Source: a virus
Lineage: Duplodnaviria > Caudoviricetes
Reading direction: 5' to 3' (one strand)
Length of the DNA stretch: 52,016 nucleotides
Virus record (IMG/VR): IMGVR_UViG_3300030380_004731
Span: 1-52,016 of that record
In this document: positions 1 to 52,016 of the stretch, in pieces
Position numbering within the stretch: the first letter of the stretch is position 1
Layout: each line of letters opens with the position of its first letter
The notes under the pieces: generated by a model
The model's database searches: none
The model's input: only the letters and a program-made list of their open reading frames with translations
What the model was told of the DNA's origin: nothing
Program-made: the position numbers and the translations under genes

Positions 1-5
1 GAGAA

Positions 6-830
6 ATGACGTTAAAAGAATTTTCCGATAGGTCTGTTGCAATGGGCGAAGTTTCCAGAAAAAAAATTGCTGATGTTAATGCAAAATATGACAAGATTGA
101 TTTTGATAAACAAGATGAACAATTTAGGTTATTGAGTGAATTAAGAGAAACAGAAGAGGAAAAAGAAATAACTAAATTAATAGAAGGTTATGAGGCTAAA
201 TTTGAACTTGCTCAAGGAAATGCAATACTCGAAACTGAATTACAAAAAAGTTTAAATGAAGAACTTGCAAAAATAAATGATAAGTACAGAAAAGAAGAAG
301 AAGATAAAGACAAAGAACAAGTAGAAAGAAAACGAGTAAGTATGATGCAACAATTAGATATTGCTCATGCTGGTTTGGGTGCTATTGGTGATTTGGTAAA
401 TGCTTTGGCTGATGATAATGAAAAGAGTGCAAGAAGGGCATTTAATGTGAATAAAGCCGTAGGAATTGCTCAAGCGGTTATTAGTACGGCACAAGGTATT
501 ATGAAGGCTATGGCAGAAACAACTGATGTTACACCTACTCAATCTTTAAGATTTGCAAATGCAGCGGTAGTTGGAATCACAGGAATTGCACAAATTGCAA
601 CCATAGCGAAACAACAATTTAAAAGTTCTGGAAGTAGTGGAAATATTGAAACGCCAAGTGCAAATGCTGGTGGCTCAGCACCTCAACCAAACTTTAACGT
701 AGTTGGCGATAGTGGTGTGAATCAATTAGCACAATTACAAATGCAACCAACTCAGGCATATGTTGTGTCTGGAGATATTACAACGGCACAGAGTTTAGAT
801 AGAAATAAGATTGAAAATGCAACAATTTAA
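6..830 (+). CDS. C-terminal part of tape-measure-like tail protein (truncated by window edge)
   Basis: Charged coiled-coil followed by Ala/Gly/Ile-rich amphipathic helices (KAVGIAQAVISTAQGIMKA...GIAQIATIAKQQF) and a terminal AYVVSGDITTAQ motif typical of Bacteroidota siphovirus tape-measure C-termini. Confidence 0.6.
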   Translation: MTLKEFSDRSVAMGEVSRKKIADVNAKYDKIDFDKQDEQFRLLSELRETEEEKEITKLIEGYEAKFELAQGNAILETELQKSLNEELAKINDKYRKEEEDKDKEQVERKRVSMMQQLDIAHAGLGAIGDLVNALADDNEKSARRAFNVNKAVGIAQAVISTAQGIMKAMAETTDVTPTQSLRFANAAVVGITGIAQIATIAKQQFKSSGSSGNIETPSANAGGSAPQPNFNVVGDSGVNQLAQLQMQPTQAYVVSGDITTAQSLDRNKIENATI

Positions 831-847
831 ATTAAAAGCGTTATATA
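821..847 (+). promoter_or_regulatory. Putative phage late promoter, copy 1 (AACAA-N11-AGCGTTATATA)
   Basis: Identical bipartite motif with identical 11-nt spacer at 821, 2202 and 4546, each just upstream of a structural gene start. Confidence 0.7.
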
Positions 848-850
848 AAT

Positions 851-2074
851 ATGAAAATTATCGAATTAATATTAAACGAAGAAGAAGAACAAGCTGGAAT
901 ACAAGCCGTTTCAGTAGTTGAAAACCCAGCAATAGAAGAAGACTGGATTGCTTTAAAAAAACATGAAGTAGAATTAAAAACTATTAATGAAGAAAAAAGG
1001 CTTTTAATGGGGCCAGCTTTGATACCAAATAAGCAGATTTTTAGGCGTAATGAAGATACTAAAGAAGATTATTATATTTATTTTAGTGAGAAAACTGTAC
1101 GTAAAGCCAGTCAATTATTCTTAAAAGAATCAAACCAAAATAATGCTACGATAGAACACGAATCAAAAATTGAAGGAATGAGTGTTGTCGAAAGTTGGCT
1201 TGTAGAAGATTCAAAAAAAGATAAAAGTTCTTTATATGGTTTTAAAGCAGAAAAAGGCACATGGTTTATTACTATGAAGGTGGACAACGAAGAAGTCTGG
1301 CAGAAAGTAAAAGCTGGAGAAATTAAAGGCTTTTCCATAGAAGGCTACTTTAGTGAGAAATCAAATTTAAAACAAGAATTAAAATCTATTGTAGTAGATG
1401 AAGATATTGCAATCATAGATGATAGAAATGCTTATAGCACAAAGGAAAAAGCATTAGAAGTTGCTAAAGAAGTAGGTTGCGAAAGTTATCACGAACACGA
1501 ATTTGAGGGAAAAGTTTGGTTTATGCCTTGCAAAGAGCATTCATTAAGTGAAGAAATACCAACTGTGAATTTTAAAAAACCTTGTTGGGACGGATATGAG
1601 CAAGTAGGTTTTAAAATGAAAGACGGAAAGAAAGTACCTAATTGCGTTCCAATAAAAAACTCTACTGACCTGGAATCATATGCAGATTACCCAGATGCAG
1701 TAAAAAATAATGCTAAAAGAGGAATGGAATTAAACAAAAAGAATGGCAATAAATGTGCTACTCTTGTTGGAAAAAATAGAGGGGCTGACTTGTCAAAAGG
1801 GCGTGCCTTGAATGTAGACACAATAAAAAGAATGTACTCGTATTTAAGTAGAGCCAAAACTTATTATGATAAAGCTGACACAAATGATTGTGGAAATATT
1901 AGCTATTTGCTTTGGGGTGGTTTAGCTGGTTTGCGTTGGTCTGAAAGTAAACTTAAAAAGCTGGAAAAGTTAAGTGAAGTAAAAGAAGATTTAAATAAAA
2001 AAATCATAGAGGAATTAAAAAATTTAATTTTAGATCATGAAAAAAAAGAAAAAACAAATAAAGGACAAAAATAG
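851..2074 (+). CDS. XkdF-like putative prohead serine protease with C-terminal accessory Cys/His modules
   Basis: AVSVVENPAIEE, LMGPALIPNKQIFR, VVESWLVED, GTWFITMKV, GEIKGFSIEG motifs; lies upstream of scaffold and capsid genes. Confidence 0.8.
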   Translation: MKIIELILNEEEEQAGIQAVSVVENPAIEEDWIALKKHEVELKTINEEKRLLMGPALIPNKQIFRRNEDTKEDYYIYFSEKTVRKASQLFLKESNQNNATIEHESKIEGMSVVESWLVEDSKKDKSSLYGFKAEKGTWFITMKVDNEEVWQKVKAGEIKGFSIEGYFSEKSNLKQELKSIVVDEDIAIIDDRNAYSTKEKALEVAKEVGCESYHEHEFEGKVWFMPCKEHSLSEEIPTVNFKKPCWDGYEQVGFKMKDGKKVPNCVPIKNSTDLESYADYPDAVKNNAKRGMELNKKNGNKCATLVGKNRGADLSKGRALNVDTIKRMYSYLSRAKTYYDKADTNDCGNISYLLWGGLAGLRWSESKLKKLEKLSEVKEDLNKKIIEELKNLILDHEKKEKTNKGQK

Positions 2075-2192
2075 AACACCAAGTAAAACCTCGCCAAAAG
2101 GTGGCAATAGGGGTTGTTTGTGTGAAGATAATACATACCATAAGGATTGTTGTAATGGTAGTTTACACGCACAAGGCATTGGAAAAGTTTAA
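2037..2192 (+). CDS. Small basic Cys-rich protein (51 aa, not in ORF track)
   Basis: Hand translation MKKKKKQIKDKNRTPSKTSPKGGNRGCLCEDNTYHKDCCNGSLHAQGIGKV; fills the gap between protease and the next promoter motif. Confidence 0.7.
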   Translation: MKKKKKQIKDKNRTPSKTSPKGGNRGCLCEDNTYHKDCCNGSLHAQGIGKV

Positions 2193-2201
2193 TGAAAATC
2201 T

Positions 2202-2228
2202 AACAAAATAAAAATTAAGCGTTATATA
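2202..2228 (+). promoter_or_regulatory. Putative phage late promoter, copy 2
   Basis: AACAA aataaaaatta AGCGTTATATA, 17 nt upstream of the scaffold ATG. Confidence 0.7.
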
Positions 2229-2245
2229 GTTGTAAAATTATAATT

Positions 2246-2851
2246 ATGGAAAAAAATACTGATATCATATCAAAAATAAAAACCTTATTAGGTTTAGAGC
2301 AAACAGAAGTAAATCTTGCTCAAATGAAGTTAGAAGACGGACTTACAATTGTTGAGTCTGAAAAATTCGAAGAAGGAGATAACATCTCAATAATCGCAGA
2401 AGACGGAAAAGTTGCAATGCCTGTTGGCGAATATGAACTTGAGGACGGCAGAATGATTGTAGTCAAAGAAGAGGGCATAATTGATATGGTAAAAGGAAAA
2501 GAGGAAAAAGAAGAAAAAGAGGAAGTAATTGAGAAAGAAGAAGAAAAAGAGGAGTATGTTGAACAAGAGGCAGAAACTCCAAAAAAAGTAGTTGAGACAG
2601 TTACTAAAGAATTTCATTTTGAGGAAATAGAAAAGCTTAAAAAAGAAATTGAAGAACTTAAATTAAAAATTCAACCACAAGAAGAAGATAAAAAAGAGGA
2701 AAAAGAAGAAGTGATTGAATTAAAAGAAGAAGAAAAAATTGAGCCAATTGTACATAATCCAGAAAACAAAAAAGAAATTGAAGGCTTTAAATTTTCTCAA
2801 AACAGAACAGAAACTACTCTTGACAGAGTAATGAATCGATTAAGTAAATAA
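2246..2851 (+). CDS. Capsid scaffolding protein (segment A)
   Basis: Highly acidic and coiled-coil, MPVGEYELEDGRMIVVKEEG motif, between protease and capsid gene. Confidence 0.6.
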   Translation: MEKNTDIISKIKTLLGLEQTEVNLAQMKLEDGLTIVESEKFEEGDNISIIAEDGKVAMPVGEYELEDGRMIVVKEEGIIDMVKGKEEKEEKEEVIEKEEEKEEYVEQEAETPKKVVETVTKEFHFEEIEKLKKEIEELKLKIQPQEEDKKEEKEEVIELKEEEKIEPIVHNPENKKEIEGFKFSQNRTETTLDRVMNRLSK

Positions 2852-2875
2852 ATTAATAATTAAAAACTAAAAAAA

Positions 2876-3796
2876 ATGGGTGTATCTTTAACATCAACTT
2901 ATGCTGGGGAGTTCGCTGGAAAATATATTTCTGCGGCCTTACTTTCAGCTCAAACATTAGACAAAGGTCTAATCACAGTATTACCAAACGTAAAATATAA
3001 GCAAGTTTTACAAGTAGGTGCATTAGGAAACATTGTTGCAAACGCAACTTGTGACTATACAGCATCTGGTACTTTAACACTAACAGAAAAAATCATTGAG
3101 CCAGAGGAATTCCAGGTTAACTATGATGTTTGTAAAAAAGACTTAGTAAATTCTTGGGAGGCAGAACAAATGGGTTTTAGCGCATTTGATAATCTTGCAC
3201 CAAGTCTTTCAGATTTCATTATTGCACATACGGCTGCAAAAGTGGCTGCTCAAGTTGAAAACACTATCTGGGCAGGTCAAACTGGAACGGCTGGAGAATT
3301 TGACGGATTCTATTACAAAGCTACCGCTGGTGGTTCTGGTTGTGTTGCAGTTACTGGTACTGGTATCACGGCTACGAACGTGATAACGGAATTAGGCAAG
3401 GTGGTTGACGCTATACCGCAAAGCGTGTACGGAAAAGAAGATTTACATATCTACGTAGCACCAAATGTAGCAAGAGCATACATTCGTGCATTAGGTGGGT
3501 TTGTTGCAACTATCGGTGCAAATGGTGTTGATAATAAAGGAACAAGCTGGTACACTAACGGAGCACTTTCTTTTGACGGAATTCCAGTTGTAGTAGCACA
3601 AGGCTTACCAGCATCATCAATGATGGCTGCTCAAAAATCTAACTTATTTTTCGGCACTGGTTTGCTTTCAGACCATAACGAGGTTAGAGTTTTAGACATG
3701 GCAGAACTTGACGGCTCACAAAATGTTCGCGTTATCATGAGATTTACTGGTAGCGTTGAAATGGGTATTAACTCAGACGTAGTAATCTACGCATAA
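2876..3796 (+). CDS. Major capsid protein (segment A)
   Basis: 306 aa after protease and scaffold; TYAGEFAGKYI start, VAAQVENTIWAG long helix, AQKSNLFFGTGL; followed by a hairpin. Confidence 0.8.
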   Translation: MGVSLTSTYAGEFAGKYISAALLSAQTLDKGLITVLPNVKYKQVLQVGALGNIVANATCDYTASGTLTLTEKIIEPEEFQVNYDVCKKDLVNSWEAEQMGFSAFDNLAPSLSDFIIAHTAAKVAAQVENTIWAGQTGTAGEFDGFYYKATAGGSGCVAVTGTGITATNVITELGKVVDAIPQSVYGKEDLHIYVAPNVARAYIRALGGFVATIGANGVDNKGTSWYTNGALSFDGIPVVVAQGLPASSMMAAQKSNLFFGTGLLSDHNEVRVLDMAELDGSQNVRVIMRFTGSVEMGINSDVVIYA

Positions 3797-3808
3797 GACT
3801 AATTAATT

Positions 3809-3836
3809 GAGGGGTGTCAAAACCCCTCTTATTTTT
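3809..3836 (+). terminator. Hairpin/intrinsic terminator after capsid gene
   Basis: GAGGGG-tgtcaaaa-CCCCTC followed by TTATTTTT. Confidence 0.65.
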
Positions 3837-3857
3837 AAATTTTTAAAACCACAAAAC

Positions 3858-4442
3858 ATGAGTTGTGATATAATTGGCGGAAGAACGGAGCAATGCAAGG
3901 ATGCAGTTTCTGGACTTCATGCAATATACTTAATAAACTATGGCGATTTAGACATGGATGCACTTGCTCAATATGGAACTGTTGATAATACAGACCAAAT
4001 TGTAGCTATTCAATCTGACGGCATTACATTTTCAGCATTTAAGTTTGAATTAAAGGGCAATAATTCTTTTGAGCAAACGATAAATTCCTCGAGAGAAAAT
4101 GGCACTACATTTTTCGAACAAACATTAACTGTTCAATTAAAAAGACAAGACGTTAAATCTACTAAAAACGTAAAACTAATTTCTTACGGAAGACCAAGAA
4201 TTATTGTACACGCAAGAGGAGACCAATTCTTTTTAATGGGATTAGACCAGGGTTGTGATGTATCTGCTGGAAACATATCTAGCGGTAGCGCACTTGGAGA
4301 CTTTAACGGCTACTCGCTCACATTTACTGCAATGGAAGAGTTACCAGCGAACTTTATTAACTGTACTAATGAAACTGAATTGAAACTTTTATTACAAAAT
4401 GGTGCTGGTGGCACTGGAGTTTGTAATATAGTTACTTCATAG
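3858..4442 (+). CDS. Putative major tail (tube) protein; start revised to ATG 3858
   Basis: MSCD...CKDAVSG...FKFELKGN.SFEQ..SSRENGTTFFEQTL; beta-rich structural gene after the capsid gene; the track's 3807 start overlaps the terminator. Confidence 0.55.
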   Translation: MSCDIIGGRTEQCKDAVSGLHAIYLINYGDLDMDALAQYGTVDNTDQIVAIQSDGITFSAFKFELKGNNSFEQTINSSRENGTTFFEQTLTVQLKRQDVKSTKNVKLISYGRPRIIVHARGDQFFLMGLDQGCDVSAGNISSGSALGDFNGYSLTFTAMEELPANFINCTNETELKLLLQNGAGGTGVCNIVTS

Positions 4443-4483
4443 GAGTTTTCTTTATCAAATTTTATAATTTGTATTACTCAAAG

Positions 4484-4510
4484 AAGGTCGTATTTATACG
4501 GCCTTTTTTT
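4484..4510 (+). terminator. Intrinsic terminator
   Basis: AAGGTCGTA-ttta-TACGGCCTT stem followed by a T-run. Confidence 0.75.
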
Positions 4511-4545
4511 CTGTGATCTAAAATTTATTTTAGTCTTATATTTCT

Positions 4546-4572
4546 AACAAATTTGAATTTTAGCGTTATATA
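4546..4572 (+). promoter_or_regulatory. Putative phage late promoter, copy 3
   Basis: AACAA atttgaatttt AGCGTTATATA, downstream of a terminator and 3 nt before ATG 4576. Confidence 0.7.
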
Positions 4573-4575
4573 AGT

Positions 4576-4929
4576 ATGATAATATTAAAAGTAGATACAA
4601 ACCCACAATCATTTAAATTTATTCCTAGAAGTAAAACTTATGACGGATTATTTATAAAAGATGAGAGTACAAATGTAGAAACACAAATTACAATTAGCAG
4701 TAGTTCCTCTAATGATTATTATGAATCAATTACTGCGACGTTTCACATAGCATCTCCTGTGTTTAATTTAGTTGAGGATAGGTTTTATCGTCTATTGGTT
4801 AAAAATGGCACAGACATAGTTTATAGAGATAGAATTTTTGTAACTAATCAAGTTATTGCTAACTTTAATGTTAATGAAAATGTATATCAATCGAATGCAT
4901 CAACAAATGAATTTATAATTTATGAATAA
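4576..4929 (+). CDS. Hypothetical structural protein
   Basis: 117-aa beta-rich ORF overlapping the portal start. Confidence 0.6.
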   Translation: MIILKVDTNPQSFKFIPRSKTYDGLFIKDESTNVETQITISSSSSNDYYESITATFHIASPVFNLVEDRFYRLLVKNGTDIVYRDRIFVTNQVIANFNVNENVYQSNASTNEFIIYE

Positions 4930-6730
4930 TAACTCACACATATTAAATTTAAGTGCTTATGAAGTACCACAAATTGTAGAAGATAAAAGACGAGATTGGG
5001 TTTTATATGGAAAAAACAACGATTATTTTGAATTCCTTATAAATAACTATAAAAATTCAACTACGAATAACGCAATAATAAATAACATTTGTAGGTTGGT
5101 TTATGGAAAAGGATTAAGTGCCTTAGATGCGAGTAAAAAGCCAAATGAGTATGCTCAAAGCATTAGTCTATTTTCTCCAGAAGATTTAAAAAAAGTAATA
5201 TTAGATTTTAAGATGCTCGGACAAGGTGCATTTCAAATACATTACTCAAAAGATAGAAAAAAGATTATTAAAGCTTTGCATATACCAGTTCAATTATTAG
5301 GTGCTGAAAAGTGTAATGAAAACGGAGAAATTGAAGGATATTATTATTCGGATAATTGGGAAAATGTAAAAAAATTTCCACCAAAAAGAATTCCAGCATT
5401 TGGGTATAGTAGTGAAAAAATAGAAATATTATATTTCAACAATTATACACCTGGAATGAAATATTACTCATGTGTTGATTATGTCGGTGGCTTATCATAT
5501 TGTACACTTGAAGAAGAAATAAGCGAGTACTTAATTAATGATGTACAGAACTCATTTAGTTCTACAAAGGTGGTTAACTTTAATAATGGAATTCCAACAG
5601 AGGAACAACAAGAAATCGTTAGTTCAAAAGTGATGAATAAATTAACTGGCTCAAATGGGCAGAAAGTCATTGTTTCTTTTAATAGTGATGAAACAAGCAA
5701 GACAACTGTTGATGACATTCAATTAAATAATGCTCCAGAACATTACCAATACTTAGCTGACGAGTGTATGCGTAAAATTATGGTTGCTCATAATGTTACC
5801 TCGCCACTATTATTTGGCATAGCAAGTAAAAATGGTTTTTCAAGTAACGCAGACGAGTTGAAAGATTCATCAATACTTTTTGACAATATGGTTGTAAAAC
5901 CAATTCAAAATGTTTTAATAGATGCTTTAGATAAAATTTTAGCATTCAATGATGTATCATTAAAATTATATTTCAAAACATTACAACCCTTAGATTTTAA
6001 AGATTTAGAAGGTGTCGAAGATGAAGAAGTGATTGAAGAAGAAACAGGAATTGAAACAGAATTAAATTCATTAGTCTTAAATGATGAAACTAAAAAAAGT
6101 TTAATAGATAATTTAGACGGAGAAATCATAGACGAGCAAGAATGGGAATTAGTAGACAAGAGAGTTTTCAATGAAGAAAACGAAAGCATTGATGATTGGG
6201 CGAATAGAGTTATAAGAAGAAAAAAAAGTAATTTAACTAAGTTAAAAGATTACATTACAAGTTATCCAAATAGAAAATCTTTTTTAGATAAGGATATTTA
6301 TAAAGTTAGATATTCATATGAGGAAATAAAGAAAGGATCTAAAACTGGAAAAAGCAGAGATTTTTGTCAGCATATGATGAAAAGGACAGATAAAGGTGTA
6401 CGTTATAGAAAAGAAGATATAGACATGGCATCTTTTCAAGGTGTTAACAATAAGTTCGGACATAAAGGTCAAAATTATAGTTTATTCAAGTACAAAGGTG
6501 GGCCAAATTGCTATCATTTTTGGGCAGAAAATCTTTACAGATTAAAGAAGAAAACTGACGGAAGTTTTTATAAAGATAAAAGCTTAGCAAGTTCTGAAAT
6601 TGTAGGCGAGTTACCTTATATAGTAAACCCAAATGGCTGGAAAGAGGCACAAATTGCACCAATAGATATACCAAAAACCAGTACCAACCCTGGTAGAGGT
6701 TACCACCCAAATAATAAAAGATTTCAATAA
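4922..6730 (+). CDS. Portal protein (segment A) with C-terminal MuF-like extension
   Basis: WVLYGKNNDY, STTNNAII, KLTGSNG, IMVAHNVTSPLLFGI...GFSSNADE portal motifs; acidic linker then SRDFC...YKGGPNCYHFW domain. Confidence 0.8.
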   Translation: MNNNSHILNLSAYEVPQIVEDKRRDWVLYGKNNDYFEFLINNYKNSTTNNAIINNICRLVYGKGLSALDASKKPNEYAQSISLFSPEDLKKVILDFKMLGQGAFQIHYSKDRKKIIKALHIPVQLLGAEKCNENGEIEGYYYSDNWENVKKFPPKRIPAFGYSSEKIEILYFNNYTPGMKYYSCVDYVGGLSYCTLEEEISEYLINDVQNSFSSTKVVNFNNGIPTEEQQEIVSSKVMNKLTGSNGQKVIVSFNSDETSKTTVDDIQLNNAPEHYQYLADECMRKIMVAHNVTSPLLFGIASKNGFSSNADELKDSSILFDNMVVKPIQNVLIDALDKILAFNDVSLKLYFKTLQPLDFKDLEGVEDEEVIEEETGIETELNSLVLNDETKKSLIDNLDGEIIDEQEWELVDKRVFNEENESIDDWANRVIRRKKSNLTKLKDYITSYPNRKSFLDKDIYKVRYSYEEIKKGSKTGKSRDFCQHMMKRTDKGVRYRKEDIDMASFQGVNNKFGHKGQNYSLFKYKGGPNCYHFWAENLYRLKKKTDGSFYKDKSLASSEIVGELPYIVNPNGWKEAQIAPIDIPKTSTNPGRGYHPNNKRFQ

Positions 6731-7230
6731 TGGCAGAGGCATTAATTATTTCCAGGAAAGACATAGTACGATTCACTTCAATGAATGGAAACGTAGATAC
6801 GTCAAAATTTATTCAACACATTAAGATTGCACAAGACACTCATATACAGAATTATATTGGCACAGATTTATTAGAGAAGATACAAGCGGATATTATTGCT
6901 GGTACTTTAGCTGGTAATTATTTGACCTTAGTAACAAAATATCTAAAACCAATGCTAATACATTATGCTATGGTAGAATTTTTGCATTATGCAAGTTTTA
7001 CAATTAGTAATAAGGGAGTATATAAACATAGTGCTGAGAATAGTGTTACGGCAAGTAGTGAAGAAATAAATAATTTGGTTGCAAGTGAGCAGAGAATTGC
7101 TGAACATTACACTCAAAGATTTGTAGATTACATTTGCAGTAACTCAAATTTATTTCCAGAATATAACTCAAATAGTAGTGAAGATATGTACCCAAGTACA
7201 GACGTAAATAATACAAATTGGTATATATAA
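6730..7230 (+). CDS. Putative head-tail adaptor/connector protein
   Basis: Directly follows the portal; IKIAQDTHIQNYIGTDL...LKPMLIHYA helical protein; function inferred from position. Confidence 0.55.
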   Translation: MAEALIISRKDIVRFTSMNGNVDTSKFIQHIKIAQDTHIQNYIGTDLLEKIQADIIAGTLAGNYLTLVTKYLKPMLIHYAMVEFLHYASFTISNKGVYKHSAENSVTASSEEINNLVASEQRIAEHYTQRFVDYICSNSNLFPEYNSNSSEDMYPSTDVNNTNWYI

Positions 7231-7233
7231 AAA

Positions 7234-7350
7234 ATGAAGAAAAGAACAGTTTATAAGATAAAGAATCAAAACTTAATTAAATTAAAAAAGTTTTGTGATA
7301 AAAAACCAGAGTATAAAAACATATTACAATTATGGCAGAAGTTAAAATAA
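7234..7350 (+). CDS. Small basic hypothetical protein (38 aa, not in ORF track)
   Basis: Hand translation MKKRTVYKIKNQNLIKLKKFCDKKPEYKNILQLWQKLK fills the gap. Confidence 0.45.
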   Translation: MKKRTVYKIKNQNLIKLKKFCDKKPEYKNILQLWQKLK

Positions 7351-7772
7351 GCGAATTAACAAATAAAGGTACTTTTTTAGAAGATACTGATTTATTTATA
7401 ATTAGTAAATCTGACGGCTCTGGCGGTTATGATTCTAAATATTTAACTGGTACAGAATTAAGACAAATTGAACTTAATAAAGAAGGTGCTAGTTACACTT
7501 TGGTTTTAGCTGATGCTAATAGATTAGTAGAAATGGAAAACGGAAGTGCTAACAATTTGACTATACCACCAAATAGTAGCGTTGCTTTTCCAGTTGGTAC
7601 TCAAATATTGATTAGTCAATTAGGTGCTGGGCAAACAACAGTAGTTGCTGGTAGTGGTGTGACATTACGTTCAAGTGGTGGTAAAACAAAACTTTCGGCT
7701 CAATATGCAATGGGTAGTTTAATAAAGCGTGGTACTGATGAGTGGTATTTGGCAGGAGATATAACGACATAA
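7332..7772 (+). CDS. Tail fibre/spike-associated protein
   Basis: KISEL N-terminal adaptor motif; YTLVLAD...TIPPNSSVAFPVGT...GAGQTTVVAGSGVTL...DEWYLAGD domain common in phage fibres. Confidence 0.6.
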   Translation: MAEVKISELTNKGTFLEDTDLFIISKSDGSGGYDSKYLTGTELRQIELNKEGASYTLVLADANRLVEMENGSANNLTIPPNSSVAFPVGTQILISQLGAGQTTVVAGSGVTLRSSGGKTKLSAQYAMGSLIKRGTDEWYLAGDITT

Positions 7773-7775
7773 ATT

Positions 7776-8495
7776 ATGCACTTAGCAACACACGGAATTA
7801 TAGCAAGGCCAACGGCAACAGCAAGTTTTTCAAATACGAAATCACTTGACTTTGACGGAGTTGATGACTATGTGGACTGTGGAACAACTTTAGGTGCGCA
7901 TTTAGGCTCTTCTTATGCAGGAGACCAAACTGTTAGTTTATGGTATAAAAGAACATCTTCAAGAATAGAAAGTCCGTTTAATTTTGGAAATACAAATTTT
8001 GCTTATGGTAGAGGTTTGGGATTGTTATTTATAAATAATATTTTACGAGTAAGCATTAATGATAATTGGAGAGCATCATTTACTACAACTTTTGATACTA
8101 ATTGGCATCACGTTTTGTATTCTGCTAAGAATAATGGAAACAATACCTTTGATTTAAAAATGTATTTAGACGGAACAGAGGTCATAAATACTAATGTAAA
8201 TATTGGACAAAATTCACTTGCTTTATCTCCAAATATAATTGTTACTATAGGGAGAGCAGGTGGGTATGAATTTCAAGGTAACATTGATGAGGTTGCTTTT
8301 TGGGATAGTGACCAAAGCGTAAATGCATCAAGTATATATAATAGCGGAACACCTAATGATTTATCAAGTCTTTCCCCTTTAACTTGGTGGAGGTTTGAGG
8401 AAGGAAGTGGAACAACTGCAATAGATAGTGGTTCACTTGGTAACAATGGAACTCTAACAAACGGTGTGGTGAGAAGCACAGACGTACCAACTTAA
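7776..8495 (+). CDS. LamG/concanavalin-A-like domain protein (putative glycan-binding virion protein)
   Basis: SLDFDGVDDYV, TVSLWYK, WHHV, MYLDG, FQGNIDEVAFW, WWRFEEGSG...DSGS.GNNGTL. Confidence 0.85.
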   Translation: MHLATHGIIARPTATASFSNTKSLDFDGVDDYVDCGTTLGAHLGSSYAGDQTVSLWYKRTSSRIESPFNFGNTNFAYGRGLGLLFINNILRVSINDNWRASFTTTFDTNWHHVLYSAKNNGNNTFDLKMYLDGTEVINTNVNIGQNSLALSPNIIVTIGRAGGYEFQGNIDEVAFWDSDQSVNASSIYNSGTPNDLSSLSPLTWWRFEEGSGTTAIDSGSLGNNGTLTNGVVRSTDVPT

Positions 8496-8504
8496 AATAA
8501 AAAA

Positions 8505-8774
8505 ATGAAAACAAGTGATTTAAAAATAAATAATCTGACATACGCTACAATTAGTATTGATGATTTACCAAAAGTAGATTTTTCTCAAGTAGGAGAAACT
8601 TCACAAGATACGGTTAGAAAAAATATTTTAACCCCACCTACTCAATTTGTATTAAAGTGGAGCTCTGAACCTACCTTTATTGCAGATGGAACAATCATAC
8701 CTGATGGATTATATACTCATCAAGAATGTTTAGATTTAATGGCTACCGCTGAATGGAGTGAACCAATGCCGTAA
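8505..8774 (+). CDS. Hypothetical protein following the LamG gene
   Basis: 89 aa, VDFSQVGETSQDTVRK...YTHQECL..M...EW. Confidence 0.65.
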   Translation: MKTSDLKINNLTYATISIDDLPKVDFSQVGETSQDTVRKNILTPPTQFVLKWSSEPTFIADGTIIPDGLYTHQECLDLMATAEWSEPMP

Positions 8775-8786
8775 ATATTTTTTTTG

Positions 8787-8794
8787 TATATTTG
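8787..8794 (+). promoter_or_regulatory. Bacteroidota primary-sigma -7 element (TATATTTG)
   Basis: Matches TAnnTTTG, intergenic, upstream of the lysis genes. Confidence 0.6.
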
Positions 8795-8825
8795 TGATAA
8801 TTAATTAATAGACAATTTTTATGTC

Positions 8826-9095
8826 ATGATTCTATCAGAAAAAACAAAACTAACATTTACTATTGGAAATTTTATAACTTTAGTAACAACAGTTTTTTTT
8901 ATTGCAGGCGTATGGTATCACCTAGATGCACAGATAGAAGAGGCAAAGACTCTCCCCAAACAAAATAATGATAAGATTGTACGAGAAACAATCATCCATA
9001 TGGATGCCAATATGCAATATATCAAAGAAGAAATAATTGAGATAAAAGAACGTCTCAATCAAATGGAGGAAAGGCTTTACGAACTTAAAAGATAA
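8826..9095 (+). CDS. Single-TM coiled-coil protein, holin-like
   Basis: TM FTIGNFITLVTTVFFIAGVWY plus coiled-coil tail, directly upstream of the endolysin. Confidence 0.5.
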   Translation: MILSEKTKLTFTIGNFITLVTTVFFIAGVWYHLDAQIEEAKTLPKQNNDKIVRETIIHMDANMQYIKEEIIEIKERLNQMEERLYELKR

Positions 9096-9096
9096 T

Positions 9097-9705
9097 ATGA
9101 CTTTAATTGATAAGATTACCTTAGCCAAGGTACAAGAAGTATTTGCAGAAAAGAAATATGCATTCTTCACCAAAGGAAACTACAACTTAAATATAATAGG
9201 AGTAAGAAGCCCAATCAAAGAAGCAAATAGCTTTGATGATTATATGCTTGTTATATACAAAAAAAATAACAGTTGGGTTATCCATGAGTTTACTATCACT
9301 ACTGATGCAGGATTGTATTGGTTAAAAAACCCTATGAATAAAAAAGGTACAGCACTACTTGTTCCTAATCAGTATAGAAGTACATATAAGATTGATGGTC
9401 ATGGAAGAACAAGATACGAAGCCTTGTGTCAGAGACTCGCAAACGTAGAGGTATATCGTGATGACAACAAGGACAAGATACTTGACTATGATGATGCAAC
9501 AAAAGAGTGGGGGATGTTTGGTATAAACATTCATCGTTCACATCCTTACCATGAGAAAGACACAGTAGATAAATATAGTGCAGGATGTCAGGTCTTTCAA
9601 TCTATATATGAGTACAATGATTTTTTAGCTTTGTGTAATACCTCAGCAAGACTGTATGGTAATAGCTTTACATATACCCTTCTTTTAGAAAGTGATTTAT
9701 TATAA
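9097..9705 (+). CDS. Putative endolysin with L,D-transpeptidase-like (YkuD-type) catalytic motif
   Basis: GINIH-x14-SAGC His/Cys motif; NLNIIGVR...NSFDD; flanked by membrane proteins. Confidence 0.7.
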   Translation: MTLIDKITLAKVQEVFAEKKYAFFTKGNYNLNIIGVRSPIKEANSFDDYMLVIYKKNNSWVIHEFTITTDAGLYWLKNPMNKKGTALLVPNQYRSTYKIDGHGRTRYEALCQRLANVEVYRDDNKDKILDYDDATKEWGMFGINIHRSHPYHEKDTVDKYSAGCQVFQSIYEYNDFLALCNTSARLYGNSFTYTLLLESDLL

Positions 9706-9716
9706 TTAAATTTCGT

Positions 9717-9724
9717 TATCTTTG
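9717..9724 (+). promoter_or_regulatory. Bacteroidota -7 element (TATCTTTG)
   Basis: Intergenic TAnnTTTG, 15 nt before ATG 9740. Confidence 0.65.
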
Positions 9725-9739
9725 TAAAAAGATAATACA

Positions 9740-9979
9740 ATGAAATTAAATAAAGAAGAACTTGAACGACTTCAACAATTAAACAACTCGTTTAATAAAT
9801 TAAAAATAGCTTTAGGAGATCTTGAGATCAAAAGACATTCAATGTTAAGTGAGCTTGATGGACTCAAAGCTATGTTTAGTTCAGAAGAGAAAAAATTTAT
9901 TGATAAATATGGATCCGACTCTGTTATTAATTTACAAACAGGTACGGTGACTAAAAAAGAAACCAATGTCAAAGATTGA
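9740..9979 (+). CDS. Small coiled-coil hypothetical protein
   Basis: 79 aa, helical, ending KYG...INLQTG. Confidence 0.65.
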   Translation: MKLNKEELERLQQLNNSFNKLKIALGDLEIKRHSMLSELDGLKAMFSSEEKKFIDKYGSDSVINLQTGTVTKKETNVKD

Positions 9980-10226
9980 ATCATACGCAAATGCAGGAAC
10001 CCCAACCCTAAGTGATAAACTAATTGGAACGGAAGTTGGAGCAACACCTGTTAATGCAACCAAAAACTTTACCACAACTCAGCTACTAACATTATTTAAT
10101 GCTAATGCTGTACCTGCAAGTGCAGGAGCAACAGGAACAGCAGGTATGATAGCTGCAGATGCCACTCACTTATACATCTGTGTAGCTACTAATACATGGA
10201 AAAGAGTAGCTATATCTACATTTTAA
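9966..10226 (+). CDS. Mini fibre-like virion protein
   Basis: N-terminal adaptor-like DKLIGT...TKNFT and C-terminal GTAGMIAADATHLYICVATNTWKR motif seen in phage fibres. Confidence 0.55.
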   Translation: MSKIESYANAGTPTLSDKLIGTEVGATPVNATKNFTTTQLLTLFNANAVPASAGATGTAGMIAADATHLYICVATNTWKRVAISTF

Positions 10227-10229
10227 AAG

Positions 10230-10454
10230 ATGGATATACGGAAGATTTCAATCGGTCCTGACTATAAGTCGGGAGCCATGCATTATCTTGTAGGGCAGGA
10301 AGTGCTTAATGGATCTTACCGCATTCATTTAATACAGCTAGATAGGGTTAAACATTCGTTTAAAATTTGGATAATAAAGAACAAAGAAGTAGTTTTATGG
10401 AAAGAGTTTACTTCTGATGTTCCGGTATCAATAGAGTATAATATAAACTTTTAA
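10230..10454 (+). CDS. Hypothetical protein
   Basis: 74-aa ORF tightly packed in the operon. Confidence 0.65.
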   Translation: MDIRKISIGPDYKSGAMHYLVGQEVLNGSYRIHLIQLDRVKHSFKIWIIKNKEVVLWKEFTSDVPVSIEYNINF

Positions 10455-10456
10455 TT

Positions 10457-10645
10457 ATGAAAACACGAATAATATCAAATTATGTAACAACTATTATTGG
10501 GTTGTTAATTATGGCATTTTGCCTAGTAATGATTTACACAGAGAAAGCAGACAGCACTGAGATGAGTGGATGGCTAGCAGTATCTTTGTTGTTCTTACGA
10601 TCTAAAGATTCTTTAATTGCTCTACCTAAAGATGGAGAAAAATAA
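10457..10645 (+). CDS. Two-TM holin-like protein
   Basis: 62 aa, two hydrophobic helices, charged C-terminus. Confidence 0.55.
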   Translation: MKTRIISNYVTTIIGLLIMAFCLVMIYTEKADSTEMSGWLAVSLLFLRSKDSLIALPKDGEK

Positions 10646-11345
10646 AGATGACATACTTACTATACGCAATATAATAATAGCGATATTAATTATCTTGTTG
10701 TGCATGAGCGGATGCTCTGCAATAAGAAATTATAATAAACTCAAAGACTACGAAAAGCAAATTGAAAAGTTTCAGCTACACGAACAGGAGTTTGAACTTA
10801 TACAAGATAATAACGGTAAGTTAATTGCTCAACAAGAGCAAGTAATATTAACACAAAAACAGGCTATCAAAAATGGATTGGTAGCCTATGTTGATTTAAA
10901 GAATATACAAAGTCAAGTAAGAGTTAGAACTGTAACTAAGTTAGACAGTGTATTCATCCCTTTTATTAAGGATAGTCTTGTTACACAACGTGACACAATT
11001 TATATAGATACTAATCAGCACATTGCAGATTTAACTACTCCTAAGCAATTTAAAATATCAAGAGAGTTTTTTAATATAGGTGGACACATCAAACCATTTG
11101 GGGTAGTGTTGGATAGCTTAAATATATTTAATCAAACCAATGTAAGTGTTGGTATGAAGTCGCAAGGGTTTTTTAAAAAACCATTGCCTGTTGTAAAGGT
11201 AGAGCATTCTAATCCTTACATTAAAACAATAGGATTAAGCAACGTAATAATAAAAGATGAAAAGAAGTTCTATGATCGAAAATTATTTTGGTTCGGATTA
11301 GGACTTGTTAGTGGTGTTACAACTACTATTTTTATAACTAAATAA
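10632..11345 (+). CDS. Candidate unimolecular spanin
   Basis: N-terminal hydrophobic signal ending LCMSGC, beta-rich middle, C-terminal TM KLFWFGLGLVSGVTTTIFI; in lysis cluster. Confidence 0.5.
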   Translation: MEKNKDDILTIRNIIIAILIILLCMSGCSAIRNYNKLKDYEKQIEKFQLHEQEFELIQDNNGKLIAQQEQVILTQKQAIKNGLVAYVDLKNIQSQVRVRTVTKLDSVFIPFIKDSLVTQRDTIYIDTNQHIADLTTPKQFKISREFFNIGGHIKPFGVVLDSLNIFNQTNVSVGMKSQGFFKKPLPVVKVEHSNPYIKTIGLSNVIIKDEKKFYDRKLFWFGLGLVSGVTTTIFITK

Positions 11346-11351
11346 AATTAA

Positions 11352-11915
11352 ATGCAATCACCTGACAGGTTTATAGTTCGTCCTATAAAAGGGAAGAGGT
11401 ATAACAATACTAAAGATATTGGAGGGTTAGAGTTTATTACTAGTACCTCTGAAGAAGATTTTAAGTTCTCTAATAGAGAGGCTGAAGTAATGTCTGTTCC
11501 TTTAAATTATAAAGGAGAGATAGAGAAAGGAGATGTTTTACTTGTTCATCACAATGTCTTTAAGTTTTATAACGACATGAAAGGCAGGAGGCAAAGTGGT
11601 AGGAGTTTTTTTAAGGATGATTTATTTTTTATTGAAGACGAACAGTTCTATATGTATAAAAAGAATGGCAAGTGGAAAGCTCATGGAAGGAATTGTTTTA
11701 TAAAACCATCTGCAGTAAAGAAAAGTTTTATAGATAAGCCGGGTGAGTATGAGCCTTTAATAGGAACAGTGAAATATATTAATGAAGAGTTAATAAAGTT
11801 AGGAGTAAAAGAAGGAGATGAGATTTCATTTCAACCTGAAAGTGAATATGAGTTTAGAGTAGATGATGAGATTTTATATAGGATGTTTACAAATAACATT
11901 ACATTTATAGTATAG
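11352..11915 (+). CDS. Co-chaperonin GroES-like protein with two tandem domains
   Basis: FIVRP..GG..AEVMSVP..IEKGDVLL and CFIKP..GTVKY..GVKEGDEISF..YEFRVDDEILY; two GroES-like halves. Confidence 0.65.
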   Translation: MQSPDRFIVRPIKGKRYNNTKDIGGLEFITSTSEEDFKFSNREAEVMSVPLNYKGEIEKGDVLLVHHNVFKFYNDMKGRRQSGRSFFKDDLFFIEDEQFYMYKKNGKWKAHGRNCFIKPSAVKKSFIDKPGEYEPLIGTVKYINEELIKLGVKEGDEISFQPESEYEFRVDDEILYRMFTNNITFIV

Positions 11916-11916
11916 A

Positions 11917-12207
11917 ATGGATACTTTTGAGATATTAACACAGTATGGAGTGTTAGGTATATGGGTTCTATATGCTATTACACGTGAGCGTTGGTTGCTC
12001 AGAAAGATTGAGGAAATATCTGAAAGGTCCACAAGAGAACGTGAGACATGGCATGAAGAAAGAGAATCATATATTAAAGAGATTGCTATGATACGTCTTG
12101 AAGAAAGAAATGCTTTTATAAGACAGGTGCAAAAAATATTAAATGACAACAATGGAATCAAATCAACTCAAACTAAAAATAATAGAGGCAGGAAAAAAAG
12201 CAGTTAA
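11917..12207 (+). CDS. BhlA/UviB-like single-TM holin-like protein
   Basis: ILTQYGVLGIWVLY TM followed by charged coiled coil (ERESY). Confidence 0.5.
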   Translation: MDTFEILTQYGVLGIWVLYAITRERWLLRKIEEISERSTRERETWHEERESYIKEIAMIRLEERNAFIRQVQKILNDNNGIKSTQTKNNRGRKKSS

Positions 12208-12433
12208 AGAATTAATAAAAGTTGCTCAAGAAGAAATAATAAAGCCTGACCCTGAAGATGAGCTTGCTGCAGATAGATTAAAGAATGCTGCGGCTACAAA
12301 GAAACTAGCCATCATAGATGCGTTTGATATATTAAAACGTATAGATGAAGAGAAAGAAAAATTAGATTACGAAGGAACAGGAACAAAACGAACAGACACA
12401 AAACAAGGATTTGCAGAGCGAAGATCAAAATAG
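12143..12433 (+). CDS. Putative terminase small subunit
   Basis: Small helical protein overlapping the TerL start; positional inference. Confidence 0.45.
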   Translation: MTTMESNQLKLKIIEAGKKAVKELIKVAQEEIIKPDPEDELAADRLKNAAATKKLAIIDAFDILKRIDEEKEKLDYEGTGTKRTDTKQGFAERRSK

Positions 12434-14657
12434 TTTATACAGAGTAGTAAAGGATTATATCCCTGCTAAAAAAATAGCTCGTTATAACAAGCTAAAGAAG
12501 TGGGACTATGGATATAATAAAGATTATGACGTAGTTATTATTTCTAAGAATGGAACTATTGGTGAGATTATTTGTATTAGTGGTTTGTATATAGCCCTTC
12601 CTTCTGTTCCTAGTAAAGTGTATTCAAGAAGTAAAAAAACAAGCGAACAATATTGGGAAAGAAAAAATTATGATCGTAGTTTAAGCAGAATCAATTCTAT
12701 ATTTCAATGGAATGAAATGCCAAGAGACTTTAAGGATAAGTGGGTAGACTACATTGAAGAAGAGTTTGACAGCAGAGATTACGGACATTGGTTTAAAAAC
12801 AATGGAACACCTACTTATATTACAGGAGCACACTATATGTATTTACAGTGGACAAAGATTGATGTAGGTTATCCTGACTACAGAGAAGCTAATAGAATAT
12901 TCTTTATATATTGGGAGGCTTGTAAAGCTGATAAGAGATGCTTTGGAATGATATACTTAAAGATAAGACGTTCAGGTTTTTCATTCATGGGTTCAGCAGA
13001 AGCTGTCAATACAGCAACTATTGCAAGAGATTCAAGAGTAGGTATTTTGTCTAAAACGGGAGCAGATGCAAAGAAGATGTTTACCGATAAGGTAGTTCCT
13101 ATATCTCATCACTTGCCTTTCTTTTTTAAACCTATTCAAGATGGTATGGACAAACCAAAGACTGAATTAGCCTACAGGGTTCCTGCCTCTAAGATTACAA
13201 AAAAGAATATGTATGATGTAGATAACGAGGAGATTCAAGGACTTGACACTACAATAGATTGGAAGAATACTGATGACAACTCTTATGATGGTGAGAAGTT
13301 GTTACTACTTGTACATGATGAGAGTGGTAAATGGCTAAAGCCTAACAATATATTAAATAATTGGAGGGTAACTAAAACTTGTTTAAGGTTGGGTAGTAAG
13401 ATAATTGGAAAGTGCATGATGGGATCTACATCAAATGCCTTAAGTAAAGGGGGTGGTACTTTTAAAAAACTATATGAAGACTCTAATGTATTGAAAAGAA
13501 ACTCCAATGGTATGACAAAGAGTGGTATGTATTCTTTATTTATTCCTATGGAGTGGAACATGGAGGGTTTTATAGATAGATATGGATGTCCTGTATTTAG
13601 AACACCTAAGACACCGATAAGAGGAGTGGATGATGAGATGATTGACTTTGGTGCAGTAAACTATTGGGAGAACGAGGTCACATCTTTAAAGAGTGACCCT
13701 GATGCACTTAATGAATTTTATAGACAGTTTCCTAGAACAGAGTCTCATGCCTTTAGAGATGAAAGTAAATCTTCTTTATTTAATCTTACTAAGATATATC
13801 AGCAGATAGATTACAATGATTCATTGATACAAGATCACCATACAACAAGAGGATCGTTTCATTGGTTGAATGGAGAGAAAGATACTAAGGTAGTATTTAG
13901 TCCTGATAAGAGAGGCAGGTTCCTTGTAAGTTGGACTCCTGAGAAAGCCTTACAAAATAGAATCATCGTTAAGAATGGAATTAAATATCCTGCCAATGAA
14001 CATCTAGGTGCGTTTGGGTGTGACTCGTATGATATATCAGGAGTAGTGGGTGGCGGTGGATCTAATGGTGCGTTACATGGTGTAACTAAATTTAATATGG
14101 ACAATGCTCCAAGCAATGAGTTTTTCTTACAGTATGTTGCACGACCACAAACGGCTGAGATATTCTTTGAAGAAGTATTAATGGCTTGTGTGTTTTATGG
14201 TATGCCAATACTTGCAGAGAATAATAAACCAAGAATACTTTATCATTTTAAGAATAGAGGTTATCGAGGATTCTCTATGAATAGACCTGATAAAGTTTAT
14301 ACGAAGCTCTCTAAGACCGAAAGAGAACTCGGAGGAATACCTAACACCTCTGAAGATGTAAAACAATCTCACGCAGCAGCTATTGAGTCTTATATTGAAA
14401 AGTATGTAGGCATAGACATGGAGGGAACATATAGGGACAGTGATGCAATGGGATCAATGATATTCACAAGGACATTGGAAGATTGGGCAAGATTTGATAT
14501 AAATAATAGAACAAGATATGATGCGACAATAAGCTCAGGACTAGCTGTAATGGCTATTCAAAAACACTTATATCAACCTGAGAAAAAAGAGTCAAAAATA
14601 AGCATTAACTTTGCAAGGTATAATAACAAGGGAAGAACAAGCGAATTAATAAGATAG
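12411..14657 (+). CDS. terL: Terminase large subunit
   Basis: Walker A-like LKIRRSGFS, Walker B LLVHDESGKW, coupling motif GST, nuclease GCDSYD, LAENN, YDATISSG. Confidence 0.9.
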   Translation: MQSEDQNSLYRVVKDYIPAKKIARYNKLKKWDYGYNKDYDVVIISKNGTIGEIICISGLYIALPSVPSKVYSRSKKTSEQYWERKNYDRSLSRINSIFQWNEMPRDFKDKWVDYIEEEFDSRDYGHWFKNNGTPTYITGAHYMYLQWTKIDVGYPDYREANRIFFIYWEACKADKRCFGMIYLKIRRSGFSFMGSAEAVNTATIARDSRVGILSKTGADAKKMFTDKVVPISHHLPFFFKPIQDGMDKPKTELAYRVPASKITKKNMYDVDNEEIQGLDTTIDWKNTDDNSYDGEKLLLLVHDESGKWLKPNNILNNWRVTKTCLRLGSKIIGKCMMGSTSNALSKGGGTFKKLYEDSNVLKRNSNGMTKSGMYSLFIPMEWNMEGFIDRYGCPVFRTPKTPIRGVDDEMIDFGAVNYWENEVTSLKSDPDALNEFYRQFPRTESHAFRDESKSSLFNLTKIYQQIDYNDSLIQDHHTTRGSFHWLNGEKDTKVVFSPDKRGRFLVSWTPEKALQNRIIVKNGIKYPANEHLGAFGCDSYDISGVVGGGGSNGALHGVTKFNMDNAPSNEFFLQYVARPQTAEIFFEEVLMACVFYGMPILAENNKPRILYHFKNRGYRGFSMNRPDKVYTKLSKTERELGGIPNTSEDVKQSHAAAIESYIEKYVGIDMEGTYRDSDAMGSMIFTRTLEDWARFDINNRTRYDATISSGLAVMAIQKHLYQPEKKESKISINFARYNNKGRTSELIR
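14606..14613 (+). promoter_or_regulatory. Bacteroidota -7 element (TAACTTTG) upstream of portal
   Basis: TAnnTTTG within the 3' end of terL, 44 nt before the portal ATG. Confidence 0.4.
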
Positions 14658-17093
14658 ATGAAAGACGTTAAGATAAATATATCCTCAGCAGGATTTCCAA
14701 ATCAGTTTGTATCTGATGCGGAAAAAGCAACCGATCAATATGGATTACAAATCGGTCAAGCCATTCAGTATGAGTGGTTTAGAAAAGACGGAAGCCAATG
14801 TAGATTTTACAATCAGTTTGCAAACTTTAATAGATTAAGGTTGTATGCTAGAGGTGAACAGTCAATAGCTAAATATAAAAATGAAATAGCTGTTGATGGT
14901 GACTTATCTTATTTGAATCTTGATTGGACTCCCGTCCCTATACTCCCTAAGTTTGTAGATATAGTTGTTAATGGTATGGCAGATAGACTATTTAAAGTTA
15001 ATGCTTACGCACAAGATGCTGTGTCTCAAGCTAAAAGAAGTAAGTATCAGGAGATGGTAGAATCTCAAATGAATGCTAGAGATATACTAAGCCTAGTTAA
15101 AGAAGAATCAGGAGTTGATCCTTTTATTATGCCTGAAGAAGAACTACCAAAAACAGATGAGGAGCTTAGTTTATTTATGCAAGTTAACTACAAGCCTGCA
15201 ATAGAGATAGCTGAAGAAGAAGCTATTGACACCTTGCTTGAAGCCAACCACTATCAAGACCTAAGAAAAAGATGCGACTATGACCAAATGGTATTAGGTG
15301 TATCTATGGCAAAGCATGAGTTTTTACCGGGAGCAGGAGTGAAGGTGTCTTATGTAGATCCGGCTAATGTGGTATATAGCTATACTGAGGACCCTCACTT
15401 TAAAGATTGTTTCTATTGGGGTGAGATTAAAACACTTCCTATAACAGAGCTTTTAAAAATTGATCAAGACCTAACTAATGAAGACTTAGAGGAAATAAGC
15501 AGTCATAGTCAAAATTGGTATAACTATTATAATGTTGCTCAGTTCTATGAGAACAGTTTATTCTATAAAGATACTTGTACTTTATTATATTTTAATTATA
15601 AGACCACTCAAAAGACTGTATATAAAAAGAAATACTTTGAAGGAGGAGGAAGCAAAGTAATTGAGAAGGATGATAGCTTCAACCCACCTGCAGAAATGAT
15701 GGAAGAGGGTAAGTTTGAAAAGATAGAGAAGACTATTGATGTGTGGTATGAAGGGGTAATGGTAATGGGTACTAATATTATATTAAAGTGGGAGCTTGCA
15801 AAGAACATGGTTCGCCCTAAGTCTGCAACTCAACACGCTATACCTAATTATATTGCTGTAGCACCACGAATGTATAAAGGAAACATTGAGTCTCTTGTAA
15901 GAAGAATGATTCCATTTGCTGACTTAATTCAAATAACTCATTTAAAAATACAACAAGTATTGTCGAGAGTAGTTCCTGATGGTGTATTTATAGATGCGGA
16001 TGGATTGAATGAAGTAGATCTTGGAACAGGAAATGCTTATAATCCTGAAGATGCTCTGAGGTTATACTTTCAAACGGGTAGTGTAATAGGTAGAAGCTAT
16101 ACTCAAGATGGTGAGTTTAATCAAGCAAGAGTGCCTATCCAAGAATTAAATAGTAACTCAGGAAGCGGAAAGTTAAATATGTTGGTTAACAACTACAACC
16201 ATTACTTAAACATGATAAGGGATGTAACAGGGTTAAATGAAGCAAGAGATGGCTCATCCCCTAATCCTAATTCATTAGTTGGTTTACAAAAACTTGCAGC
16301 GTTAAGTTCTAATACAGCAACACGCCATATCCTAAACAGCAGTTTATATATGATGAGAACTTTAGCTGAAGGACTTACATATAGAGTAGCAGACATATTA
16401 GAGTATGCTGACTTTGCTGATGAGTTCGCAAATCAAATAGGTAAGTATAATGTAGCGAGACTTGAAGATATAAAAGATCTTTACATATATGACTTTGGTA
16501 TTTTTATAGAGGTTAGTCCTGATGAAGAAGAGAAAGCTATGCTTGAGCAAAACATTCAGATGGCATTGTCTCAAAAAGATATTAACCTTGAGGATGCTAT
16601 TGACATTAGAGAAGTTAAAAACATAAAACTTGCTACTCAACTATTAAAGGTTAAAAGAAAGCAGAAGCAAGAGCACGATGACTTTATGGCTATGCAGGCA
16701 CAACAGATGCAAGCACAGCAACAGATGCAAATACAGCAGATGGCTGCACAGTCCGCACAAGAAAAGATTCAGGCTGAAACACAATCTAAGATTCAAATCA
16801 AAGAAGCTGAGATACAGTTCGAGGTTCAGAAGATGCAGGCTGAAGCACAACTTAAACGTCAGCTAATGGCTGAAGAGTTCGCTTACAATCAAGAGCTAAG
16901 AGGAATGAGTGAAACTGCTTTACAAGAAAGAGAAAGCCAAAGAGAGGTAGCTAAGTCTGATAGGATAACACAACAGAACAATCAACAGTCTAAATTGATC
17001 AATCAAAGGAAGAATAATTTACCCCCTCAAACCTTTGAATCTAATGAAGATAGTTTAGATGGATTTGACCTTGCAGAGTTTTCTCCAAGGTAG
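14658..17093 (+). CDS. Portal protein (segment B)
   Basis: 811 aa directly after TerL; PILPKFVDIVVNG, IRDVTGLNEARDG, DFGIFIE and a Gln-rich C-terminal coiled-coil barrel as in P22/crAss-type portals. Confidence 0.85.
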   Translation: MKDVKINISSAGFPNQFVSDAEKATDQYGLQIGQAIQYEWFRKDGSQCRFYNQFANFNRLRLYARGEQSIAKYKNEIAVDGDLSYLNLDWTPVPILPKFVDIVVNGMADRLFKVNAYAQDAVSQAKRSKYQEMVESQMNARDILSLVKEESGVDPFIMPEEELPKTDEELSLFMQVNYKPAIEIAEEEAIDTLLEANHYQDLRKRCDYDQMVLGVSMAKHEFLPGAGVKVSYVDPANVVYSYTEDPHFKDCFYWGEIKTLPITELLKIDQDLTNEDLEEISSHSQNWYNYYNVAQFYENSLFYKDTCTLLYFNYKTTQKTVYKKKYFEGGGSKVIEKDDSFNPPAEMMEEGKFEKIEKTIDVWYEGVMVMGTNIILKWELAKNMVRPKSATQHAIPNYIAVAPRMYKGNIESLVRRMIPFADLIQITHLKIQQVLSRVVPDGVFIDADGLNEVDLGTGNAYNPEDALRLYFQTGSVIGRSYTQDGEFNQARVPIQELNSNSGSGKLNMLVNNYNHYLNMIRDVTGLNEARDGSSPNPNSLVGLQKLAALSSNTATRHILNSSLYMMRTLAEGLTYRVADILEYADFADEFANQIGKYNVARLEDIKDLYIYDFGIFIEVSPDEEEKAMLEQNIQMALSQKDINLEDAIDIREVKNIKLATQLLKVKRKQKQEHDDFMAMQAQQMQAQQQMQIQQMAAQSAQEKIQAETQSKIQIKEAEIQFEVQKMQAEAQLKRQLMAEEFAYNQELRGMSETALQERESQREVAKSDRITQQNNQQSKLINQRKNNLPPQTFESNEDSLDGFDLAEFSPR

Positions 17094-17119
17094 CTTAATT
17101 AAGTTGTGTTTTTTTTGTT

Positions 17120-17127
17120 TAACTTTG
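17120..17127 (+). promoter_or_regulatory. Bacteroidota -7 element (TAACTTTG)
   Basis: Intergenic, 17 nt before scaffold ATG 17145. Confidence 0.65.
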
Positions 17128-17144
17128 TAGTAAAATTTAATTAA

Positions 17145-18260
17145 ATGGAAATAAAAGTAAAAGCAATAGAAGGGAGTGGAGAAAAAAGCACTCAAGAAGT
17201 AGAAAAAGAATTACTTGAAAAGCACGAAGAACAATTTGAAGACTCTTCAGTTCAAGTGCAAGAAAAAACGGAAACTCCTGTAGAGGAAGTTCCACAAGTT
17301 GAATCGAAAGAGGAAACAAAAGAAGAAGCATCCTTAACGGATGATGACGTTCTTTCATATATTGAGAATAGGTACGGAAAGAAAATCAATTCATTTGATG
17401 AGTTGATGACAGAGCGTGAGACATCAGAAGAATTACCTGAAGATGTAGCAGCTTACTTTAAGTACAAAAAAGATACAGGTCGTGGCATTGAAGATTATGT
17501 TAAGTTACAGCAAGACTTTGATTCAATGGAAAGCGACCATTTGTTAGCTGAATACTATATGGCTACAGAAGAAGGTTTAGACCGAGAAGATGTAGAAGAT
17601 ATGGTAGATGAGTTTTCGTATGACGAAGAAATTGATGACGAGAAAGACATCAAGAAAATGAAGCTATCAAAGAAAAAAGAAATTGCAAAGGCTAAGAAGT
17701 TTTTCAATGAGCGGAAGGAAATGTATAAACAACCCCTTGAGTCAAGTACGGTTGGAATGTCTGATGAAGCCAAGAAACAACTAGAAGAGTACAAGCAATA
17801 TGTAGACAATGCAAAGTCGTATGAAGAGGAGAACAAGCGTAAGAGCGAGTGGTTCGTAAAGAAGACAGATGAAGTGTTTGACAATGAGTTCAAAGGTTTT
17901 GAGTTCAAGTTAGATGACCGAAGCGTTACTTACTCTCCTGCAGATGCAGCAGAACTAAAGAAGTCACAGATGACTCCAATGAATTTTGTAAATAAATACT
18001 TGGATGAAAATGGACTAATGAAGGATGCGACAGGATACCACCGAGCACTATCTATAGCTATGAACCCTGAGAGGTTTGCTAAGTTCTTTTATGAGCAAGG
18101 TAAATCAGAAGCGGTAGACGGAGTGATGCGTAAACAAAAGAATGTCAACATGACAACACGCAAATCACCTGAGACTGTTAACAAAGGGGGATTACAAATT
18201 AAAGCTATGAATCCTGATTCAGGACGAGGGCTTAAAATTAGAAGTATAAAAAGAAAATAA
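17145..18260 (+). CDS. Putative scaffolding protein (segment B)
   Basis: Very acidic helical protein between portal and capsid gene. Confidence 0.6.
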   Translation: MEIKVKAIEGSGEKSTQEVEKELLEKHEEQFEDSSVQVQEKTETPVEEVPQVESKEETKEEASLTDDDVLSYIENRYGKKINSFDELMTERETSEELPEDVAAYFKYKKDTGRGIEDYVKLQQDFDSMESDHLLAEYYMATEEGLDREDVEDMVDEFSYDEEIDDEKDIKKMKLSKKKEIAKAKKFFNERKEMYKQPLESSTVGMSDEAKKQLEEYKQYVDNAKSYEEENKRKSEWFVKKTDEVFDNEFKGFEFKLDDRSVTYSPADAAELKKSQMTPMNFVNKYLDENGLMKDATGYHRALSIAMNPERFAKFFYEQGKSEAVDGVMRKQKNVNMTTRKSPETVNKGGLQIKAMNPDSGRGLKIRSIKRK

Positions 18261-18283
18261 AAACAATTTAAAAATTAAAAAAA

Positions 18284-19744
18284 ATGGCAGTTTTATCAAC
18301 ACCGGGATTTGACTTACAACCAAGTGCACAACAGGTCCCAACATCAACAAACTACATTACCAATTTTAATTTCTTGAATCAGTATCTACCTGATACTTAT
18401 GAAAAAGAATTTGAAAGATATGGTAATAGAACAATCGCATCTTTCCTTAGAATGGTAGGAGCAGAGATGCCTTCAAACTCAGACCAAATAAAATGGGCGG
18501 AGCAAGGACGATTACATATAAAATATACTAAAGTAGGAGCGGCAGCCGCAGGTACCGGATTAAATACTATGGATATACAAATTAATGACGATGCTGTCCC
18601 TGCAGGCTTAGTAACTCCAAACGGAACAACAGCAGGTACTCCTTTCAACGCTACAAATGGTATAGCTCTTAGAGTTGGACAAACAGTTATGTTAGTTCCA
18701 AATGCAGGGGGTGCAAGTAACAAAGCAGTAGTTACAGGCACTGACTTAGCTAACAAACAAGCTACCTTACATTTTTATGAAGGTACAGGTTTAGCAGTAG
18801 CAGGTACAGGAATTGCTAATGCTGATTACACTCTATTTATATATGGTTCTGAATTTAAGAAAGGAACAGCAGGAATGTCAGGAAGCCTTGAGGCGGATGA
18901 CTATATCTTTGCTAACAATCCTATCATTATCAAAGACACTTATAAAGTATCAGGTTCTGATATGGCTCAAATCGGATGGATTGAAATTTCAACTGAAGAT
19001 GGAGGCACAGGATACCTTTGGTATTTAAAGTCTGAACATGAAACAAGACTACGTTTTGAGGATTACCTAGAAACAGCAATGATTGAAGCAGTTCCTGCTG
19101 CAACAGGATCAGGTGCTGTAGGACAAGGATTTATAGGATCTGAAGGTATCTTCCATGTTGTAGAGAACAGAGGTAATGTATGGGGTGGAGGAAACCCTGT
19201 AGCATTAGCTGACTTTGATGCAGTTATTCAAAGATTAGATAAGCAAGGTTCTATTGAAGAAAATGTTATCTTCTTGAATCGTCAGTTTAGTTTTGATATG
19301 GATGATATGTTAGCAGCTCAAAATTCTTACGGAGCAGGTGGTACGTCTTACGGACTATTTGACAATGACGAAGAGATGGCTCTTAACTTAGGATTCTCAG
19401 GATTCAGAAGAGGATATGACTTCTACAAGACAGATTGGAAATACTTAAATGATCCAACAATGAGAGGTGGTATCACAGGAGCAGGTGTAGGAATCAATGG
19501 ACTATTAGTTCCTGCAGGTTCAACTTCTGTTTACGATCAAATCCTTGGAAAGAATGCAAAACGTCCTTTTCTTCATGTACGTTACAGAGCTTCTGAAACA
19601 GAAGACAGACGATACAAATCTTGGGTTACAGGTTCAGCAGGAGGAGCAAGAACTTCTGACGATGACTTTATGCAAGTAAACTTCTTATCTGAAAGAGCAG
19701 TTTGTACGCTTGGAGCGAACAACTTCTTCTTATTCAAAGACTAA
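18284..19744 (+). CDS. Major capsid protein (segment B)
   Basis: 486 aa after portal and scaffold; KWAEQGRL, PIIIKDTYKVSGSD, ETRLRFEDYLETAMI; followed by a strong terminator. Confidence 0.8.
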   Translation: MAVLSTPGFDLQPSAQQVPTSTNYITNFNFLNQYLPDTYEKEFERYGNRTIASFLRMVGAEMPSNSDQIKWAEQGRLHIKYTKVGAAAAGTGLNTMDIQINDDAVPAGLVTPNGTTAGTPFNATNGIALRVGQTVMLVPNAGGASNKAVVTGTDLANKQATLHFYEGTGLAVAGTGIANADYTLFIYGSEFKKGTAGMSGSLEADDYIFANNPIIIKDTYKVSGSDMAQIGWIEISTEDGGTGYLWYLKSEHETRLRFEDYLETAMIEAVPAATGSGAVGQGFIGSEGIFHVVENRGNVWGGGNPVALADFDAVIQRLDKQGSIEENVIFLNRQFSFDMDDMLAAQNSYGAGGTSYGLFDNDEEMALNLGFSGFRRGYDFYKTDWKYLNDPTMRGGITGAGVGINGLLVPAGSTSVYDQILGKNAKRPFLHVRYRASETEDRRYKSWVTGSAGGARTSDDDFMQVNFLSERAVCTLGANNFFLFKD

Positions 19745-19757
19745 GAACACATATAAG

Positions 19758-19784
19758 GGGAGGGTTAATTCCCTCCCTTTTTTT
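19758..19784 (+). terminator. Intrinsic terminator after capsid gene
   Basis: GGGAGGG-ttaatt-CCCTCCC followed by TTTTTTT. Confidence 0.85.
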
Positions 19785-19808
19785 ATTATAAATTTTAAAT
19801 CAAATCAA

Positions 19809-20561
19809 ATGAAAACAAAAAAACAAGCACCTACTGCAAAACAGTATAGGTTAAAACAAAAAGCAGCTCCTTTATCTTATTTACTTCCTACAAGACACAC
19901 AAGGAGATCACCATTACTTTATTTCGATAAAGACAAAAACATAAACAGACCTTTAAGATATTCATCTAATCAGAAGAGTCCTTTCGAGGATGATCAGGAT
20001 GGAAACTTTATAATTGAGCCAATCATTTTTGAAGATGGCTTTTTAACAGTTCCTGCTAACAATCCTGTTCTTCAACAATTCTTATACTATCATCCGCAAA
20101 GAGATATTGTATTTGAGGAGGTGGATAAAGAAAGAGATGCTAAAGAAGTTGTGGAAGAATTAAATGCAGAAGTAGATGCTTTAATTAAAGCAAGACAACT
20201 TACTTTAGAACAATTAGAGAATGTGTCACGTATATTGTTTAATGTTGACGTATCTAAAGTTTCAACAGCAGAATTAAAAAGAGATGTTCTTATATATGCA
20301 CGTAATGAACCTGAAAACTTTTTAGAAGTATTATCGGATCCTGAGTTAGACCTTCAAGCTAAGGTAGCTATATTCTTTGAAAAAGGATTACTTGGATTTA
20401 GAAATAAACAAAAAGATGTTTATTTTAATACATCATCAAATAAAAAGAGAATGTTGACTATTCCTTATAACGAAGATCCTTACTATGTAGTTACTTCATA
20501 CTTACAAAGTGATGATGGTATTGATGCATTAAAGATGCTTGAAAGCCATTTAGAAGACTAG
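19809..20561 (+). CDS. Hypothetical protein; start revised to ATG 19809
   Basis: The track's 19710 start runs through the terminator; MKTKKQ start follows an A-rich leader. Confidence 0.7.
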   Translation: MKTKKQAPTAKQYRLKQKAAPLSYLLPTRHTRRSPLLYFDKDKNINRPLRYSSNQKSPFEDDQDGNFIIEPIIFEDGFLTVPANNPVLQQFLYYHPQRDIVFEEVDKERDAKEVVEELNAEVDALIKARQLTLEQLENVSRILFNVDVSKVSTAELKRDVLIYARNEPENFLEVLSDPELDLQAKVAIFFEKGLLGFRNKQKDVYFNTSSNKKRMLTIPYNEDPYYVVTSYLQSDDGIDALKMLESHLED

Positions 20562-20572
20562 ATTTTTTTAAC

Positions 20573-20580
20573 TATCTTTG
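20573..20580 (+). promoter_or_regulatory. Bacteroidota -7 element (TATCTTTG)
   Basis: Intergenic TAnnTTTG upstream of 20612. Confidence 0.65.
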
Positions 20581-20611
20581 TAGTATTATTAACCCATTAA
20601 ATTTTTAAACA

Positions 20612-20896
20612 ATGGCAAAGTTTTTATCAATCCCTGTAACAAGTCAGGGGAATCAATTAGTATCTGCTGATAACATTAAACTTATTGAGCAGGCTTCAAC
20701 TACTACCGTAACTATTGTATATGGTGGAGCAGCAGCACAAGATGTTATAACAATTACTCACGCTACTCAATCAAGTGGTCAAGAGATGAGAGATGTTATT
20801 CAAGATGCAGTTGTTGATGCACATCAAACTTCGTGGCACAATGTTGTGACTACAGTAGCACCTACTAAAGCAGTAAGTGGTATTGCTATAGCATAA
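20612..20896 (+). CDS. Small Thr/Ala/Val-rich protein, possible capsid decoration protein
   Basis: 94 aa with its own promoter and terminator; composition typical of virion proteins. Confidence 0.5.
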   Translation: MAKFLSIPVTSQGNQLVSADNIKLIEQASTTTVTIVYGGAAAQDVITITHATQSSGQEMRDVIQDAVVDAHQTSWHNVVTTVAPTKAVSGIAIA

Positions 20897-20918
20897 TATA
20901 AACCATAGTTTTATTATT

Positions 20919-20951
20919 AGAGGATGTAAAAAAATGCATCCTCTTTTTTTT
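20919..20951 (+). terminator. Intrinsic terminator
   Basis: AGAGGATGTA-aaaaa-TGCATCCTCT followed by a T-run. Confidence 0.75.
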
Positions 20952-20954
20952 CTT

Positions 20955-20962
20955 TATCTTTG
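20955..20962 (+). promoter_or_regulatory. Bacteroidota -7 element (TATCTTTG)
   Basis: Right after the terminator; TTATCTTTGTAAAAAGAT is identical to the 9716 copy. Confidence 0.7.
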
Positions 20963-20976
20963 TAAAAAGATCACAA

Positions 20977-21723
20977 ATGATAAACTCGATCAGAAACACT
21001 GTACTATCCATTATAAATAAAAATAACTATGGATATATTTCTCCTTCGGACTTTAATCTATTTGCTAAACAAGCACAGCTAGATTTGTTTGAAGATTATT
21101 TTTACACGTACAATTTTCAAATCAACAAAGAAAACGCAAGAAGATCAGGAACAGGTTATGCTGATTTAAAGAAAGGATTAGCAGAAGTAATTGAATCTTT
21201 TTCGGTTAGTGCTGACCTATCACAAAACTTAGGGAATACTTTTATTGTACCGACAGCAGCTACTACAGGTAGTGATTACTATCTTATCAACAAAGTATTG
21301 TTTGATACCGGAGTGGCAGGAACACCTTTAAGAGAAATGGAAAAGGTAAGCCATACTAAAATAACCATGCTAAACAATTCTTTACTTACAGCACCTAACG
21401 AAACTTTTCCTGCGTATACTTTAGAGGGAGATCTTATTACTGCATATCCTGCCACTATAGATGGTAGTGGGACTCAAAAGGTTAACTGTCAATACTTTAG
21501 GTATCCTAAAGACCCTAAGTGGACCTATGTAGTTCTTGCAAGTGGAACACCTGTATTTGATTCTACACAACCTGACTTTCAAGATTTTGAATTACCTTTA
21601 TCTGACGAGCCATATTTAGTTTCAAAAATATTACAGTATGCAGGAGTTTCAATAAGAGAGAGTGAAGTGGTGCAATTTGGTAAAGCTGAAGAAACACAAA
21701 ACATTAACGAAGAAAGTAGATAA
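20977..21723 (+). CDS. Tail ring/tubular protein (adaptor-like)
   Basis: NKNNYGYISPSDFNLFAKQAQ, YFRYPKDPKW, FELP...ILQYAG; resembles crAss-like ring proteins. Confidence 0.6.
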   Translation: MINSIRNTVLSIINKNNYGYISPSDFNLFAKQAQLDLFEDYFYTYNFQINKENARRSGTGYADLKKGLAEVIESFSVSADLSQNLGNTFIVPTAATTGSDYYLINKVLFDTGVAGTPLREMEKVSHTKITMLNNSLLTAPNETFPAYTLEGDLITAYPATIDGSGTQKVNCQYFRYPKDPKWTYVVLASGTPVFDSTQPDFQDFELPLSDEPYLVSKILQYAGVSIRESEVVQFGKAEETQNINEESR

Positions 21724-21725
21724 CA

Positions 21726-22649
21726 ATGGCATATTTAACTCAGTATCAATACTATGAAAATGCAGGAGTAGCTCCTACAAATACTAATTGGGGTTCATAC
21801 CAATACGTTAGTTTAGAAGATGTTGTTAACAACTTTATGTTAATGTATAGTGGCAACCACGAACTAATAAACAACGAAGAAAGATATAAGATTTTATTCC
21901 ATGCTAAAAGAGCAATACAAGAATTAAACTATGATGCGTTTAAAGAAATTAAAACATTAGAGCTTACAGTATGTGATTTAGTAAGGTTTGTTCTTCCTTC
22001 AGATTATGTTAATTGGGTAAGAATATCTTTATATAAAGATGGTGTTCTAAGACCAATGACAGAAAACATTCAAATAAATGGAGCGAAAGCATACCTACAA
22101 GACAATGATTGTAATATATTGTTTGATGTAAATGGCAATGCACTGTCTCCTCAATACTCACAGCTTGACTTTGATAGAATAACAGGGTCAAAGAAAAGTA
22201 TTTACCTTAACAAACAAAGCCCTTATGACGGAAGAGAGGGTTACTGCTGTGATGGTAATTGGTATTTTGATTATGCTATAGGTGCTAGATATGGTTTAAA
22301 TACTGAGACCGCTAACAATAATCCTACATTTAGAATTGACAACAAAGCAGGAGTTATTAACTTTAGTTCGGAAATGTCAGGAGAAACTTGTATATTGGAA
22401 TATGTTTCTGATGGTATGGAAGGCGGAGTAGATGCAAACATTACAGTTAACAAGTTGTTTGAAGATTTTATTTATGCATATATTCAATATGCTGTTCTAA
22501 ATAGTAAGGTTGGAGCACAAGAGTATATAGTGCGTAGAGCACAGAAAAACAAATCAGCTTTACTTCGTAATGCTAAAATCAGAATCAGTAATATACATCC
22601 GGGTAGACTCTTAATGAATCTACGAGGAAGAGATAAATGGATAAAGTAA
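21726..22649 (+). CDS. Second tail ring/tubular protein
   Basis: LPSDYVNWVRIS, ILEYVSDG; between ring and muzzle genes. Confidence 0.55.
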   Translation: MAYLTQYQYYENAGVAPTNTNWGSYQYVSLEDVVNNFMLMYSGNHELINNEERYKILFHAKRAIQELNYDAFKEIKTLELTVCDLVRFVLPSDYVNWVRISLYKDGVLRPMTENIQINGAKAYLQDNDCNILFDVNGNALSPQYSQLDFDRITGSKKSIYLNKQSPYDGREGYCCDGNWYFDYAIGARYGLNTETANNNPTFRIDNKAGVINFSSEMSGETCILEYVSDGMEGGVDANITVNKLFEDFIYAYIQYAVLNSKVGAQEYIVRRAQKNKSALLRNAKIRISNIHPGRLLMNLRGRDKWIK

Positions 22650-22650
22650 T

Positions 22651-25600
22651 ATGCCTAATTTAAAAAGGAATTTTATAAAAGGTAGAATGAACAAGGCTGT
22701 CGATGAGAGACTTGTGCGTGATGGCGAATACATTGATGCAATGAATGTTCGTCTTGGTTCTACTGAAGAGACAGAAATTGGTTCAGTAGAAAACTCAAAA
22801 GGAAACTTACTTGCAACCCCTGCTCTTATATCTTTTAATGGATATGATCTTAGTACATCAGCAAGATGTATAGGAGCCTTTGAAGATGGTGTAAATGAAA
22901 CTTTATATTGGTTTGTAACCGATCCTGCATTCAATGTGTTAGGATCGTCTACAGGTAAGTTAGATTTAATTCTTTCTTTTAATATTCAAACAAATATTGT
23001 CACCTATCATATAATAAGCATTAATGATGGAGGCGGAGTAAACACAACATTAAACTTTAATTCAAAGTATCTTATTACAGGAGTTAACCTAGTAGATGAT
23101 ATGTTGTTTTTTACGGATGACCTAAATCCTCCTAGAAAAATAAATGTTACTAAAAGCTATCCTGCTCCGACTACCGCAGGAAGTATTGACGATGCTAATT
23201 TAGCTGCAGATATATTGGTTATTAAAGCACCACCTGTAGCCTCTCCTAGCTTTACTTTGTTTGATTCAGGATCTCAAGATAATTTTTTAGAGAGAAGATT
23301 TATTTGCTTTGCATATAGATATAGATATGAGGACAATGAATATAGTGCCACCTCACAATTTTCAGATGTAGCTTTTTCAAGTAAACAATTTGATTTAGAT
23401 ATTTCTAATTTTCTTAATGGAGGAATGCTTAATGTATTTAATACAGCAGAGGTTACTTACAATACAGGAGGACCATTAGTTAAAGGAATTGATTTACTAT
23501 TTAAAGAAGCAGATAACACAACCATTCGTGTTATTGAAAAGATTGAGAAGTTTGAAAATGGAGCTCAAGTAATATCGGATAATATTGATAGAACATTTGA
23601 GTTTGATAACAGTCGTATATATACAGTATTGCCTTCATCAGAGATATTAAGACTATATGACAATGTGCCAAGATTTGCAAAGGCACAAAGTATAATGGGT
23701 AATCGTTTGATGTATGGAAATTATGTAGATGGATATAATTTAATAGACAAGAGCGGAAATGATTTAAGGCTTGATTATCTTACAGAACTACATACCAATA
23801 CTGTTGAATTTACATCTATACCAAGTGCATCTATTGTTAAAAATTCTTTTACATATGGAGCAGGAGCAGGAGGAGCTACTATTGGAAATGCTAAACTAGA
23901 AGTAGATCTTAGTGGATTATCTTTAACTGCAGGAAGCACTTTAACAGTTTCTATTACTTTTACTCATAATAGTTTTGGAGGACCGGGAGCAGCTCCTACA
24001 GCTAAAACCACCAACCAAACCATTACACTATCTTTCAATCTGCAACAGGATTACACATCGGTTCAATCAATGGTAGACAGTTCGGAGTTTAAATCAGCTA
24101 TTGGATATAACAATATTGATACTCTTGCAAATGCTTGTACTGCATCATCTTTAAGTGATAATATGCGATGTGTATTACCTTCAGCTTTAGACTCATATGT
24201 TAAAACCGAAACAGGTTTAAATGGTTTTTCACCTTATCCTAATAGTGAGGGGATGTGGCAAGCAACTGCATCGGGATCTAATGTATTGAATATAGCTTTG
24301 TTAGCTTCTTTATACGTAAATGGATCAGTCAATATTTTTGAATATTATAAAATAGTTACAGCTACCGCTTCATTTTTTAATACCGACACCGCAAAAAGTT
24401 TACATAGCGACAGAGATTATGAAGTGGGTATTGTGTATATGGATGAATTTAATAGAGCTACTACTGCTCTAGTAAGTGATGAAACAAATACTATTCATGT
24501 GCCTTGTGATAATTCAGATTTGCAAAATCAAGTAAAGGTTACTCTTGATCCTACTATGCTTGCTCCTGCGTGGGCAAAAAGGTATAAGTGGGTAATGAAA
24601 CAAGATAAAGATACTTATGAAACAATTCTTTCACAATTTATTGTTAAAGATCCAAATAGTAATTATGTATGGTTTTTACTTGAAGGAGAGAATGCAAACA
24701 AGGTTGCTGTTGGAGATAAATTAAAAGTAAAGACAGATACAAATGGAGCTGTTAATACTTGTGCTTGGACAACTGTATTAGATAAACAGGCACAGCCCGA
24801 AGACTTTTTAATGCCTTCAGGTGGCACAGGACCTTTATCTACTGCAGGGGTATATATGAAATTAAACCCTACTAATTTTGCAGCCATTGTTAGTACGGCT
24901 ACTTCGGTTGTTGATTTTGGATTAGAGGAAAGCGATCAAGTAGGATGCTTAGGTGCAGATAGTGATACTCATCCTTTTTTAAATTATATTGTTAATCAAC
25001 TCGATCCTACTACAGGAAACTATGTGGATGTAGATGTGCCTGCAGGAAGTAGAATTGAAGTGTTTGTTGAGTTTAGAAGAAATGGAACAGGAAATCAATG
25101 TGAAGGACAAGTTTACACTATTGACCAAACTTTTGTTTCTACTGCAACTTATAATAATATAGCAGAATGGTGGGCAGGTGACAATATAGATATTACAACA
25201 GGAATTTCACAAGTAATACCTTCAGGTGCAGGTAATCCTAATACTAATGAATATGTATCTCCTTATCCTTCTATTGCCAACTTAGCCTCTATTAGTATAG
25301 GTATAACACCTGTGCAACCAAGTAGAAATCTTTATAGGTTTGGAAGACATATTACAGGAACAAGTAATGAATTAGTTTTAGAACTTCGAGGAGGTACAGC
25401 TACTTGTTGTGGAATATCACCCAATAGAAGATCATCTATTCAATGTCATATAAAGTTATTTAAAGCAAGTGAAGTTTTTGTGTTTGAGACTGAAGCTAAA
25501 GACACTTCGCCTGATATATTTTATGAAGGAGCTATGTCGTATCCTATTGATGCTAATGGCTTTCACTTAACTACGAATCCTTCTGAACCTAACAATATAG

Positions 25601-27318
25601 ATCAAGATGCTACCACAGCAGGAGTAGCTTATCTTGACTTCTTTAACTGTTTTGCTTTTGGGAATGGAGTTGAAAGCTATAAGATTGAGGATTCGCTCAC
25701 AGGTAAATCATTTGCCCTTGGTAATAGAGTTACTGCAGTAGCAGCACAAGACTATAAAGAAGCTGATAGGTTTGCAGATATTACATATAGTGGTATAGTA
25801 AGCGGCGTGAGCAATGTAAATAAACTTAATGAGTTTAATCTTGGGCTAGCTAACTATAAGTCCTTAGAGGAGTCGTATGGATCACTAGAGATATTACACG
25901 CAAGGAAAACAGACTTACTTGCTTTACAAGAAGATAGAATATCTTTTGTTCAAGTAGGAAAGAACTTGCTAAGTGATGCAGTAGGTGGTGGAGCAGTAAC
26001 CTCAGTGCCTGAAGTGTTAGGTCAGCAAATAGCAAGACCTGAAGAGTATGGTATAAGCCATAACCCTGAGAGCTTTGCAGTGTATGGATACGATAAATAC
26101 TTTACTGATGCCAAGCGTGGAGCAGTATTACAGCTAAGAGGAACATCAGGACCTAATGAAAACTTAATTGTAATATCTGAGGCAGGTATGCGTAGTTGGT
26201 TTAGAGACCTGTTCAATACTTCTTTTAATACACAAAAGCTAGGAGGATACGATCCTTATATGAATGAGTTTGTATTATCATCCAATGATACGCTTTTGCC
26301 TACCGTTAAAGATTGTATTGCTTGTGGAAAAGGAGAACAAATATCTGTACAAGGAGGAGCACCCTATACTTTTTGTGTAGACTTCTCAGGTAACGTGGGG
26401 GATGTGGTATTAGCATATAACATTACGTCAGGTATAGCAAACATATCTGTAACATACAATGGTGTAACCACAAACACAGGGAGTGTTACCGGAGCAGGTA
26501 CATTTACTTTTTCTAAAGATGTTGTGAATGTAAATACTGCAAGCATAACAATTACAGCAATAGATGGCAATGCTTCTTTATCACTAGAAACGCCTTGCCC
26601 TATTCGTACAGAGATGGAGATAATCAAAATAGTTCTTACCTCAAATGTAAATGCTAATGAGTCTATTCACAATCAGTTTAGATATACAGCAGGAACATAT
26701 GTGTCTCGAACTAATTCTTCAGGTATGGTTTTCAAATCAGGATCAGCCACACCAATCGTCAGTGATTACACAAGATTAAAAGGAGCTAAAGGGGATGGTA
26801 TTATTCCTACTATTGGAAGTACAGTTACTATGATTAGTAGTAAGCAAGGTTTTGACAACTTCGTATTCGATACCAACAATAGCAAGTTTAGATTTTTAAG
26901 AAGCAATACTTTATATGATGGAGGTTCTTTAGCTGACATGACTACTATGATTGCTGCATCTACTCAGGCATTACCTCTTGTCACTACAAGAGCACCTCAG
27001 CAATACTCTGCTGACTTCACCATGCCTGCAGGTACGGAAAGATATTTATATCTTATATATGACTATAGAGATATTTACCAATGGGGACTATGCTTTGATG
27101 CATCAGTGGTATTAGATGTATGTTGCAACTGTACACATAATTGGTATCTAGTTAGAAACTCAGCAGATGCTGAAGAAGAATACTTTGCACAATCAGCAGT
27201 AGCATTAGTTATTGGAACACATTATAAATTAAGAGGACTAGGAGATAGATGTTTTGAAGTAATTAGCACAACAACTACTCGTCCAACACAAACAATAGAT
27301 GTAGCTTGTACACCATAA
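22651..27318 (+). CDS. Tail muzzle/stabilisation protein (P22 gp10/crAss muzzle-like), N-terminal part with accessory domains
   Basis: FIKGRMNKAVDERLV..GEYIDAMN, LFFTDDLNPPRKINV, FAYRYRYEDNEYS, GNRLMYGNY, YGISHNPESFA, YFTDAKRGAVLQL, GGYDP. Confidence 0.75.
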   Translation: MPNLKRNFIKGRMNKAVDERLVRDGEYIDAMNVRLGSTEETEIGSVENSKGNLLATPALISFNGYDLSTSARCIGAFEDGVNETLYWFVTDPAFNVLGSSTGKLDLILSFNIQTNIVTYHIISINDGGGVNTTLNFNSKYLITGVNLVDDMLFFTDDLNPPRKINVTKSYPAPTTAGSIDDANLAADILVIKAPPVASPSFTLFDSGSQDNFLERRFICFAYRYRYEDNEYSATSQFSDVAFSSKQFDLDISNFLNGGMLNVFNTAEVTYNTGGPLVKGIDLLFKEADNTTIRVIEKIEKFENGAQVISDNIDRTFEFDNSRIYTVLPSSEILRLYDNVPRFAKAQSIMGNRLMYGNYVDGYNLIDKSGNDLRLDYLTELHTNTVEFTSIPSASIVKNSFTYGAGAGGATIGNAKLEVDLSGLSLTAGSTLTVSITFTHNSFGGPGAAPTAKTTNQTITLSFNLQQDYTSVQSMVDSSEFKSAIGYNNIDTLANACTASSLSDNMRCVLPSALDSYVKTETGLNGFSPYPNSEGMWQATASGSNVLNIALLASLYVNGSVNIFEYYKIVTATASFFNTDTAKSLHSDRDYEVGIVYMDEFNRATTALVSDETNTIHVPCDNSDLQNQVKVTLDPTMLAPAWAKRYKWVMKQDKDTYETILSQFIVKDPNSNYVWFLLEGENANKVAVGDKLKVKTDTNGAVNTCAWTTVLDKQAQPEDFLMPSGGTGPLSTAGVYMKLNPTNFAAIVSTATSVVDFGLEESDQVGCLGADSDTHPFLNYIVNQLDPTTGNYVDVDVPAGSRIEVFVEFRRNGTGNQCEGQVYTIDQTFVSTATYNNIAEWWAGDNIDITTGISQVIPSGAGNPNTNEYVSPYPSIANLASISIGITPVQPSRNLYRFGRHITGTSNELVLELRGGTATCCGISPNRRSSIQCHIKLFKASEVFVFETEAKDTSPDIFYEGAMSYPIDANGFHLTTNPSEPNNIDQDATTAGVAYLDFFNCFAFGNGVESYKIEDSLTGKSFALGNRVTAVAAQDYKEADRFADITYSGIVSGVSNVNKLNEFNLGLANYKSLEESYGSLEILHARKTDLLALQEDRISFVQVGKNLLSDAVGGGAVTSVPEVLGQQIARPEEYGISHNPESFAVYGYDKYFTDAKRGAVLQLRGTSGPNENLIVISEAGMRSWFRDLFNTSFNTQKLGGYDPYMNEFVLSSNDTLLPTVKDCIACGKGEQISVQGGAPYTFCVDFSGNVGDVVLAYNITSGIANISVTYNGVTTNTGSVTGAGTFTFSKDVVNVNTASITITAIDGNASLSLETPCPIRTEMEIIKIVLTSNVNANESIHNQFRYTAGTYVSRTNSSGMVFKSGSATPIVSDYTRLKGAKGDGIIPTIGSTVTMISSKQGFDNFVFDTNNSKFRFLRSNTLYDGGSLADMTTMIAASTQALPLVTTRAPQQYSADFTMPAGTERYLYLIYDYRDIYQWGLCFDASVVLDVCCNCTHNWYLVRNSADAEEEYFAQSAVALVIGTHYKLRGLGDRCFEVISTTTTRPTQTIDVACTP

Positions 27319-27330
27319 AAAAATAAAAGA

Positions 27331-28266
27331 ATGGCAGCTTTTGGAACATATTATATTGATGCACCAACCCTAGAGGGAGCAACCGCAGTATATACAGATG
27401 CAGCACTAACAGTGTGTGCTACAGATGGAGTATATTCAGATGGCATTATATATCGTCAACAAACCTCTTGCTCATTGGGAGCACCGCTAACTTGCCCAAG
27501 CTGTGTGGGTGCTTGTACAACTCCTATTGCAGGAACAGGGGCACAAGGTGTTTACAATGTAGCTTTTAATGTAGGCACAGGAACGGGAGCAGTGATCATA
27601 ACTTTCACTCCTACAGGAGTAGCAGTTCCTAGTGCATTACAAGCTACTTTTGATGGAGCAATATACAATGCTTTTAGTACAGCAAACTTTGGATATAAAG
27701 CAGGAACTGCAGGACTGCCTACGTTTGTAGGTGATGTAGCAGCAGACTGTGGTATCGTAGCAGGAAGCCCTTATACATTAACTGAGTATAGTTATTCAGG
27801 AGGTGTCTTTTCAGCTACAGGTAGTACTGTTGTTAAGACAGTAGTTGCAGGTCAGATGCAAATGACTGTAGGTGTTCCGGGAGCTTGTGTAATGGTAGTG
27901 CCTAAAACAAGTCTTACTGCTAACTTAGATATTGAGATAACAGCTCCATGTGGTACGCCACCTGCTTGGTCTATAGCAGCCACTTGTCCTACAGCACTAA
28001 CAGGCTTTTCATCTACTACAGATGTGTCAGCCACTTCACTTGCTGCGTGTGCCTTGGCTACACCAACAACTTATTACAATGCCCCTGTAACGGGGACGGC
28101 AGGTAATCCAAACTTATATGATTGGATATTCACAGATGTTAACGGACAGTTTCCTTTGGCATCATTTAAAGGTGCAGGATATTATCATTGGGATGATGGT
28201 AGTGCTGCAGGTAGATGGATACAAATAGATAGTAACAGTGTGGTAATAAGCACAGGAGCTTGTTAA
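27331..28266 (+). CDS. Gly/Thr/Ala/Cys-rich tail appendage protein
   Basis: 311 aa beta-rich, many Cys, in the tail module. Confidence 0.55.
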   Translation: MAAFGTYYIDAPTLEGATAVYTDAALTVCATDGVYSDGIIYRQQTSCSLGAPLTCPSCVGACTTPIAGTGAQGVYNVAFNVGTGTGAVIITFTPTGVAVPSALQATFDGAIYNAFSTANFGYKAGTAGLPTFVGDVAADCGIVAGSPYTLTEYSYSGGVFSATGSTVVKTVVAGQMQMTVGVPGACVMVVPKTSLTANLDIEITAPCGTPPAWSIAATCPTALTGFSSTTDVSATSLAACALATPTTYYNAPVTGTAGNPNLYDWIFTDVNGQFPLASFKGAGYYHWDDGSAAGRWIQIDSNSVVISTGAC

Positions 28267-28277
28267 ATTAAAATACA

Positions 28278-28439
28278 ATGGCAAAGAAAGGAAGAACAAA
28301 AAACAATAAGATATGCCCGGCAGGAATAGCATGGGCAAAAAGAACTTTTGATAGATACCCGTCAGCTTATGCAAATATGGCTGCGAGTAAATATTGTAAA
28401 GACCCTAACTACGCAAAAAAAAGTAAAAAAGATGGATAA
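28278..28439 (+). CDS. Small basic protein (53 aa, not in ORF track) with YPSAYAN motif
   Basis: Hand translation MAKKGRTKNNKICPAGIAWAKRTFDRYPSAYANMAASKYCKDPNYAKKSKKDG. Confidence 0.7.
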   Translation: MAKKGRTKNNKICPAGIAWAKRTFDRYPSAYANMAASKYCKDPNYAKKSKKDG

Positions 28440-28563
28440 GAAAAAACTACAAAAAATTTCAAGTGAATTGAAAAAAGCATCTGCTCTGCATAAAGGTCAA
28501 GCAGCAAAGATTGATAAAATGCTAAAGAGTATGAAGCCAACTAAAAAAACGAAACGTGGGTGA
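28432..28563 (+). CDS. Small basic protein (43 aa); start revised
   Basis: MDKKKLQKISSELKKASALHKGQAAKIDKMLKSMKPTKKTKRG; 8-nt overlaps with both neighbours. Confidence 0.6.
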   Translation: MDKKKLQKISSELKKASALHKGQAAKIDKMLKSMKPTKKTKRG

Positions 28564-28792
28564 GTTAAAGAAATGGAGAGATGAGAAGTGGGTTCGTATA
28601 GGAACTGATGGTTCAATACTTGGAGCATGTGGCACGAGTAAGAATAAAAAAAATCCTGACAGATGCTTACCTTTGAATAAAGCAAAGAGTATGACTAAAG
28701 CTGAAAGGGCATCGACAGCTAGAAAGAAAAAGAAATTTGGTAGGACAAGACAATTTGTGTCTAATACCAAAGCAGGAAAAGTAACAAGATGA
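28556..28792 (+). CDS. Small basic Cys-containing protein (DUF5872-like motif)
   Basis: LKKWRDEKW...CG...RCLP; family recalled from motif only. Confidence 0.55.
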   Translation: MGELKKWRDEKWVRIGTDGSILGACGTSKNKKNPDRCLPLNKAKSMTKAERASTARKKKKFGRTRQFVSNTKAGKVTR

Positions 28793-29085
28793 TGAAAGCA
28801 GATAAATCAAAGATGGCTTGTAATAAAGTTAGACCATCATACAAGCGAGGGAAGAAGAAGATGGTTAAAGCCTGTGAAGGTGGCAAAGAGAAACTTATTC
28901 ACTTTGGTGCTAAGGGATATGGACACAACTATTCAGATGCTGCAAGAAAAAGTTTTAAGGCACGACACAAATGTAGTACGGCTAAGTCAAAGTTAACTGC
29001 AAGGTATTGGGCGTGTAAAAATTTATGGGCAGGAAAGGGTGGCTCAACAAAGAGCTCTCCTTCAACAAGACAAGGTAAATATTAA
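28789..29085 (+). CDS. Small basic Cys/His protein (DUF6321-like motif)
   Basis: KLIHFG...RKSFKARHKC...ARYWACKNLW; family recalled from motif only. Confidence 0.55.
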   Translation: MMKADKSKMACNKVRPSYKRGKKKMVKACEGGKEKLIHFGAKGYGHNYSDAARKSFKARHKCSTAKSKLTARYWACKNLWAGKGGSTKSSPSTRQGKY

Positions 29086-29088
29086 AAT

Positions 29089-29937
29089 ATGTCACAAGAA
29101 TATACATTAACATACAGTGAGAGTGCAGGAGGGTTTCCTTCTTTTTATTCATACATTCCTGAAAAAATTATAGGAATGAATAACTATCTATATACTTTTA
29201 AGCAAGGTAACTTATATAGACATAATGTTAATGCAGCTAGAAACACATACTACGGAACATACGTTGCTTCTACAATCACCTCTGTATTTAATGCTAGTTC
29301 ATTAGAGAATAAGTTATTTAAAACAATAAGCCTTGAGTCAGATGATGCGTGGAAGGCTGCGTTAAGTACTGACATTCAGATTGGTGCAAACATAGATAGC
29401 ACATTTTTTGAAAAGAAAGAGGGGGCTTGGTATGCGTACATTAGAAATGTATCATCACCTTATGTAGCTCCTGCGGCAGCTAGTGAGTATGATCTGCGTT
29501 CACTTAATGGTATAGGAAATAGTAGTAATATTCAGGCAGGTGTTCCTGCGGCAGGATCAGCTACTATCTCATTTGCTCTTACGACAAATATCGGAAGCAT
29601 TCTAAGTATAGGTGATTATTTTTATTATGCTCCTCTTGTAGCCCCGGGTCCACCTCCAACTCATAGTGCACCTGTATATGTAGGGCAGGTTACTGCTATT
29701 AATATAAATTTAAGTGGTGGTATTAATGATGTGATTATAGATACTTCTCCTCCTCCTCCTTCAGGAGGAACTCAACCATTGCCTGCAAATCCTGCTTTCT
29801 TTTTGTATATCAAGAACTTAGTAGCTGAGTCACATGGTATATTAGGTCACTATTGTGAGTTTACTTTAACCAATGAAAGTACAACCGCTACAGAATTATA
29901 TGCAGTAGAAGCACAGGTAATGAAAAGTTATCCTTAA
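29089..29937 (+). CDS. Separately encoded C-terminal part of muzzle/stabilisation protein
   Basis: TLTYSE...FPSFYSYIPE, YTFKQGNLYRHN, VFN...KLFKTISLES, FEKKEG, ELYAV motifs usually ending the muzzle protein. Confidence 0.6.
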   Translation: MSQEYTLTYSESAGGFPSFYSYIPEKIIGMNNYLYTFKQGNLYRHNVNAARNTYYGTYVASTITSVFNASSLENKLFKTISLESDDAWKAALSTDIQIGANIDSTFFEKKEGAWYAYIRNVSSPYVAPAAASEYDLRSLNGIGNSSNIQAGVPAAGSATISFALTTNIGSILSIGDYFYYAPLVAPGPPPTHSAPVYVGQVTAININLSGGINDVIIDTSPPPPSGGTQPLPANPAFFLYIKNLVAESHGILGHYCEFTLTNESTTATELYAVEAQVMKSYP

Positions 29938-29944
29938 AATTTCT

Positions 29945-29952
29945 TATCTTTG
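29945..29952 (+). promoter_or_regulatory. Bacteroidota -7 element (TATCTTTG)
   Basis: Intergenic, 7 nt before ATG 29960. Confidence 0.6.
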
Positions 29953-29959
29953 TGTGTAA

Positions 29960-30370
29960 ATGCAATTAAATATAATACCACTCGAACATCATCATTACGA
30001 TACAGTGCTTGTGCAGTGGTGGAAAGATTGGGGTTGGGTTCCGCCTAAGCGTGATTTTTTACCTAACGATGGCACAGGAGGAATGATGGTATTAGATGGA
30101 AAGATTCCTGTTTGTGCAGGGTTTATGTACGCCACCAATTCTAAAGTAGCTTGGGTGGATTGGATAATCTCAAACAAGGAATATAAAGATAGAGTAAAAA
30201 GAAAAGAGGCTTTAATGTTATTAATAGATACCATAACTAATGTATGCAAGAACACAGGCTTTAAATATTCTTATGCTCTAATTAAACACAAGGCATTAAT
30301 AAAAACATATGAGGAGTTGGGATATACAAAGGGAGATGAGTACAATTCAGAAATGATAAAAGCATTATAA
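29960..30370 (+). CDS. GNAT-fold protein (position equivalent to T7 gp13)
   Basis: GMMVLDGKIPVCAGF..VAWVDWII...LIKTYEELGY pattern; between tail and ejection genes. Confidence 0.55.
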   Translation: MQLNIIPLEHHHYDTVLVQWWKDWGWVPPKRDFLPNDGTGGMMVLDGKIPVCAGFMYATNSKVAWVDWIISNKEYKDRVKRKEALMLLIDTITNVCKNTGFKYSYALIKHKALIKTYEELGYTKGDEYNSEMIKAL

Positions 30371-30371
30371 T

Positions 30372-30983
30372 ATGGCAGCAGTAACAACAGCAGTGATAGG
30401 AGGGGTAACGGCAGGAGCAGGAATCATTCAAGGTTTTCAACAAAACAAATTAGCTAAACAAGCAGCCGTTGCTGCTGAGAAGTCAATGGCTGAAGCAAAA
30501 AAGAACATTGGTATTATTGAGAGTGAGGCTCGTACCATTCCTACTTTAGCTACAGAAAATTTACGTAGACGTTCAGACTTACAATCGGAAGCAATATTAT
30601 CAGCAGCACAAGCAGCCGATCCAAGAGGTCTTGCTGCAGTAGCAGGACAACTTGCTCAAGCTCAAACTGAAAGAGAAGCTAATATAGCGGCTAAAGAAGA
30701 ACAGCAACTACTTGATATTGAGAAGGATGTGATATCTGAAAAGAAAGCTAGAAACCTACAATTAGCTGATATTGATTTAGCTGAGTCGGCTAGACAAAGA
30801 CAAGAGCAGATGGCAGCAAGAGAAGCAGCTATGGGTGCTTTCCAAGGTGCTTTAGGATCAGTTGCAGGAACAGTTGGTGCGATAGGCGATATTCAAAATC
30901 AAGAAGCTCTTATGGATTTAGAACAATTCAAAGCGGATACTGATAGGTTGGCAGCAAGCGGATTATACGCAAAAAATAAATAA
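30372..30983 (+). CDS. Putative internal virion/ejection protein
   Basis: Ala/Gly hydrophobic N-terminus, Ala/Gln coiled coil, second Gly/Ala segment; podovirus gp14-like position. Confidence 0.55.
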   Translation: MAAVTTAVIGGVTAGAGIIQGFQQNKLAKQAAVAAEKSMAEAKKNIGIIESEARTIPTLATENLRRRSDLQSEAILSAAQAADPRGLAAVAGQLAQAQTEREANIAAKEEQQLLDIEKDVISEKKARNLQLADIDLAESARQRQEQMAAREAAMGAFQGALGSVAGTVGAIGDIQNQEALMDLEQFKADTDRLAASGLYAKNK

Positions 30984-30992
30984 CAATTTATA

Positions 30993-32351
30993 ATGGCAAA
31001 GACAAACAACACAAATCCTAGAAGCTACAAGAGAACAGTAGATTGGGGTGCTATAGGTAAGCAGTTTACTGATGCTATCGTGGATACAAAGACCAAGCAA
31101 ACTGAGACAGCAAAGAAAGGCTTTGAGGCACAGAAAGAACGCACCAAAGTAGAGAAGGAGAGAGAGGATAAAAGACGAACATATGCAGAAGAAGAAGCGG
31201 CTTATGAAGGTAAAGCACTAGCAGAAAGATCACAGGTAAGAAGTGTGTTTGCACATACTCCAAGCCTTCAGCAGATAACATTGGATATTACAAATAAGGC
31301 TGTGAAAAAAAGAAATGATATGTATGAGCAGTTTAAGAAAGGTAATATTAGTGAAAGGGATTGGTTGGTTACAAGGCAAAATGTAACAGATGGCTTTAAG
31401 ACATACTTTGGTTTAGTTAAAGATTATGGTGCTGTAAAAGAAAACGCTGAAAAATCAATAGCTGCAGGAGGATCTCCGGCTATTACAAGTTATTTTGTAG
31501 GTCAGCTTGAGTCATTGCAAAATACAGAGAACCTAAACGTATCATTCACAGACAATGGACAATGGAATGCTAATTATGAAAATGGTGCTGACAACAACAA
31601 AAAAACCACTATTCCTTTAGCACAGTTAAATGTTTTTGGTAGGGTAAACTTTGATGGTTTCAATGTTGAGGAGGTAGCTTCTAATATAGATAAACAAATA
31701 GGAACGACATTAAAAAGAACTAAAAGGTCACAAACACAAGGGAAGGTGTATGGAAAAAAATTAGAGTTGTTACTTACAGAAAAACTAGAAGGACCTGCTA
31801 ATGCTCCTACCACAGCCGCACTTATTATGGATACATTGAATGGTACAGAATATAGTCCTGAAGGTGGTTTTAAGTTGGTAATGGATGAAGATGAATACAC
31901 TGAGGATGGAAACAATATTTTAATTGTAACAGACACAGAAACAGGAGTTCCTACATTTCAGATACCTAAGAACGCCATGGCAAGTGCAAGAGAGTATTTA
32001 TCTGAAAGAGTTAAGAATCTTGAAAATAGCAGCTACCAATACTTACCGGGTTCTAAACCAAATAAGTCATATAAAATGACACCTCTTGACTATAACAAGA
32101 AATCACAGATCATAGAGATTAGGGACTTGTTACAGGATCAGGCAGAGTTTTATGATGCTAGTAAATTAGAGCAAGGGCTTACTAAAATATTTGGTGGTGA
32201 AGATTTTGAAGTTCCAACAGAAGAAGAGATAAGACAGCAGGGAGCGGTAATTAAAACAATAGTGGATGATAAAATGTTTGAAAAAGGATTGGGATCTACC
32301 ATAAAAATAAGGAACGGAAAAGTTTCAATAGGCTCAGGGAAATTAGATTAA
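30993..32351 (+). CDS. Putative internal virion/ejection protein
   Basis: 452 aa helical protein between the small ejection gene and the giant gene. Confidence 0.5.
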   Translation: MAKTNNTNPRSYKRTVDWGAIGKQFTDAIVDTKTKQTETAKKGFEAQKERTKVEKEREDKRRTYAEEEAAYEGKALAERSQVRSVFAHTPSLQQITLDITNKAVKKRNDMYEQFKKGNISERDWLVTRQNVTDGFKTYFGLVKDYGAVKENAEKSIAAGGSPAITSYFVGQLESLQNTENLNVSFTDNGQWNANYENGADNNKKTTIPLAQLNVFGRVNFDGFNVEEVASNIDKQIGTTLKRTKRSQTQGKVYGKKLELLLTEKLEGPANAPTTAALIMDTLNGTEYSPEGGFKLVMDEDEYTEDGNNILIVTDTETGVPTFQIPKNAMASAREYLSERVKNLENSSYQYLPGSKPNKSYKMTPLDYNKKSQIIEIRDLLQDQAEFYDASKLEQGLTKIFGGEDFEVPTEEEIRQQGAVIKTIVDDKMFEKGLGSTIKIRNGKVSIGSGKLD

Positions 32352-32381
32352 TCCTGAATAAATTAATTTATGTTTTAAATA

Positions 32382-32801
32382 ATGGATGAATTAGAAAAAC
32401 TATATAGAACTCTAAGAGAGGAAGGTTATTACACCAAATCATTTAGTGAGTTTAAATCTCAATGGGATGATGGTGAATATAAACAAAAAGTTTTTGATGT
32501 CGTTTCTAACGATGGTCTATATACAAAAGACTTTAATTCTTTTACTACTCAATATGGAGGAGGAAATGTTATGCAGGATTTATCTGTAGTGCAAGAGGTT
32601 GAGGCTGAAGTTCCTGTTGCTGAAAAGGCAGGTACTATTATTGATTTTTCAAGATTTAAAAAAAAAGACAATACGGAATCAGTATCGGCAAATGGTTCAT
32701 CGGCATCACCAAAACTTACTACAGTTGAGGAATTTAAAGAGATGTATATGGGTAAAAGTGACCCCATAACAGTAGAAGAAGCAAGTAAAAAATTCTCTTA
32801 A
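32382..32801 (+). CDS. Probable N-terminal part of the giant virion protein, one base out of frame
   Basis: Internal repeat (YYTKSFSEF / LYTKDFNSF); removing one A from A6 at 32787-32792 fuses it to 32833..41217. Confidence 0.6.
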   Translation: MDELEKLYRTLREEGYYTKSFSEFKSQWDDGEYKQKVFDVVSNDGLYTKDFNSFTTQYGGGNVMQDLSVVQEVEAEVPVAEKAGTIIDFSRFKKKDNTESVSANGSSASPKLTTVEEFKEMYMGKSDPITVEEASKKFS

Positions 32802-32832
32802 AACTGCAGAAGAACAGGCGACCTACTCCAAT

Positions 32833-35800
32833 ATGGATGACGAAACAAAAGGCACATACAATGTTTTATCAGATGAAATAAATAGACTTCAAACAAAACT
32901 AAACGATCAACTCAAACAACCCTCTAATCCTTTTCAAGAGCAGTCTATTGCTAAAACTAAAGAGCAGTTAACTTTTAATAAAAAAACAAGAGAGCTACTA
33001 TATAATCAAAACAAACCTGTTGATCCTATACTTGGGCCACAAGATGATGTAAATTGGTTTAGTGAAAGTGTAGAGAAAATAGTTAACCCAAGATTAATAG
33101 GGGGCGAAGGGTCATTGTCGGGAGGTATAGAAGAAACAGTAGTATCTCAATTAAATTACACCTTTGGTGATTATGGTTTTAAATTTGAAGAGGCAGATTA
33201 CTTGGGTGATGGTATGAATGTATCCACTGCTACAGGTGAAAAGATCTATATTGACTTGGATAATTTTACAGATGCCAATGATAAAAAAGAATCCGAGAAA
33301 CTAAAAAAGTTTTTATACGACAATAAAAGATCTAGTGAGCTTGCATATTCTATGGATAAAGGCCCTATAAACAAAACCAAGAAATATAGAAACGAGAAAG
33401 AGCTGCAGCGTGAGATGAAAATGTTTCAATATAAAACAAATGAATTTGAAAAAAAGACTCAATCCTTTATAGATAAAAAAACATCCTTTGATGAAAAAGT
33501 AAAAGAATTTAAAGACAAGGTTCAACAAGAGGGTGCTACTGAAGCTAATATTTTATTGCAAGAAAAACTTATTCAAGAGGAGAAAGAGTTAAATAAAGAG
33601 TCTAATATCCTGCAACAAGAACACAATAATTTTTCAGAAAGAGGACAGGAGATAGATAAGCTCACAGCAGAATATTATAATGTTCTTGCAGATAGAGGAG
33701 GTTTCCTTGGGATTACAAAGTCTATGTTTACGGAAGGAGTGGGAGAGATAGTGGCAGGGGCAGTAGAGATAGGTAGAATGCTACCTGAAATAGTAGATGA
33801 TTCTCTAACATTTATTTCAGGTAATGCCTTGAAAGGTTTAGGGTATGTTACAGGACAAGAGATTGTGATGGATGATTTTAATATCATTCCGAGTTCATCC
33901 CTTATAGATAACTATGACTATTATCTTTTAGAGGCAGCAAAAGAAAAAGGATACAAAACTATTGAGGAGCTTCCTATAAATGTTAGAAATGAAATAGACC
34001 GAAAACTTAGGGATAAAGCAATTAAGACACAGTTATATGGAAAGAAAGGACAAAGCAATCCTTACTCTCAATATACCAATCAGTTATTGAAAGACAGAAG
34101 TGGAGGCGTATTAGATAATATAAGAGAAGGTTTTAGAACAGCATTAGGAGAGACATCAACAAGACAGTATGATGAAGACTTTCAAAACTCATGGTTAGGT
34201 CAAGTGTATGCAGGAACTATTAAGTCTATGCCTGCTATCTTATCCTTGTTTTTAAATCCTGTATCAGCCGGAACTAAAGCAAGTACAATAGCAAAGAGAG
34301 CGTTGAATCCAAAAGAAAGTTGGGCATTGATATTTCAATCTCAAGATGCTATCAATAATCAAATGAATACTGCTGAGTTTGAGGATGTAAGTGAAACAGA
34401 GAAGCTAGCGGTTTCAGTTCCTCTTGCTTTAACCACTGCTACCTTAGAGAATATTGGGTTTAGAAATATGAGTAAGTTAAAAGGTTTTAGTAATGGTATA
34501 TTATTAAGAGCTCTAAGTAAGACCGGAGGTAAGAAAGTGGCAGCTAAAACATTTGAACAAATAGTTAAGAATGAAGTTAAAAGTTTAACAGCAAAAGGAC
34601 TTCTTACTATGGGTGCTATGGGAGCGGCTGAGTTTGAGACAGGTCTTGCTCAAGAGTTTGCAGACGTTACAGTTAAACAAATTTACAATTCAGTTAAAGG
34701 ATCTGAAATGTTTAAGACTCCTGAATCATTAGCTGAATACACTTTGCAGTTATTAAATAGTGGTGCTCAAGAAGCAGTAGGTGCACAAATTTTAGGTGTG
34801 CCCAAAACTATTTCTGTGTTGGCAAGTAAAAATGATTTGAAATCTGCTGATAATGCGACATGGAATTTATTTACTAACTTAAATAACAAGCCTACGTTTT
34901 TAAATTTATTTGAAGAGCATTTAAAAGTAGAGGTTGCTAGTAAAAGAATGAATGCTGTAGAAGCTAAAAGGGTTTTTGAAACTTATAAGAATACTACTCA
35001 GGCTTATGAGCAAATACCAAAGGATATGTCACGTGAGGCTCAGAAAGAATCTGTTGATTTGATAATGAGAAGACAAGTATTAGAAGAAAGTAAAAGAGAT
35101 AAGAACCCTAATCTTGTTGTGCCTATTGACAATGAGATACAGGCAATAGACAATAGGTTAAAAGAAATATCAGAACAAGATGCCGTTCAAAAGCAAAGCA
35201 CAGGAGAAGTGGATGCGGATCAACAAGCCGCGGATGCACAAACAGTGGAGACAGGAGAATCCACAACAGAGTCTCAAGAACTTACCGGAGAGAAACGCCA
35301 AGATCAGGAAGCAGATGCAGTCGAAGGGGTAACACAATTTACTCAAGAGCAAGTTGAAGAAATCAATGCTTTACCTGATGAAGAAGCTCAAACATTTACC
35401 ACTTCATCTTTAGAAGAAGTTCCTGCTGAATTTAGAGACAGGGCTGAGTTAATAGGTGAAACGAAAGTAACAAAGAAAATTTTAGGATTGCCTATAGGTA
35501 AAACAACGACTACTCAACAATACAGATACGAGGTAACAGGGAAAGAATTAAAAGACTTTGTAAATTCAACATCAGCACAAGTTACCACACAACAACAAGC
35601 AGAGACAGTAACGACTCCTGTTGCTGAAGAGGTAGTAGAGGAGACACCTGTTGAAGAAGCAAATAAAAAAGTAGAAGAGCTTTTAAATGAAACCAAAGAA
35701 ATAATAGAACTTTCTAAGACGAGAAAAAGACCCTTGATGGAAAGGGTTGCAGGTACAAGATTTGATTTTGATTTTAATAATGAACTTGAGAAGCAAATCA

Positions 35801-38800
35801 ATAAGCTGCAGTATGTAGGAGGATTATCAGAACTTCGATTAGATACTTATGATGAATTAAAAGAGTGGTTTGTTGATAACAAATTAGATAATAAAGATTA
35901 TGTAAAGTTTTTGCGTGCATTTAAAAAGCTGTATAAAGCTCAATTAAAGTTAAGGGAGGATAAACTAAAAAATCTTGACAAGCTTGGAGCGAGGTTTGAA
36001 GACGTAGTAATCCGAGGTGTTATAAACCCAATACTTAGACAAGGTGCTGACACAAGAACAGAAGATATTGCCGAGGCAAAAGAAATAATATCAGACCTGC
36101 AAAATGAAATACAAACTGTAGATGAGATAATAAATGATGAGGTTTCTTCAGGCGAGACTTTTGAAGAGGTAGTAGAGGAAGCTCCTGTTACTGAAGAGGT
36201 AGTAGAGGAAGCTCCTGTTACTGAAGAAGTAGTAACTGAAGAAACCCCTACTACACAGAAAGCAGATGAGATAGCAGTAGAAGATGTAGAGGGACAAGCG
36301 GCAGTTGAGCAAGCTGCTATTGAAGAGCAGATGGACCTACAAGAGTTAATGGAGCTTGCTGAAAACACCTTAGAAATTGAGATCCCTAAGAAACAAAAGA
36401 TTGCAATACTACAACAAGAGCTAGAAAATTTAATAGAACAAAAAGAGATTCTTGAGCAAAGCCCTGAGTATCAGATAGCTGAGTTAATGCCAAAGATTTT
36501 ACCTGAGTCGGCACGTACAGAGACAGGAGGCAAAGTAGGAACAAAGCAAGATGTGTCTATAGGTCTTACAAGTAAAAAAGGGGTGATTGTAGAGGATGCT
36601 GCAAAGGACCTTGTTCCGGGCTTGAGAGATGTTATAGGCTACAATTTAGATGAAAAAACCATTAGAAATGTTATTATTGATGTTTTAGATAAGGGTAAGA
36701 AAAAATATCAACAAGAGATATTAGGTAATGTTAATGAGAGCATAAGAGATACAAAGCAAGAGATAACTGCTACTAAGAAAGGAACTAAGCTAAGAAAGAA
36801 AAGAAAGGGACAGGCTGTCGAGGCAGGAGTACAAGAAGAAATAGATAATGTGATTAAAATATTACAAAAATCATTTCCATCAGTTACTGTATCTCAAACG
36901 CAAGAAGCGTTTAACGAAGCATTAAAAGAGGAAGGTGTAAGAAGACATCAGTCAGGAGGCACTACTATACTTGGTATAACTAAAGATGGTAAGATAATAC
37001 TTAATCCAAACAATCAGTCAATGGCTACTGCCATACATGAGTTTGGTCACGTATGGATGGACTACCTTAGAGCTGAAGAGTCAGGCACAAAAGGAACGGT
37101 GCTTCTTAACAGAGGGATGAAGCTAATGGATGATCCTACCAACCCTTACTACAAGCAAGCGTTAAAAGAATATGGTGAGTATGATAGTGATGGCAACCTA
37201 ACCAATAAGGACTTGGTGTTAGAGGAGGCTTTGGTTGAAGCAATGGCAAACAAAGGAGAGTCATATGTAAAGGCAGCTAAGAAATCAAAATTCATGTCAT
37301 GGTTAAAGTCATTGTTTAAGTTTGTTAAAGCAAAGCTAACACGATCAAAAGATCTTGATGTAAACAAAATAAAAGACCTGAGCTTAGATGAGTTTATTGA
37401 TGTAGGTATAGCTGATTTATTTTCAGGTAAGGAGGTAAGTATAAAGTTTAATCCTACTATAAATAAAAAGGAGGCAAGAGCAAGAGCTATAAAAAACGGG
37501 GAAAAATTTGTAAAGGAGGCAAGAGCATTAGGAAAAAAAGATGCACAAATTGCTCAAGTGTTAAAGACGTTTGGATTAGAACAAAAAGATATTGACAGCC
37601 TGTTAGGTGTAAAGAAAGAAAAGAAAGCAACTGTAAAAAAACCACCTTCAGTAGCTAAAATATTAGGTAAGCCAAAACCTAAAAAGGTAACGGCAAATGA
37701 AATAACATTGCTCAAAGAAAAGCTGAGAGCCATTGCAAAAGAAACAAGAAGTGTAGGGGCAGCAGTAAATAAAATACGTAAAGAGTTACAGCGTGAGATA
37801 GCACAAATAGGTAAGGGAAGAAAGGTAGAGCTTTCACCTGCGATAGTAACTAAGATAACCTCACGTATTAATAAAGCAAAGTTATTTACTAAAGAAGGAA
37901 CGCTTAACAATGAGATGGTTGATGATATCGTTCAGTACATTGATGAGCAATACACTACCCTTGAGAGGAAAAAAGAAAATGTAGCTCTTAACAAAAAGAG
38001 AAAGACAGCATTAAAAAATATTATGTCCGGCAAGTTGGGAGTGCCAAAAGTAATAACGAGACAAATGCAAAGATTGTTTGCGGCAGATTCCATTCTTATT
38101 CCTAACTCATCTTTAAATAAATATAAAGCTCTAGTCGAATCCATAGGAGAAAGAACTAGCGTTTTAACAGTGGATGAAGTATCACAAGTAGAAAGACAAG
38201 TTGATTCTATATTAAAAGATCTTGACTTCAGAACATCTCAAATAGATATATATGCTGAGATGTATAAAGACTATGATAAAAAAGTAAAGAATGCTGATGG
38301 AAATATTAGCTATTCTAAAACCATAGATAAGATGGTGGATGATGCTGAACTTAATTTATCTACCGAAGATGCTGCACTAATGAAGAAGTTTAAAAAAGAA
38401 ATACTTCCTCCGCCTGAACCAAAAACTAAAGAAGAAAAACAAAAAGAAGAAGAAGAGGCAGCAATAGAAAAAGAGTTGTTTCTTGAAGAGATTGGAGAGT
38501 TGAGTATAAAATCAGACAAGCTAACAACTAGGGATGAGAGAAAGGTTGCTAATAAATTAAATAAACTTATAAAAACAGACGGAGTAAAAGACCTTAGCAA
38601 CAATGATTTAAAAAAATTAATAAAGATCATTGACAATATAAATAACGGATGGCTTCCTCACCTATCACAAATAATGGTAGAGAAGATCAATAGTAATAAT
38701 AGATCTAAAATAGTTTCATCAGCTCTCCGAGCAGCTAAAGTATTTAGTCCTCTTCAACAAGCTAAAAAATTAAGAGCCTTACTTAATTCTCAGCTAAGTC

Positions 38801-41217
38801 CTGAAGGAAGAAGAAAGAATAAAATATATCAAGCAGTGTCAGTGCGTTCACTTAGTTACATAGACTCAGTGATAGGGCTAAAGGGAAGAGAGATATTTAA
38901 AAATATATTCGACTCAACAGCTAAAGCGTTTACAAATTTTGATTCAGACAACAACAAAGTAAACAAGCGTATAGATGAAGCATTAAATAAAATATCAAAA
39001 TCATACAAAAATAACAACAATAAAATACATGAGGCAAAGGCACGTATGATGACATACTTAATTCAAAGAGAGTTTGAATCTAATCCTGAGCGAGTGGGAG
39101 AGGTTAACCCTGCAATAGATTATTTAAACGATACTATTAAACATGAAAGGAAACAAGGTAATGATGGTGAGGCTGATATGCTTCAAAACATAATAGATAA
39201 ATATTCTATAGAGGGAGAAATATCTCTTGATAAGATATATAAATCTTTTAACAAGGCAGAACTAAACGGCATTAAAGTTATTGATGAAGTAAATAAAGAG
39301 CTAACTGATATAGCAGAGTTTACTGCAGGTGTAGTAAGAGGAAAGATAATAAGTCCTATTGTAGACTACATTCATATGTGGGTTAAACAAGACAATACAA
39401 AGCAACAATTTGAAGATAAAAACTCTGACTTTAATTCTTACATGAAGGGTACTAAGCCATCTACAAAAGCTAAAAACTTAGAGGAAAGAACAAAAGGTTC
39501 TAAGGCTATAAATTTTGATCCCTTTGGAGCAACAAGAAGAGGAGCAAGAATGACCTTGCTTGATTACCACATGACACCTGTAGTGAGAGAAACAAACAGA
39601 ACTCTTAGAAAGACAGAAGATATTTTAGAAGAGGATAACAAACAAACAAGGGAGATGTTTAGAGGGGTTAAGGCAGCATACGATCAAGTAGTAGAGGATG
39701 TAATAGGAAGAGGATTTAATAGTAGCTCAGTAGGAGATAATGTTATTAAGTATATAGCGAAGACAGGTTATCGAACAATGCTTTCGAGTCCTGCAAGAAT
39801 GACATTAGAATTTATCACCAACCTTCTTAATGCAGGCGTTATAAATCCATTAGGGTTTGCTAAAGGGTTTAGTGTGATGAGTAAATTAAGCGGACAAGAG
39901 CAGGCGGAGCTTCTTAGAATTTTAGAATCAAAACAACAAACAAGATTATATTCGGATGCTTTAAAAGGAAGAATGGTAGATACAAGTATTATTGAATCAA
40001 AAACAGGAATCAAAAACACAAAACTGAAAGGAGAGGTAATTAATAGAGCATCTCAAATTGGATCTCATCTTAGAAAATATCCTTCGGGTATAGAGTTCAT
40101 AGCTGACACCATGATTACCACTCCGGATAAAGCGGTAATGCGACCTTTGTGGTTGGGAACTTTTAGTAGAGAGTTTAAAAAAATAACAGGCAAGGAAGTA
40201 GACATGGATAAAGTCCTTGCAAAGGATGAGTCATACTTAAATAAAAACCAAGAGGCACTCGATAAGGCAACTGAAGTAGCTGATAGAGATAGTGTATTTT
40301 CAGGATACACTGACAATCCTTTTATGAAAGTTATTAGTGGAACAAAAAGAGCAGATGATGGAGCAATAAAAAAAATGTATAAAGACTACAACAGGTTTAT
40401 GTTAAGTTTTTTATTGAACGAATATGAAACGACAAGATATTCTATTAATGTTCTGTATGAAGGAGGAGAAATATCAAGAATAAAAGCAGGGCAACTATTA
40501 GCCGCTACTACCTCACGTATGGTTTTATATACTTCTTTGATTGGATTAGTAGGCAACGTCTTTGCAGACTTTATAAGAAGTATGTTCGGAGTTGACATGG
40601 AAGACGAAGAAGAAGAAAAAGACTTAACCCTGTCAATAGGTCAAGGATTGGTTTCTACTTTTAATACCTTAGCTTTTGGAGCATCTTACGGACAGTTTAT
40701 GAGAAGTATAATTAATAACCCTTACTTTGGAACTGAATACTTTAATGAAAAATATCTTACTGCTCTACAAGAAGGAGAGTACGATCCATACAAAGATGCT
40801 ATAGGGTTCTCTGCATTCACTAAACCTACAGGACAGGAAAAATATAAAGGAAAAGATCCTTTCAAATTTTTTGTAAACTTTTTAGGTCCTTACTCTCCTC
40901 TAGCAAAAACAGCAGCTAAAGGATACACCATGCTAACAAGAGAAGAGGAGGCTAAAGAAGAAGAAACAAAAGCAAGAAGATCTCAAGAAAAAATACTTCT
41001 AATAATGCAAGGCTTAGGTCATTTTAACTTAATGCCTTTCTTTAAAGATGTCAACAAGGCATACACAAGAGAAGTGTATAAAGACTTTAGAAAGGCAGAG
41101 AAGCAGATGAGTGACCAAGAAATGTTTCAAGAATATCTAGAGTCTAAAAGAAAAAAGAAGAGTAAGAGAAAGAAAAGCAGTTTGTTTAAAAGAAAAAAGA
41201 AAAGCAGTTTGTTTTAA
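32833..41217 (+). CDS. Giant internal virion/polyvalent protein with zincin metallopeptidase motif
   Basis: 2794 aa, last gene of the + strand block; HEFGH (37036-37050) with downstream EEALVE; Gly/Ala hydrophobic segments and acidic linkers. Confidence 0.7.
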   Translation: MDDETKGTYNVLSDEINRLQTKLNDQLKQPSNPFQEQSIAKTKEQLTFNKKTRELLYNQNKPVDPILGPQDDVNWFSESVEKIVNPRLIGGEGSLSGGIEETVVSQLNYTFGDYGFKFEEADYLGDGMNVSTATGEKIYIDLDNFTDANDKKESEKLKKFLYDNKRSSELAYSMDKGPINKTKKYRNEKELQREMKMFQYKTNEFEKKTQSFIDKKTSFDEKVKEFKDKVQQEGATEANILLQEKLIQEEKELNKESNILQQEHNNFSERGQEIDKLTAEYYNVLADRGGFLGITKSMFTEGVGEIVAGAVEIGRMLPEIVDDSLTFISGNALKGLGYVTGQEIVMDDFNIIPSSSLIDNYDYYLLEAAKEKGYKTIEELPINVRNEIDRKLRDKAIKTQLYGKKGQSNPYSQYTNQLLKDRSGGVLDNIREGFRTALGETSTRQYDEDFQNSWLGQVYAGTIKSMPAILSLFLNPVSAGTKASTIAKRALNPKESWALIFQSQDAINNQMNTAEFEDVSETEKLAVSVPLALTTATLENIGFRNMSKLKGFSNGILLRALSKTGGKKVAAKTFEQIVKNEVKSLTAKGLLTMGAMGAAEFETGLAQEFADVTVKQIYNSVKGSEMFKTPESLAEYTLQLLNSGAQEAVGAQILGVPKTISVLASKNDLKSADNATWNLFTNLNNKPTFLNLFEEHLKVEVASKRMNAVEAKRVFETYKNTTQAYEQIPKDMSREAQKESVDLIMRRQVLEESKRDKNPNLVVPIDNEIQAIDNRLKEISEQDAVQKQSTGEVDADQQAADAQTVETGESTTESQELTGEKRQDQEADAVEGVTQFTQEQVEEINALPDEEAQTFTTSSLEEVPAEFRDRAELIGETKVTKKILGLPIGKTTTTQQYRYEVTGKELKDFVNSTSAQVTTQQQAETVTTPVAEEVVEETPVEEANKKVEELLNETKEIIELSKTRKRPLMERVAGTRFDFDFNNELEKQINKLQYVGGLSELRLDTYDELKEWFVDNKLDNKDYVKFLRAFKKLYKAQLKLREDKLKNLDKLGARFEDVVIRGVINPILRQGADTRTEDIAEAKEIISDLQNEIQTVDEIINDEVSSGETFEEVVEEAPVTEEVVEEAPVTEEVVTEETPTTQKADEIAVEDVEGQAAVEQAAIEEQMDLQELMELAENTLEIEIPKKQKIAILQQELENLIEQKEILEQSPEYQIAELMPKILPESARTETGGKVGTKQDVSIGLTSKKGVIVEDAAKDLVPGLRDVIGYNLDEKTIRNVIIDVLDKGKKKYQQEILGNVNESIRDTKQEITATKKGTKLRKKRKGQAVEAGVQEEIDNVIKILQKSFPSVTVSQTQEAFNEALKEEGVRRHQSGGTTILGITKDGKIILNPNNQSMATAIHEFGHVWMDYLRAEESGTKGTVLLNRGMKLMDDPTNPYYKQALKEYGEYDSDGNLTNKDLVLEEALVEAMANKGESYVKAAKKSKFMSWLKSLFKFVKAKLTRSKDLDVNKIKDLSLDEFIDVGIADLFSGKEVSIKFNPTINKKEARARAIKNGEKFVKEARALGKKDAQIAQVLKTFGLEQKDIDSLLGVKKEKKATVKKPPSVAKILGKPKPKKVTANEITLLKEKLRAIAKETRSVGAAVNKIRKELQREIAQIGKGRKVELSPAIVTKITSRINKAKLFTKEGTLNNEMVDDIVQYIDEQYTTLERKKENVALNKKRKTALKNIMSGKLGVPKVITRQMQRLFAADSILIPNSSLNKYKALVESIGERTSVLTVDEVSQVERQVDSILKDLDFRTSQIDIYAEMYKDYDKKVKNADGNISYSKTIDKMVDDAELNLSTEDAALMKKFKKEILPPPEPKTKEEKQKEEEEAAIEKELFLEEIGELSIKSDKLTTRDERKVANKLNKLIKTDGVKDLSNNDLKKLIKIIDNINNGWLPHLSQIMVEKINSNNRSKIVSSALRAAKVFSPLQQAKKLRALLNSQLSPEGRRKNKIYQAVSVRSLSYIDSVIGLKGREIFKNIFDSTAKAFTNFDSDNNKVNKRIDEALNKISKSYKNNNNKIHEAKARMMTYLIQREFESNPERVGEVNPAIDYLNDTIKHERKQGNDGEADMLQNIIDKYSIEGEISLDKIYKSFNKAELNGIKVIDEVNKELTDIAEFTAGVVRGKIISPIVDYIHMWVKQDNTKQQFEDKNSDFNSYMKGTKPSTKAKNLEERTKGSKAINFDPFGATRRGARMTLLDYHMTPVVRETNRTLRKTEDILEEDNKQTREMFRGVKAAYDQVVEDVIGRGFNSSSVGDNVIKYIAKTGYRTMLSSPARMTLEFITNLLNAGVINPLGFAKGFSVMSKLSGQEQAELLRILESKQQTRLYSDALKGRMVDTSIIESKTGIKNTKLKGEVINRASQIGSHLRKYPSGIEFIADTMITTPDKAVMRPLWLGTFSREFKKITGKEVDMDKVLAKDESYLNKNQEALDKATEVADRDSVFSGYTDNPFMKVISGTKRADDGAIKKMYKDYNRFMLSFLLNEYETTRYSINVLYEGGEISRIKAGQLLAATTSRMVLYTSLIGLVGNVFADFIRSMFGVDMEDEEEEKDLTLSIGQGLVSTFNTLAFGASYGQFMRSIINNPYFGTEYFNEKYLTALQEGEYDPYKDAIGFSAFTKPTGQEKYKGKDPFKFFVNFLGPYSPLAKTAAKGYTMLTREEEAKEEETKARRSQEKILLIMQGLGHFNLMPFFKDVNKAYTREVYKDFRKAEKQMSDQEMFQEYLESKRKKKSKRKKSSLFKRKKKSSLF
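36162..36234 (+). repeat. 30-bp coding tandem repeat (EEVVEEAPVT, ~2.4 copies)
   Basis: tgaagaggtagtagaggaagctcctgttac twice plus a partial copy; related copy near 35614-35657. Confidence 0.9.
41169..41214 (+). repeat. 19-bp direct repeat at the 3' end of the giant gene
   Basis: aaagaaaagcagtttgttt at 41169-41187 and 41196-41214 (KKSSLF twice). Confidence 0.85.
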
Positions 41218-41642
41218 TAATACTTTACGTATTTAAATGACTTGTTGAATTTAAAGTAAGCCATTAGCTCCTGATCGTTGACCGCTCCTTCACGTGGTGG
41301 TCTGCCTCCCCACATTACCTCTCCCTTTAATATTCTAACAGGTGAGTAGATGAGACCATTATCACACGCCCATATCATTATAGGGTTCAGCCTCTTGTCT
41401 GATAGCTTAACCAACTTACGTAAGGCTACAGGTAATGGGAACGCTTTGTTCATATTGCAATGCCTACCCTTGATCTCAGCATAGGCTATCAGCTCACCCT
41501 CTTCATTGAAGATCTTATAGTCAATGTCATTGTCGCCTAGCTTTTCAAATGATCCTTTGAAGATACGAACAAAAGCCTTGACAGCTTTACGCTCCCTCTC
41601 AATATCTGCAGTGGTTTCAAATCTCATAGGTTCATCATGCAA
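41214..41642 (-). CDS. PD-(D/E)xK-type nuclease-like protein
   Basis: DIDY...YAEIKGR motif. Confidence 0.6.
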   Translation of the reverse strand: MHDEPMRFETTADIERERKAVKAFVRIFKGSFEKLGDNDIDYKIFNEEGELIAYAEIKGRHCNMNKAFPLPVALRKLVKLSDKRLNPIMIWACDNGLIYSPVRILKGEVMWGGRPPREGAVNDQELMAYFKFNKSFKYVKYY

Positions 41643-42334
41643 TTAAAGGCAGTGTGCCCACCTATTACTACTCCAACCCCTATCGCCTGCTTCTTAAAGT
41701 TCTTTGCGTAAGCAGCAGCATATGATTCTCTATCCAAACCACACCCCACTTGCATTCCAAATATCTTTTTATGTGTGCCTACAGACCACTCTGTATATGC
41801 CTGTGTATGTATATGACCTTGAACTGTTGACATCATATCGTTCTTTGCACGAGTCCTTGCTGTGCCACCCTCACCATGTACGTACTGCACATCATCATAC
41901 ACCACCCTGTCCTGCCAATTCCACTTAGTACCAAGCACATCATTGTATGACTTGATCCATTGCTTAGGTATGGATGAAGAGAAAGCTCTTCTCATTATCA
42001 TGCGATCATGGTTGCCTATGATTACGTCTGCTTTCTTAAATGATTCTTTCCATGGCTTTAGCTTCCTGATGGCTGAACTCAACTCATCTCCTCCACCCAT
42101 AGCATTAGGGTCAGTCTCATGATAGCTTGAGTAGTGGTTGTCAATAATATCTCCTATAAATATAGTATGGTTGCAGTTGTATATATTATATATGTGTCTA
42201 CAGAACTCGAAGTAACCTTTCTGAATAAAGGGTGCGTGTAAGTCCCCTATCACTAAGACTCTTCTTTCTTTTTTATTTAAGTTCTCAAAGGCTTCTAGTC
42301 TTTTGCCTTGCAACCTTGGTCTAATTGATGTCAT
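41624..42334 (-). CDS. Calcineurin-like metallophosphoesterase
   Basis: GDLH, GDIID, GNHD, HG, GHIH motifs in order. Confidence 0.9.
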   Translation of the reverse strand: MTSIRPRLQGKRLEAFENLNKKERRVLVIGDLHAPFIQKGYFEFCRHIYNIYNCNHTIFIGDIIDNHYSSYHETDPNAMGGGDELSSAIRKLKPWKESFKKADVIIGNHDRMIMRRAFSSSIPKQWIKSYNDVLGTKWNWQDRVVYDDVQYVHGEGGTARTRAKNDMMSTVQGHIHTQAYTEWSVGTHKKIFGMQVGCGLDRESYAAAYAKNFKKQAIGVGVVIGGHTAFNCMMNL

Positions 42335-42512
42335 CTTGTAACGAATCTAATAAAACTTGGAGGCTTTTAATCTGTTCTTTTACCACAGACTTTAAGTCCT
42401 CATACTCTCTGTCGATTAAGTGTTCGTAGATTTGATTATTTGTTTCGTGCAGCTCCTTCATCATCATATTTATATGACGTAATCTTTCTCGCTCTACTGC
42501 AGATATGCTCAT
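42321..42512 (-). CDS. Hypothetical protein
   Basis: 63 aa, overlapping both neighbours. Confidence 0.6.
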   Translation of the reverse strand: MSISAVERERLRHINMMMKELHETNNQIYEHLIDREYEDLKSVVKEQIKSLQVLLDSLQDDIN

Positions 42513-42748
42513 TGAATTGTATCCATGGTCTCCATATAAAAGCGACCTTGAGTTTCATTTACTTTTCTTATTCTTTTATAAATTGATTTAGACATTCTCT
42601 TAACTGCATCCTTCTCTGCCTTAGTGGAGTCGCTGCCAAGATGTGCATATAACGCACAGTCTATTCGTAGTAGCTCATCAAGTTTTTGCTTGTCTGTCCA
42701 AGAAGAAAACTCTACAATCTTATCTATGTCTTCAAACTTATAAGTCAT
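42509..42748 (-). CDS. Hypothetical protein
   Basis: 79 aa, preceded by a -7 element. Confidence 0.65.
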   Translation of the reverse strand: MTYKFEDIDKIVEFSSWTDKQKLDELLRIDCALYAHLGSDSTKAEKDAVKRMSKSIYKRIRKVNETQGRFYMETMDTIQ

Positions 42749-42753
42749 CTAAA

Positions 42754-42761
42754 CAAATATA
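42754..42761 (-). promoter_or_regulatory. Bacteroidota -7 element (TATATTTG on - strand)
   Basis: CAAATATA on +, 5 nt from the ATG at 42748, downstream of a terminator. Confidence 0.6.
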
Positions 42762-42776
42762 ATAAAAAAATAACAC

Positions 42777-42807
42777 AAAAAAAAGGGGGCATTGGCGTAT
42801 GTCCCCC
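42777..42807 (-). terminator. Intrinsic terminator for - strand transcript
   Basis: GGGGGCAT-tggcgt-ATGTCCCC near-perfect stem with A8 on its left (U-run on -). Confidence 0.7.
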
Positions 42808-42862
42808 TCTCTTTTATTTGCTAAAATAAATAGAAAAATATATGAGCATATAAATTTAATAA

Positions 42863-43207
42863 TTATTTTCTATATCTCCAAGATTTTTTTAACAGCTTGG
42901 ATCCGCACTCAGTGTTTTCTATCTCCGCTAAAATAGAATTAAAGATTTTATTTTCTCTATTAATCCTTCGGTTTTCTTTGTCAGTTAAATACAATTTATA
43001 CTGTATCTCTCCGGCATCCCTTCTGATTATCTCAACCTCTTCCTCTAAGAGTTCATATTCTTTTATAGATATTTTATTATCTTCTACCTTAACGTATTTG
43101 CATTTAGGTGTTAGCATAAAAGTAATTCCAATAGAAAACAATACGCATAGTACTAAATACTTTAGCTTTATATTTCTATTTATGAAATTAAATTTAGTGC
43201 GTGTCAT
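42863..43207 (-). CDS. Membrane-anchored coiled-coil hypothetical protein
   Basis: TM YLVLCVLFSIGITFML followed by a coiled coil. Confidence 0.6.
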   Translation of the reverse strand: MTRTKFNFINRNIKLKYLVLCVLFSIGITFMLTPKCKYVKVEDNKISIKEYELLEEEVEIIRRDAGEIQYKLYLTDKENRRINRENKIFNSILAEIENTECGSKLLKKSWRYRK

Positions 43208-43335
43208 TATTGCTGTGTCTTTTTAGAAGTCGATTTGATTTTTTTAATCTTATCGTAAGCTATTCTAGCCTTCAGGTTGTTTTTGTGTTTTTTACACAAC
43301 GATTCAAATAATTTAAAATTAAAAGCCTGTCTCAT
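43207..43335 (-). CDS. Small basic protein (42 aa, not in ORF track)
   Basis: MRQAFNFKLFESLCKKHKNNLKARIAYDKIKKIKSTSKKTQQ; ATGA and TAATG coupling to both neighbours. Confidence 0.6.
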   Translation of the reverse strand: MRQAFNFKLFESLCKKHKNNLKARIAYDKIKKIKSTSKKTQQ

Positions 43336-43973
43336 TTTATATCTGTGTTATCATAAAACATTCTTTCTGAATCCTCAGTGTGCCACTTCTCATAACCCTC
43401 AGCATTGTAATAGTCTTTACATACTAAGTAGTCAGGCTTTGAAGGAAAAGGTTTTGTAACAAAGCTAGGCTCGGTCCACCTGATTCTGTTGTTAGGTTGT
43501 AAAGCAATTTGCCCGTTGTCAAGTAGTATGATGTGATGGCTCTTGTGCTCCATCGGATCTTCAGATAATGTCATGTCACAATTAAGATCGTTACTGCCCC
43601 AATTAATTGTGGCAAAGTAAACACCATCATACCACTTCTTATCTTTCATATATACGGATACGGGCGTGTCATATAAATAGGACAACTGAACTACAGTAAA
43701 GTTGTATGAAAAACAATTCCATATTTGCAAGTAATCAAAAGCTAAATCAGGTGTGGGGGTGCTTGGCTCAGCAAGTAAAGCGTGTGATGGTAGCTTGTCT
43801 CTCAACACTCCATTGTCAAGCAACACTTGAAACAATGCCACCTGTCCCGGCATACACCTAACAGAGATGATGACACCCTCGCTAAATTCTCCATGACCTT
43901 TTTTATTTTGATATAAGTATTCGTTTCTTACGAACACTTTCATTGGAAAAAAATTATGTTCAATATATGCCAT
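43332..43973 (-). CDS. Conserved phage hypothetical protein
   Basis: 213 aa; LQIWNCFSY, EHKSHH, GQIALQPNNR motifs; function unknown. Confidence 0.75.
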   Translation of the reverse strand: MAYIEHNFFPMKVFVRNEYLYQNKKGHGEFSEGVIISVRCMPGQVALFQVLLDNGVLRDKLPSHALLAEPSTPTPDLAFDYLQIWNCFSYNFTVVQLSYLYDTPVSVYMKDKKWYDGVYFATINWGSNDLNCDMTLSEDPMEHKSHHIILLDNGQIALQPNNRIRWTEPSFVTKPFPSKPDYLVCKDYYNAEGYEKWHTEDSERMFYDNTDIK

Positions 43974-44239
43974 TATTTTTTAATAGTTTTAGAGGGTGAC
44001 TTTATTTTTCTAATCTCATCTTGAATAGCTTTCTTACTGTTCTTTGCTTTGCTGTTCCATATGTCCCACCAATCTTTAAACTTGTCCTCTTGTTGCTCAC
44101 CAAGATCTTCAACTGAAATAATAATCTCAGGTTTTACTTTTCTGATAGCATCTGATTTGCTATCGGCAGGGATCAAAGTGTAATGGGTTACATACCCTGT
44201 TGGTTGTTGTTGGCTGTGTGTGATTTTAAATACGTTCAT
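43973..44239 (-). CDS. Hypothetical protein
   Basis: 88 aa, coupled to neighbours. Confidence 0.55.
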   Translation of the reverse strand: MNVFKITHSQQQPTGYVTHYTLIPADSKSDAIRKVKPEIIISVEDLGEQQEDKFKDWWDIWNSKAKNSKKAIQDEIRKIKSPSKTIKK

Positions 44240-44555
44240 CTGATAAAATTTGATTTAAGTTAATGTAATCGAGATAGTCATCCACATCTATCTCCTCTAT
44301 GCTTATGTATATTGGGACATCTCCCTGTTGTTTTAAGTATTCGATCTCAAAGTATAAGGGCTCCTCAAGTTTTACTACGCCACCTACCTTCTGTGCCCAT
44401 CCATCTTTCTCAGGTAACAGAGGTGCATTGACATCAACCTGATTGGCTATGTTCAATGAATAGTGAAGCTCATAATCTTTTAGTTGATCAATGAATTGCA
44501 TATCAACCTCAAAGTTATTCTTTTGCTCCTCTATATATTTCTGTTCTGCATCCAT
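44226..44555 (-). CDS. Acidic hypothetical protein
   Basis: 109 aa in a packed operon. Confidence 0.55.
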   Translation of the reverse strand: MDAEQKYIEEQKNNFEVDMQFIDQLKDYELHYSLNIANQVDVNAPLLPEKDGWAQKVGGVVKLEEPLYFEIEYLKQQGDVPIYISIEEIDVDDYLDYINLNQILSDERI

Positions 44556-44763
44556 GTTCTTTTAGTTCTTTTAGTCTATACTCCTGTAGCTTTGACACCC
44601 TACCTTTAGGTGTCTTCACTTCGCTGAATAAAACATCACTATCTTTTGGTATGGCTATGATGTCAGGGATTCCATTCTTGTTAGTCTTTACTAACTTAAT
44701 AACGTAGTATCCTTCAGCTTCAAGTTGTTTGATTCGTTTAGATTGGATTTGTTGCTCAGTCAT
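44515..44763 (-). CDS. VRR-NUC domain nuclease
   Basis: TEQQIQ, GIPDI, FSEVKTPKGRVSKLQ. Confidence 0.85.
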   Translation of the reverse strand: MTEQQIQSKRIKQLEAEGYYVIKLVKTNKNGIPDIIAIPKDSDVLFSEVKTPKGRVSKLQEYRLKELKEHGCRTEIYRGAKE

Positions 44764-45038
44764 CTTATAGTATCTCCTACATCTGTAATGTCTAGCTCTA
44801 TGCCATTTAAATATTTTAATATATTAATAATAAAGTTATTATGATAAGCTGTGTCTACGTGCCTATGTTTTTCATCATAAACTAAATGTATTCCTTTAGA
44901 TATGCCTAGCTCTCTTCTGTGTGTGGGATGAGCATACACATCATCCATACGTCTAGCTGTCTTAATTATTTCTTTATAGCTGTGAGTTCCTATAGTTTTA
45001 CTCAGCTCCTTAACACTTGTGAAGTTTTCTTTAATCAT
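44760..45038 (-). CDS. Hypothetical protein; probable start ATG 45038
   Basis: A-rich leader and -7-like TATCTTTA lie upstream of MIKENF. Confidence 0.5.
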   Translation of the reverse strand: MIKENFTSVKELSKTIGTHSYKEIIKTARRMDDVYAHPTHRRELGISKGIHLVYDEKHRHVDTAYHNNFIINILKYLNGIELDITDVGDTIR

Positions 45039-45082
45039 TTTATTTAATTTATTATAAAGATACAAAATCCTTTTTGAAAAAA

Positions 45083-45274
45083 TTAATCAGGTGGTGTGCC
45101 TACATAAATTTTCCTTTCAAGTTCTTTTATTGTTATTTCTAATTGCTTCACCTTAGAGCATGCGTGATTTAAAGATTCAAGTAATTCATTTTTTATTTGT
45201 AATAGGTTTGTTATTACGTTTTCTTTATGATCTATTGCCTCTTGCATATACTTTATTCTTTCTTCTTGTGTCAT
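45083..45274 (-). CDS. Coiled-coil hypothetical protein
   Basis: 63 aa, overlaps helicase stop. Confidence 0.55.
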   Translation of the reverse strand: MTQEERIKYMQEAIDHKENVITNLLQIKNELLESLNHACSKVKQLEITIKELERKIYVGTPPD

Positions 45275-46500
45275 ATAAATTGTTTTTTAAAATGGTTAAG
45301 TGTGTAATCTTTCTTCTTAGTTACAGCTTTATATATCTGACTCTCAATACCACCCTTAGCAAAGACCCAATACACATCGTTAACTAGCCTATCTTTGGTG
45401 GTCATTCTATCTCTGCTCTGCCAATAAGACGTAGCACTAAAGTCAATGTTGTAATACACAAGTGCTGATGCCTGTCTCAATGACAGCCCCTCCCTACCAC
45501 TAACAATCTGCAGGGCTATTGACTTGTCAGTAGATTCAAACTCACTAAGCTCAGTGGTAAGCTCATCACCAAACACATCCTTCATTGCCTTGAGTTCTGC
45601 TGTAAACTTGTAGAAGATTCCAATCTTCTTGCCCTTGAAATGTTTCTTAATAAACTCAGCCTTACTATAGTCCATCACCATAGAGCTACCTGACTCAAAC
45701 TTCACTGTGCCTGAGAACATCTGATGTAACTTCATCATTAGCTTTACAGGAGTGTCAGCAAGAATGATTTCCTTCTTTCCCTCGATCACCAAGTCCTTTT
45801 GCAATCTCTTAGTCATGTCATAAGTATATGGTTTCATCTCTACCTCCAATACTTTCTCTGTAGTCTTGACCTTAAATCCTGCGTTCTCCTGCGTGAAACG
45901 GATAGTGTATGGTGTCATACTATCTATAATTGTTTTAAGCCCCTTAGAATAGTCGTTAATGAACATTCCGTTTATTTTTTTCTGTGTTACATTTACATAC
46001 TCATGAGCAAACTTGTAAAAGTTTTTGCAATGCTTGAAAGGATTGTTAGGAATACCATACACCTGATGGTACATCTGTGAGTAAGACTCAGGTGTAGGTG
46101 TTCCCGACATCAATATAACTTTGCTATTGCATTTTTGTATCATCTCCTTTACTGCCTTAGCTCTTTTGTTTGGCTTGGCAAACGCACCAAGACTATGTGA
46201 CTCATCACATATGATTACATCCCACTTGATAGGTGGTAGCTTGTGCATACTCTCATAGTTAATAGTAAACAATGCAAAGTTTGTGGGGCATAACATATCA
46301 AAGTCAGATGTGATTGAGCTGATCGCCTTCTTCTTGGTTAAGAACAATACGTTATCAACATTAAGTTGTTCACAAATCCCTAGGCTTGTTAGTGTCTTAC
46401 CTGTCCTGACTTCCATAGCAAGGTACAAGAAGTTGTGTGCTTCTATTATAGATGTTCCTCTCTGTATAATATCTAATTGATAATCTCTGTATTCTATCAT
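45271..46500 (-). CDS. SF2 (SNF2-like) helicase; probable start MIEYRDYQ
   Basis: YRDYQ Q-motif, RTGKT, DESH, SGTP, GREGLSL, QSRDR; ATGA overlap with the primase stop. Confidence 0.85.
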   Translation of the reverse strand: MIEYRDYQLDIIQRGTSIIEAHNFLYLAMEVRTGKTLTSLGICEQLNVDNVLFLTKKKAISSITSDFDMLCPTNFALFTINYESMHKLPPIKWDVIICDESHSLGAFAKPNKRAKAVKEMIQKCNSKVILMSGTPTPESYSQMYHQVYGIPNNPFKHCKNFYKFAHEYVNVTQKKINGMFINDYSKGLKTIIDSMTPYTIRFTQENAGFKVKTTEKVLEVEMKPYTYDMTKRLQKDLVIEGKKEIILADTPVKLMMKLHQMFSGTVKFESGSSMVMDYSKAEFIKKHFKGKKIGIFYKFTAELKAMKDVFGDELTTELSEFESTDKSIALQIVSGREGLSLRQASALVYYNIDFSATSYWQSRDRMTTKDRLVNDVYWVFAKGGIESQIYKAVTKKKDYTLNHFKKQFI

Positions 46501-48914
46501 AGCTTTAGTGTTCCTGTTTCTTCTACGTCTTGAATGCGTAAAAATATTATCCACTTACCATGCTTGTCTCTACCGTCCTTTGGTTCAACGCCATGGTGGT
46601 ACTTTCCATAGTCATTTAACCATCTATAAAATTCAGTACGTGAGATCTTCATATTACCTCTTGATGAATAGTCAGGGTAGTCCTCAATGAACTCCAAGTA
46701 CAGATCCTGCTTGTATGTTTTTGTGTTGGGTGTAAGTAAAGTATTGAAAGGATAGCCCTCAAGTAAACCACACCACTCTAAGAAGTCTTTGCTTGTGTCT
46801 CTGATTAGATTTTTTAAGTTAGCATTAACAAGATCACTCTTGACAAATCCTTTCTCTAAGTAAAACTGTAAACAACTTATCATATAGTTGTCAAAGATAC
46901 ACCACTCATCATCATCCCAATCTCCAAACATTAACTTCTTAAACTCATCAAGAGGAGTGAAGTGTTTTGAGTAATACTGATGTAGCTCAAGCTCCCACTT
47001 ACGTCTTGCAAATGAATTGCCTGATCCCTTGATGGTATAGTTTGTGGTGATAGCAATCTTAGGAGACTTAGCAAATGGTATCTTAATAGCATCCTTGTTT
47101 TTCTTCTCAAGTGTCAACCCCTCAGTTACTACCGAGAACAATCTCTCAAAGTCAAAGTGTTTCTTCACATCATCAAAGCAAAGTATCTGCGTGTCTGCTG
47201 ATACAAGTTGGTATGCGAAACTCTTTTCAAAAGCAAATGACTTGCCATCAATCACCACCACCTTCTTCATCTTCTGTAATGCATTCATAAACAACCCCTT
47301 ACCTGTACCACCCTCAGGGTTATCAGAGATAGCTTCATCATTAAGTATTACTGCAGGACAATAGCTGAGGTTCTTATACCCATGCATCATATATCCTATC
47401 GTTGATTCCATAGACAAAATACGCTTCTCATCTTTGTTGCATATGTTACCGATAAATGTTTTGTAATCACAGTCATTTGATTTACATATGCTAAAGTTCC
47501 TATCAATGATATGATCTTTCCATACGTACCCACCCAAGTCTAAATAGTCTAATGGTATTACCTTGTCCTTAGTTATTTTTACTGCACAATTTCTGTAGTA
47601 CAAATACGAGGTGTGCTTGGTGTCCTCAATAAAATACACATCAATAGATGAGAGCAATGTTAAGAACTCATCCTTGAAGAACCGAGTGTTGTCAGCAAAG
47701 TAATTGTATATACTTATATCATCTAGCTCAATAAGGTGTTCAAGTATAAAATCTTTTATCTCCTTCTCTGAGGTGTGGTCTATTAGATTGTTAACCACTC
47801 TAACAAATACATAGTTCTTGCTACCCTCGGGGCAATACTTATAAAAGCCATTGTCCTCCAAGAAAAGTTTGAATAGTATGTGGACTATCTTGATTGTGCC
47901 CTTGTCATTCTTCGTCCAAAAGGTCATCTTATCATTATCCTCCTCAGCCCTGTTCAATACTGCCTCAATAACATTATCCTCTATATCCTTGTCCTTCAAC
48001 TCATCCCTTACTTCTTTCTTTGACATACCACGCTTGAGCTTTACCTTGATCGTGTTCACTCTCTCCTCATCCTCATAATACTTTGTGCCAAAGTTCTGAG
48101 TGTTTGAGTATGCTGAGTCAATCGTTCTGATTATCTCACGTTGATTAAAGTCTTTAGTTGCATACTGATTAAGTACATACTTAGCTAACTCTCTGTTGAT
48201 TCCAAAGTCATTGAACGCTGAAGCTAGTACAAAACAATTTTGATTACGTTGCCCCTCTTCCATTGGGAACTTCTTTACCCACCACTTAACAAGTATATCT
48301 ACAATCTTATTCTCATCTGTTATAGGTATGGTAGCTACATCTCTGTGTTTATTTACTTCCTTGTACTCAGGCTCCTCGATCTTATCCCATACACTTGAGT
48401 TGTCATTGATGTGTATCAATGGGTCATAACTCTCATAGCATACCCTTGATACATTCTTACAGGTATCATCAAAGTATTCTGAATTGAAATATGTTTTAAG
48501 TGAATTAAAATAGTTAGTGTGATTGGTTTCATCTATGGGTATTTTTACTAGGACCTTTAGTCCATTACCCGATGGTGATAAGAATACTGAGTAGACAAAT
48601 GTATTCTCACTATACTTTTGTTTTGCCTCAAGTAAATCTTTCTTCTTCTCAAAGCCATCAAAGTCTAGGCATATCAAACCACTGTGCTGAAGTAGTGAAG
48701 CATCATTTCTTTTAGTGAACTTACCTGAGAAACATATCGCAGGTAACTTCTTCTTTAATTCTTGACGTTCAGATTTATTATTCTCATTACGTATGTTCTT
48801 CACTAATTCTTTGCTAGTGCCGTTTTTTATTCTATCCAATATATCTGCTGCATCCCTGTAAAATGGGGTGCTCGTGTCCTTTATGGACTTGAATATTGTT
48901 ATTAAGTGTGTCAT
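46497..48914 (-). CDS. Primase-helicase (BT4734/VirE-N-like domain, PriCT-like domain, P-loop ATPase)
   Basis: LKKKLPAICFSG, SGLICLDFD, SPSGNGLK, SRVCYESYDP, EGQRNQ, GGTGKG, CFDD, ITTN. Confidence 0.85.
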   Translation of the reverse strand: MTHLITIFKSIKDTSTPFYRDAADILDRIKNGTSKELVKNIRNENNKSERQELKKKLPAICFSGKFTKRNDASLLQHSGLICLDFDGFEKKKDLLEAKQKYSENTFVYSVFLSPSGNGLKVLVKIPIDETNHTNYFNSLKTYFNSEYFDDTCKNVSRVCYESYDPLIHINDNSSVWDKIEEPEYKEVNKHRDVATIPITDENKIVDILVKWWVKKFPMEEGQRNQNCFVLASAFNDFGINRELAKYVLNQYATKDFNQREIIRTIDSAYSNTQNFGTKYYEDEERVNTIKVKLKRGMSKKEVRDELKDKDIEDNVIEAVLNRAEEDNDKMTFWTKNDKGTIKIVHILFKLFLEDNGFYKYCPEGSKNYVFVRVVNNLIDHTSEKEIKDFILEHLIELDDISIYNYFADNTRFFKDEFLTLLSSIDVYFIEDTKHTSYLYYRNCAVKITKDKVIPLDYLDLGGYVWKDHIIDRNFSICKSNDCDYKTFIGNICNKDEKRILSMESTIGYMMHGYKNLSYCPAVILNDEAISDNPEGGTGKGLFMNALQKMKKVVVIDGKSFAFEKSFAYQLVSADTQILCFDDVKKHFDFERLFSVVTEGLTLEKKNKDAIKIPFAKSPKIAITTNYTIKGSGNSFARRKWELELHQYYSKHFTPLDEFKKLMFGDWDDDEWCIFDNYMISCLQFYLEKGFVKSDLVNANLKNLIRDTSKDFLEWCGLLEGYPFNTLLTPNTKTYKQDLYLEFIEDYPDYSSRGNMKISRTEFYRWLNDYGKYHHGVEPKDGRDKHGKWIIFLRIQDVEETGTLKL

Positions 48915-49075
48915 GTTGATGTCGTTTTTATGTTGATTTTATATATGTAACTCATTGATAATCAGAGGGGGTGTTGATAATGTTAATTTTTCTTTCTCAT
49001 ATAAGGGGATTAAAAATAAAAAAAATAAGAACACTATAGAGAGTAGTGTAAAGAAAAAATCAACACCTCAACATC
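48914..49075. other. Putative replication origin/regulatory region
   Basis: TGTTGA at 48914, 48931, 48972, TGTTAA at 48981, inverted TCAACA at 49060 and 49068; IHF consensus at 48948-48960; A/T tracts; small inverted repeat at 49031-49049. Confidence 0.5.
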
Positions 49076-49078
49076 GGT

Positions 49079-49104
49079 AAAAAAGGGAGGAACCACCCTC
49101 CCTT
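49079..49104 (-). terminator. Intrinsic terminator after SSB-like gene
   Basis: AAGGGAGG-aaccac-CCTCCCTT with A-run on the left (U-run on -). Confidence 0.75.
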
Positions 49105-49125
49105 ATAGCCATGCAAGGATAATTA

Positions 49126-49380
49126 TTAGAAGGGCAGATCATCTGTTTTCTTTACTGCCTTCTCTTTCTTTTCACTTGGCTCCCAAGTGTCTAGTTCTAC
49201 GTAGTAATTACCACTACGTGCTTTATTAATGTTGAGGTTGATCCAACCATTCTTCATGTTCTTTTTAATGAATGGTCCTGCATCTTCAACCTTAATACTA
49301 ACCTGACCTACTACAAAGTCAGGTGCGTTTTCTCTTCTCTTAAATGAGAATCCATCTGCAAAAATTTTATCTTCTGCCAT
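49126..49380 (-). CDS. Putative single-stranded DNA-binding protein
   Basis: 84 aa beta-rich with acidic C-terminal DDLPF tail, downstream of recombinase and exonuclease. Confidence 0.65.
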   Translation of the reverse strand: MAEDKIFADGFSFKRRENAPDFVVGQVSIKVEDAGPFIKKNMKNGWINLNINKARSGNYYVELDTWEPSEKKEKAVKKTDDLPF

Positions 49381-49395
49381 AATATAAATTTAATT

Positions 49396-49458
49396 TGTCC
49401 CAAGATTATTTAGTTCACAAGGCATCAGGATGGTTGAGACATCCACCTAATACTCCTG
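49396..49458 (-). ncRNA. Candidate cis-regulatory RNA pseudoknot in SSB leader
   Basis: Stem 1 CAGG-a-GUAUUAGG-UGG / CCA-u-CCUGAUGC-CUUG; loop a-UGUCUCAA pairs with downstream UUGGGACA. Confidence 0.6.
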
Positions 49459-49464
49459 TATATT

Positions 49465-50211
49465 TTAAAGTGTTTGATTGATATAGTAATTGTCTAGGTC
49501 ATCTGTTGGATTGTCTCCAAAGAACTTATTGTAAACCTCAATAGCCCTTTCAACTTTCTCCTCACCACCCATTACAAAATCTTCTGATGGTTTATACATT
49601 CCAAGTTGATGTGTTATCTTATCCACCACTAAAAATATTAGTGGCTTACCAAATAGTTGTTGGTATATATAACACTGACTATCATAGTTGTACTTACGTG
49701 CCGACCATCTAAAGTCTTGTATGTTTGAGGTAGTCTTTAGATCAATCACATTAGTTGGCGTGATGATGTCTGCCTTACCTTTCCATAACATACCTTTGAT
49801 GTTATCAACAGCAGGCTGTTCATAACTACTACCCTCTTGTGTTATCATATCAAAGAAGTCAATGTTACCTCTGATTGTTTTCACAATTTGTAATATGTTT
49901 TCACACTCCTTAGATAGTAAAGCCACTTGTACATTATTGTCTGCAATAAATTCTTTGTATGCTTTTGAGTTACGTGATGATACGTCAGCACATAAAGTTT
50001 GCATTGCTTTGTCGGGCTCAAGTAATAACTGATGAAAGTATCTACCCTCAGCAAAGTTTTTGTTATCCTCTTGAGGCACTCTAAACATTTTAGGATTTTT
50101 TAGTAGTGTTCCTATGTCTGAGTTGCTAAGGTATTGCCTACCTATATCTCCATAATAGTTAGCATCATCCTTTAGTATTTCAATGATGTCCTTTGTTGCT
50201 ATCTCACTCAT
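49465..50211 (-). CDS. RecE/exonuclease VIII-like PD-(D/E)xK exonuclease
   Basis: LSNSDI, GRYFHQLLLEP, KGKAD, IDLKTT, YNYDSQCYIY. Confidence 0.85.
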   Translation of the reverse strand: MSEIATKDIIEILKDDANYYGDIGRQYLSNSDIGTLLKNPKMFRVPQEDNKNFAEGRYFHQLLLEPDKAMQTLCADVSSRNSKAYKEFIADNNVQVALLSKECENILQIVKTIRGNIDFFDMITQEGSSYEQPAVDNIKGMLWKGKADIITPTNVIDLKTTSNIQDFRWSARKYNYDSQCYIYQQLFGKPLIFLVVDKITHQLGMYKPSEDFVMGGEEKVERAIEVYNKFFGDNPTDDLDNYYINQTL

Positions 50212-50566
50212 TCTCTTCAGGTTTTAATGGTTCGTAAATAGTTTGACCGAGTAATTCTCCTTTGTTAAAATGATCAATGTACTCTAATTGATTTCTAAGA
50301 TTGTAATAATACACATCTCCTGTTATTGATTGAAGAGTATCTACTATTAATTTTAACTCTATAAAATATTCTATACTTCCATTATCAAAGTAAGTTGTAT
50401 CATTCACACTTAATGTATCTCCCATCTCAACATTTATATCTTCTCCGTTATCAGAGTAAAATATAATATTTTGTTCATCATTAATATACCCTTTTGGTTT
50501 TTCATATTCCTGTGCATACATCATTGATGACACTGAGAATGTTATAATTAAAATTAGATTTTTCAT
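50204..50566 (-). CDS. Putative exported acidic protein
   Basis: Signal-peptide-like MKNLILIITFSVSSMMYAQ with Gln at +1; MORN-like YYYNLRNQLEYIDHFNKG. Confidence 0.55.
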   Translation of the reverse strand: MKNLILIITFSVSSMMYAQEYEKPKGYINDEQNIIFYSDNGEDINVEMGDTLSVNDTTYFDNGSIEYFIELKLIVDTLQSITGDVYYYNLRNQLEYIDHFNKGELLGQTIYEPLKPEENE

Positions 50567-51144
50567 TTGATTAGTTTTTTAATTTCAGTTTTTACTTTAG
50601 GTGTTACATTATATTTTCTTTGTAACTGATCCACAATTTTTGTCAATCCCATTTCTTTATTTGCTCCTACATATTTCAATACCTTCTCCCAATTATCATC
50701 ATTGATATTTAGTTCAATGGTTTTCTTTTGTGTAGGTAAAGGTGTTACTTCGGGCAGATCTTCTCCTGTCCATAAGCTCAACCCAAGACCATGCATAGCT
50801 ATTGCTTTTGCAGTTGACCTTTGTATTGTTTTGTTTACATCCATTGATGTAATGTTATCGACTTGGATTGATTTATTTCTGTAGTCCATTACAGGTAGGT
50901 AGTCTATATGCTCAATGTCATCTACTACTATTCCTACTTTTACATAGGCATAGTTGCCATCCGTAAAATAATTTAAGCCTGTGTGATCGTGTTCATATAC
51001 TTTCCTTTGTGCTTTAGGATATTTTGTTTTGAGCATAGCCCATGCATTAGCCCATGATAAGTAGTCAAGTTGCCCCTTACGTTCTATCTTATCTCTTACT
51101 GCAATACTACTTAGCGTTGCGAATACTGATTTTGTTGTTGCCAT
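50563..51144 (-). CDS. Sak/DUF1071-type single-strand annealing protein
   Basis: YLSWANAW, LPVMDYRNK, NKTIQRSTAKAIAMHGLGLSLWTGEDLP. Confidence 0.85.
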   Translation of the reverse strand: MATTKSVFATLSSIAVRDKIERKGQLDYLSWANAWAMLKTKYPKAQRKVYEHDHTGLNYFTDGNYAYVKVGIVVDDIEHIDYLPVMDYRNKSIQVDNITSMDVNKTIQRSTAKAIAMHGLGLSLWTGEDLPEVTPLPTQKKTIELNINDDNWEKVLKYVGANKEMGLTKIVDQLQRKYNVTPKVKTEIKKLIK

Positions 51145-51154
51145 TTGATTTGAT

Positions 51155-51553
51155 TTAATTTATTAATAATTTATTTAATTTATTTGATGCTCTTCTGTAA
51201 GATTCAATTAGACTTAACCTTGCTTTTTTGAGTGTCTTGATATGCTTATCATTCTTTCTTGTGTTTACTTCGTTACGCATTTTATTTTCTACTACTCTAA
51301 GTTTTCTTTTGTAGTTAATCAATGCTAACTTATGTACACCTATTACCCATCCGTACTCATAAAAGGTTTGGTATTGTTCTTCACTTATCTCTTGATAGAA
51401 AACACCTATCGTGGTATTGAATATGTGAAATGTATTATCTTCTTTAGTTATTTTTATTCCTTGTCTTAACCTTGCTTCATATCCTACACCATCAATATTT
51501 ATACTGACTTCATCTGTGTTTGCTTGATTAAATATGTCAGTTAGTTTGTACAT
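51155..51553 (-). CDS. Hypothetical protein
   Basis: 132 aa with basic C-terminal helix. Confidence 0.6.
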   Translation of the reverse strand: MYKLTDIFNQANTDEVSINIDGVGYEARLRQGIKITKEDNTFHIFNTTIGVFYQEISEEQYQTFYEYGWVIGVHKLALINYKRKLRVVENKMRNEVNTRKNDKHIKTLKKARLSLIESYRRASNKLNKLLIN

Positions 51554-51846
51554 TTCCTTATATCTTCAACCAAGTCTTTCATATCTAAGTCATTCTCTAG
51601 GTGTCTGTTGATCTTTTTAACACCATAGATTACATTTGAATGGTCTATCTTATACCCATTGTCATCCATAAACTTTTGTATGTATGTAATTTTAATTGGG
51701 CTTTCTCTATTTGCACATAGCCAATACAATAAATGCCTAGCATCTGCACACTCTGATCTTTTGTCCTTAGTGAATAGTAAGTCGGTGTCTATTTCGTATG
51801 CCTTGCATACACTCTTCACATACTTATTGAATATTTTCTTTTTCAT
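51541..51846 (-). CDS. Stand-alone DnaA C-terminal-like HTH DNA-binding protein
   Basis: KR...ADARHLLYWL...DHSNVIYGVKKI matches the DnaA domain IV signature (RQ.AMYL...DH.TV..A..KI). Confidence 0.75.
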   Translation of the reverse strand: MKKKIFNKYVKSVCKAYEIDTDLLFTKDKRSECADARHLLYWLCANRESPIKITYIQKFMDDNGYKIDHSNVIYGVKKINRHLENDLDMKDLVEDIRKCTN

Positions 51847-52016
51847 TTGATTTAATTTTTAGTTGTTCATTCTTTATCTCCTCATCATACTTGCCCTCAT
51901 TTGTTTCTTGTTCTCTTATCTCTATAAATTTTTCTTTTACTTTGCTCATCTTAATTTAATTTAGTTTTAATTATTTCTTTTACTTGATTGTTCCAAAAGT
52001 ATTCTTCTGCATTTGC

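Follow-up and report, generated by a model that had tools for sequence, protein, structure and literature searches.

A viral metagenome record with two phage head modules is very probably an assembly chimera joined within a LamG gene

Known relatives and comparable systems

The closest described relatives of the left part of the sequence analyzed here are the Nonlabens (Persicivirga) phages P12024S and P12024L (genus Inhavirus), siphoviruses of 35.7 kb with a marine flavobacterium as host. In P12024S, the terminase gene sits elsewhere in the genome, outside the head region. The right part is related to Flavobacterium phages vB_FspP_elemoA/E (~60 kb), Cellulophaga podoviruses, Maribacter phage Panino, and the uncultured Caudoviricetes sp. 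MW202828 (60.85 kb), with a conserved order terminase, portal, scaffold, capsid. Two further kinds of known case are relevant to a sequence with two head modules. Phage satellites that make their own capsids exist, and the capsid-forming cf-PICIs are true examples of a second head module. Inter-genome chimeric contigs, produced by mis-joins at shared sequence, are a recognized artefact of short-read metagenome assemblies.

The window, that is, the whole stretch of DNA that was analyzed, is a complete IMG/VR entry of 52,016 nt (linear, CheckV completeness estimate 91%) with two sets of portal, scaffold, and capsid genes that are unrelated to each other but only a single gene for a large terminase. 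We denote its left part block A and its right part block B (Table 1). The comparisons below suggest that the record is very probably an in silico chimera of two phage genomes, produced by an assembly mis-join, and not one phage with two head modules. The head sets most likely come from two marine phages, and the record would therefore reflect an error in the database instead of a novel type of phage.

Table 1. Features of the window that bear on its two-part composition
Feature	Position	Strand	Evidence or remark
Block A	1-8273	+	siphovirus end piece: tape-measure C-terminus, head module, first 166 LamG codons
Tape-measure protein, C-terminal fragment	6-830	+	open 5' end, at contig end
XkdF-type prohead serine protease	851-2074	+	PF14550, E 1.5e-20; head-maturation-protease PHROGs
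Scaffold-like protein, block A	2246-2851	+	C-terminal part of phrog_24921, E 7.5e-10
Major capsid protein, HK97-fold by prediction	2876-3796	+	phrog_11320 (unnamed); predicted structure
Portal protein, block A	4922-6730	+	phrog_33693 'portal', E 2e-97
DUF6712 protein, probable head-tail connector by position	6730-7230	+	PF20459, E 3e-21; P12024S gp08 homologue
Small protein, fibre/minor-tail C-terminal domain	7332-7772	+	C-terminal ends of phrog_21510, phrog_8780, phrog_18179
Mosaic LamG (Laminin_G_3) gene containing the join	7776-8495	+	PF13385, E 2.7e-10
Third-allele stretch, 223 nt, last 74 LamG codons	8274-8496	+	between the two switch points
Gene for 89-aa protein after LamG	8505-8774	+	95.5% aa identity in L217/L218
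Block B	8497-52016		~73% of a ~60-kb flavobacterial podovirus, probable crAss/SU10-type head
Large terminase, block B, only one in window	12411-14657	+	phrog_6681, E 1e-172
Portal protein, block B	14658-17093	+	phrog_6547 'portal', E 3e-144
Scaffold candidate, block B, by position only	17145-18260	+	phrog_16786 (unnamed, function unknown)
Major capsid protein, candidate SU10/crAss type	18284-19744	+	phrog_13704 'virion structural protein', E 8e-100

Two head modules of different kinds

A preliminary description of this sequence listed two dissimilar portals, two capsid genes, and two scaffolds, with a single terminase and tape-measure-like genes on the left. The portals are indeed dissimilar: neither protein matches the PHROG family of the other. 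The A portal shows 37.6% amino acid identity to the annotated portal of P12024S/L, and PDB sequence searches with the A and B portals returned no match. The single terminase was likewise borne out; none of the 57 window open reading frames (ORFs) queried matched the terminase region of P12024S, that is, a P12024S-like terminase was not found in the window. The leftmost gene matches phrog_9483, phrog_3336, and phrog_1506 (E 1e-13 to 8e-11) and is 38% identical at the amino acid level to the C-terminus of P12024S gp49, in agreement with the tape-measure assignment.

The AlphaFold2 model of the A capsid candidate, built from 31 sequences of homologues (pLDDT 70.4, pTM 0.69), retrieved the T5, DT57C, GTA, HK97, and P4 capsids as the best Foldseek matches in the PDB (E 3e-12 to 1e-10, TM 0.46-0.60, probability 1.00), and a cf-PICI capsid (9gyi) was also among the fold matches. 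The predicted fold is that of HK97-type major capsid proteins. A maltose-binding protein, found when a profile of the same protein was compared with PDB sequences (E 0.043), was discarded as a chance match. Aligned over 98-100% of its length, the B capsid protein shares 45-63% identity with capsid proteins of the elemo, Cellulophaga, and Panino phages. Its look-alike clusters in the Atlas, in which 14-24% of members carry SU10_MCP and 33-56% Crass_capsid, provide a lead toward the SU10/crAss type. No match of this protein was found in Pfam, or in the PDB by sequence or profile, and its structure model (pLDDT 40.9) was too poor for a fold search.

The two scaffolds are more tentative. In block A, the protease gene matches the N-terminal part of phrog_24921 and the following gene its C-terminal part, and both map onto a single P12024S gene, gp01, with 2246-2851 corresponding to the C-terminal part; together with Glu/Lys-rich repeats in 2246-2851, this points to a putative scaffold function. 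The B candidate is conserved between the portal and capsid genes in set-B loci.

Base composition distinguishes the blocks only modestly. The tetranucleotide correlation of block A with five chunks of block B is 0.82-0.87, versus 0.90-0.945 among the B chunks, and a sharp step at the join was not seen in the GC profile.

Relatives of the two blocks

Block A is collinear with P12024S gp49 (C-terminus), gp01, gp02, gp03, gp06 (portal), and gp08, with a fibre-like gene, a small gene, and the lysis region coming next in P12024S, as in block A. Collinear matches were found for seven of the eight block-A ORFs at 32-47% amino acid identity, the exception being 4576-4929, for which no P12024S homologue was found. 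Because the identity is only 32-47%, block A would belong to a different genus-level lineage. By gene content and order, block A appears to be an ordinary Inhavirus-like siphovirus head region, but the window keeps only 8.3 kb of such a genome, and the terminase, tail, and replication genes of that lineage are absent from it. Five A genomes are near-complete, with sizes of 29.7-37.0 kb and, in one case, terminal repeats; each encodes its own P12024S-like terminase, and none encodes the B terminase.

On the A side, an independent siphovirus contig of 9,167 nt (L003) matches the window at 99.6% identity over 3279-8317, and another contig (L011) shows 94.7% identity over 341-6214. Past the join, L003 departs from the window: it has another LamG gene and a small gene of its own. 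The small protein encoded at 7332-7772 has full-length homologues in 8 set-A loci, and its C-terminal domain occurs alone in 5 set-B loci (42-50% amino acid identity). An 11-nt motif with three exact copies in the window, all in block A, upstream of the genes starting at 851, 2246, and 4576, was considered as a lineage marker and dropped, because among the fetched loci it recurs only in L001 (a piece of the window), in the near-identical L003 and L011, and once in a B locus (L136).

For block B, two independent podovirus contigs, L217 (from a 25,158-nt contig) and L218 (from a 21,261-nt contig), match the window at 94.6% identity over 8277-9976 and at 98.3% over 10230-18546, a stretch that includes the terminase and portal genes; from about position 8497, they become 94-100% identical to it. 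Upstream of the LamG cassette, where block A stands in the window, L218 has more than 10 kb of B-type DNA. The block-A genes of the window were not found in the 8.2 kb upstream of the cassette in L218; in tblastx comparisons, homologues of this stretch were seen in the upstream flanks of other B loci (among them L124, L129, L072, and L070), but in none of the A loci. The gene order small genes, terminase, portal, scaffold, capsid, virion proteins is conserved in 12 long B loci, and 77-80 of the 80 B loci contain the terminase and portal genes together with two genes upstream of them (11352-11915 and 12143-12433). Four B genomes are near-complete (58.8-61.1 kb; CheckV estimates of 97-100%); each encodes the B portal once and none encodes the A portal, a count that covers these four relatives, with L219 left out. 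Thus, unlike the window, none of the four has a second portal.

The gene at 9097-9705 initially resembled an A-type gene, with homologues in 7 A loci (29-34% amino acid identity) and in none of the 80 B loci; being 99.5-100% identical in L217/L218, it can be assigned to the B parent by sequence comparison. The metallophosphoesterase encoded at 41624-42334 shows 62% identity to P12024S gp16.

The junction in other sequences

The eight block-A ORFs at 6-7230 match 27-55 of the 55 portal-anchored set-A loci and none of the 80 terminase-anchored set-B loci, and ORFs from 9740 onward match none of the 55 A loci. Of 289 loci with any match, 104 contain A genes only and 97 B genes only; 13 combine A genes with one or two small accessory genes of the B part, and A head genes were found together with a B terminase, portal, or capsid gene in none of the 289. 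Exact-string searches gave no viral-contig match for 8385-8433 and 8614-8665, and a match in L003 only for 8229-8257, in a search set that may not include the window's own record.

Four public runs (X1, X3, X5, and X7), which may or may not include the source run, were compared as Logan contigs. In X1 and X3, the runs in which the window is best represented, contigs of the A side agree with it no further than position 8317; they have the L003 letters at 8274 and 8282, followed by the continuation of L003. None of the listed Logan contigs bridges 8273/8274. Mean word depths of contigs on the A and B sides are 23-28.5 versus 10.3 in X1 and 9.7-13.6 versus 5.3-7.2 in X3; because there is one figure per contig, this difference is weak evidence.

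Some stretches of the window lack contigs in these runs. In X1 and X3, no contig covers 8318-8554, where bin depths of 1.13 and 0.5 reflect only the tail of the A-side contig; in X5 and X7, which come from other studies, about 5500-7600 is without cover and the B side is covered. Such stretches were set aside, as holes in contig data prove nothing.

The mosaic LamG gene

The preliminary description placed the joining of two phages near the LamG gene and its small neighbour. We found that the two lineages meet inside the LamG gene, just before the small gene, with switch points at 8273/8274 and about 8496/8497. The gene is identical to L003 up to 8273, and a different allele follows. The first switch point sits in the conserved core of the LamG domain, and the reading frame stays open over both. 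L218 cannot be aligned to the part of the gene to the left of 8274.

The 223 nt between the switch points match neither parent closely: in 50-nt windows, identity is 58-68% to L003 and 64-76% to L218, and local identity to six other metagenome contigs is at most 0.88. This stretch was otherwise found in a single contig of the public runs (X5 record 17), of which 240 of 351 letters fit 8258-8497, with 13 differing letters and 2 gaps. A second contig of that run (X5 record 18; another study, 8459-8884, depth 3.3) extends across 8496/8497, reaching 38 letters to the left of it, and this switch may therefore be natural. L003 and L218 share an exact 29-nt stretch at a conserved motif, equivalent to window positions 8310-8338; thus, A and B LamG alleles can share k-mer-length strings. 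Low-depth X5 pieces on 7853-8307 have a loose end before 7853 that resembles the LamG start of L218, which hints at a possible A-like LamG core in some phage outside lineage A.

Origin of the join

That an assembly chimera is the likeliest cause, as had been proposed, agrees with these results, because the halves occur elsewhere at 98-99.6% identity with other continuations and the junction occurs in no other record. From the contigs, we infer an artificial origin of the join, in the assembler or in a chimeric library molecule, and not a natural one. Bases 1-8273 would be an end fragment of an Inhavirus-like siphovirus genome of ~30-37 kb, and bases 8497-52016 about three quarters of a ~60-kb flavobacterial podovirus genome, with marine Flavobacteriia as the probable hosts of both lineages. 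The assembler would have crossed between the genomes within the LamG cassette, at the conserved LamG core (8273/8274), and the assembly path would then have run through the LamG tail of the third allele, which probably belongs to the podovirus strain of that sample. The record resembles known chimeric contigs in that its halves are recovered separately and its unique junction lies at a conserved motif in a repeated, microdiverse cassette, but differs from them in that a third allele, and not a single long identical repeat, lies at the join and that an identical overlap to the left of 8274 was not observed.

Several observations go against a mis-join. A pure k-mer mis-join at 8273/8274 needs a podovirus LamG gene identical to block A over at least k-1 bases leftward, and no podovirus contig with such a gene was found. 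The bridging of 8496/8497 by X5 record 18 leaves that switch as a possibly natural one, and the open LamG frame over both switch points is what a natural homologous recombinant would show. The lineages also exchange genes, as the metallophosphoesterase and the LamG/small-gene cassette indicate, and natural recombination here is therefore possible in principle.

Nevertheless, it is unlikely that the record represents a natural recombinant, in which a podovirus of lineage B swapped its left-arm genes for siphovirus DNA through recombination in the LamG cassette. Such an inter-morphotype hybrid, with a second complete protease/scaffold/capsid/portal set, would probably be defective or very recent. 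Apart from the intact LamG frame, this explanation is favored by cassettes and other accessory genes common to both lineages, which would therefore meet in the same hosts. Against it, the junction is unique to this record, being absent from all 289 related loci and, for the two strings right of the join, from viral contigs; the closest B relatives, 98.3% identical, have B-type DNA upstream; and in X1 and X3 the A-side contigs, which are abundant, continue as L003 does and not as the window does. The hybrid would also be missing over 10 kb of the B genome and carry a redundant, incompatible head set along with a truncated tape-measure gene.

We consider it quite improbable that amplification or ligation joined two phage DNAs at a homologous stretch and the assembler followed the product faithfully. 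A library chimera of this kind would leave the same pattern as a mis-join: the parents would be recovered separately, and a junction seen nowhere else would lie at a homologous motif. One chimeric molecule, however, rarely prevails over the correct routes through the assembly graph. In both cases, the record is an artefact.

Finally, two adjacent elements in one molecule (prophages in tandem, or a phage genome into which a satellite with its own capsid gene has inserted) are a highly improbable source, despite the two head modules lying side by side on the same strand and the cf-PICI-like features of block A (a compact set of protease, scaffold, predicted HK97-fold capsid, and portal; 9gyi among the fold matches), because block A includes a tape-measure fragment and matches, gene for gene, a complete lytic-type siphovirus and not a head-only satellite, is cut by the contig end, and is joined inside a coding sequence at a homologous motif instead of an attachment site, and because no host gene, integrase (no such family among the PHROG/Pfam matches of ORFs 6-9705), repressor, or att-like repeat was found in or beside it, the search for flanking direct repeats being a partial test, with the left boundary cut by the contig end.

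As a probable assembly mis-join, the entry has practical consequences. This public viral record, rated 91% complete, contains ~8.3 kb that most likely belongs to another phage, and its podovirus part would amount to only about three quarters of a ~60-kb genome despite this rating. Left unchanged, the record would introduce false siphovirus-podovirus links into gene-sharing networks, taxonomy, and host prediction. Were the join natural after all, it would represent the capture of siphovirus structural genes by a marine flavobacterial podovirus, caught shortly after forming.

A variable LamG cassette in both lineages

The preliminary description also suggested that unrelated phages share a near-identical glycan-binding cassette. 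Homologues of LamG and of the small gene do occur in both lineages, and this part of the suggestion stands; near-identity does not. The database parents show only ~40% amino acid identity for the LamG protein and ~64% for the small protein, exact nucleotide identity between the parents was seen over the 29-nt motif only, and the join runs via the third allele.

In both lineages, the tail-fibre genes adjoin a variable cassette, in which the conserved gene for the 89-aa protein comes after between one and three LamG genes, and contigs of both often break or tangle there. The cassette is therefore a variation hot spot, a predictable site of mis-assembly, and probably a receptor-binding module. 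It adjoins fibre genes in at least two unrelated lineages of flavobacterial phages and in many other marine phage contigs. The 89-aa protein has no Pfam or PHROG match; homologues are encoded in 77 metagenome loci, 62 of which extend far enough to show the preceding gene, and in 49 of these it is a LamG gene.

Gene content and the two head-gene sets

The record is linear (52,016 nt; CheckV completeness estimate, 91%), with ORFs on the plus strand up to 41,217 and on the minus strand beyond, where family searches placed the replication and recombination genes. The preliminary description had recognized two portal-scaffold-capsid sets accompanied by one terminase. The single terminase and the two portals, which belong to different families, were confirmed.

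Features of the window discussed in the text
Feature	Position	Strand	Basis
Tape-measure C-terminal fragment	6-830	+	Family search; open at base 1
XkdF protease	851-2074	+	Family search
Scaffold-like gene	2246-2851	+	Family search
306-aa protein	2876-3796	+	Family search; PHROG without a name
Left portal	4922-6730	+	phrog_33693, E 2e-97
DUF6712 protein	6730-7230	+	Family search
Small protein with fibre C-terminal domain	7332-7772	+	Family search
LamG gene	7776-8495	+	Family search
89-aa protein	8505-8774
86-aa gene	9966-10226		C-terminus matches a tail-protein PHROG, E 2e-12
Large terminase	12411-14657	+	phrog_6681, E 1e-172
Right portal, differs from left one	14658-17093	+	phrog_6547, E 3e-144
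Scaffold candidate	17145-18260	+
486-aa structural protein	18284-19744	+	phrog_13704, E 8e-100
2,794-aa ORF	32833-41217		C-terminal third alone, phrog_32588 (without a name), E 3.5e-57
Metallophosphoesterase	41624-42334	-	phrog_221, E 5.5e-52; PF00149
213-aa protein	43332-43973	-	phrog_3704, labelled 'ferredoxin' (auxiliary gene category)

The model of the 306-aa protein, built from 31 homologues (pLDDT 70.4), found its best solved-structure matches among HK97-fold capsids (T5, DT57C, GTA, and HK97; E 3e-12 to 1e-10), and the left set therefore contains a genuine capsid gene. The model of the 486-aa protein reached a pLDDT of only 40.9, and this protein had no Pfam match and no PDB sequence match. 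Its assignment as the second capsid protein is supported by its PHROG, by Atlas look-alike clusters that contain SU10_MCP or Crass_capsid, by the annotation of its counterparts in cultured relatives as structural protein, and by the position of its gene directly 3' of the portal and scaffold genes. The two scaffolds are plausible assignments only. Two large virion proteins (1,555 and 2,794 aa) also belong to the right set. The longer one, for which no Pfam match was detected, could be, judging by size and position, a giant virion/ejection protein typical of crAss-like podoviruses.

Relatives of the two parts

The left part of the window (block A) is collinear in gene order with Nonlabens phage P12024S (35.7-kb siphovirus, genus Inhavirus), with seven of the eight block-A ORFs having matches of 32-47% aa identity to gp49, gp01, gp02, gp03, gp06, and gp08, in unchanged order. 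The block-A succession, in which the tape measure comes first, the protease, scaffold, and capsid genes next, and the portal last, is the native P12024S order across the genome ends. The right part (block B) has a capsid protein 45-63% identical to those of Flavobacterium 'elemo' podoviruses (~60 kb), Cellulophaga phages, and Maribacter phage Panino.

An 11-nt motif occurs in three exact copies (837-847, 2218-2228, and 4562-4572; about one expected by chance with one mismatch allowed), each a few bases 5' of a start codon in block A (851, 2246, and 4576) and within a ~45-nt repeated intergenic element. Kept only in near-identical contigs, the motif could serve the block-A siphovirus as a promoter or leader element.

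Two lineages separate elsewhere

With the left portal as query, 55 loci were obtained from viral contigs (set A); for the terminase, the best 80 of 599 matches were retained (set B). Eight ORFs at 6-7230 were matched in 27-55 of the 55 A loci and in none of these best 80 of 599 B loci; conversely, thirteen ORFs from 9740 to 20561 were matched in none of the 55 A loci and in 1-80 of the same 80. Among the 289 loci with any match, 104 carried A genes alone, 97 B genes alone, and 13 A genes with one or two small B-part accessory genes, mostly the metallophosphoesterase; no locus of the 289 paired A head genes with a terminase, portal, or capsid gene of B. All four near-complete B genomes (58.8-61.1 kb) encode the B portal once and lack the A portal, and of the five near-complete A genomes, which measure 29.7-37.0 kb and include one having terminal repeats, none encodes the B terminase and each has its own, resembling that of P12024S. 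Tetranucleotide usage separates the blocks modestly (r = 0.82-0.87 for block A vs B chunks; 0.90-0.945 among B chunks).

The metallophosphoesterase of the podovirus part shares 62% aa identity with P12024S gp16, and 10 Inhavirus-like loci contain homologues; it is a real accessory gene common to the podovirus and siphovirus lineages.

Position of the join

An independent viral contig of 9,167 nt (L003) matches the window over 3279-8317 with 99.6% identity; in a 50-nt scan, identity extends to ~8273 and drops thereafter to 58-68%, as L003 continues into a second LamG gene and then its own small gene. Scanning metagenomes with the 89-aa protein as query yielded two contigs, L217 (25,158 nt) and L218 (21,261 nt), that match the window at 98.3% over 10230-18546 and at 94-100% from ~8497 on; their versions of its 8826, 9097, and 9740 proteins are 98.7-100% identical. 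The LamG gene of L218 differs from that of the window (40% aa), and the 8.2 kb upstream of it contains no block-A genes and shows homology to the flanks upstream of other B loci, with none to any A locus. Thus, the window belongs to A through 8273 and to B from ~8497 on, which places the join in the LamG gene ahead of its small neighbour, in agreement with the original suggestion of a join near these two genes. The 223 nt between the switch points, the last 74 LamG codons, represent a third allele, found elsewhere only in one low-depth contig from a public run of another study.

Further right, 9976-10230 is a variable slot, where ~450 different bases replace the 86-aa gene in L217/L218; the same type of replacement is present in one contig from a public run, X7.

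Parts of 6300-10300 are contained in 20 public runs, four of which, from one study, have 78-88% of the sampled words. We compared contigs from two runs of that study (X1 and X3) and from two other studies (X5 and X7). The fit of the X1 and X3 A-side contigs ends at 8317; at 8274 and 8282 their letters are those of L003, whose continuation they then follow. The X1 B-side contig (4,345 nt) terminates at 8555. Among the contigs listed for the four runs, none spans 8273/8274; one X5 contig spans 8496/8497, with 38 letters left of the switch, so that the mis-join may be confined to the left-hand switch, the right-hand one being natural. Contig depth on the A and B sides was 23-28.5 vs 10.3 in X1 and 9.7-13.6 vs 5.3-7.2 in X3 (whole-contig means, given little weight). 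Over 7372-8073, X1 has numerous short contigs with variant letters and a summed contig depth of 36-77 (51-77 over 7372-7839) vs 23-28 on the block-A flanks, suggesting that the fibre C-terminal domain and LamG N-terminus are common (>=93%, i.e., at least that identity) to several co-occurring phages or highly microdiverse.

The LamG cassette

In both lineages, the cassette comprises one, two, or three LamG genes and, after them, a homologue of the 89-aa gene; several contigs start or end within it (L081, L085, L089, and L091 of set B; L004 and L008 of set A). Homologues of the 89-aa protein, which has no Pfam or PHROG family, were found in 77 metagenome loci: 10 Inhavirus-like, 5 podovirus-B-like, and 62 neither. 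The loci of neither type include contigs of 109-133 kb (L229, L230, and L267, within L216-L293). Of those among the 77 that have room to show it, also 62 in number, 49 have LamG directly 5'. Identity of the 89-aa protein reaches 96% (aa) and is 52-64% between lineages; that of the preceding LamG is lower, about 30-45%. The proposal of a near-identical glycan-binding cassette in unrelated phages thus holds for a common, widespread cassette but not for near-identity, the two parents sharing 40% (LamG) and 64% (small protein). The 89-aa protein could act as a chaperone or adaptor for the fibre.

The 213-aa protein is 93% identical (aa) to the product of 16008-16646 in L272, a metagenome contig of 33 kb that is otherwise unrelated and likewise carries the LamG and small-gene cassette.

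Origin of the join

It is very probable that two co-occurring phage genomes were joined artefactually within a common, variable receptor-binding cassette. Assembly chimerism, already favoured in the preliminary description, is retained as the parsimonious reading, given that the parents continue differently (L003, L218) and that A and B heads are combined in none of the 289 loci. Immediately to the right of the switch, at a conserved LamG motif, 29 nt are exactly identical in the A and B parents, which shows that stretches as long as a k-mer can be identical in the two lineages; the identical overlap required for a k-mer mis-join at 8273/8274 itself was not observed. A natural hybrid is improbable. 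A chimeric molecule made in the library, an artefact all the same, is very unlikely, and adjacent integrated elements are scarcely credible.

Under the preferred reading of an artefactual join, the CheckV estimate includes 8.3 kb of foreign DNA. Because its relatives measure 58.8-61.1 kb, the podovirus part (~43.5 kb) is nearer 73% complete, and the missing portion would include upstream DNA like that of L218.

Follow-up and report, generated by a model that had tools for sequence, protein, structure and literature searches.

The closest known counterpart of the leader considered here is the operator of bacteriophage T4 gene 32, in which, according to two reports, a pseudoknot nucleates cooperative binding over an adjoining A/U-rich tract that contains the ribosome binding site (PMC535899, PMC3014915). 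The 3′ component of this operator is described, in the first of these reports, as unstructured, A/U-rich and longer than 40 nt, with several UUAAA or UAAA repeats (PMC535899). A pseudoknot is also present in the leader of E. coli rpsO, which encodes ribosomal protein S15 and is autoregulated at the level of translation, in the account given by the second (PMC3014915). Among viral sequences, the survey of IMG/VR by Fremin et al. (2023) reports 8495 candidate structured RNAs, 12 of which lie upstream of GP32 genes and were read as possibly autoregulatory, and it also indicates that Rfam is without a model of the T4-type gene 32 pseudoknot (PMC10690425). Another pseudoknot motif, STAXI, is often found near genes encoding ssDNA-binding proteins; its two or three copies, which have UUCG loops, are arranged in tandem, and a role as ssDNA was suggested for it (PMC2864571).

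The sequence analyzed here, referred to below as the window, is a complete virus record of 52,016 bases from a marine phage. On its minus strand, an intergenic leader separates the stop codon of an exonuclease gene (49465–49467) from the ATG (49378–49380) of a small gene whose product ends in DDLPF (Table 1). Judged by the sequence comparisons described below, this leader is a cis-acting H-type mRNA pseudoknot and belongs to a new motif family located directly before an unannotated, very abundant gene with an SSB-type tail. As in the T4/T2/RB69 gene 32 operator, the H-type pseudoknot stands 5′ of an unstructured A/U-rich tract, and the gene that follows belongs to a phage replication/recombination module and encodes an ssDNA-binding protein, a putative one in the present case. 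A first-pass annotation of the window had proposed such a gene-32-like layout, and the pseudoknot, the one-nucleotide loop 1 (an A) and the A/U-rich tract running to the start codon bear it out. The dimensions differ, however: the pseudoknot spans about 60 nt with a stem 1 of 15–17 bp as compared with about 28 nt in T4, and the unstructured tract measures 13–27 nt, with one UUAAA in the window, as compared with more than 40 nt and several repeats. The protein encoded downstream is no homologue of gp32, as that annotation had also supposed (the window protein matched no Pfam, PHROG or NCBIfam family), and the two systems are presumably unrelated in sequence. Since it stands before another protein and its operator dimensions are different, the leader is not a member of the gene-32 operator family.

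The secondary structure that had been drawn for the minus strand in the first-pass annotation is indeed present. Stem 1 is composed of CAGG/CUUG, GUAUUAGG/CCUGAUGC and UGG/CCA, giving 15 bp, three of them G-U, with A 49454 and U 49430 bulged out; two extra pairs, between 49459–49460 and 49416–49417, would bring it to 15–17 bp. Eight nucleotides of the hairpin loop form stem 2 (UGUCUCAA/UUGGGACA, 8 bp with one G-U), leaving a single A as loop 1, and the 15 nt up to the ATG are pure A/U. This spacer, the presumed ribosome landing site, was unpaired in every fold computed. The single UUAAA that it contains is, by a rough estimate, at about the level expected by chance for an A/U tract. In RNAfold, the minus strand of the leader yielded stem 1 (−19.6 kcal/mol, z −1.98, equalled by 4 of 200 shuffles), and the plus strand no notable fold (z +0.56). 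An alternative GGAUG/CAUCC hairpin, which had been suggested to act as a switch, does exist as a sub-optimal register shift in the window sequence alone, but it was absent from the MFE and centroid structures, and it is not conserved in relatives, so that the switch was abandoned.

Table 1 Features of the leader and of its neighborhood in the window, listed in the order in which they follow one another on the minus strand.
Feature	Position	Strand	Remarks
Sak-type single-strand annealing protein	50563..51144	-	
Upstream PD-(D/E)XK exonuclease	49465..50211	-	DUF3799, phrog_412 exonuclease VIII
Whole intergenic leader	49381..49464	-	84 nt, exonuclease stop to ATG of the DDLPF-tailed gene
Stem 1, 5′ arm	49443..49460	-	CAGG-A-GUAUUAGG-UGG, plus two optional outer pairs (UA)
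Loop 1	49442..49442	-	Single A; invariant A here in subclass A1
Stem 2, 5′ strand	49434..49441	-	UGUCUCAA; in hairpin loop, abuts the 3′ arm of stem 1 (loop 2 = 0)
Stem 1, 3′ arm	49416..49433	-	CCA-U-CCUGAUGC-CUUG, plus UG
Loop 3	49404..49415	-	AACUAAAUAAUC; 12 nt, A-rich
Stem 2, 3′ strand	49396..49403	-	UUGGGACA
Spacer	49381..49395	-	AAUUAAAUUUAUAUU; 15 nt, pure A/U, without Shine-Dalgarno sequence
84-aa ORF	49126..49380	-	Candidate ssDNA-binding protein; 68-aa conserved core, short linker, C-terminal DDLPF
Terminator-like hairpin	49079..49104	-	AAGGGAGG/CCUCCCUU, then U run; 22 nt past stop codon; read by eye, unlisted by the terminator/promoter scan
Downstream primase/helicase	46497..48914	-	BT4734-like N domain, PriCT_1, DUF5906; about 200 nt past the terminator-like hairpin

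The leader was also evaluated with a pseudoknot scorer that requires a hairpin whose loop forms a gapless helix with a strand further downstream, the structure ending 8–32 nt before the ATG. The leader scored 26.25, a value that not one of 2000 dinucleotide-shuffled versions of the 84-nt sequence attained and that was reached in 3 of 4152 sliding windows of this genome (both strands, the leader counted). Since a scan of 52 kb may yield a chance case, an unusual single sequence is no proof alone, and what decides the matter is that the structure is conserved, with covariation, among relatives.

Four RNA runs contain small shares matching the window, all as contigs, and DNA carry-over is possible. 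One 197-nt contig from an oligo-dT RNA library covers positions 49341–49537, that is, the end of the exonuclease gene, the leader and the start of the small gene. Another contig, from a doubtful RNA run, stops at 49415, directly past stem 1, but contigs cannot show transcript ends. No promoter was detected on the minus strand upstream of the leader with a sigma-70-type scan, which is unsuited to Bacteroidota promoters. A role of the structure in stimulating readthrough or frameshifting of the exonuclease was rejected, because the next in-frame stop lies five codons on, and also because the motif is present where no ORF adjoins it.

With the protein as the query, 80 IMG/VR loci and 80 metagenome loci sharing 51–99% amino-acid identity were collected, and the leader set comprised 118 unique 130-nt leaders of homologous genes. 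A score of at least 22 was found for 53 of these 118 leaders as compared with 28 of 2360 shuffles, and a score of at least 24 for 39 leaders as compared with 7 of 2360 shuffles; a single reverse complement out of 118 reached 22. The 69 leaders scoring at least 20 fell into 38 compact leaders, similar to that of the window, and 31 extended ones. Compact leaders display the classical H-type topology, in which the hairpin loop pairs with a downstream strand, loop 1 is short and loop 3 longer: loop 1 is 1 nt in 31 of the 38 and loop 2 is absent in 36, loop 3 measures 5–12 nt, and stem 2 ends 13–27 nt from the ATG. Their spacers have a median A+U content of 89% (100% in the window), and 20 distinct stem-2 sequences are represented among them. 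Twelve unique homologue leaders, with the exonuclease stop 5–22 nt from the ATG, contain no pseudoknot, and the gene can thus do without it.

The NMR structure of the T2 pseudoknot is said to comprise a single-A loop 1 over a 7-bp stem 2, and in this respect it would resemble the present motif. In rpsO, the start region is itself part of the pseudoknot, which traps the 30S subunit, whereas here the start codon and the preceding 13–27 nt lie outside the fold. With fibre-model helix parameters, we estimated that a loop 3 of 5–12 nt must span about 51–55 Å of a 15–17 bp stem 1, a distance that it could cover only in an almost extended form. Stems 1 and 2 may therefore be unable to form together over their whole length, and fraying at the base of stem 1, or bending of the helices, may be required. 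No correlation was observed between the length of stem 1 and that of loop 3 (Spearman 0.02).

Covariation was analyzed in a subclass, A1, defined by 16 similar-looking leaders flagged by the scorer and picked out of 66 unique viral leaders. The window and one relative (L005) were removed from the first alignment because MAFFT had misplaced them, and the resulting alignment of 15 sequences (A2), a plain MAFFT alignment not fitted to the structure, had stem 2 paired in 105 of 105 cells, with changes on both sides in all 7 pairs. A covariance model encoding stem 1 only (R1) gave 22 matches in the viral loci, 20 of them distinct and 7 outside the seed, one of these 7 being a second copy in locus L025 with its own complementary stem 2. 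In the alignment of these viral matches, stem 2 was 100% paired with 7 of 7 pairs compensatory, and stem 1 was 86% paired with 12 of 15 compensatory; the covariation score was reached by none of 500 shuffles, and slid partners paired in 32–51% of cells. In held-out metagenome loci, R1 gave 20 matches (18 distinct, 14 new sequences), with stem 2 paired in 126 of 126 cells and 7 of 7 pairs compensatory, and stem 1 91% paired with 14 of 15 compensatory. As R1 contains no stem-2 pairs, this metagenome result is an independent test of the pseudoknot helix. When the 3′ partner was slid by 1–3 columns, pairing fell to 31–57% across the A2, viral and metagenome alignments.

In total, the subclass comprises 34 distinct sequences in which stem 2 is paired in 238 of 238 cells, 236 of them Watson-Crick and 2 G-U. 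Stem 1 of the same sequences contains 104 G-U as compared with 14 A-C among 499 cells; this large excess of G-U shows that it is the sense strand that folds, and it upholds the strand-specific RNA selection claimed in the first-pass annotation. The covariation that the annotation had proposed to look for in homologue leaders is thus found in both stems, and these comparative data show both helices to be selected at the RNA level, on the sense strand. Invariance of an AGA preceding stem 2 and of a U-G pair close to the top of stem 1 is confined to A1; both are missing from the group to which the window belongs.

R1, which was built from A1, did not match the leader of the window even at E ≤ 10, because its primary sequence differs, and the window group is consequently joined to the family by position and architecture rather than by a common model. 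The nearest relatives, with 71–75% protein identity, form three lineages (L004/L089/L091; L090; L005/L085–088/L092), all of which follow an exonuclease stop and share the same architecture with unrelated stem-1 sequences, each of which folds. Stem 2 reads UGUCCUA/UAGGACA in L004 and L090 and GUCUCAA/UUGAGAC in L005, and the leader of L003 departs from that of the window at a single base, so that a U-G pair of the window is U-A in L003. In a MAFFT alignment of eight sequences of this subgroup (A5), 88.6% of cells were paired as compared with 30–45% for slid partners, none of 500 shuffles reached the covariation score, and 5 of 11 tested pairs were compensatory (3 of 3 at the top of stem 1 and 2 of 8 in stem 2). 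The loop of L090, which MAFFT misplaced and which was left uncorrected, lowers the figures of this alignment. Another alignment (A8) was discarded since MAFFT had misplaced stem 2 of L004 and L091. The single-sequence z-scores are modest, and equally high scores in 3 of the 4152 genome windows would be in keeping with a chance complementarity devoid of function, but the overwhelming covariation in 34 distinct relatives and in the window subgroup excludes chance for practical purposes.

No match was found in Rfam 15, either with the window region (E ≤ 10) or with 18 representative loci (E ≤ 1), a check suggested by the first-pass annotation that came out in favor of novelty. We also found no description in the literature of a pseudoknot leader for this protein family. 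The stem-1 hairpin may already be among the 8495 unnamed candidates of Fremin et al.; the approach, a comparison of viral contigs, is the same, but its candidates upstream of GP32 genes precede a recognized GP32 domain, which is lacking in the gene studied here (PMC10690425). Several riboswitch classes characteristically have an H-type pseudoknot near the start codon, and since no known family was matched, a small-molecule riboswitch or a self-cleaving ribozyme was considered. We regard it as very unlikely: almost none of the unpaired nucleotides is conserved from one class of the motif to another, and the downstream gene belongs to replication and recombination rather than to metabolism.

R1 was then run on five near-complete phage genomes of 54–62 kb. 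Four of the five contained one match each, and the fifth two, the duplicate lying about 250 nt upstream of the leader copy; in each of the five, one match was in the leader of this gene. The motif is thus bound to one gene and stands at a fixed distance (13–27 nt) from its ATG. Its location in a replication/recombination module beside a primase gene, together with the precedent of STAXI (PMC2864571), raises the alternative that the element works as a structure of single-stranded DNA, either as a replication or priming signal or as an ssDNA promoter as proposed for STAXI. The fixed distance from the ATG and the many G-U pairs specific to the sense strand argue against this. Unlike STAXI, the motif is single-copy in four of the five genomes, with one adjacent duplicate in the fifth and no tandem copies, and no match was obtained to the STAXI model in Rfam (RF01728). 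An ssDNA element is therefore highly improbable.

The gene located upstream of the motif varies among relatives, and can be the exonuclease (gaps of 41–109 nt), a membrane-protein-like ORF, a methyltransferase or a tRNA gene; in several relatives (L025, and others by eye) the tRNA gene ends a few nucleotides before stem 1. In the window, a small ORF lies on the minus strand between the Sak-type and exonuclease genes. On the other side of the gene, a terminator-like hairpin was found in 102 of 114 unique loci, whether the pseudoknot was present or not. These boundaries would suit a pseudoknot that acts independently of any protein as an mRNA stabilizer and folding insulator, located at or close to the 5′ end of the processed mRNA, blocking 5′-end-dependent decay, keeping the A/U landing site single-stranded by locking up the sequence before it, and raising the output of a protein required in bulk. 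Where a tRNA gene abuts stem 1, tRNA processing would leave the pseudoknot 5′-terminal, and the spacer is unpaired in all folds. In T4, the gene 32 message is likewise bounded by processing and terminator structures (PMC535899, PMC3014915); it is cut just upstream of the pseudoknot and is described as the most stable T4 message (PMC3014915). However, a plain hairpin would be enough for 5′ protection, while the almost entirely Watson-Crick stem 2 (236 of 238), the one-A loop 1 and the zero-length loop 2 point to a recognized three-dimensional shape, and the single copy in four of five genomes, with an adjacent duplicate in the fifth, means that other highly expressed genes are without the motif. 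We consider such protein-independent stabilization rather unlikely, albeit a serious contender, and by analogy with T4 it could coexist with autoregulation.

In the extended class, the strands GUUCCAW.. and ..WUGGAAC are about 35–45 nt apart and sit in the 3′ end of a conserved ORF of 50–120 aa whose stop overlaps or abuts the ATG. In 26 such leaders, chosen by score and by eye, 7 core pairs were paired in 182 of 182 cells; one of these pairs is A-U in 18 rows and U-A in 8, a clean switch, and a second shows a partial switch. These data, which give weaker support than those of the compact class, would fit the presence of the same pseudoknot within coding sequence. The conserved ORF also brings in the alternative that the leader is an operator for another trans-acting factor, such as an RNA-binding repressor of the phage or host, an RNase III-type processing enzyme with the long stem 1 as its substrate, or, in the extended variant, the product of the small ORF directly upstream. 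It is the shape and not the sequence that is conserved, as the 20 distinct stem-2 sequences indicate, and a stem 1 of 15–17 bp is long enough for a dsRNA-binding enzyme. Such a factor nevertheless appears unlikely, given that no candidate co-occurs with the motif over the contexts examined and that the compact class, the window included, is without such an upstream ORF.

The protein encoded downstream was compared in 55 aligned sequences. Its core of about 68 aa is rich in invariant aromatic and basic residues, the linker is of variable length, and the chain ends in D-[DE]-[LI]-P-F with hardly any variation, P83 and F84 being invariant or nearly so. A linker followed by an acidic tip ending in P-F is a C-terminal trait of the SSB type, and DDLPF also ends two SSBs from Flavobacteriaceae MAGs. 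When hhalign was run against five cellular SSBs from Flavobacteriaceae/Flavobacteriales MAGs, those two among them, nine residues of the C-terminal tail aligned and nothing else. None of the 55 aligned relatives had a convincing family match, and none matched PF00436. The 84-aa protein had no match among PDB sequences, and fold searches against the PDB gave nothing significant (best VIA Z 2.3; best Foldseek E 0.55). Searches of the predicted viral structures of BFVD returned uncharacterized proteins only, those of the ESM Atlas only unnamed viral clusters, with DUF736 at 0.81, below the lead threshold, and those of GenBank phages one uncultured record annotated as "hypothetical". At least 3250 homologue clusters exist at 90% identity; among the 120 listed, no Pfam domain was found and the sole name was "hypothetical protein".

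The AlphaFold model (pLDDT 77) predicts the order strand-strand-helix-strand-strand; no fold match was obtained with it, and this predicted order is compatible with a minimal OB topology. The first-pass annotation had described the protein as a minimal SSB. The linker, the DDLPF tip and the Sak/exonuclease/primase module agree with this description, but no recognizable OB fold or SSB family emerged. The label is derived from the tail, the linker and the neighborhood, and from these features we infer that the 84-aa protein is a putative SSB.

The carriers are probably phages of roughly 50–60 kb that infect Bacteroidota. Of 16 matches in a genome collection, 8 fell in Bacteroidota MAG bins, although this is weak evidence for the host, as the bins may contain binned phage contigs. 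The BT4734-like domain of the primase was also noted in connection with the host. Bacteroidota, the likely host group, are not known to use Shine-Dalgarno sequences.

Taken together, the pseudoknot probably controls the output of the DDLPF-tailed protein. Our leading explanation, held tentatively and by analogy with gene 32, is autogenous translational repression by the gene product. The pseudoknot and the adjoining A/U-rich, Shine-Dalgarno-less spacer would constitute a translational operator; product in excess of its ssDNA ligand would bind the pseudoknot and spread across the short single-stranded spacer needed by ribosomes, turning off its own translation as gp32 does. The pseudoknot would probably also cap the 5′ end of the processed message and, with the terminator hairpin after the gene, could give a stable monocistronic mRNA. 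Autoregulation is placed first because the motif is nearly single-copy, because its shape goes beyond what 5′ protection needs, and because the layout is like that of T4 gene 32. Against it stand a protein that is not recognizably an SSB, an operator of 13–27 nt as compared with more than 40 nt in T4, and the twelve homologue leaders without a pseudoknot.

It is possible, although we advance it with reserve, that this leader represents a second, independently evolved pseudoknot operator, together with a new minimal SSB fold (a core of about 68 aa) that borrows the DDLPF tip of the host SSB, and that the system is shared widely among uncultured aquatic phages that form a very large group, probably infecting Bacteroidota, in which initiation does not depend on Shine-Dalgarno sequences. 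The pseudoknot of this leader shows unusually clean covariation and occupies the corresponding place before a putative SSB gene of a phage lineage that is unrelated and very abundant. If the protein binds its leader, this would be a case of convergent evolution of SSB dosage control, would provide a way into the control of translation where hosts do without Shine-Dalgarno sequences, and would give a large family of unknown proteins a function. Even if mRNA stability alone is affected, the motif would constitute a well-supported new cis-regulatory RNA family, fit for an Rfam-style description and for structural work.

In the leader class that we call the extended variant, represented by 26 loci in alignment A9, a small conserved ORF of 50-120 aa and the DDLPF gene, which encodes the candidate ssDNA-binding protein, overlap at the ATG of the latter. 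The C-terminus of the small ORF product resembles ...CETRAEK..LLEQNIIII, and both strands of stem 2 of the leader pseudoknot are located inside this ORF in the same alignment. Where one strand carries a Met/Leu swap, the partner strand shows Leu/Met, so that the base pair is kept.

A second copy of the pseudoknot was found in locus L025, where stem 2 is formed by its own pair, AUCUCAG/CUGAGAU, complementary throughout. This copy is followed downstream by a 13-codon ORF and then by a tRNA-Gln gene (1330-1420), and it looks like a duplication that arose when the tRNA region was inserted. tRNA-like 3' ends (GGTTCGAATCC...) were also observed a few to about 40 nt 5' of stem 1 in the leaders of L137, L151/L155, L154, L024, and L054; confirmation of a tRNA by ARAGORN was obtained in L025 only. 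This arrangement suggests that the DDLPF gene message is freed through tRNA processing.

Thirty-nine of the 183 loci contain a perfect 16-nt palindrome, GTGTC-N6-GACAC, with four copies in L001 and none in the window. The palindrome often directly precedes the pseudoknot, and further intergenic sites carry it as well. It may be an operator or a promoter-linked site in this phage group.

Coordinates of features in the window and in loci with DDLPF gene homologues
Feature	Location	Strand	Position relative to other features
Second pseudoknot copy	L025:1173-1250 = L124:1173-1250		~250 nt upstream of main copy
Extended variant (example)	L028:1375-1482		
GTGTC-N6-GACAC palindrome	L006, L013, L014, L024, L052, L062, L105, L109, and others		~80-160 nt before ATG
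Top site of sliding pseudoknot scan	window, about 23990-24115 (plus-strand coordinates)	-	
120-aa ORF	window 50204-50566	-	between Sak and exonuclease genes
G+C-rich hairpin and U run	window 49079-49104	-	directly 3' of DDLPF gene

The sliding pseudoknot scan of the window reached its maximum on the minus strand, inside the stretch of about 130 nt that precedes position 23986 on that strand, and this top score was due to a very long hairpin (25 pairs). By eye, the 120-aa ORF has a hydrophobic, signal-peptide-like N-terminus, and its position is an odd one for a secreted or membrane protein.

The Flavobacteriaceae/Flavobacteriales MAGs (L178-L180; G001-G003) encode SSBs of normal length with a DDLPF end, and additional short SSB paralogues of 111-117 aa without the acidic tip.

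Finally, the window copy of the terminator-like hairpin was not listed by the consensus terminator scan. In 102 of 114 related loci, too, the DDLPF gene is immediately followed by a G+C-rich hairpin and its U run, and the gene thus closes a transcription unit across the family.
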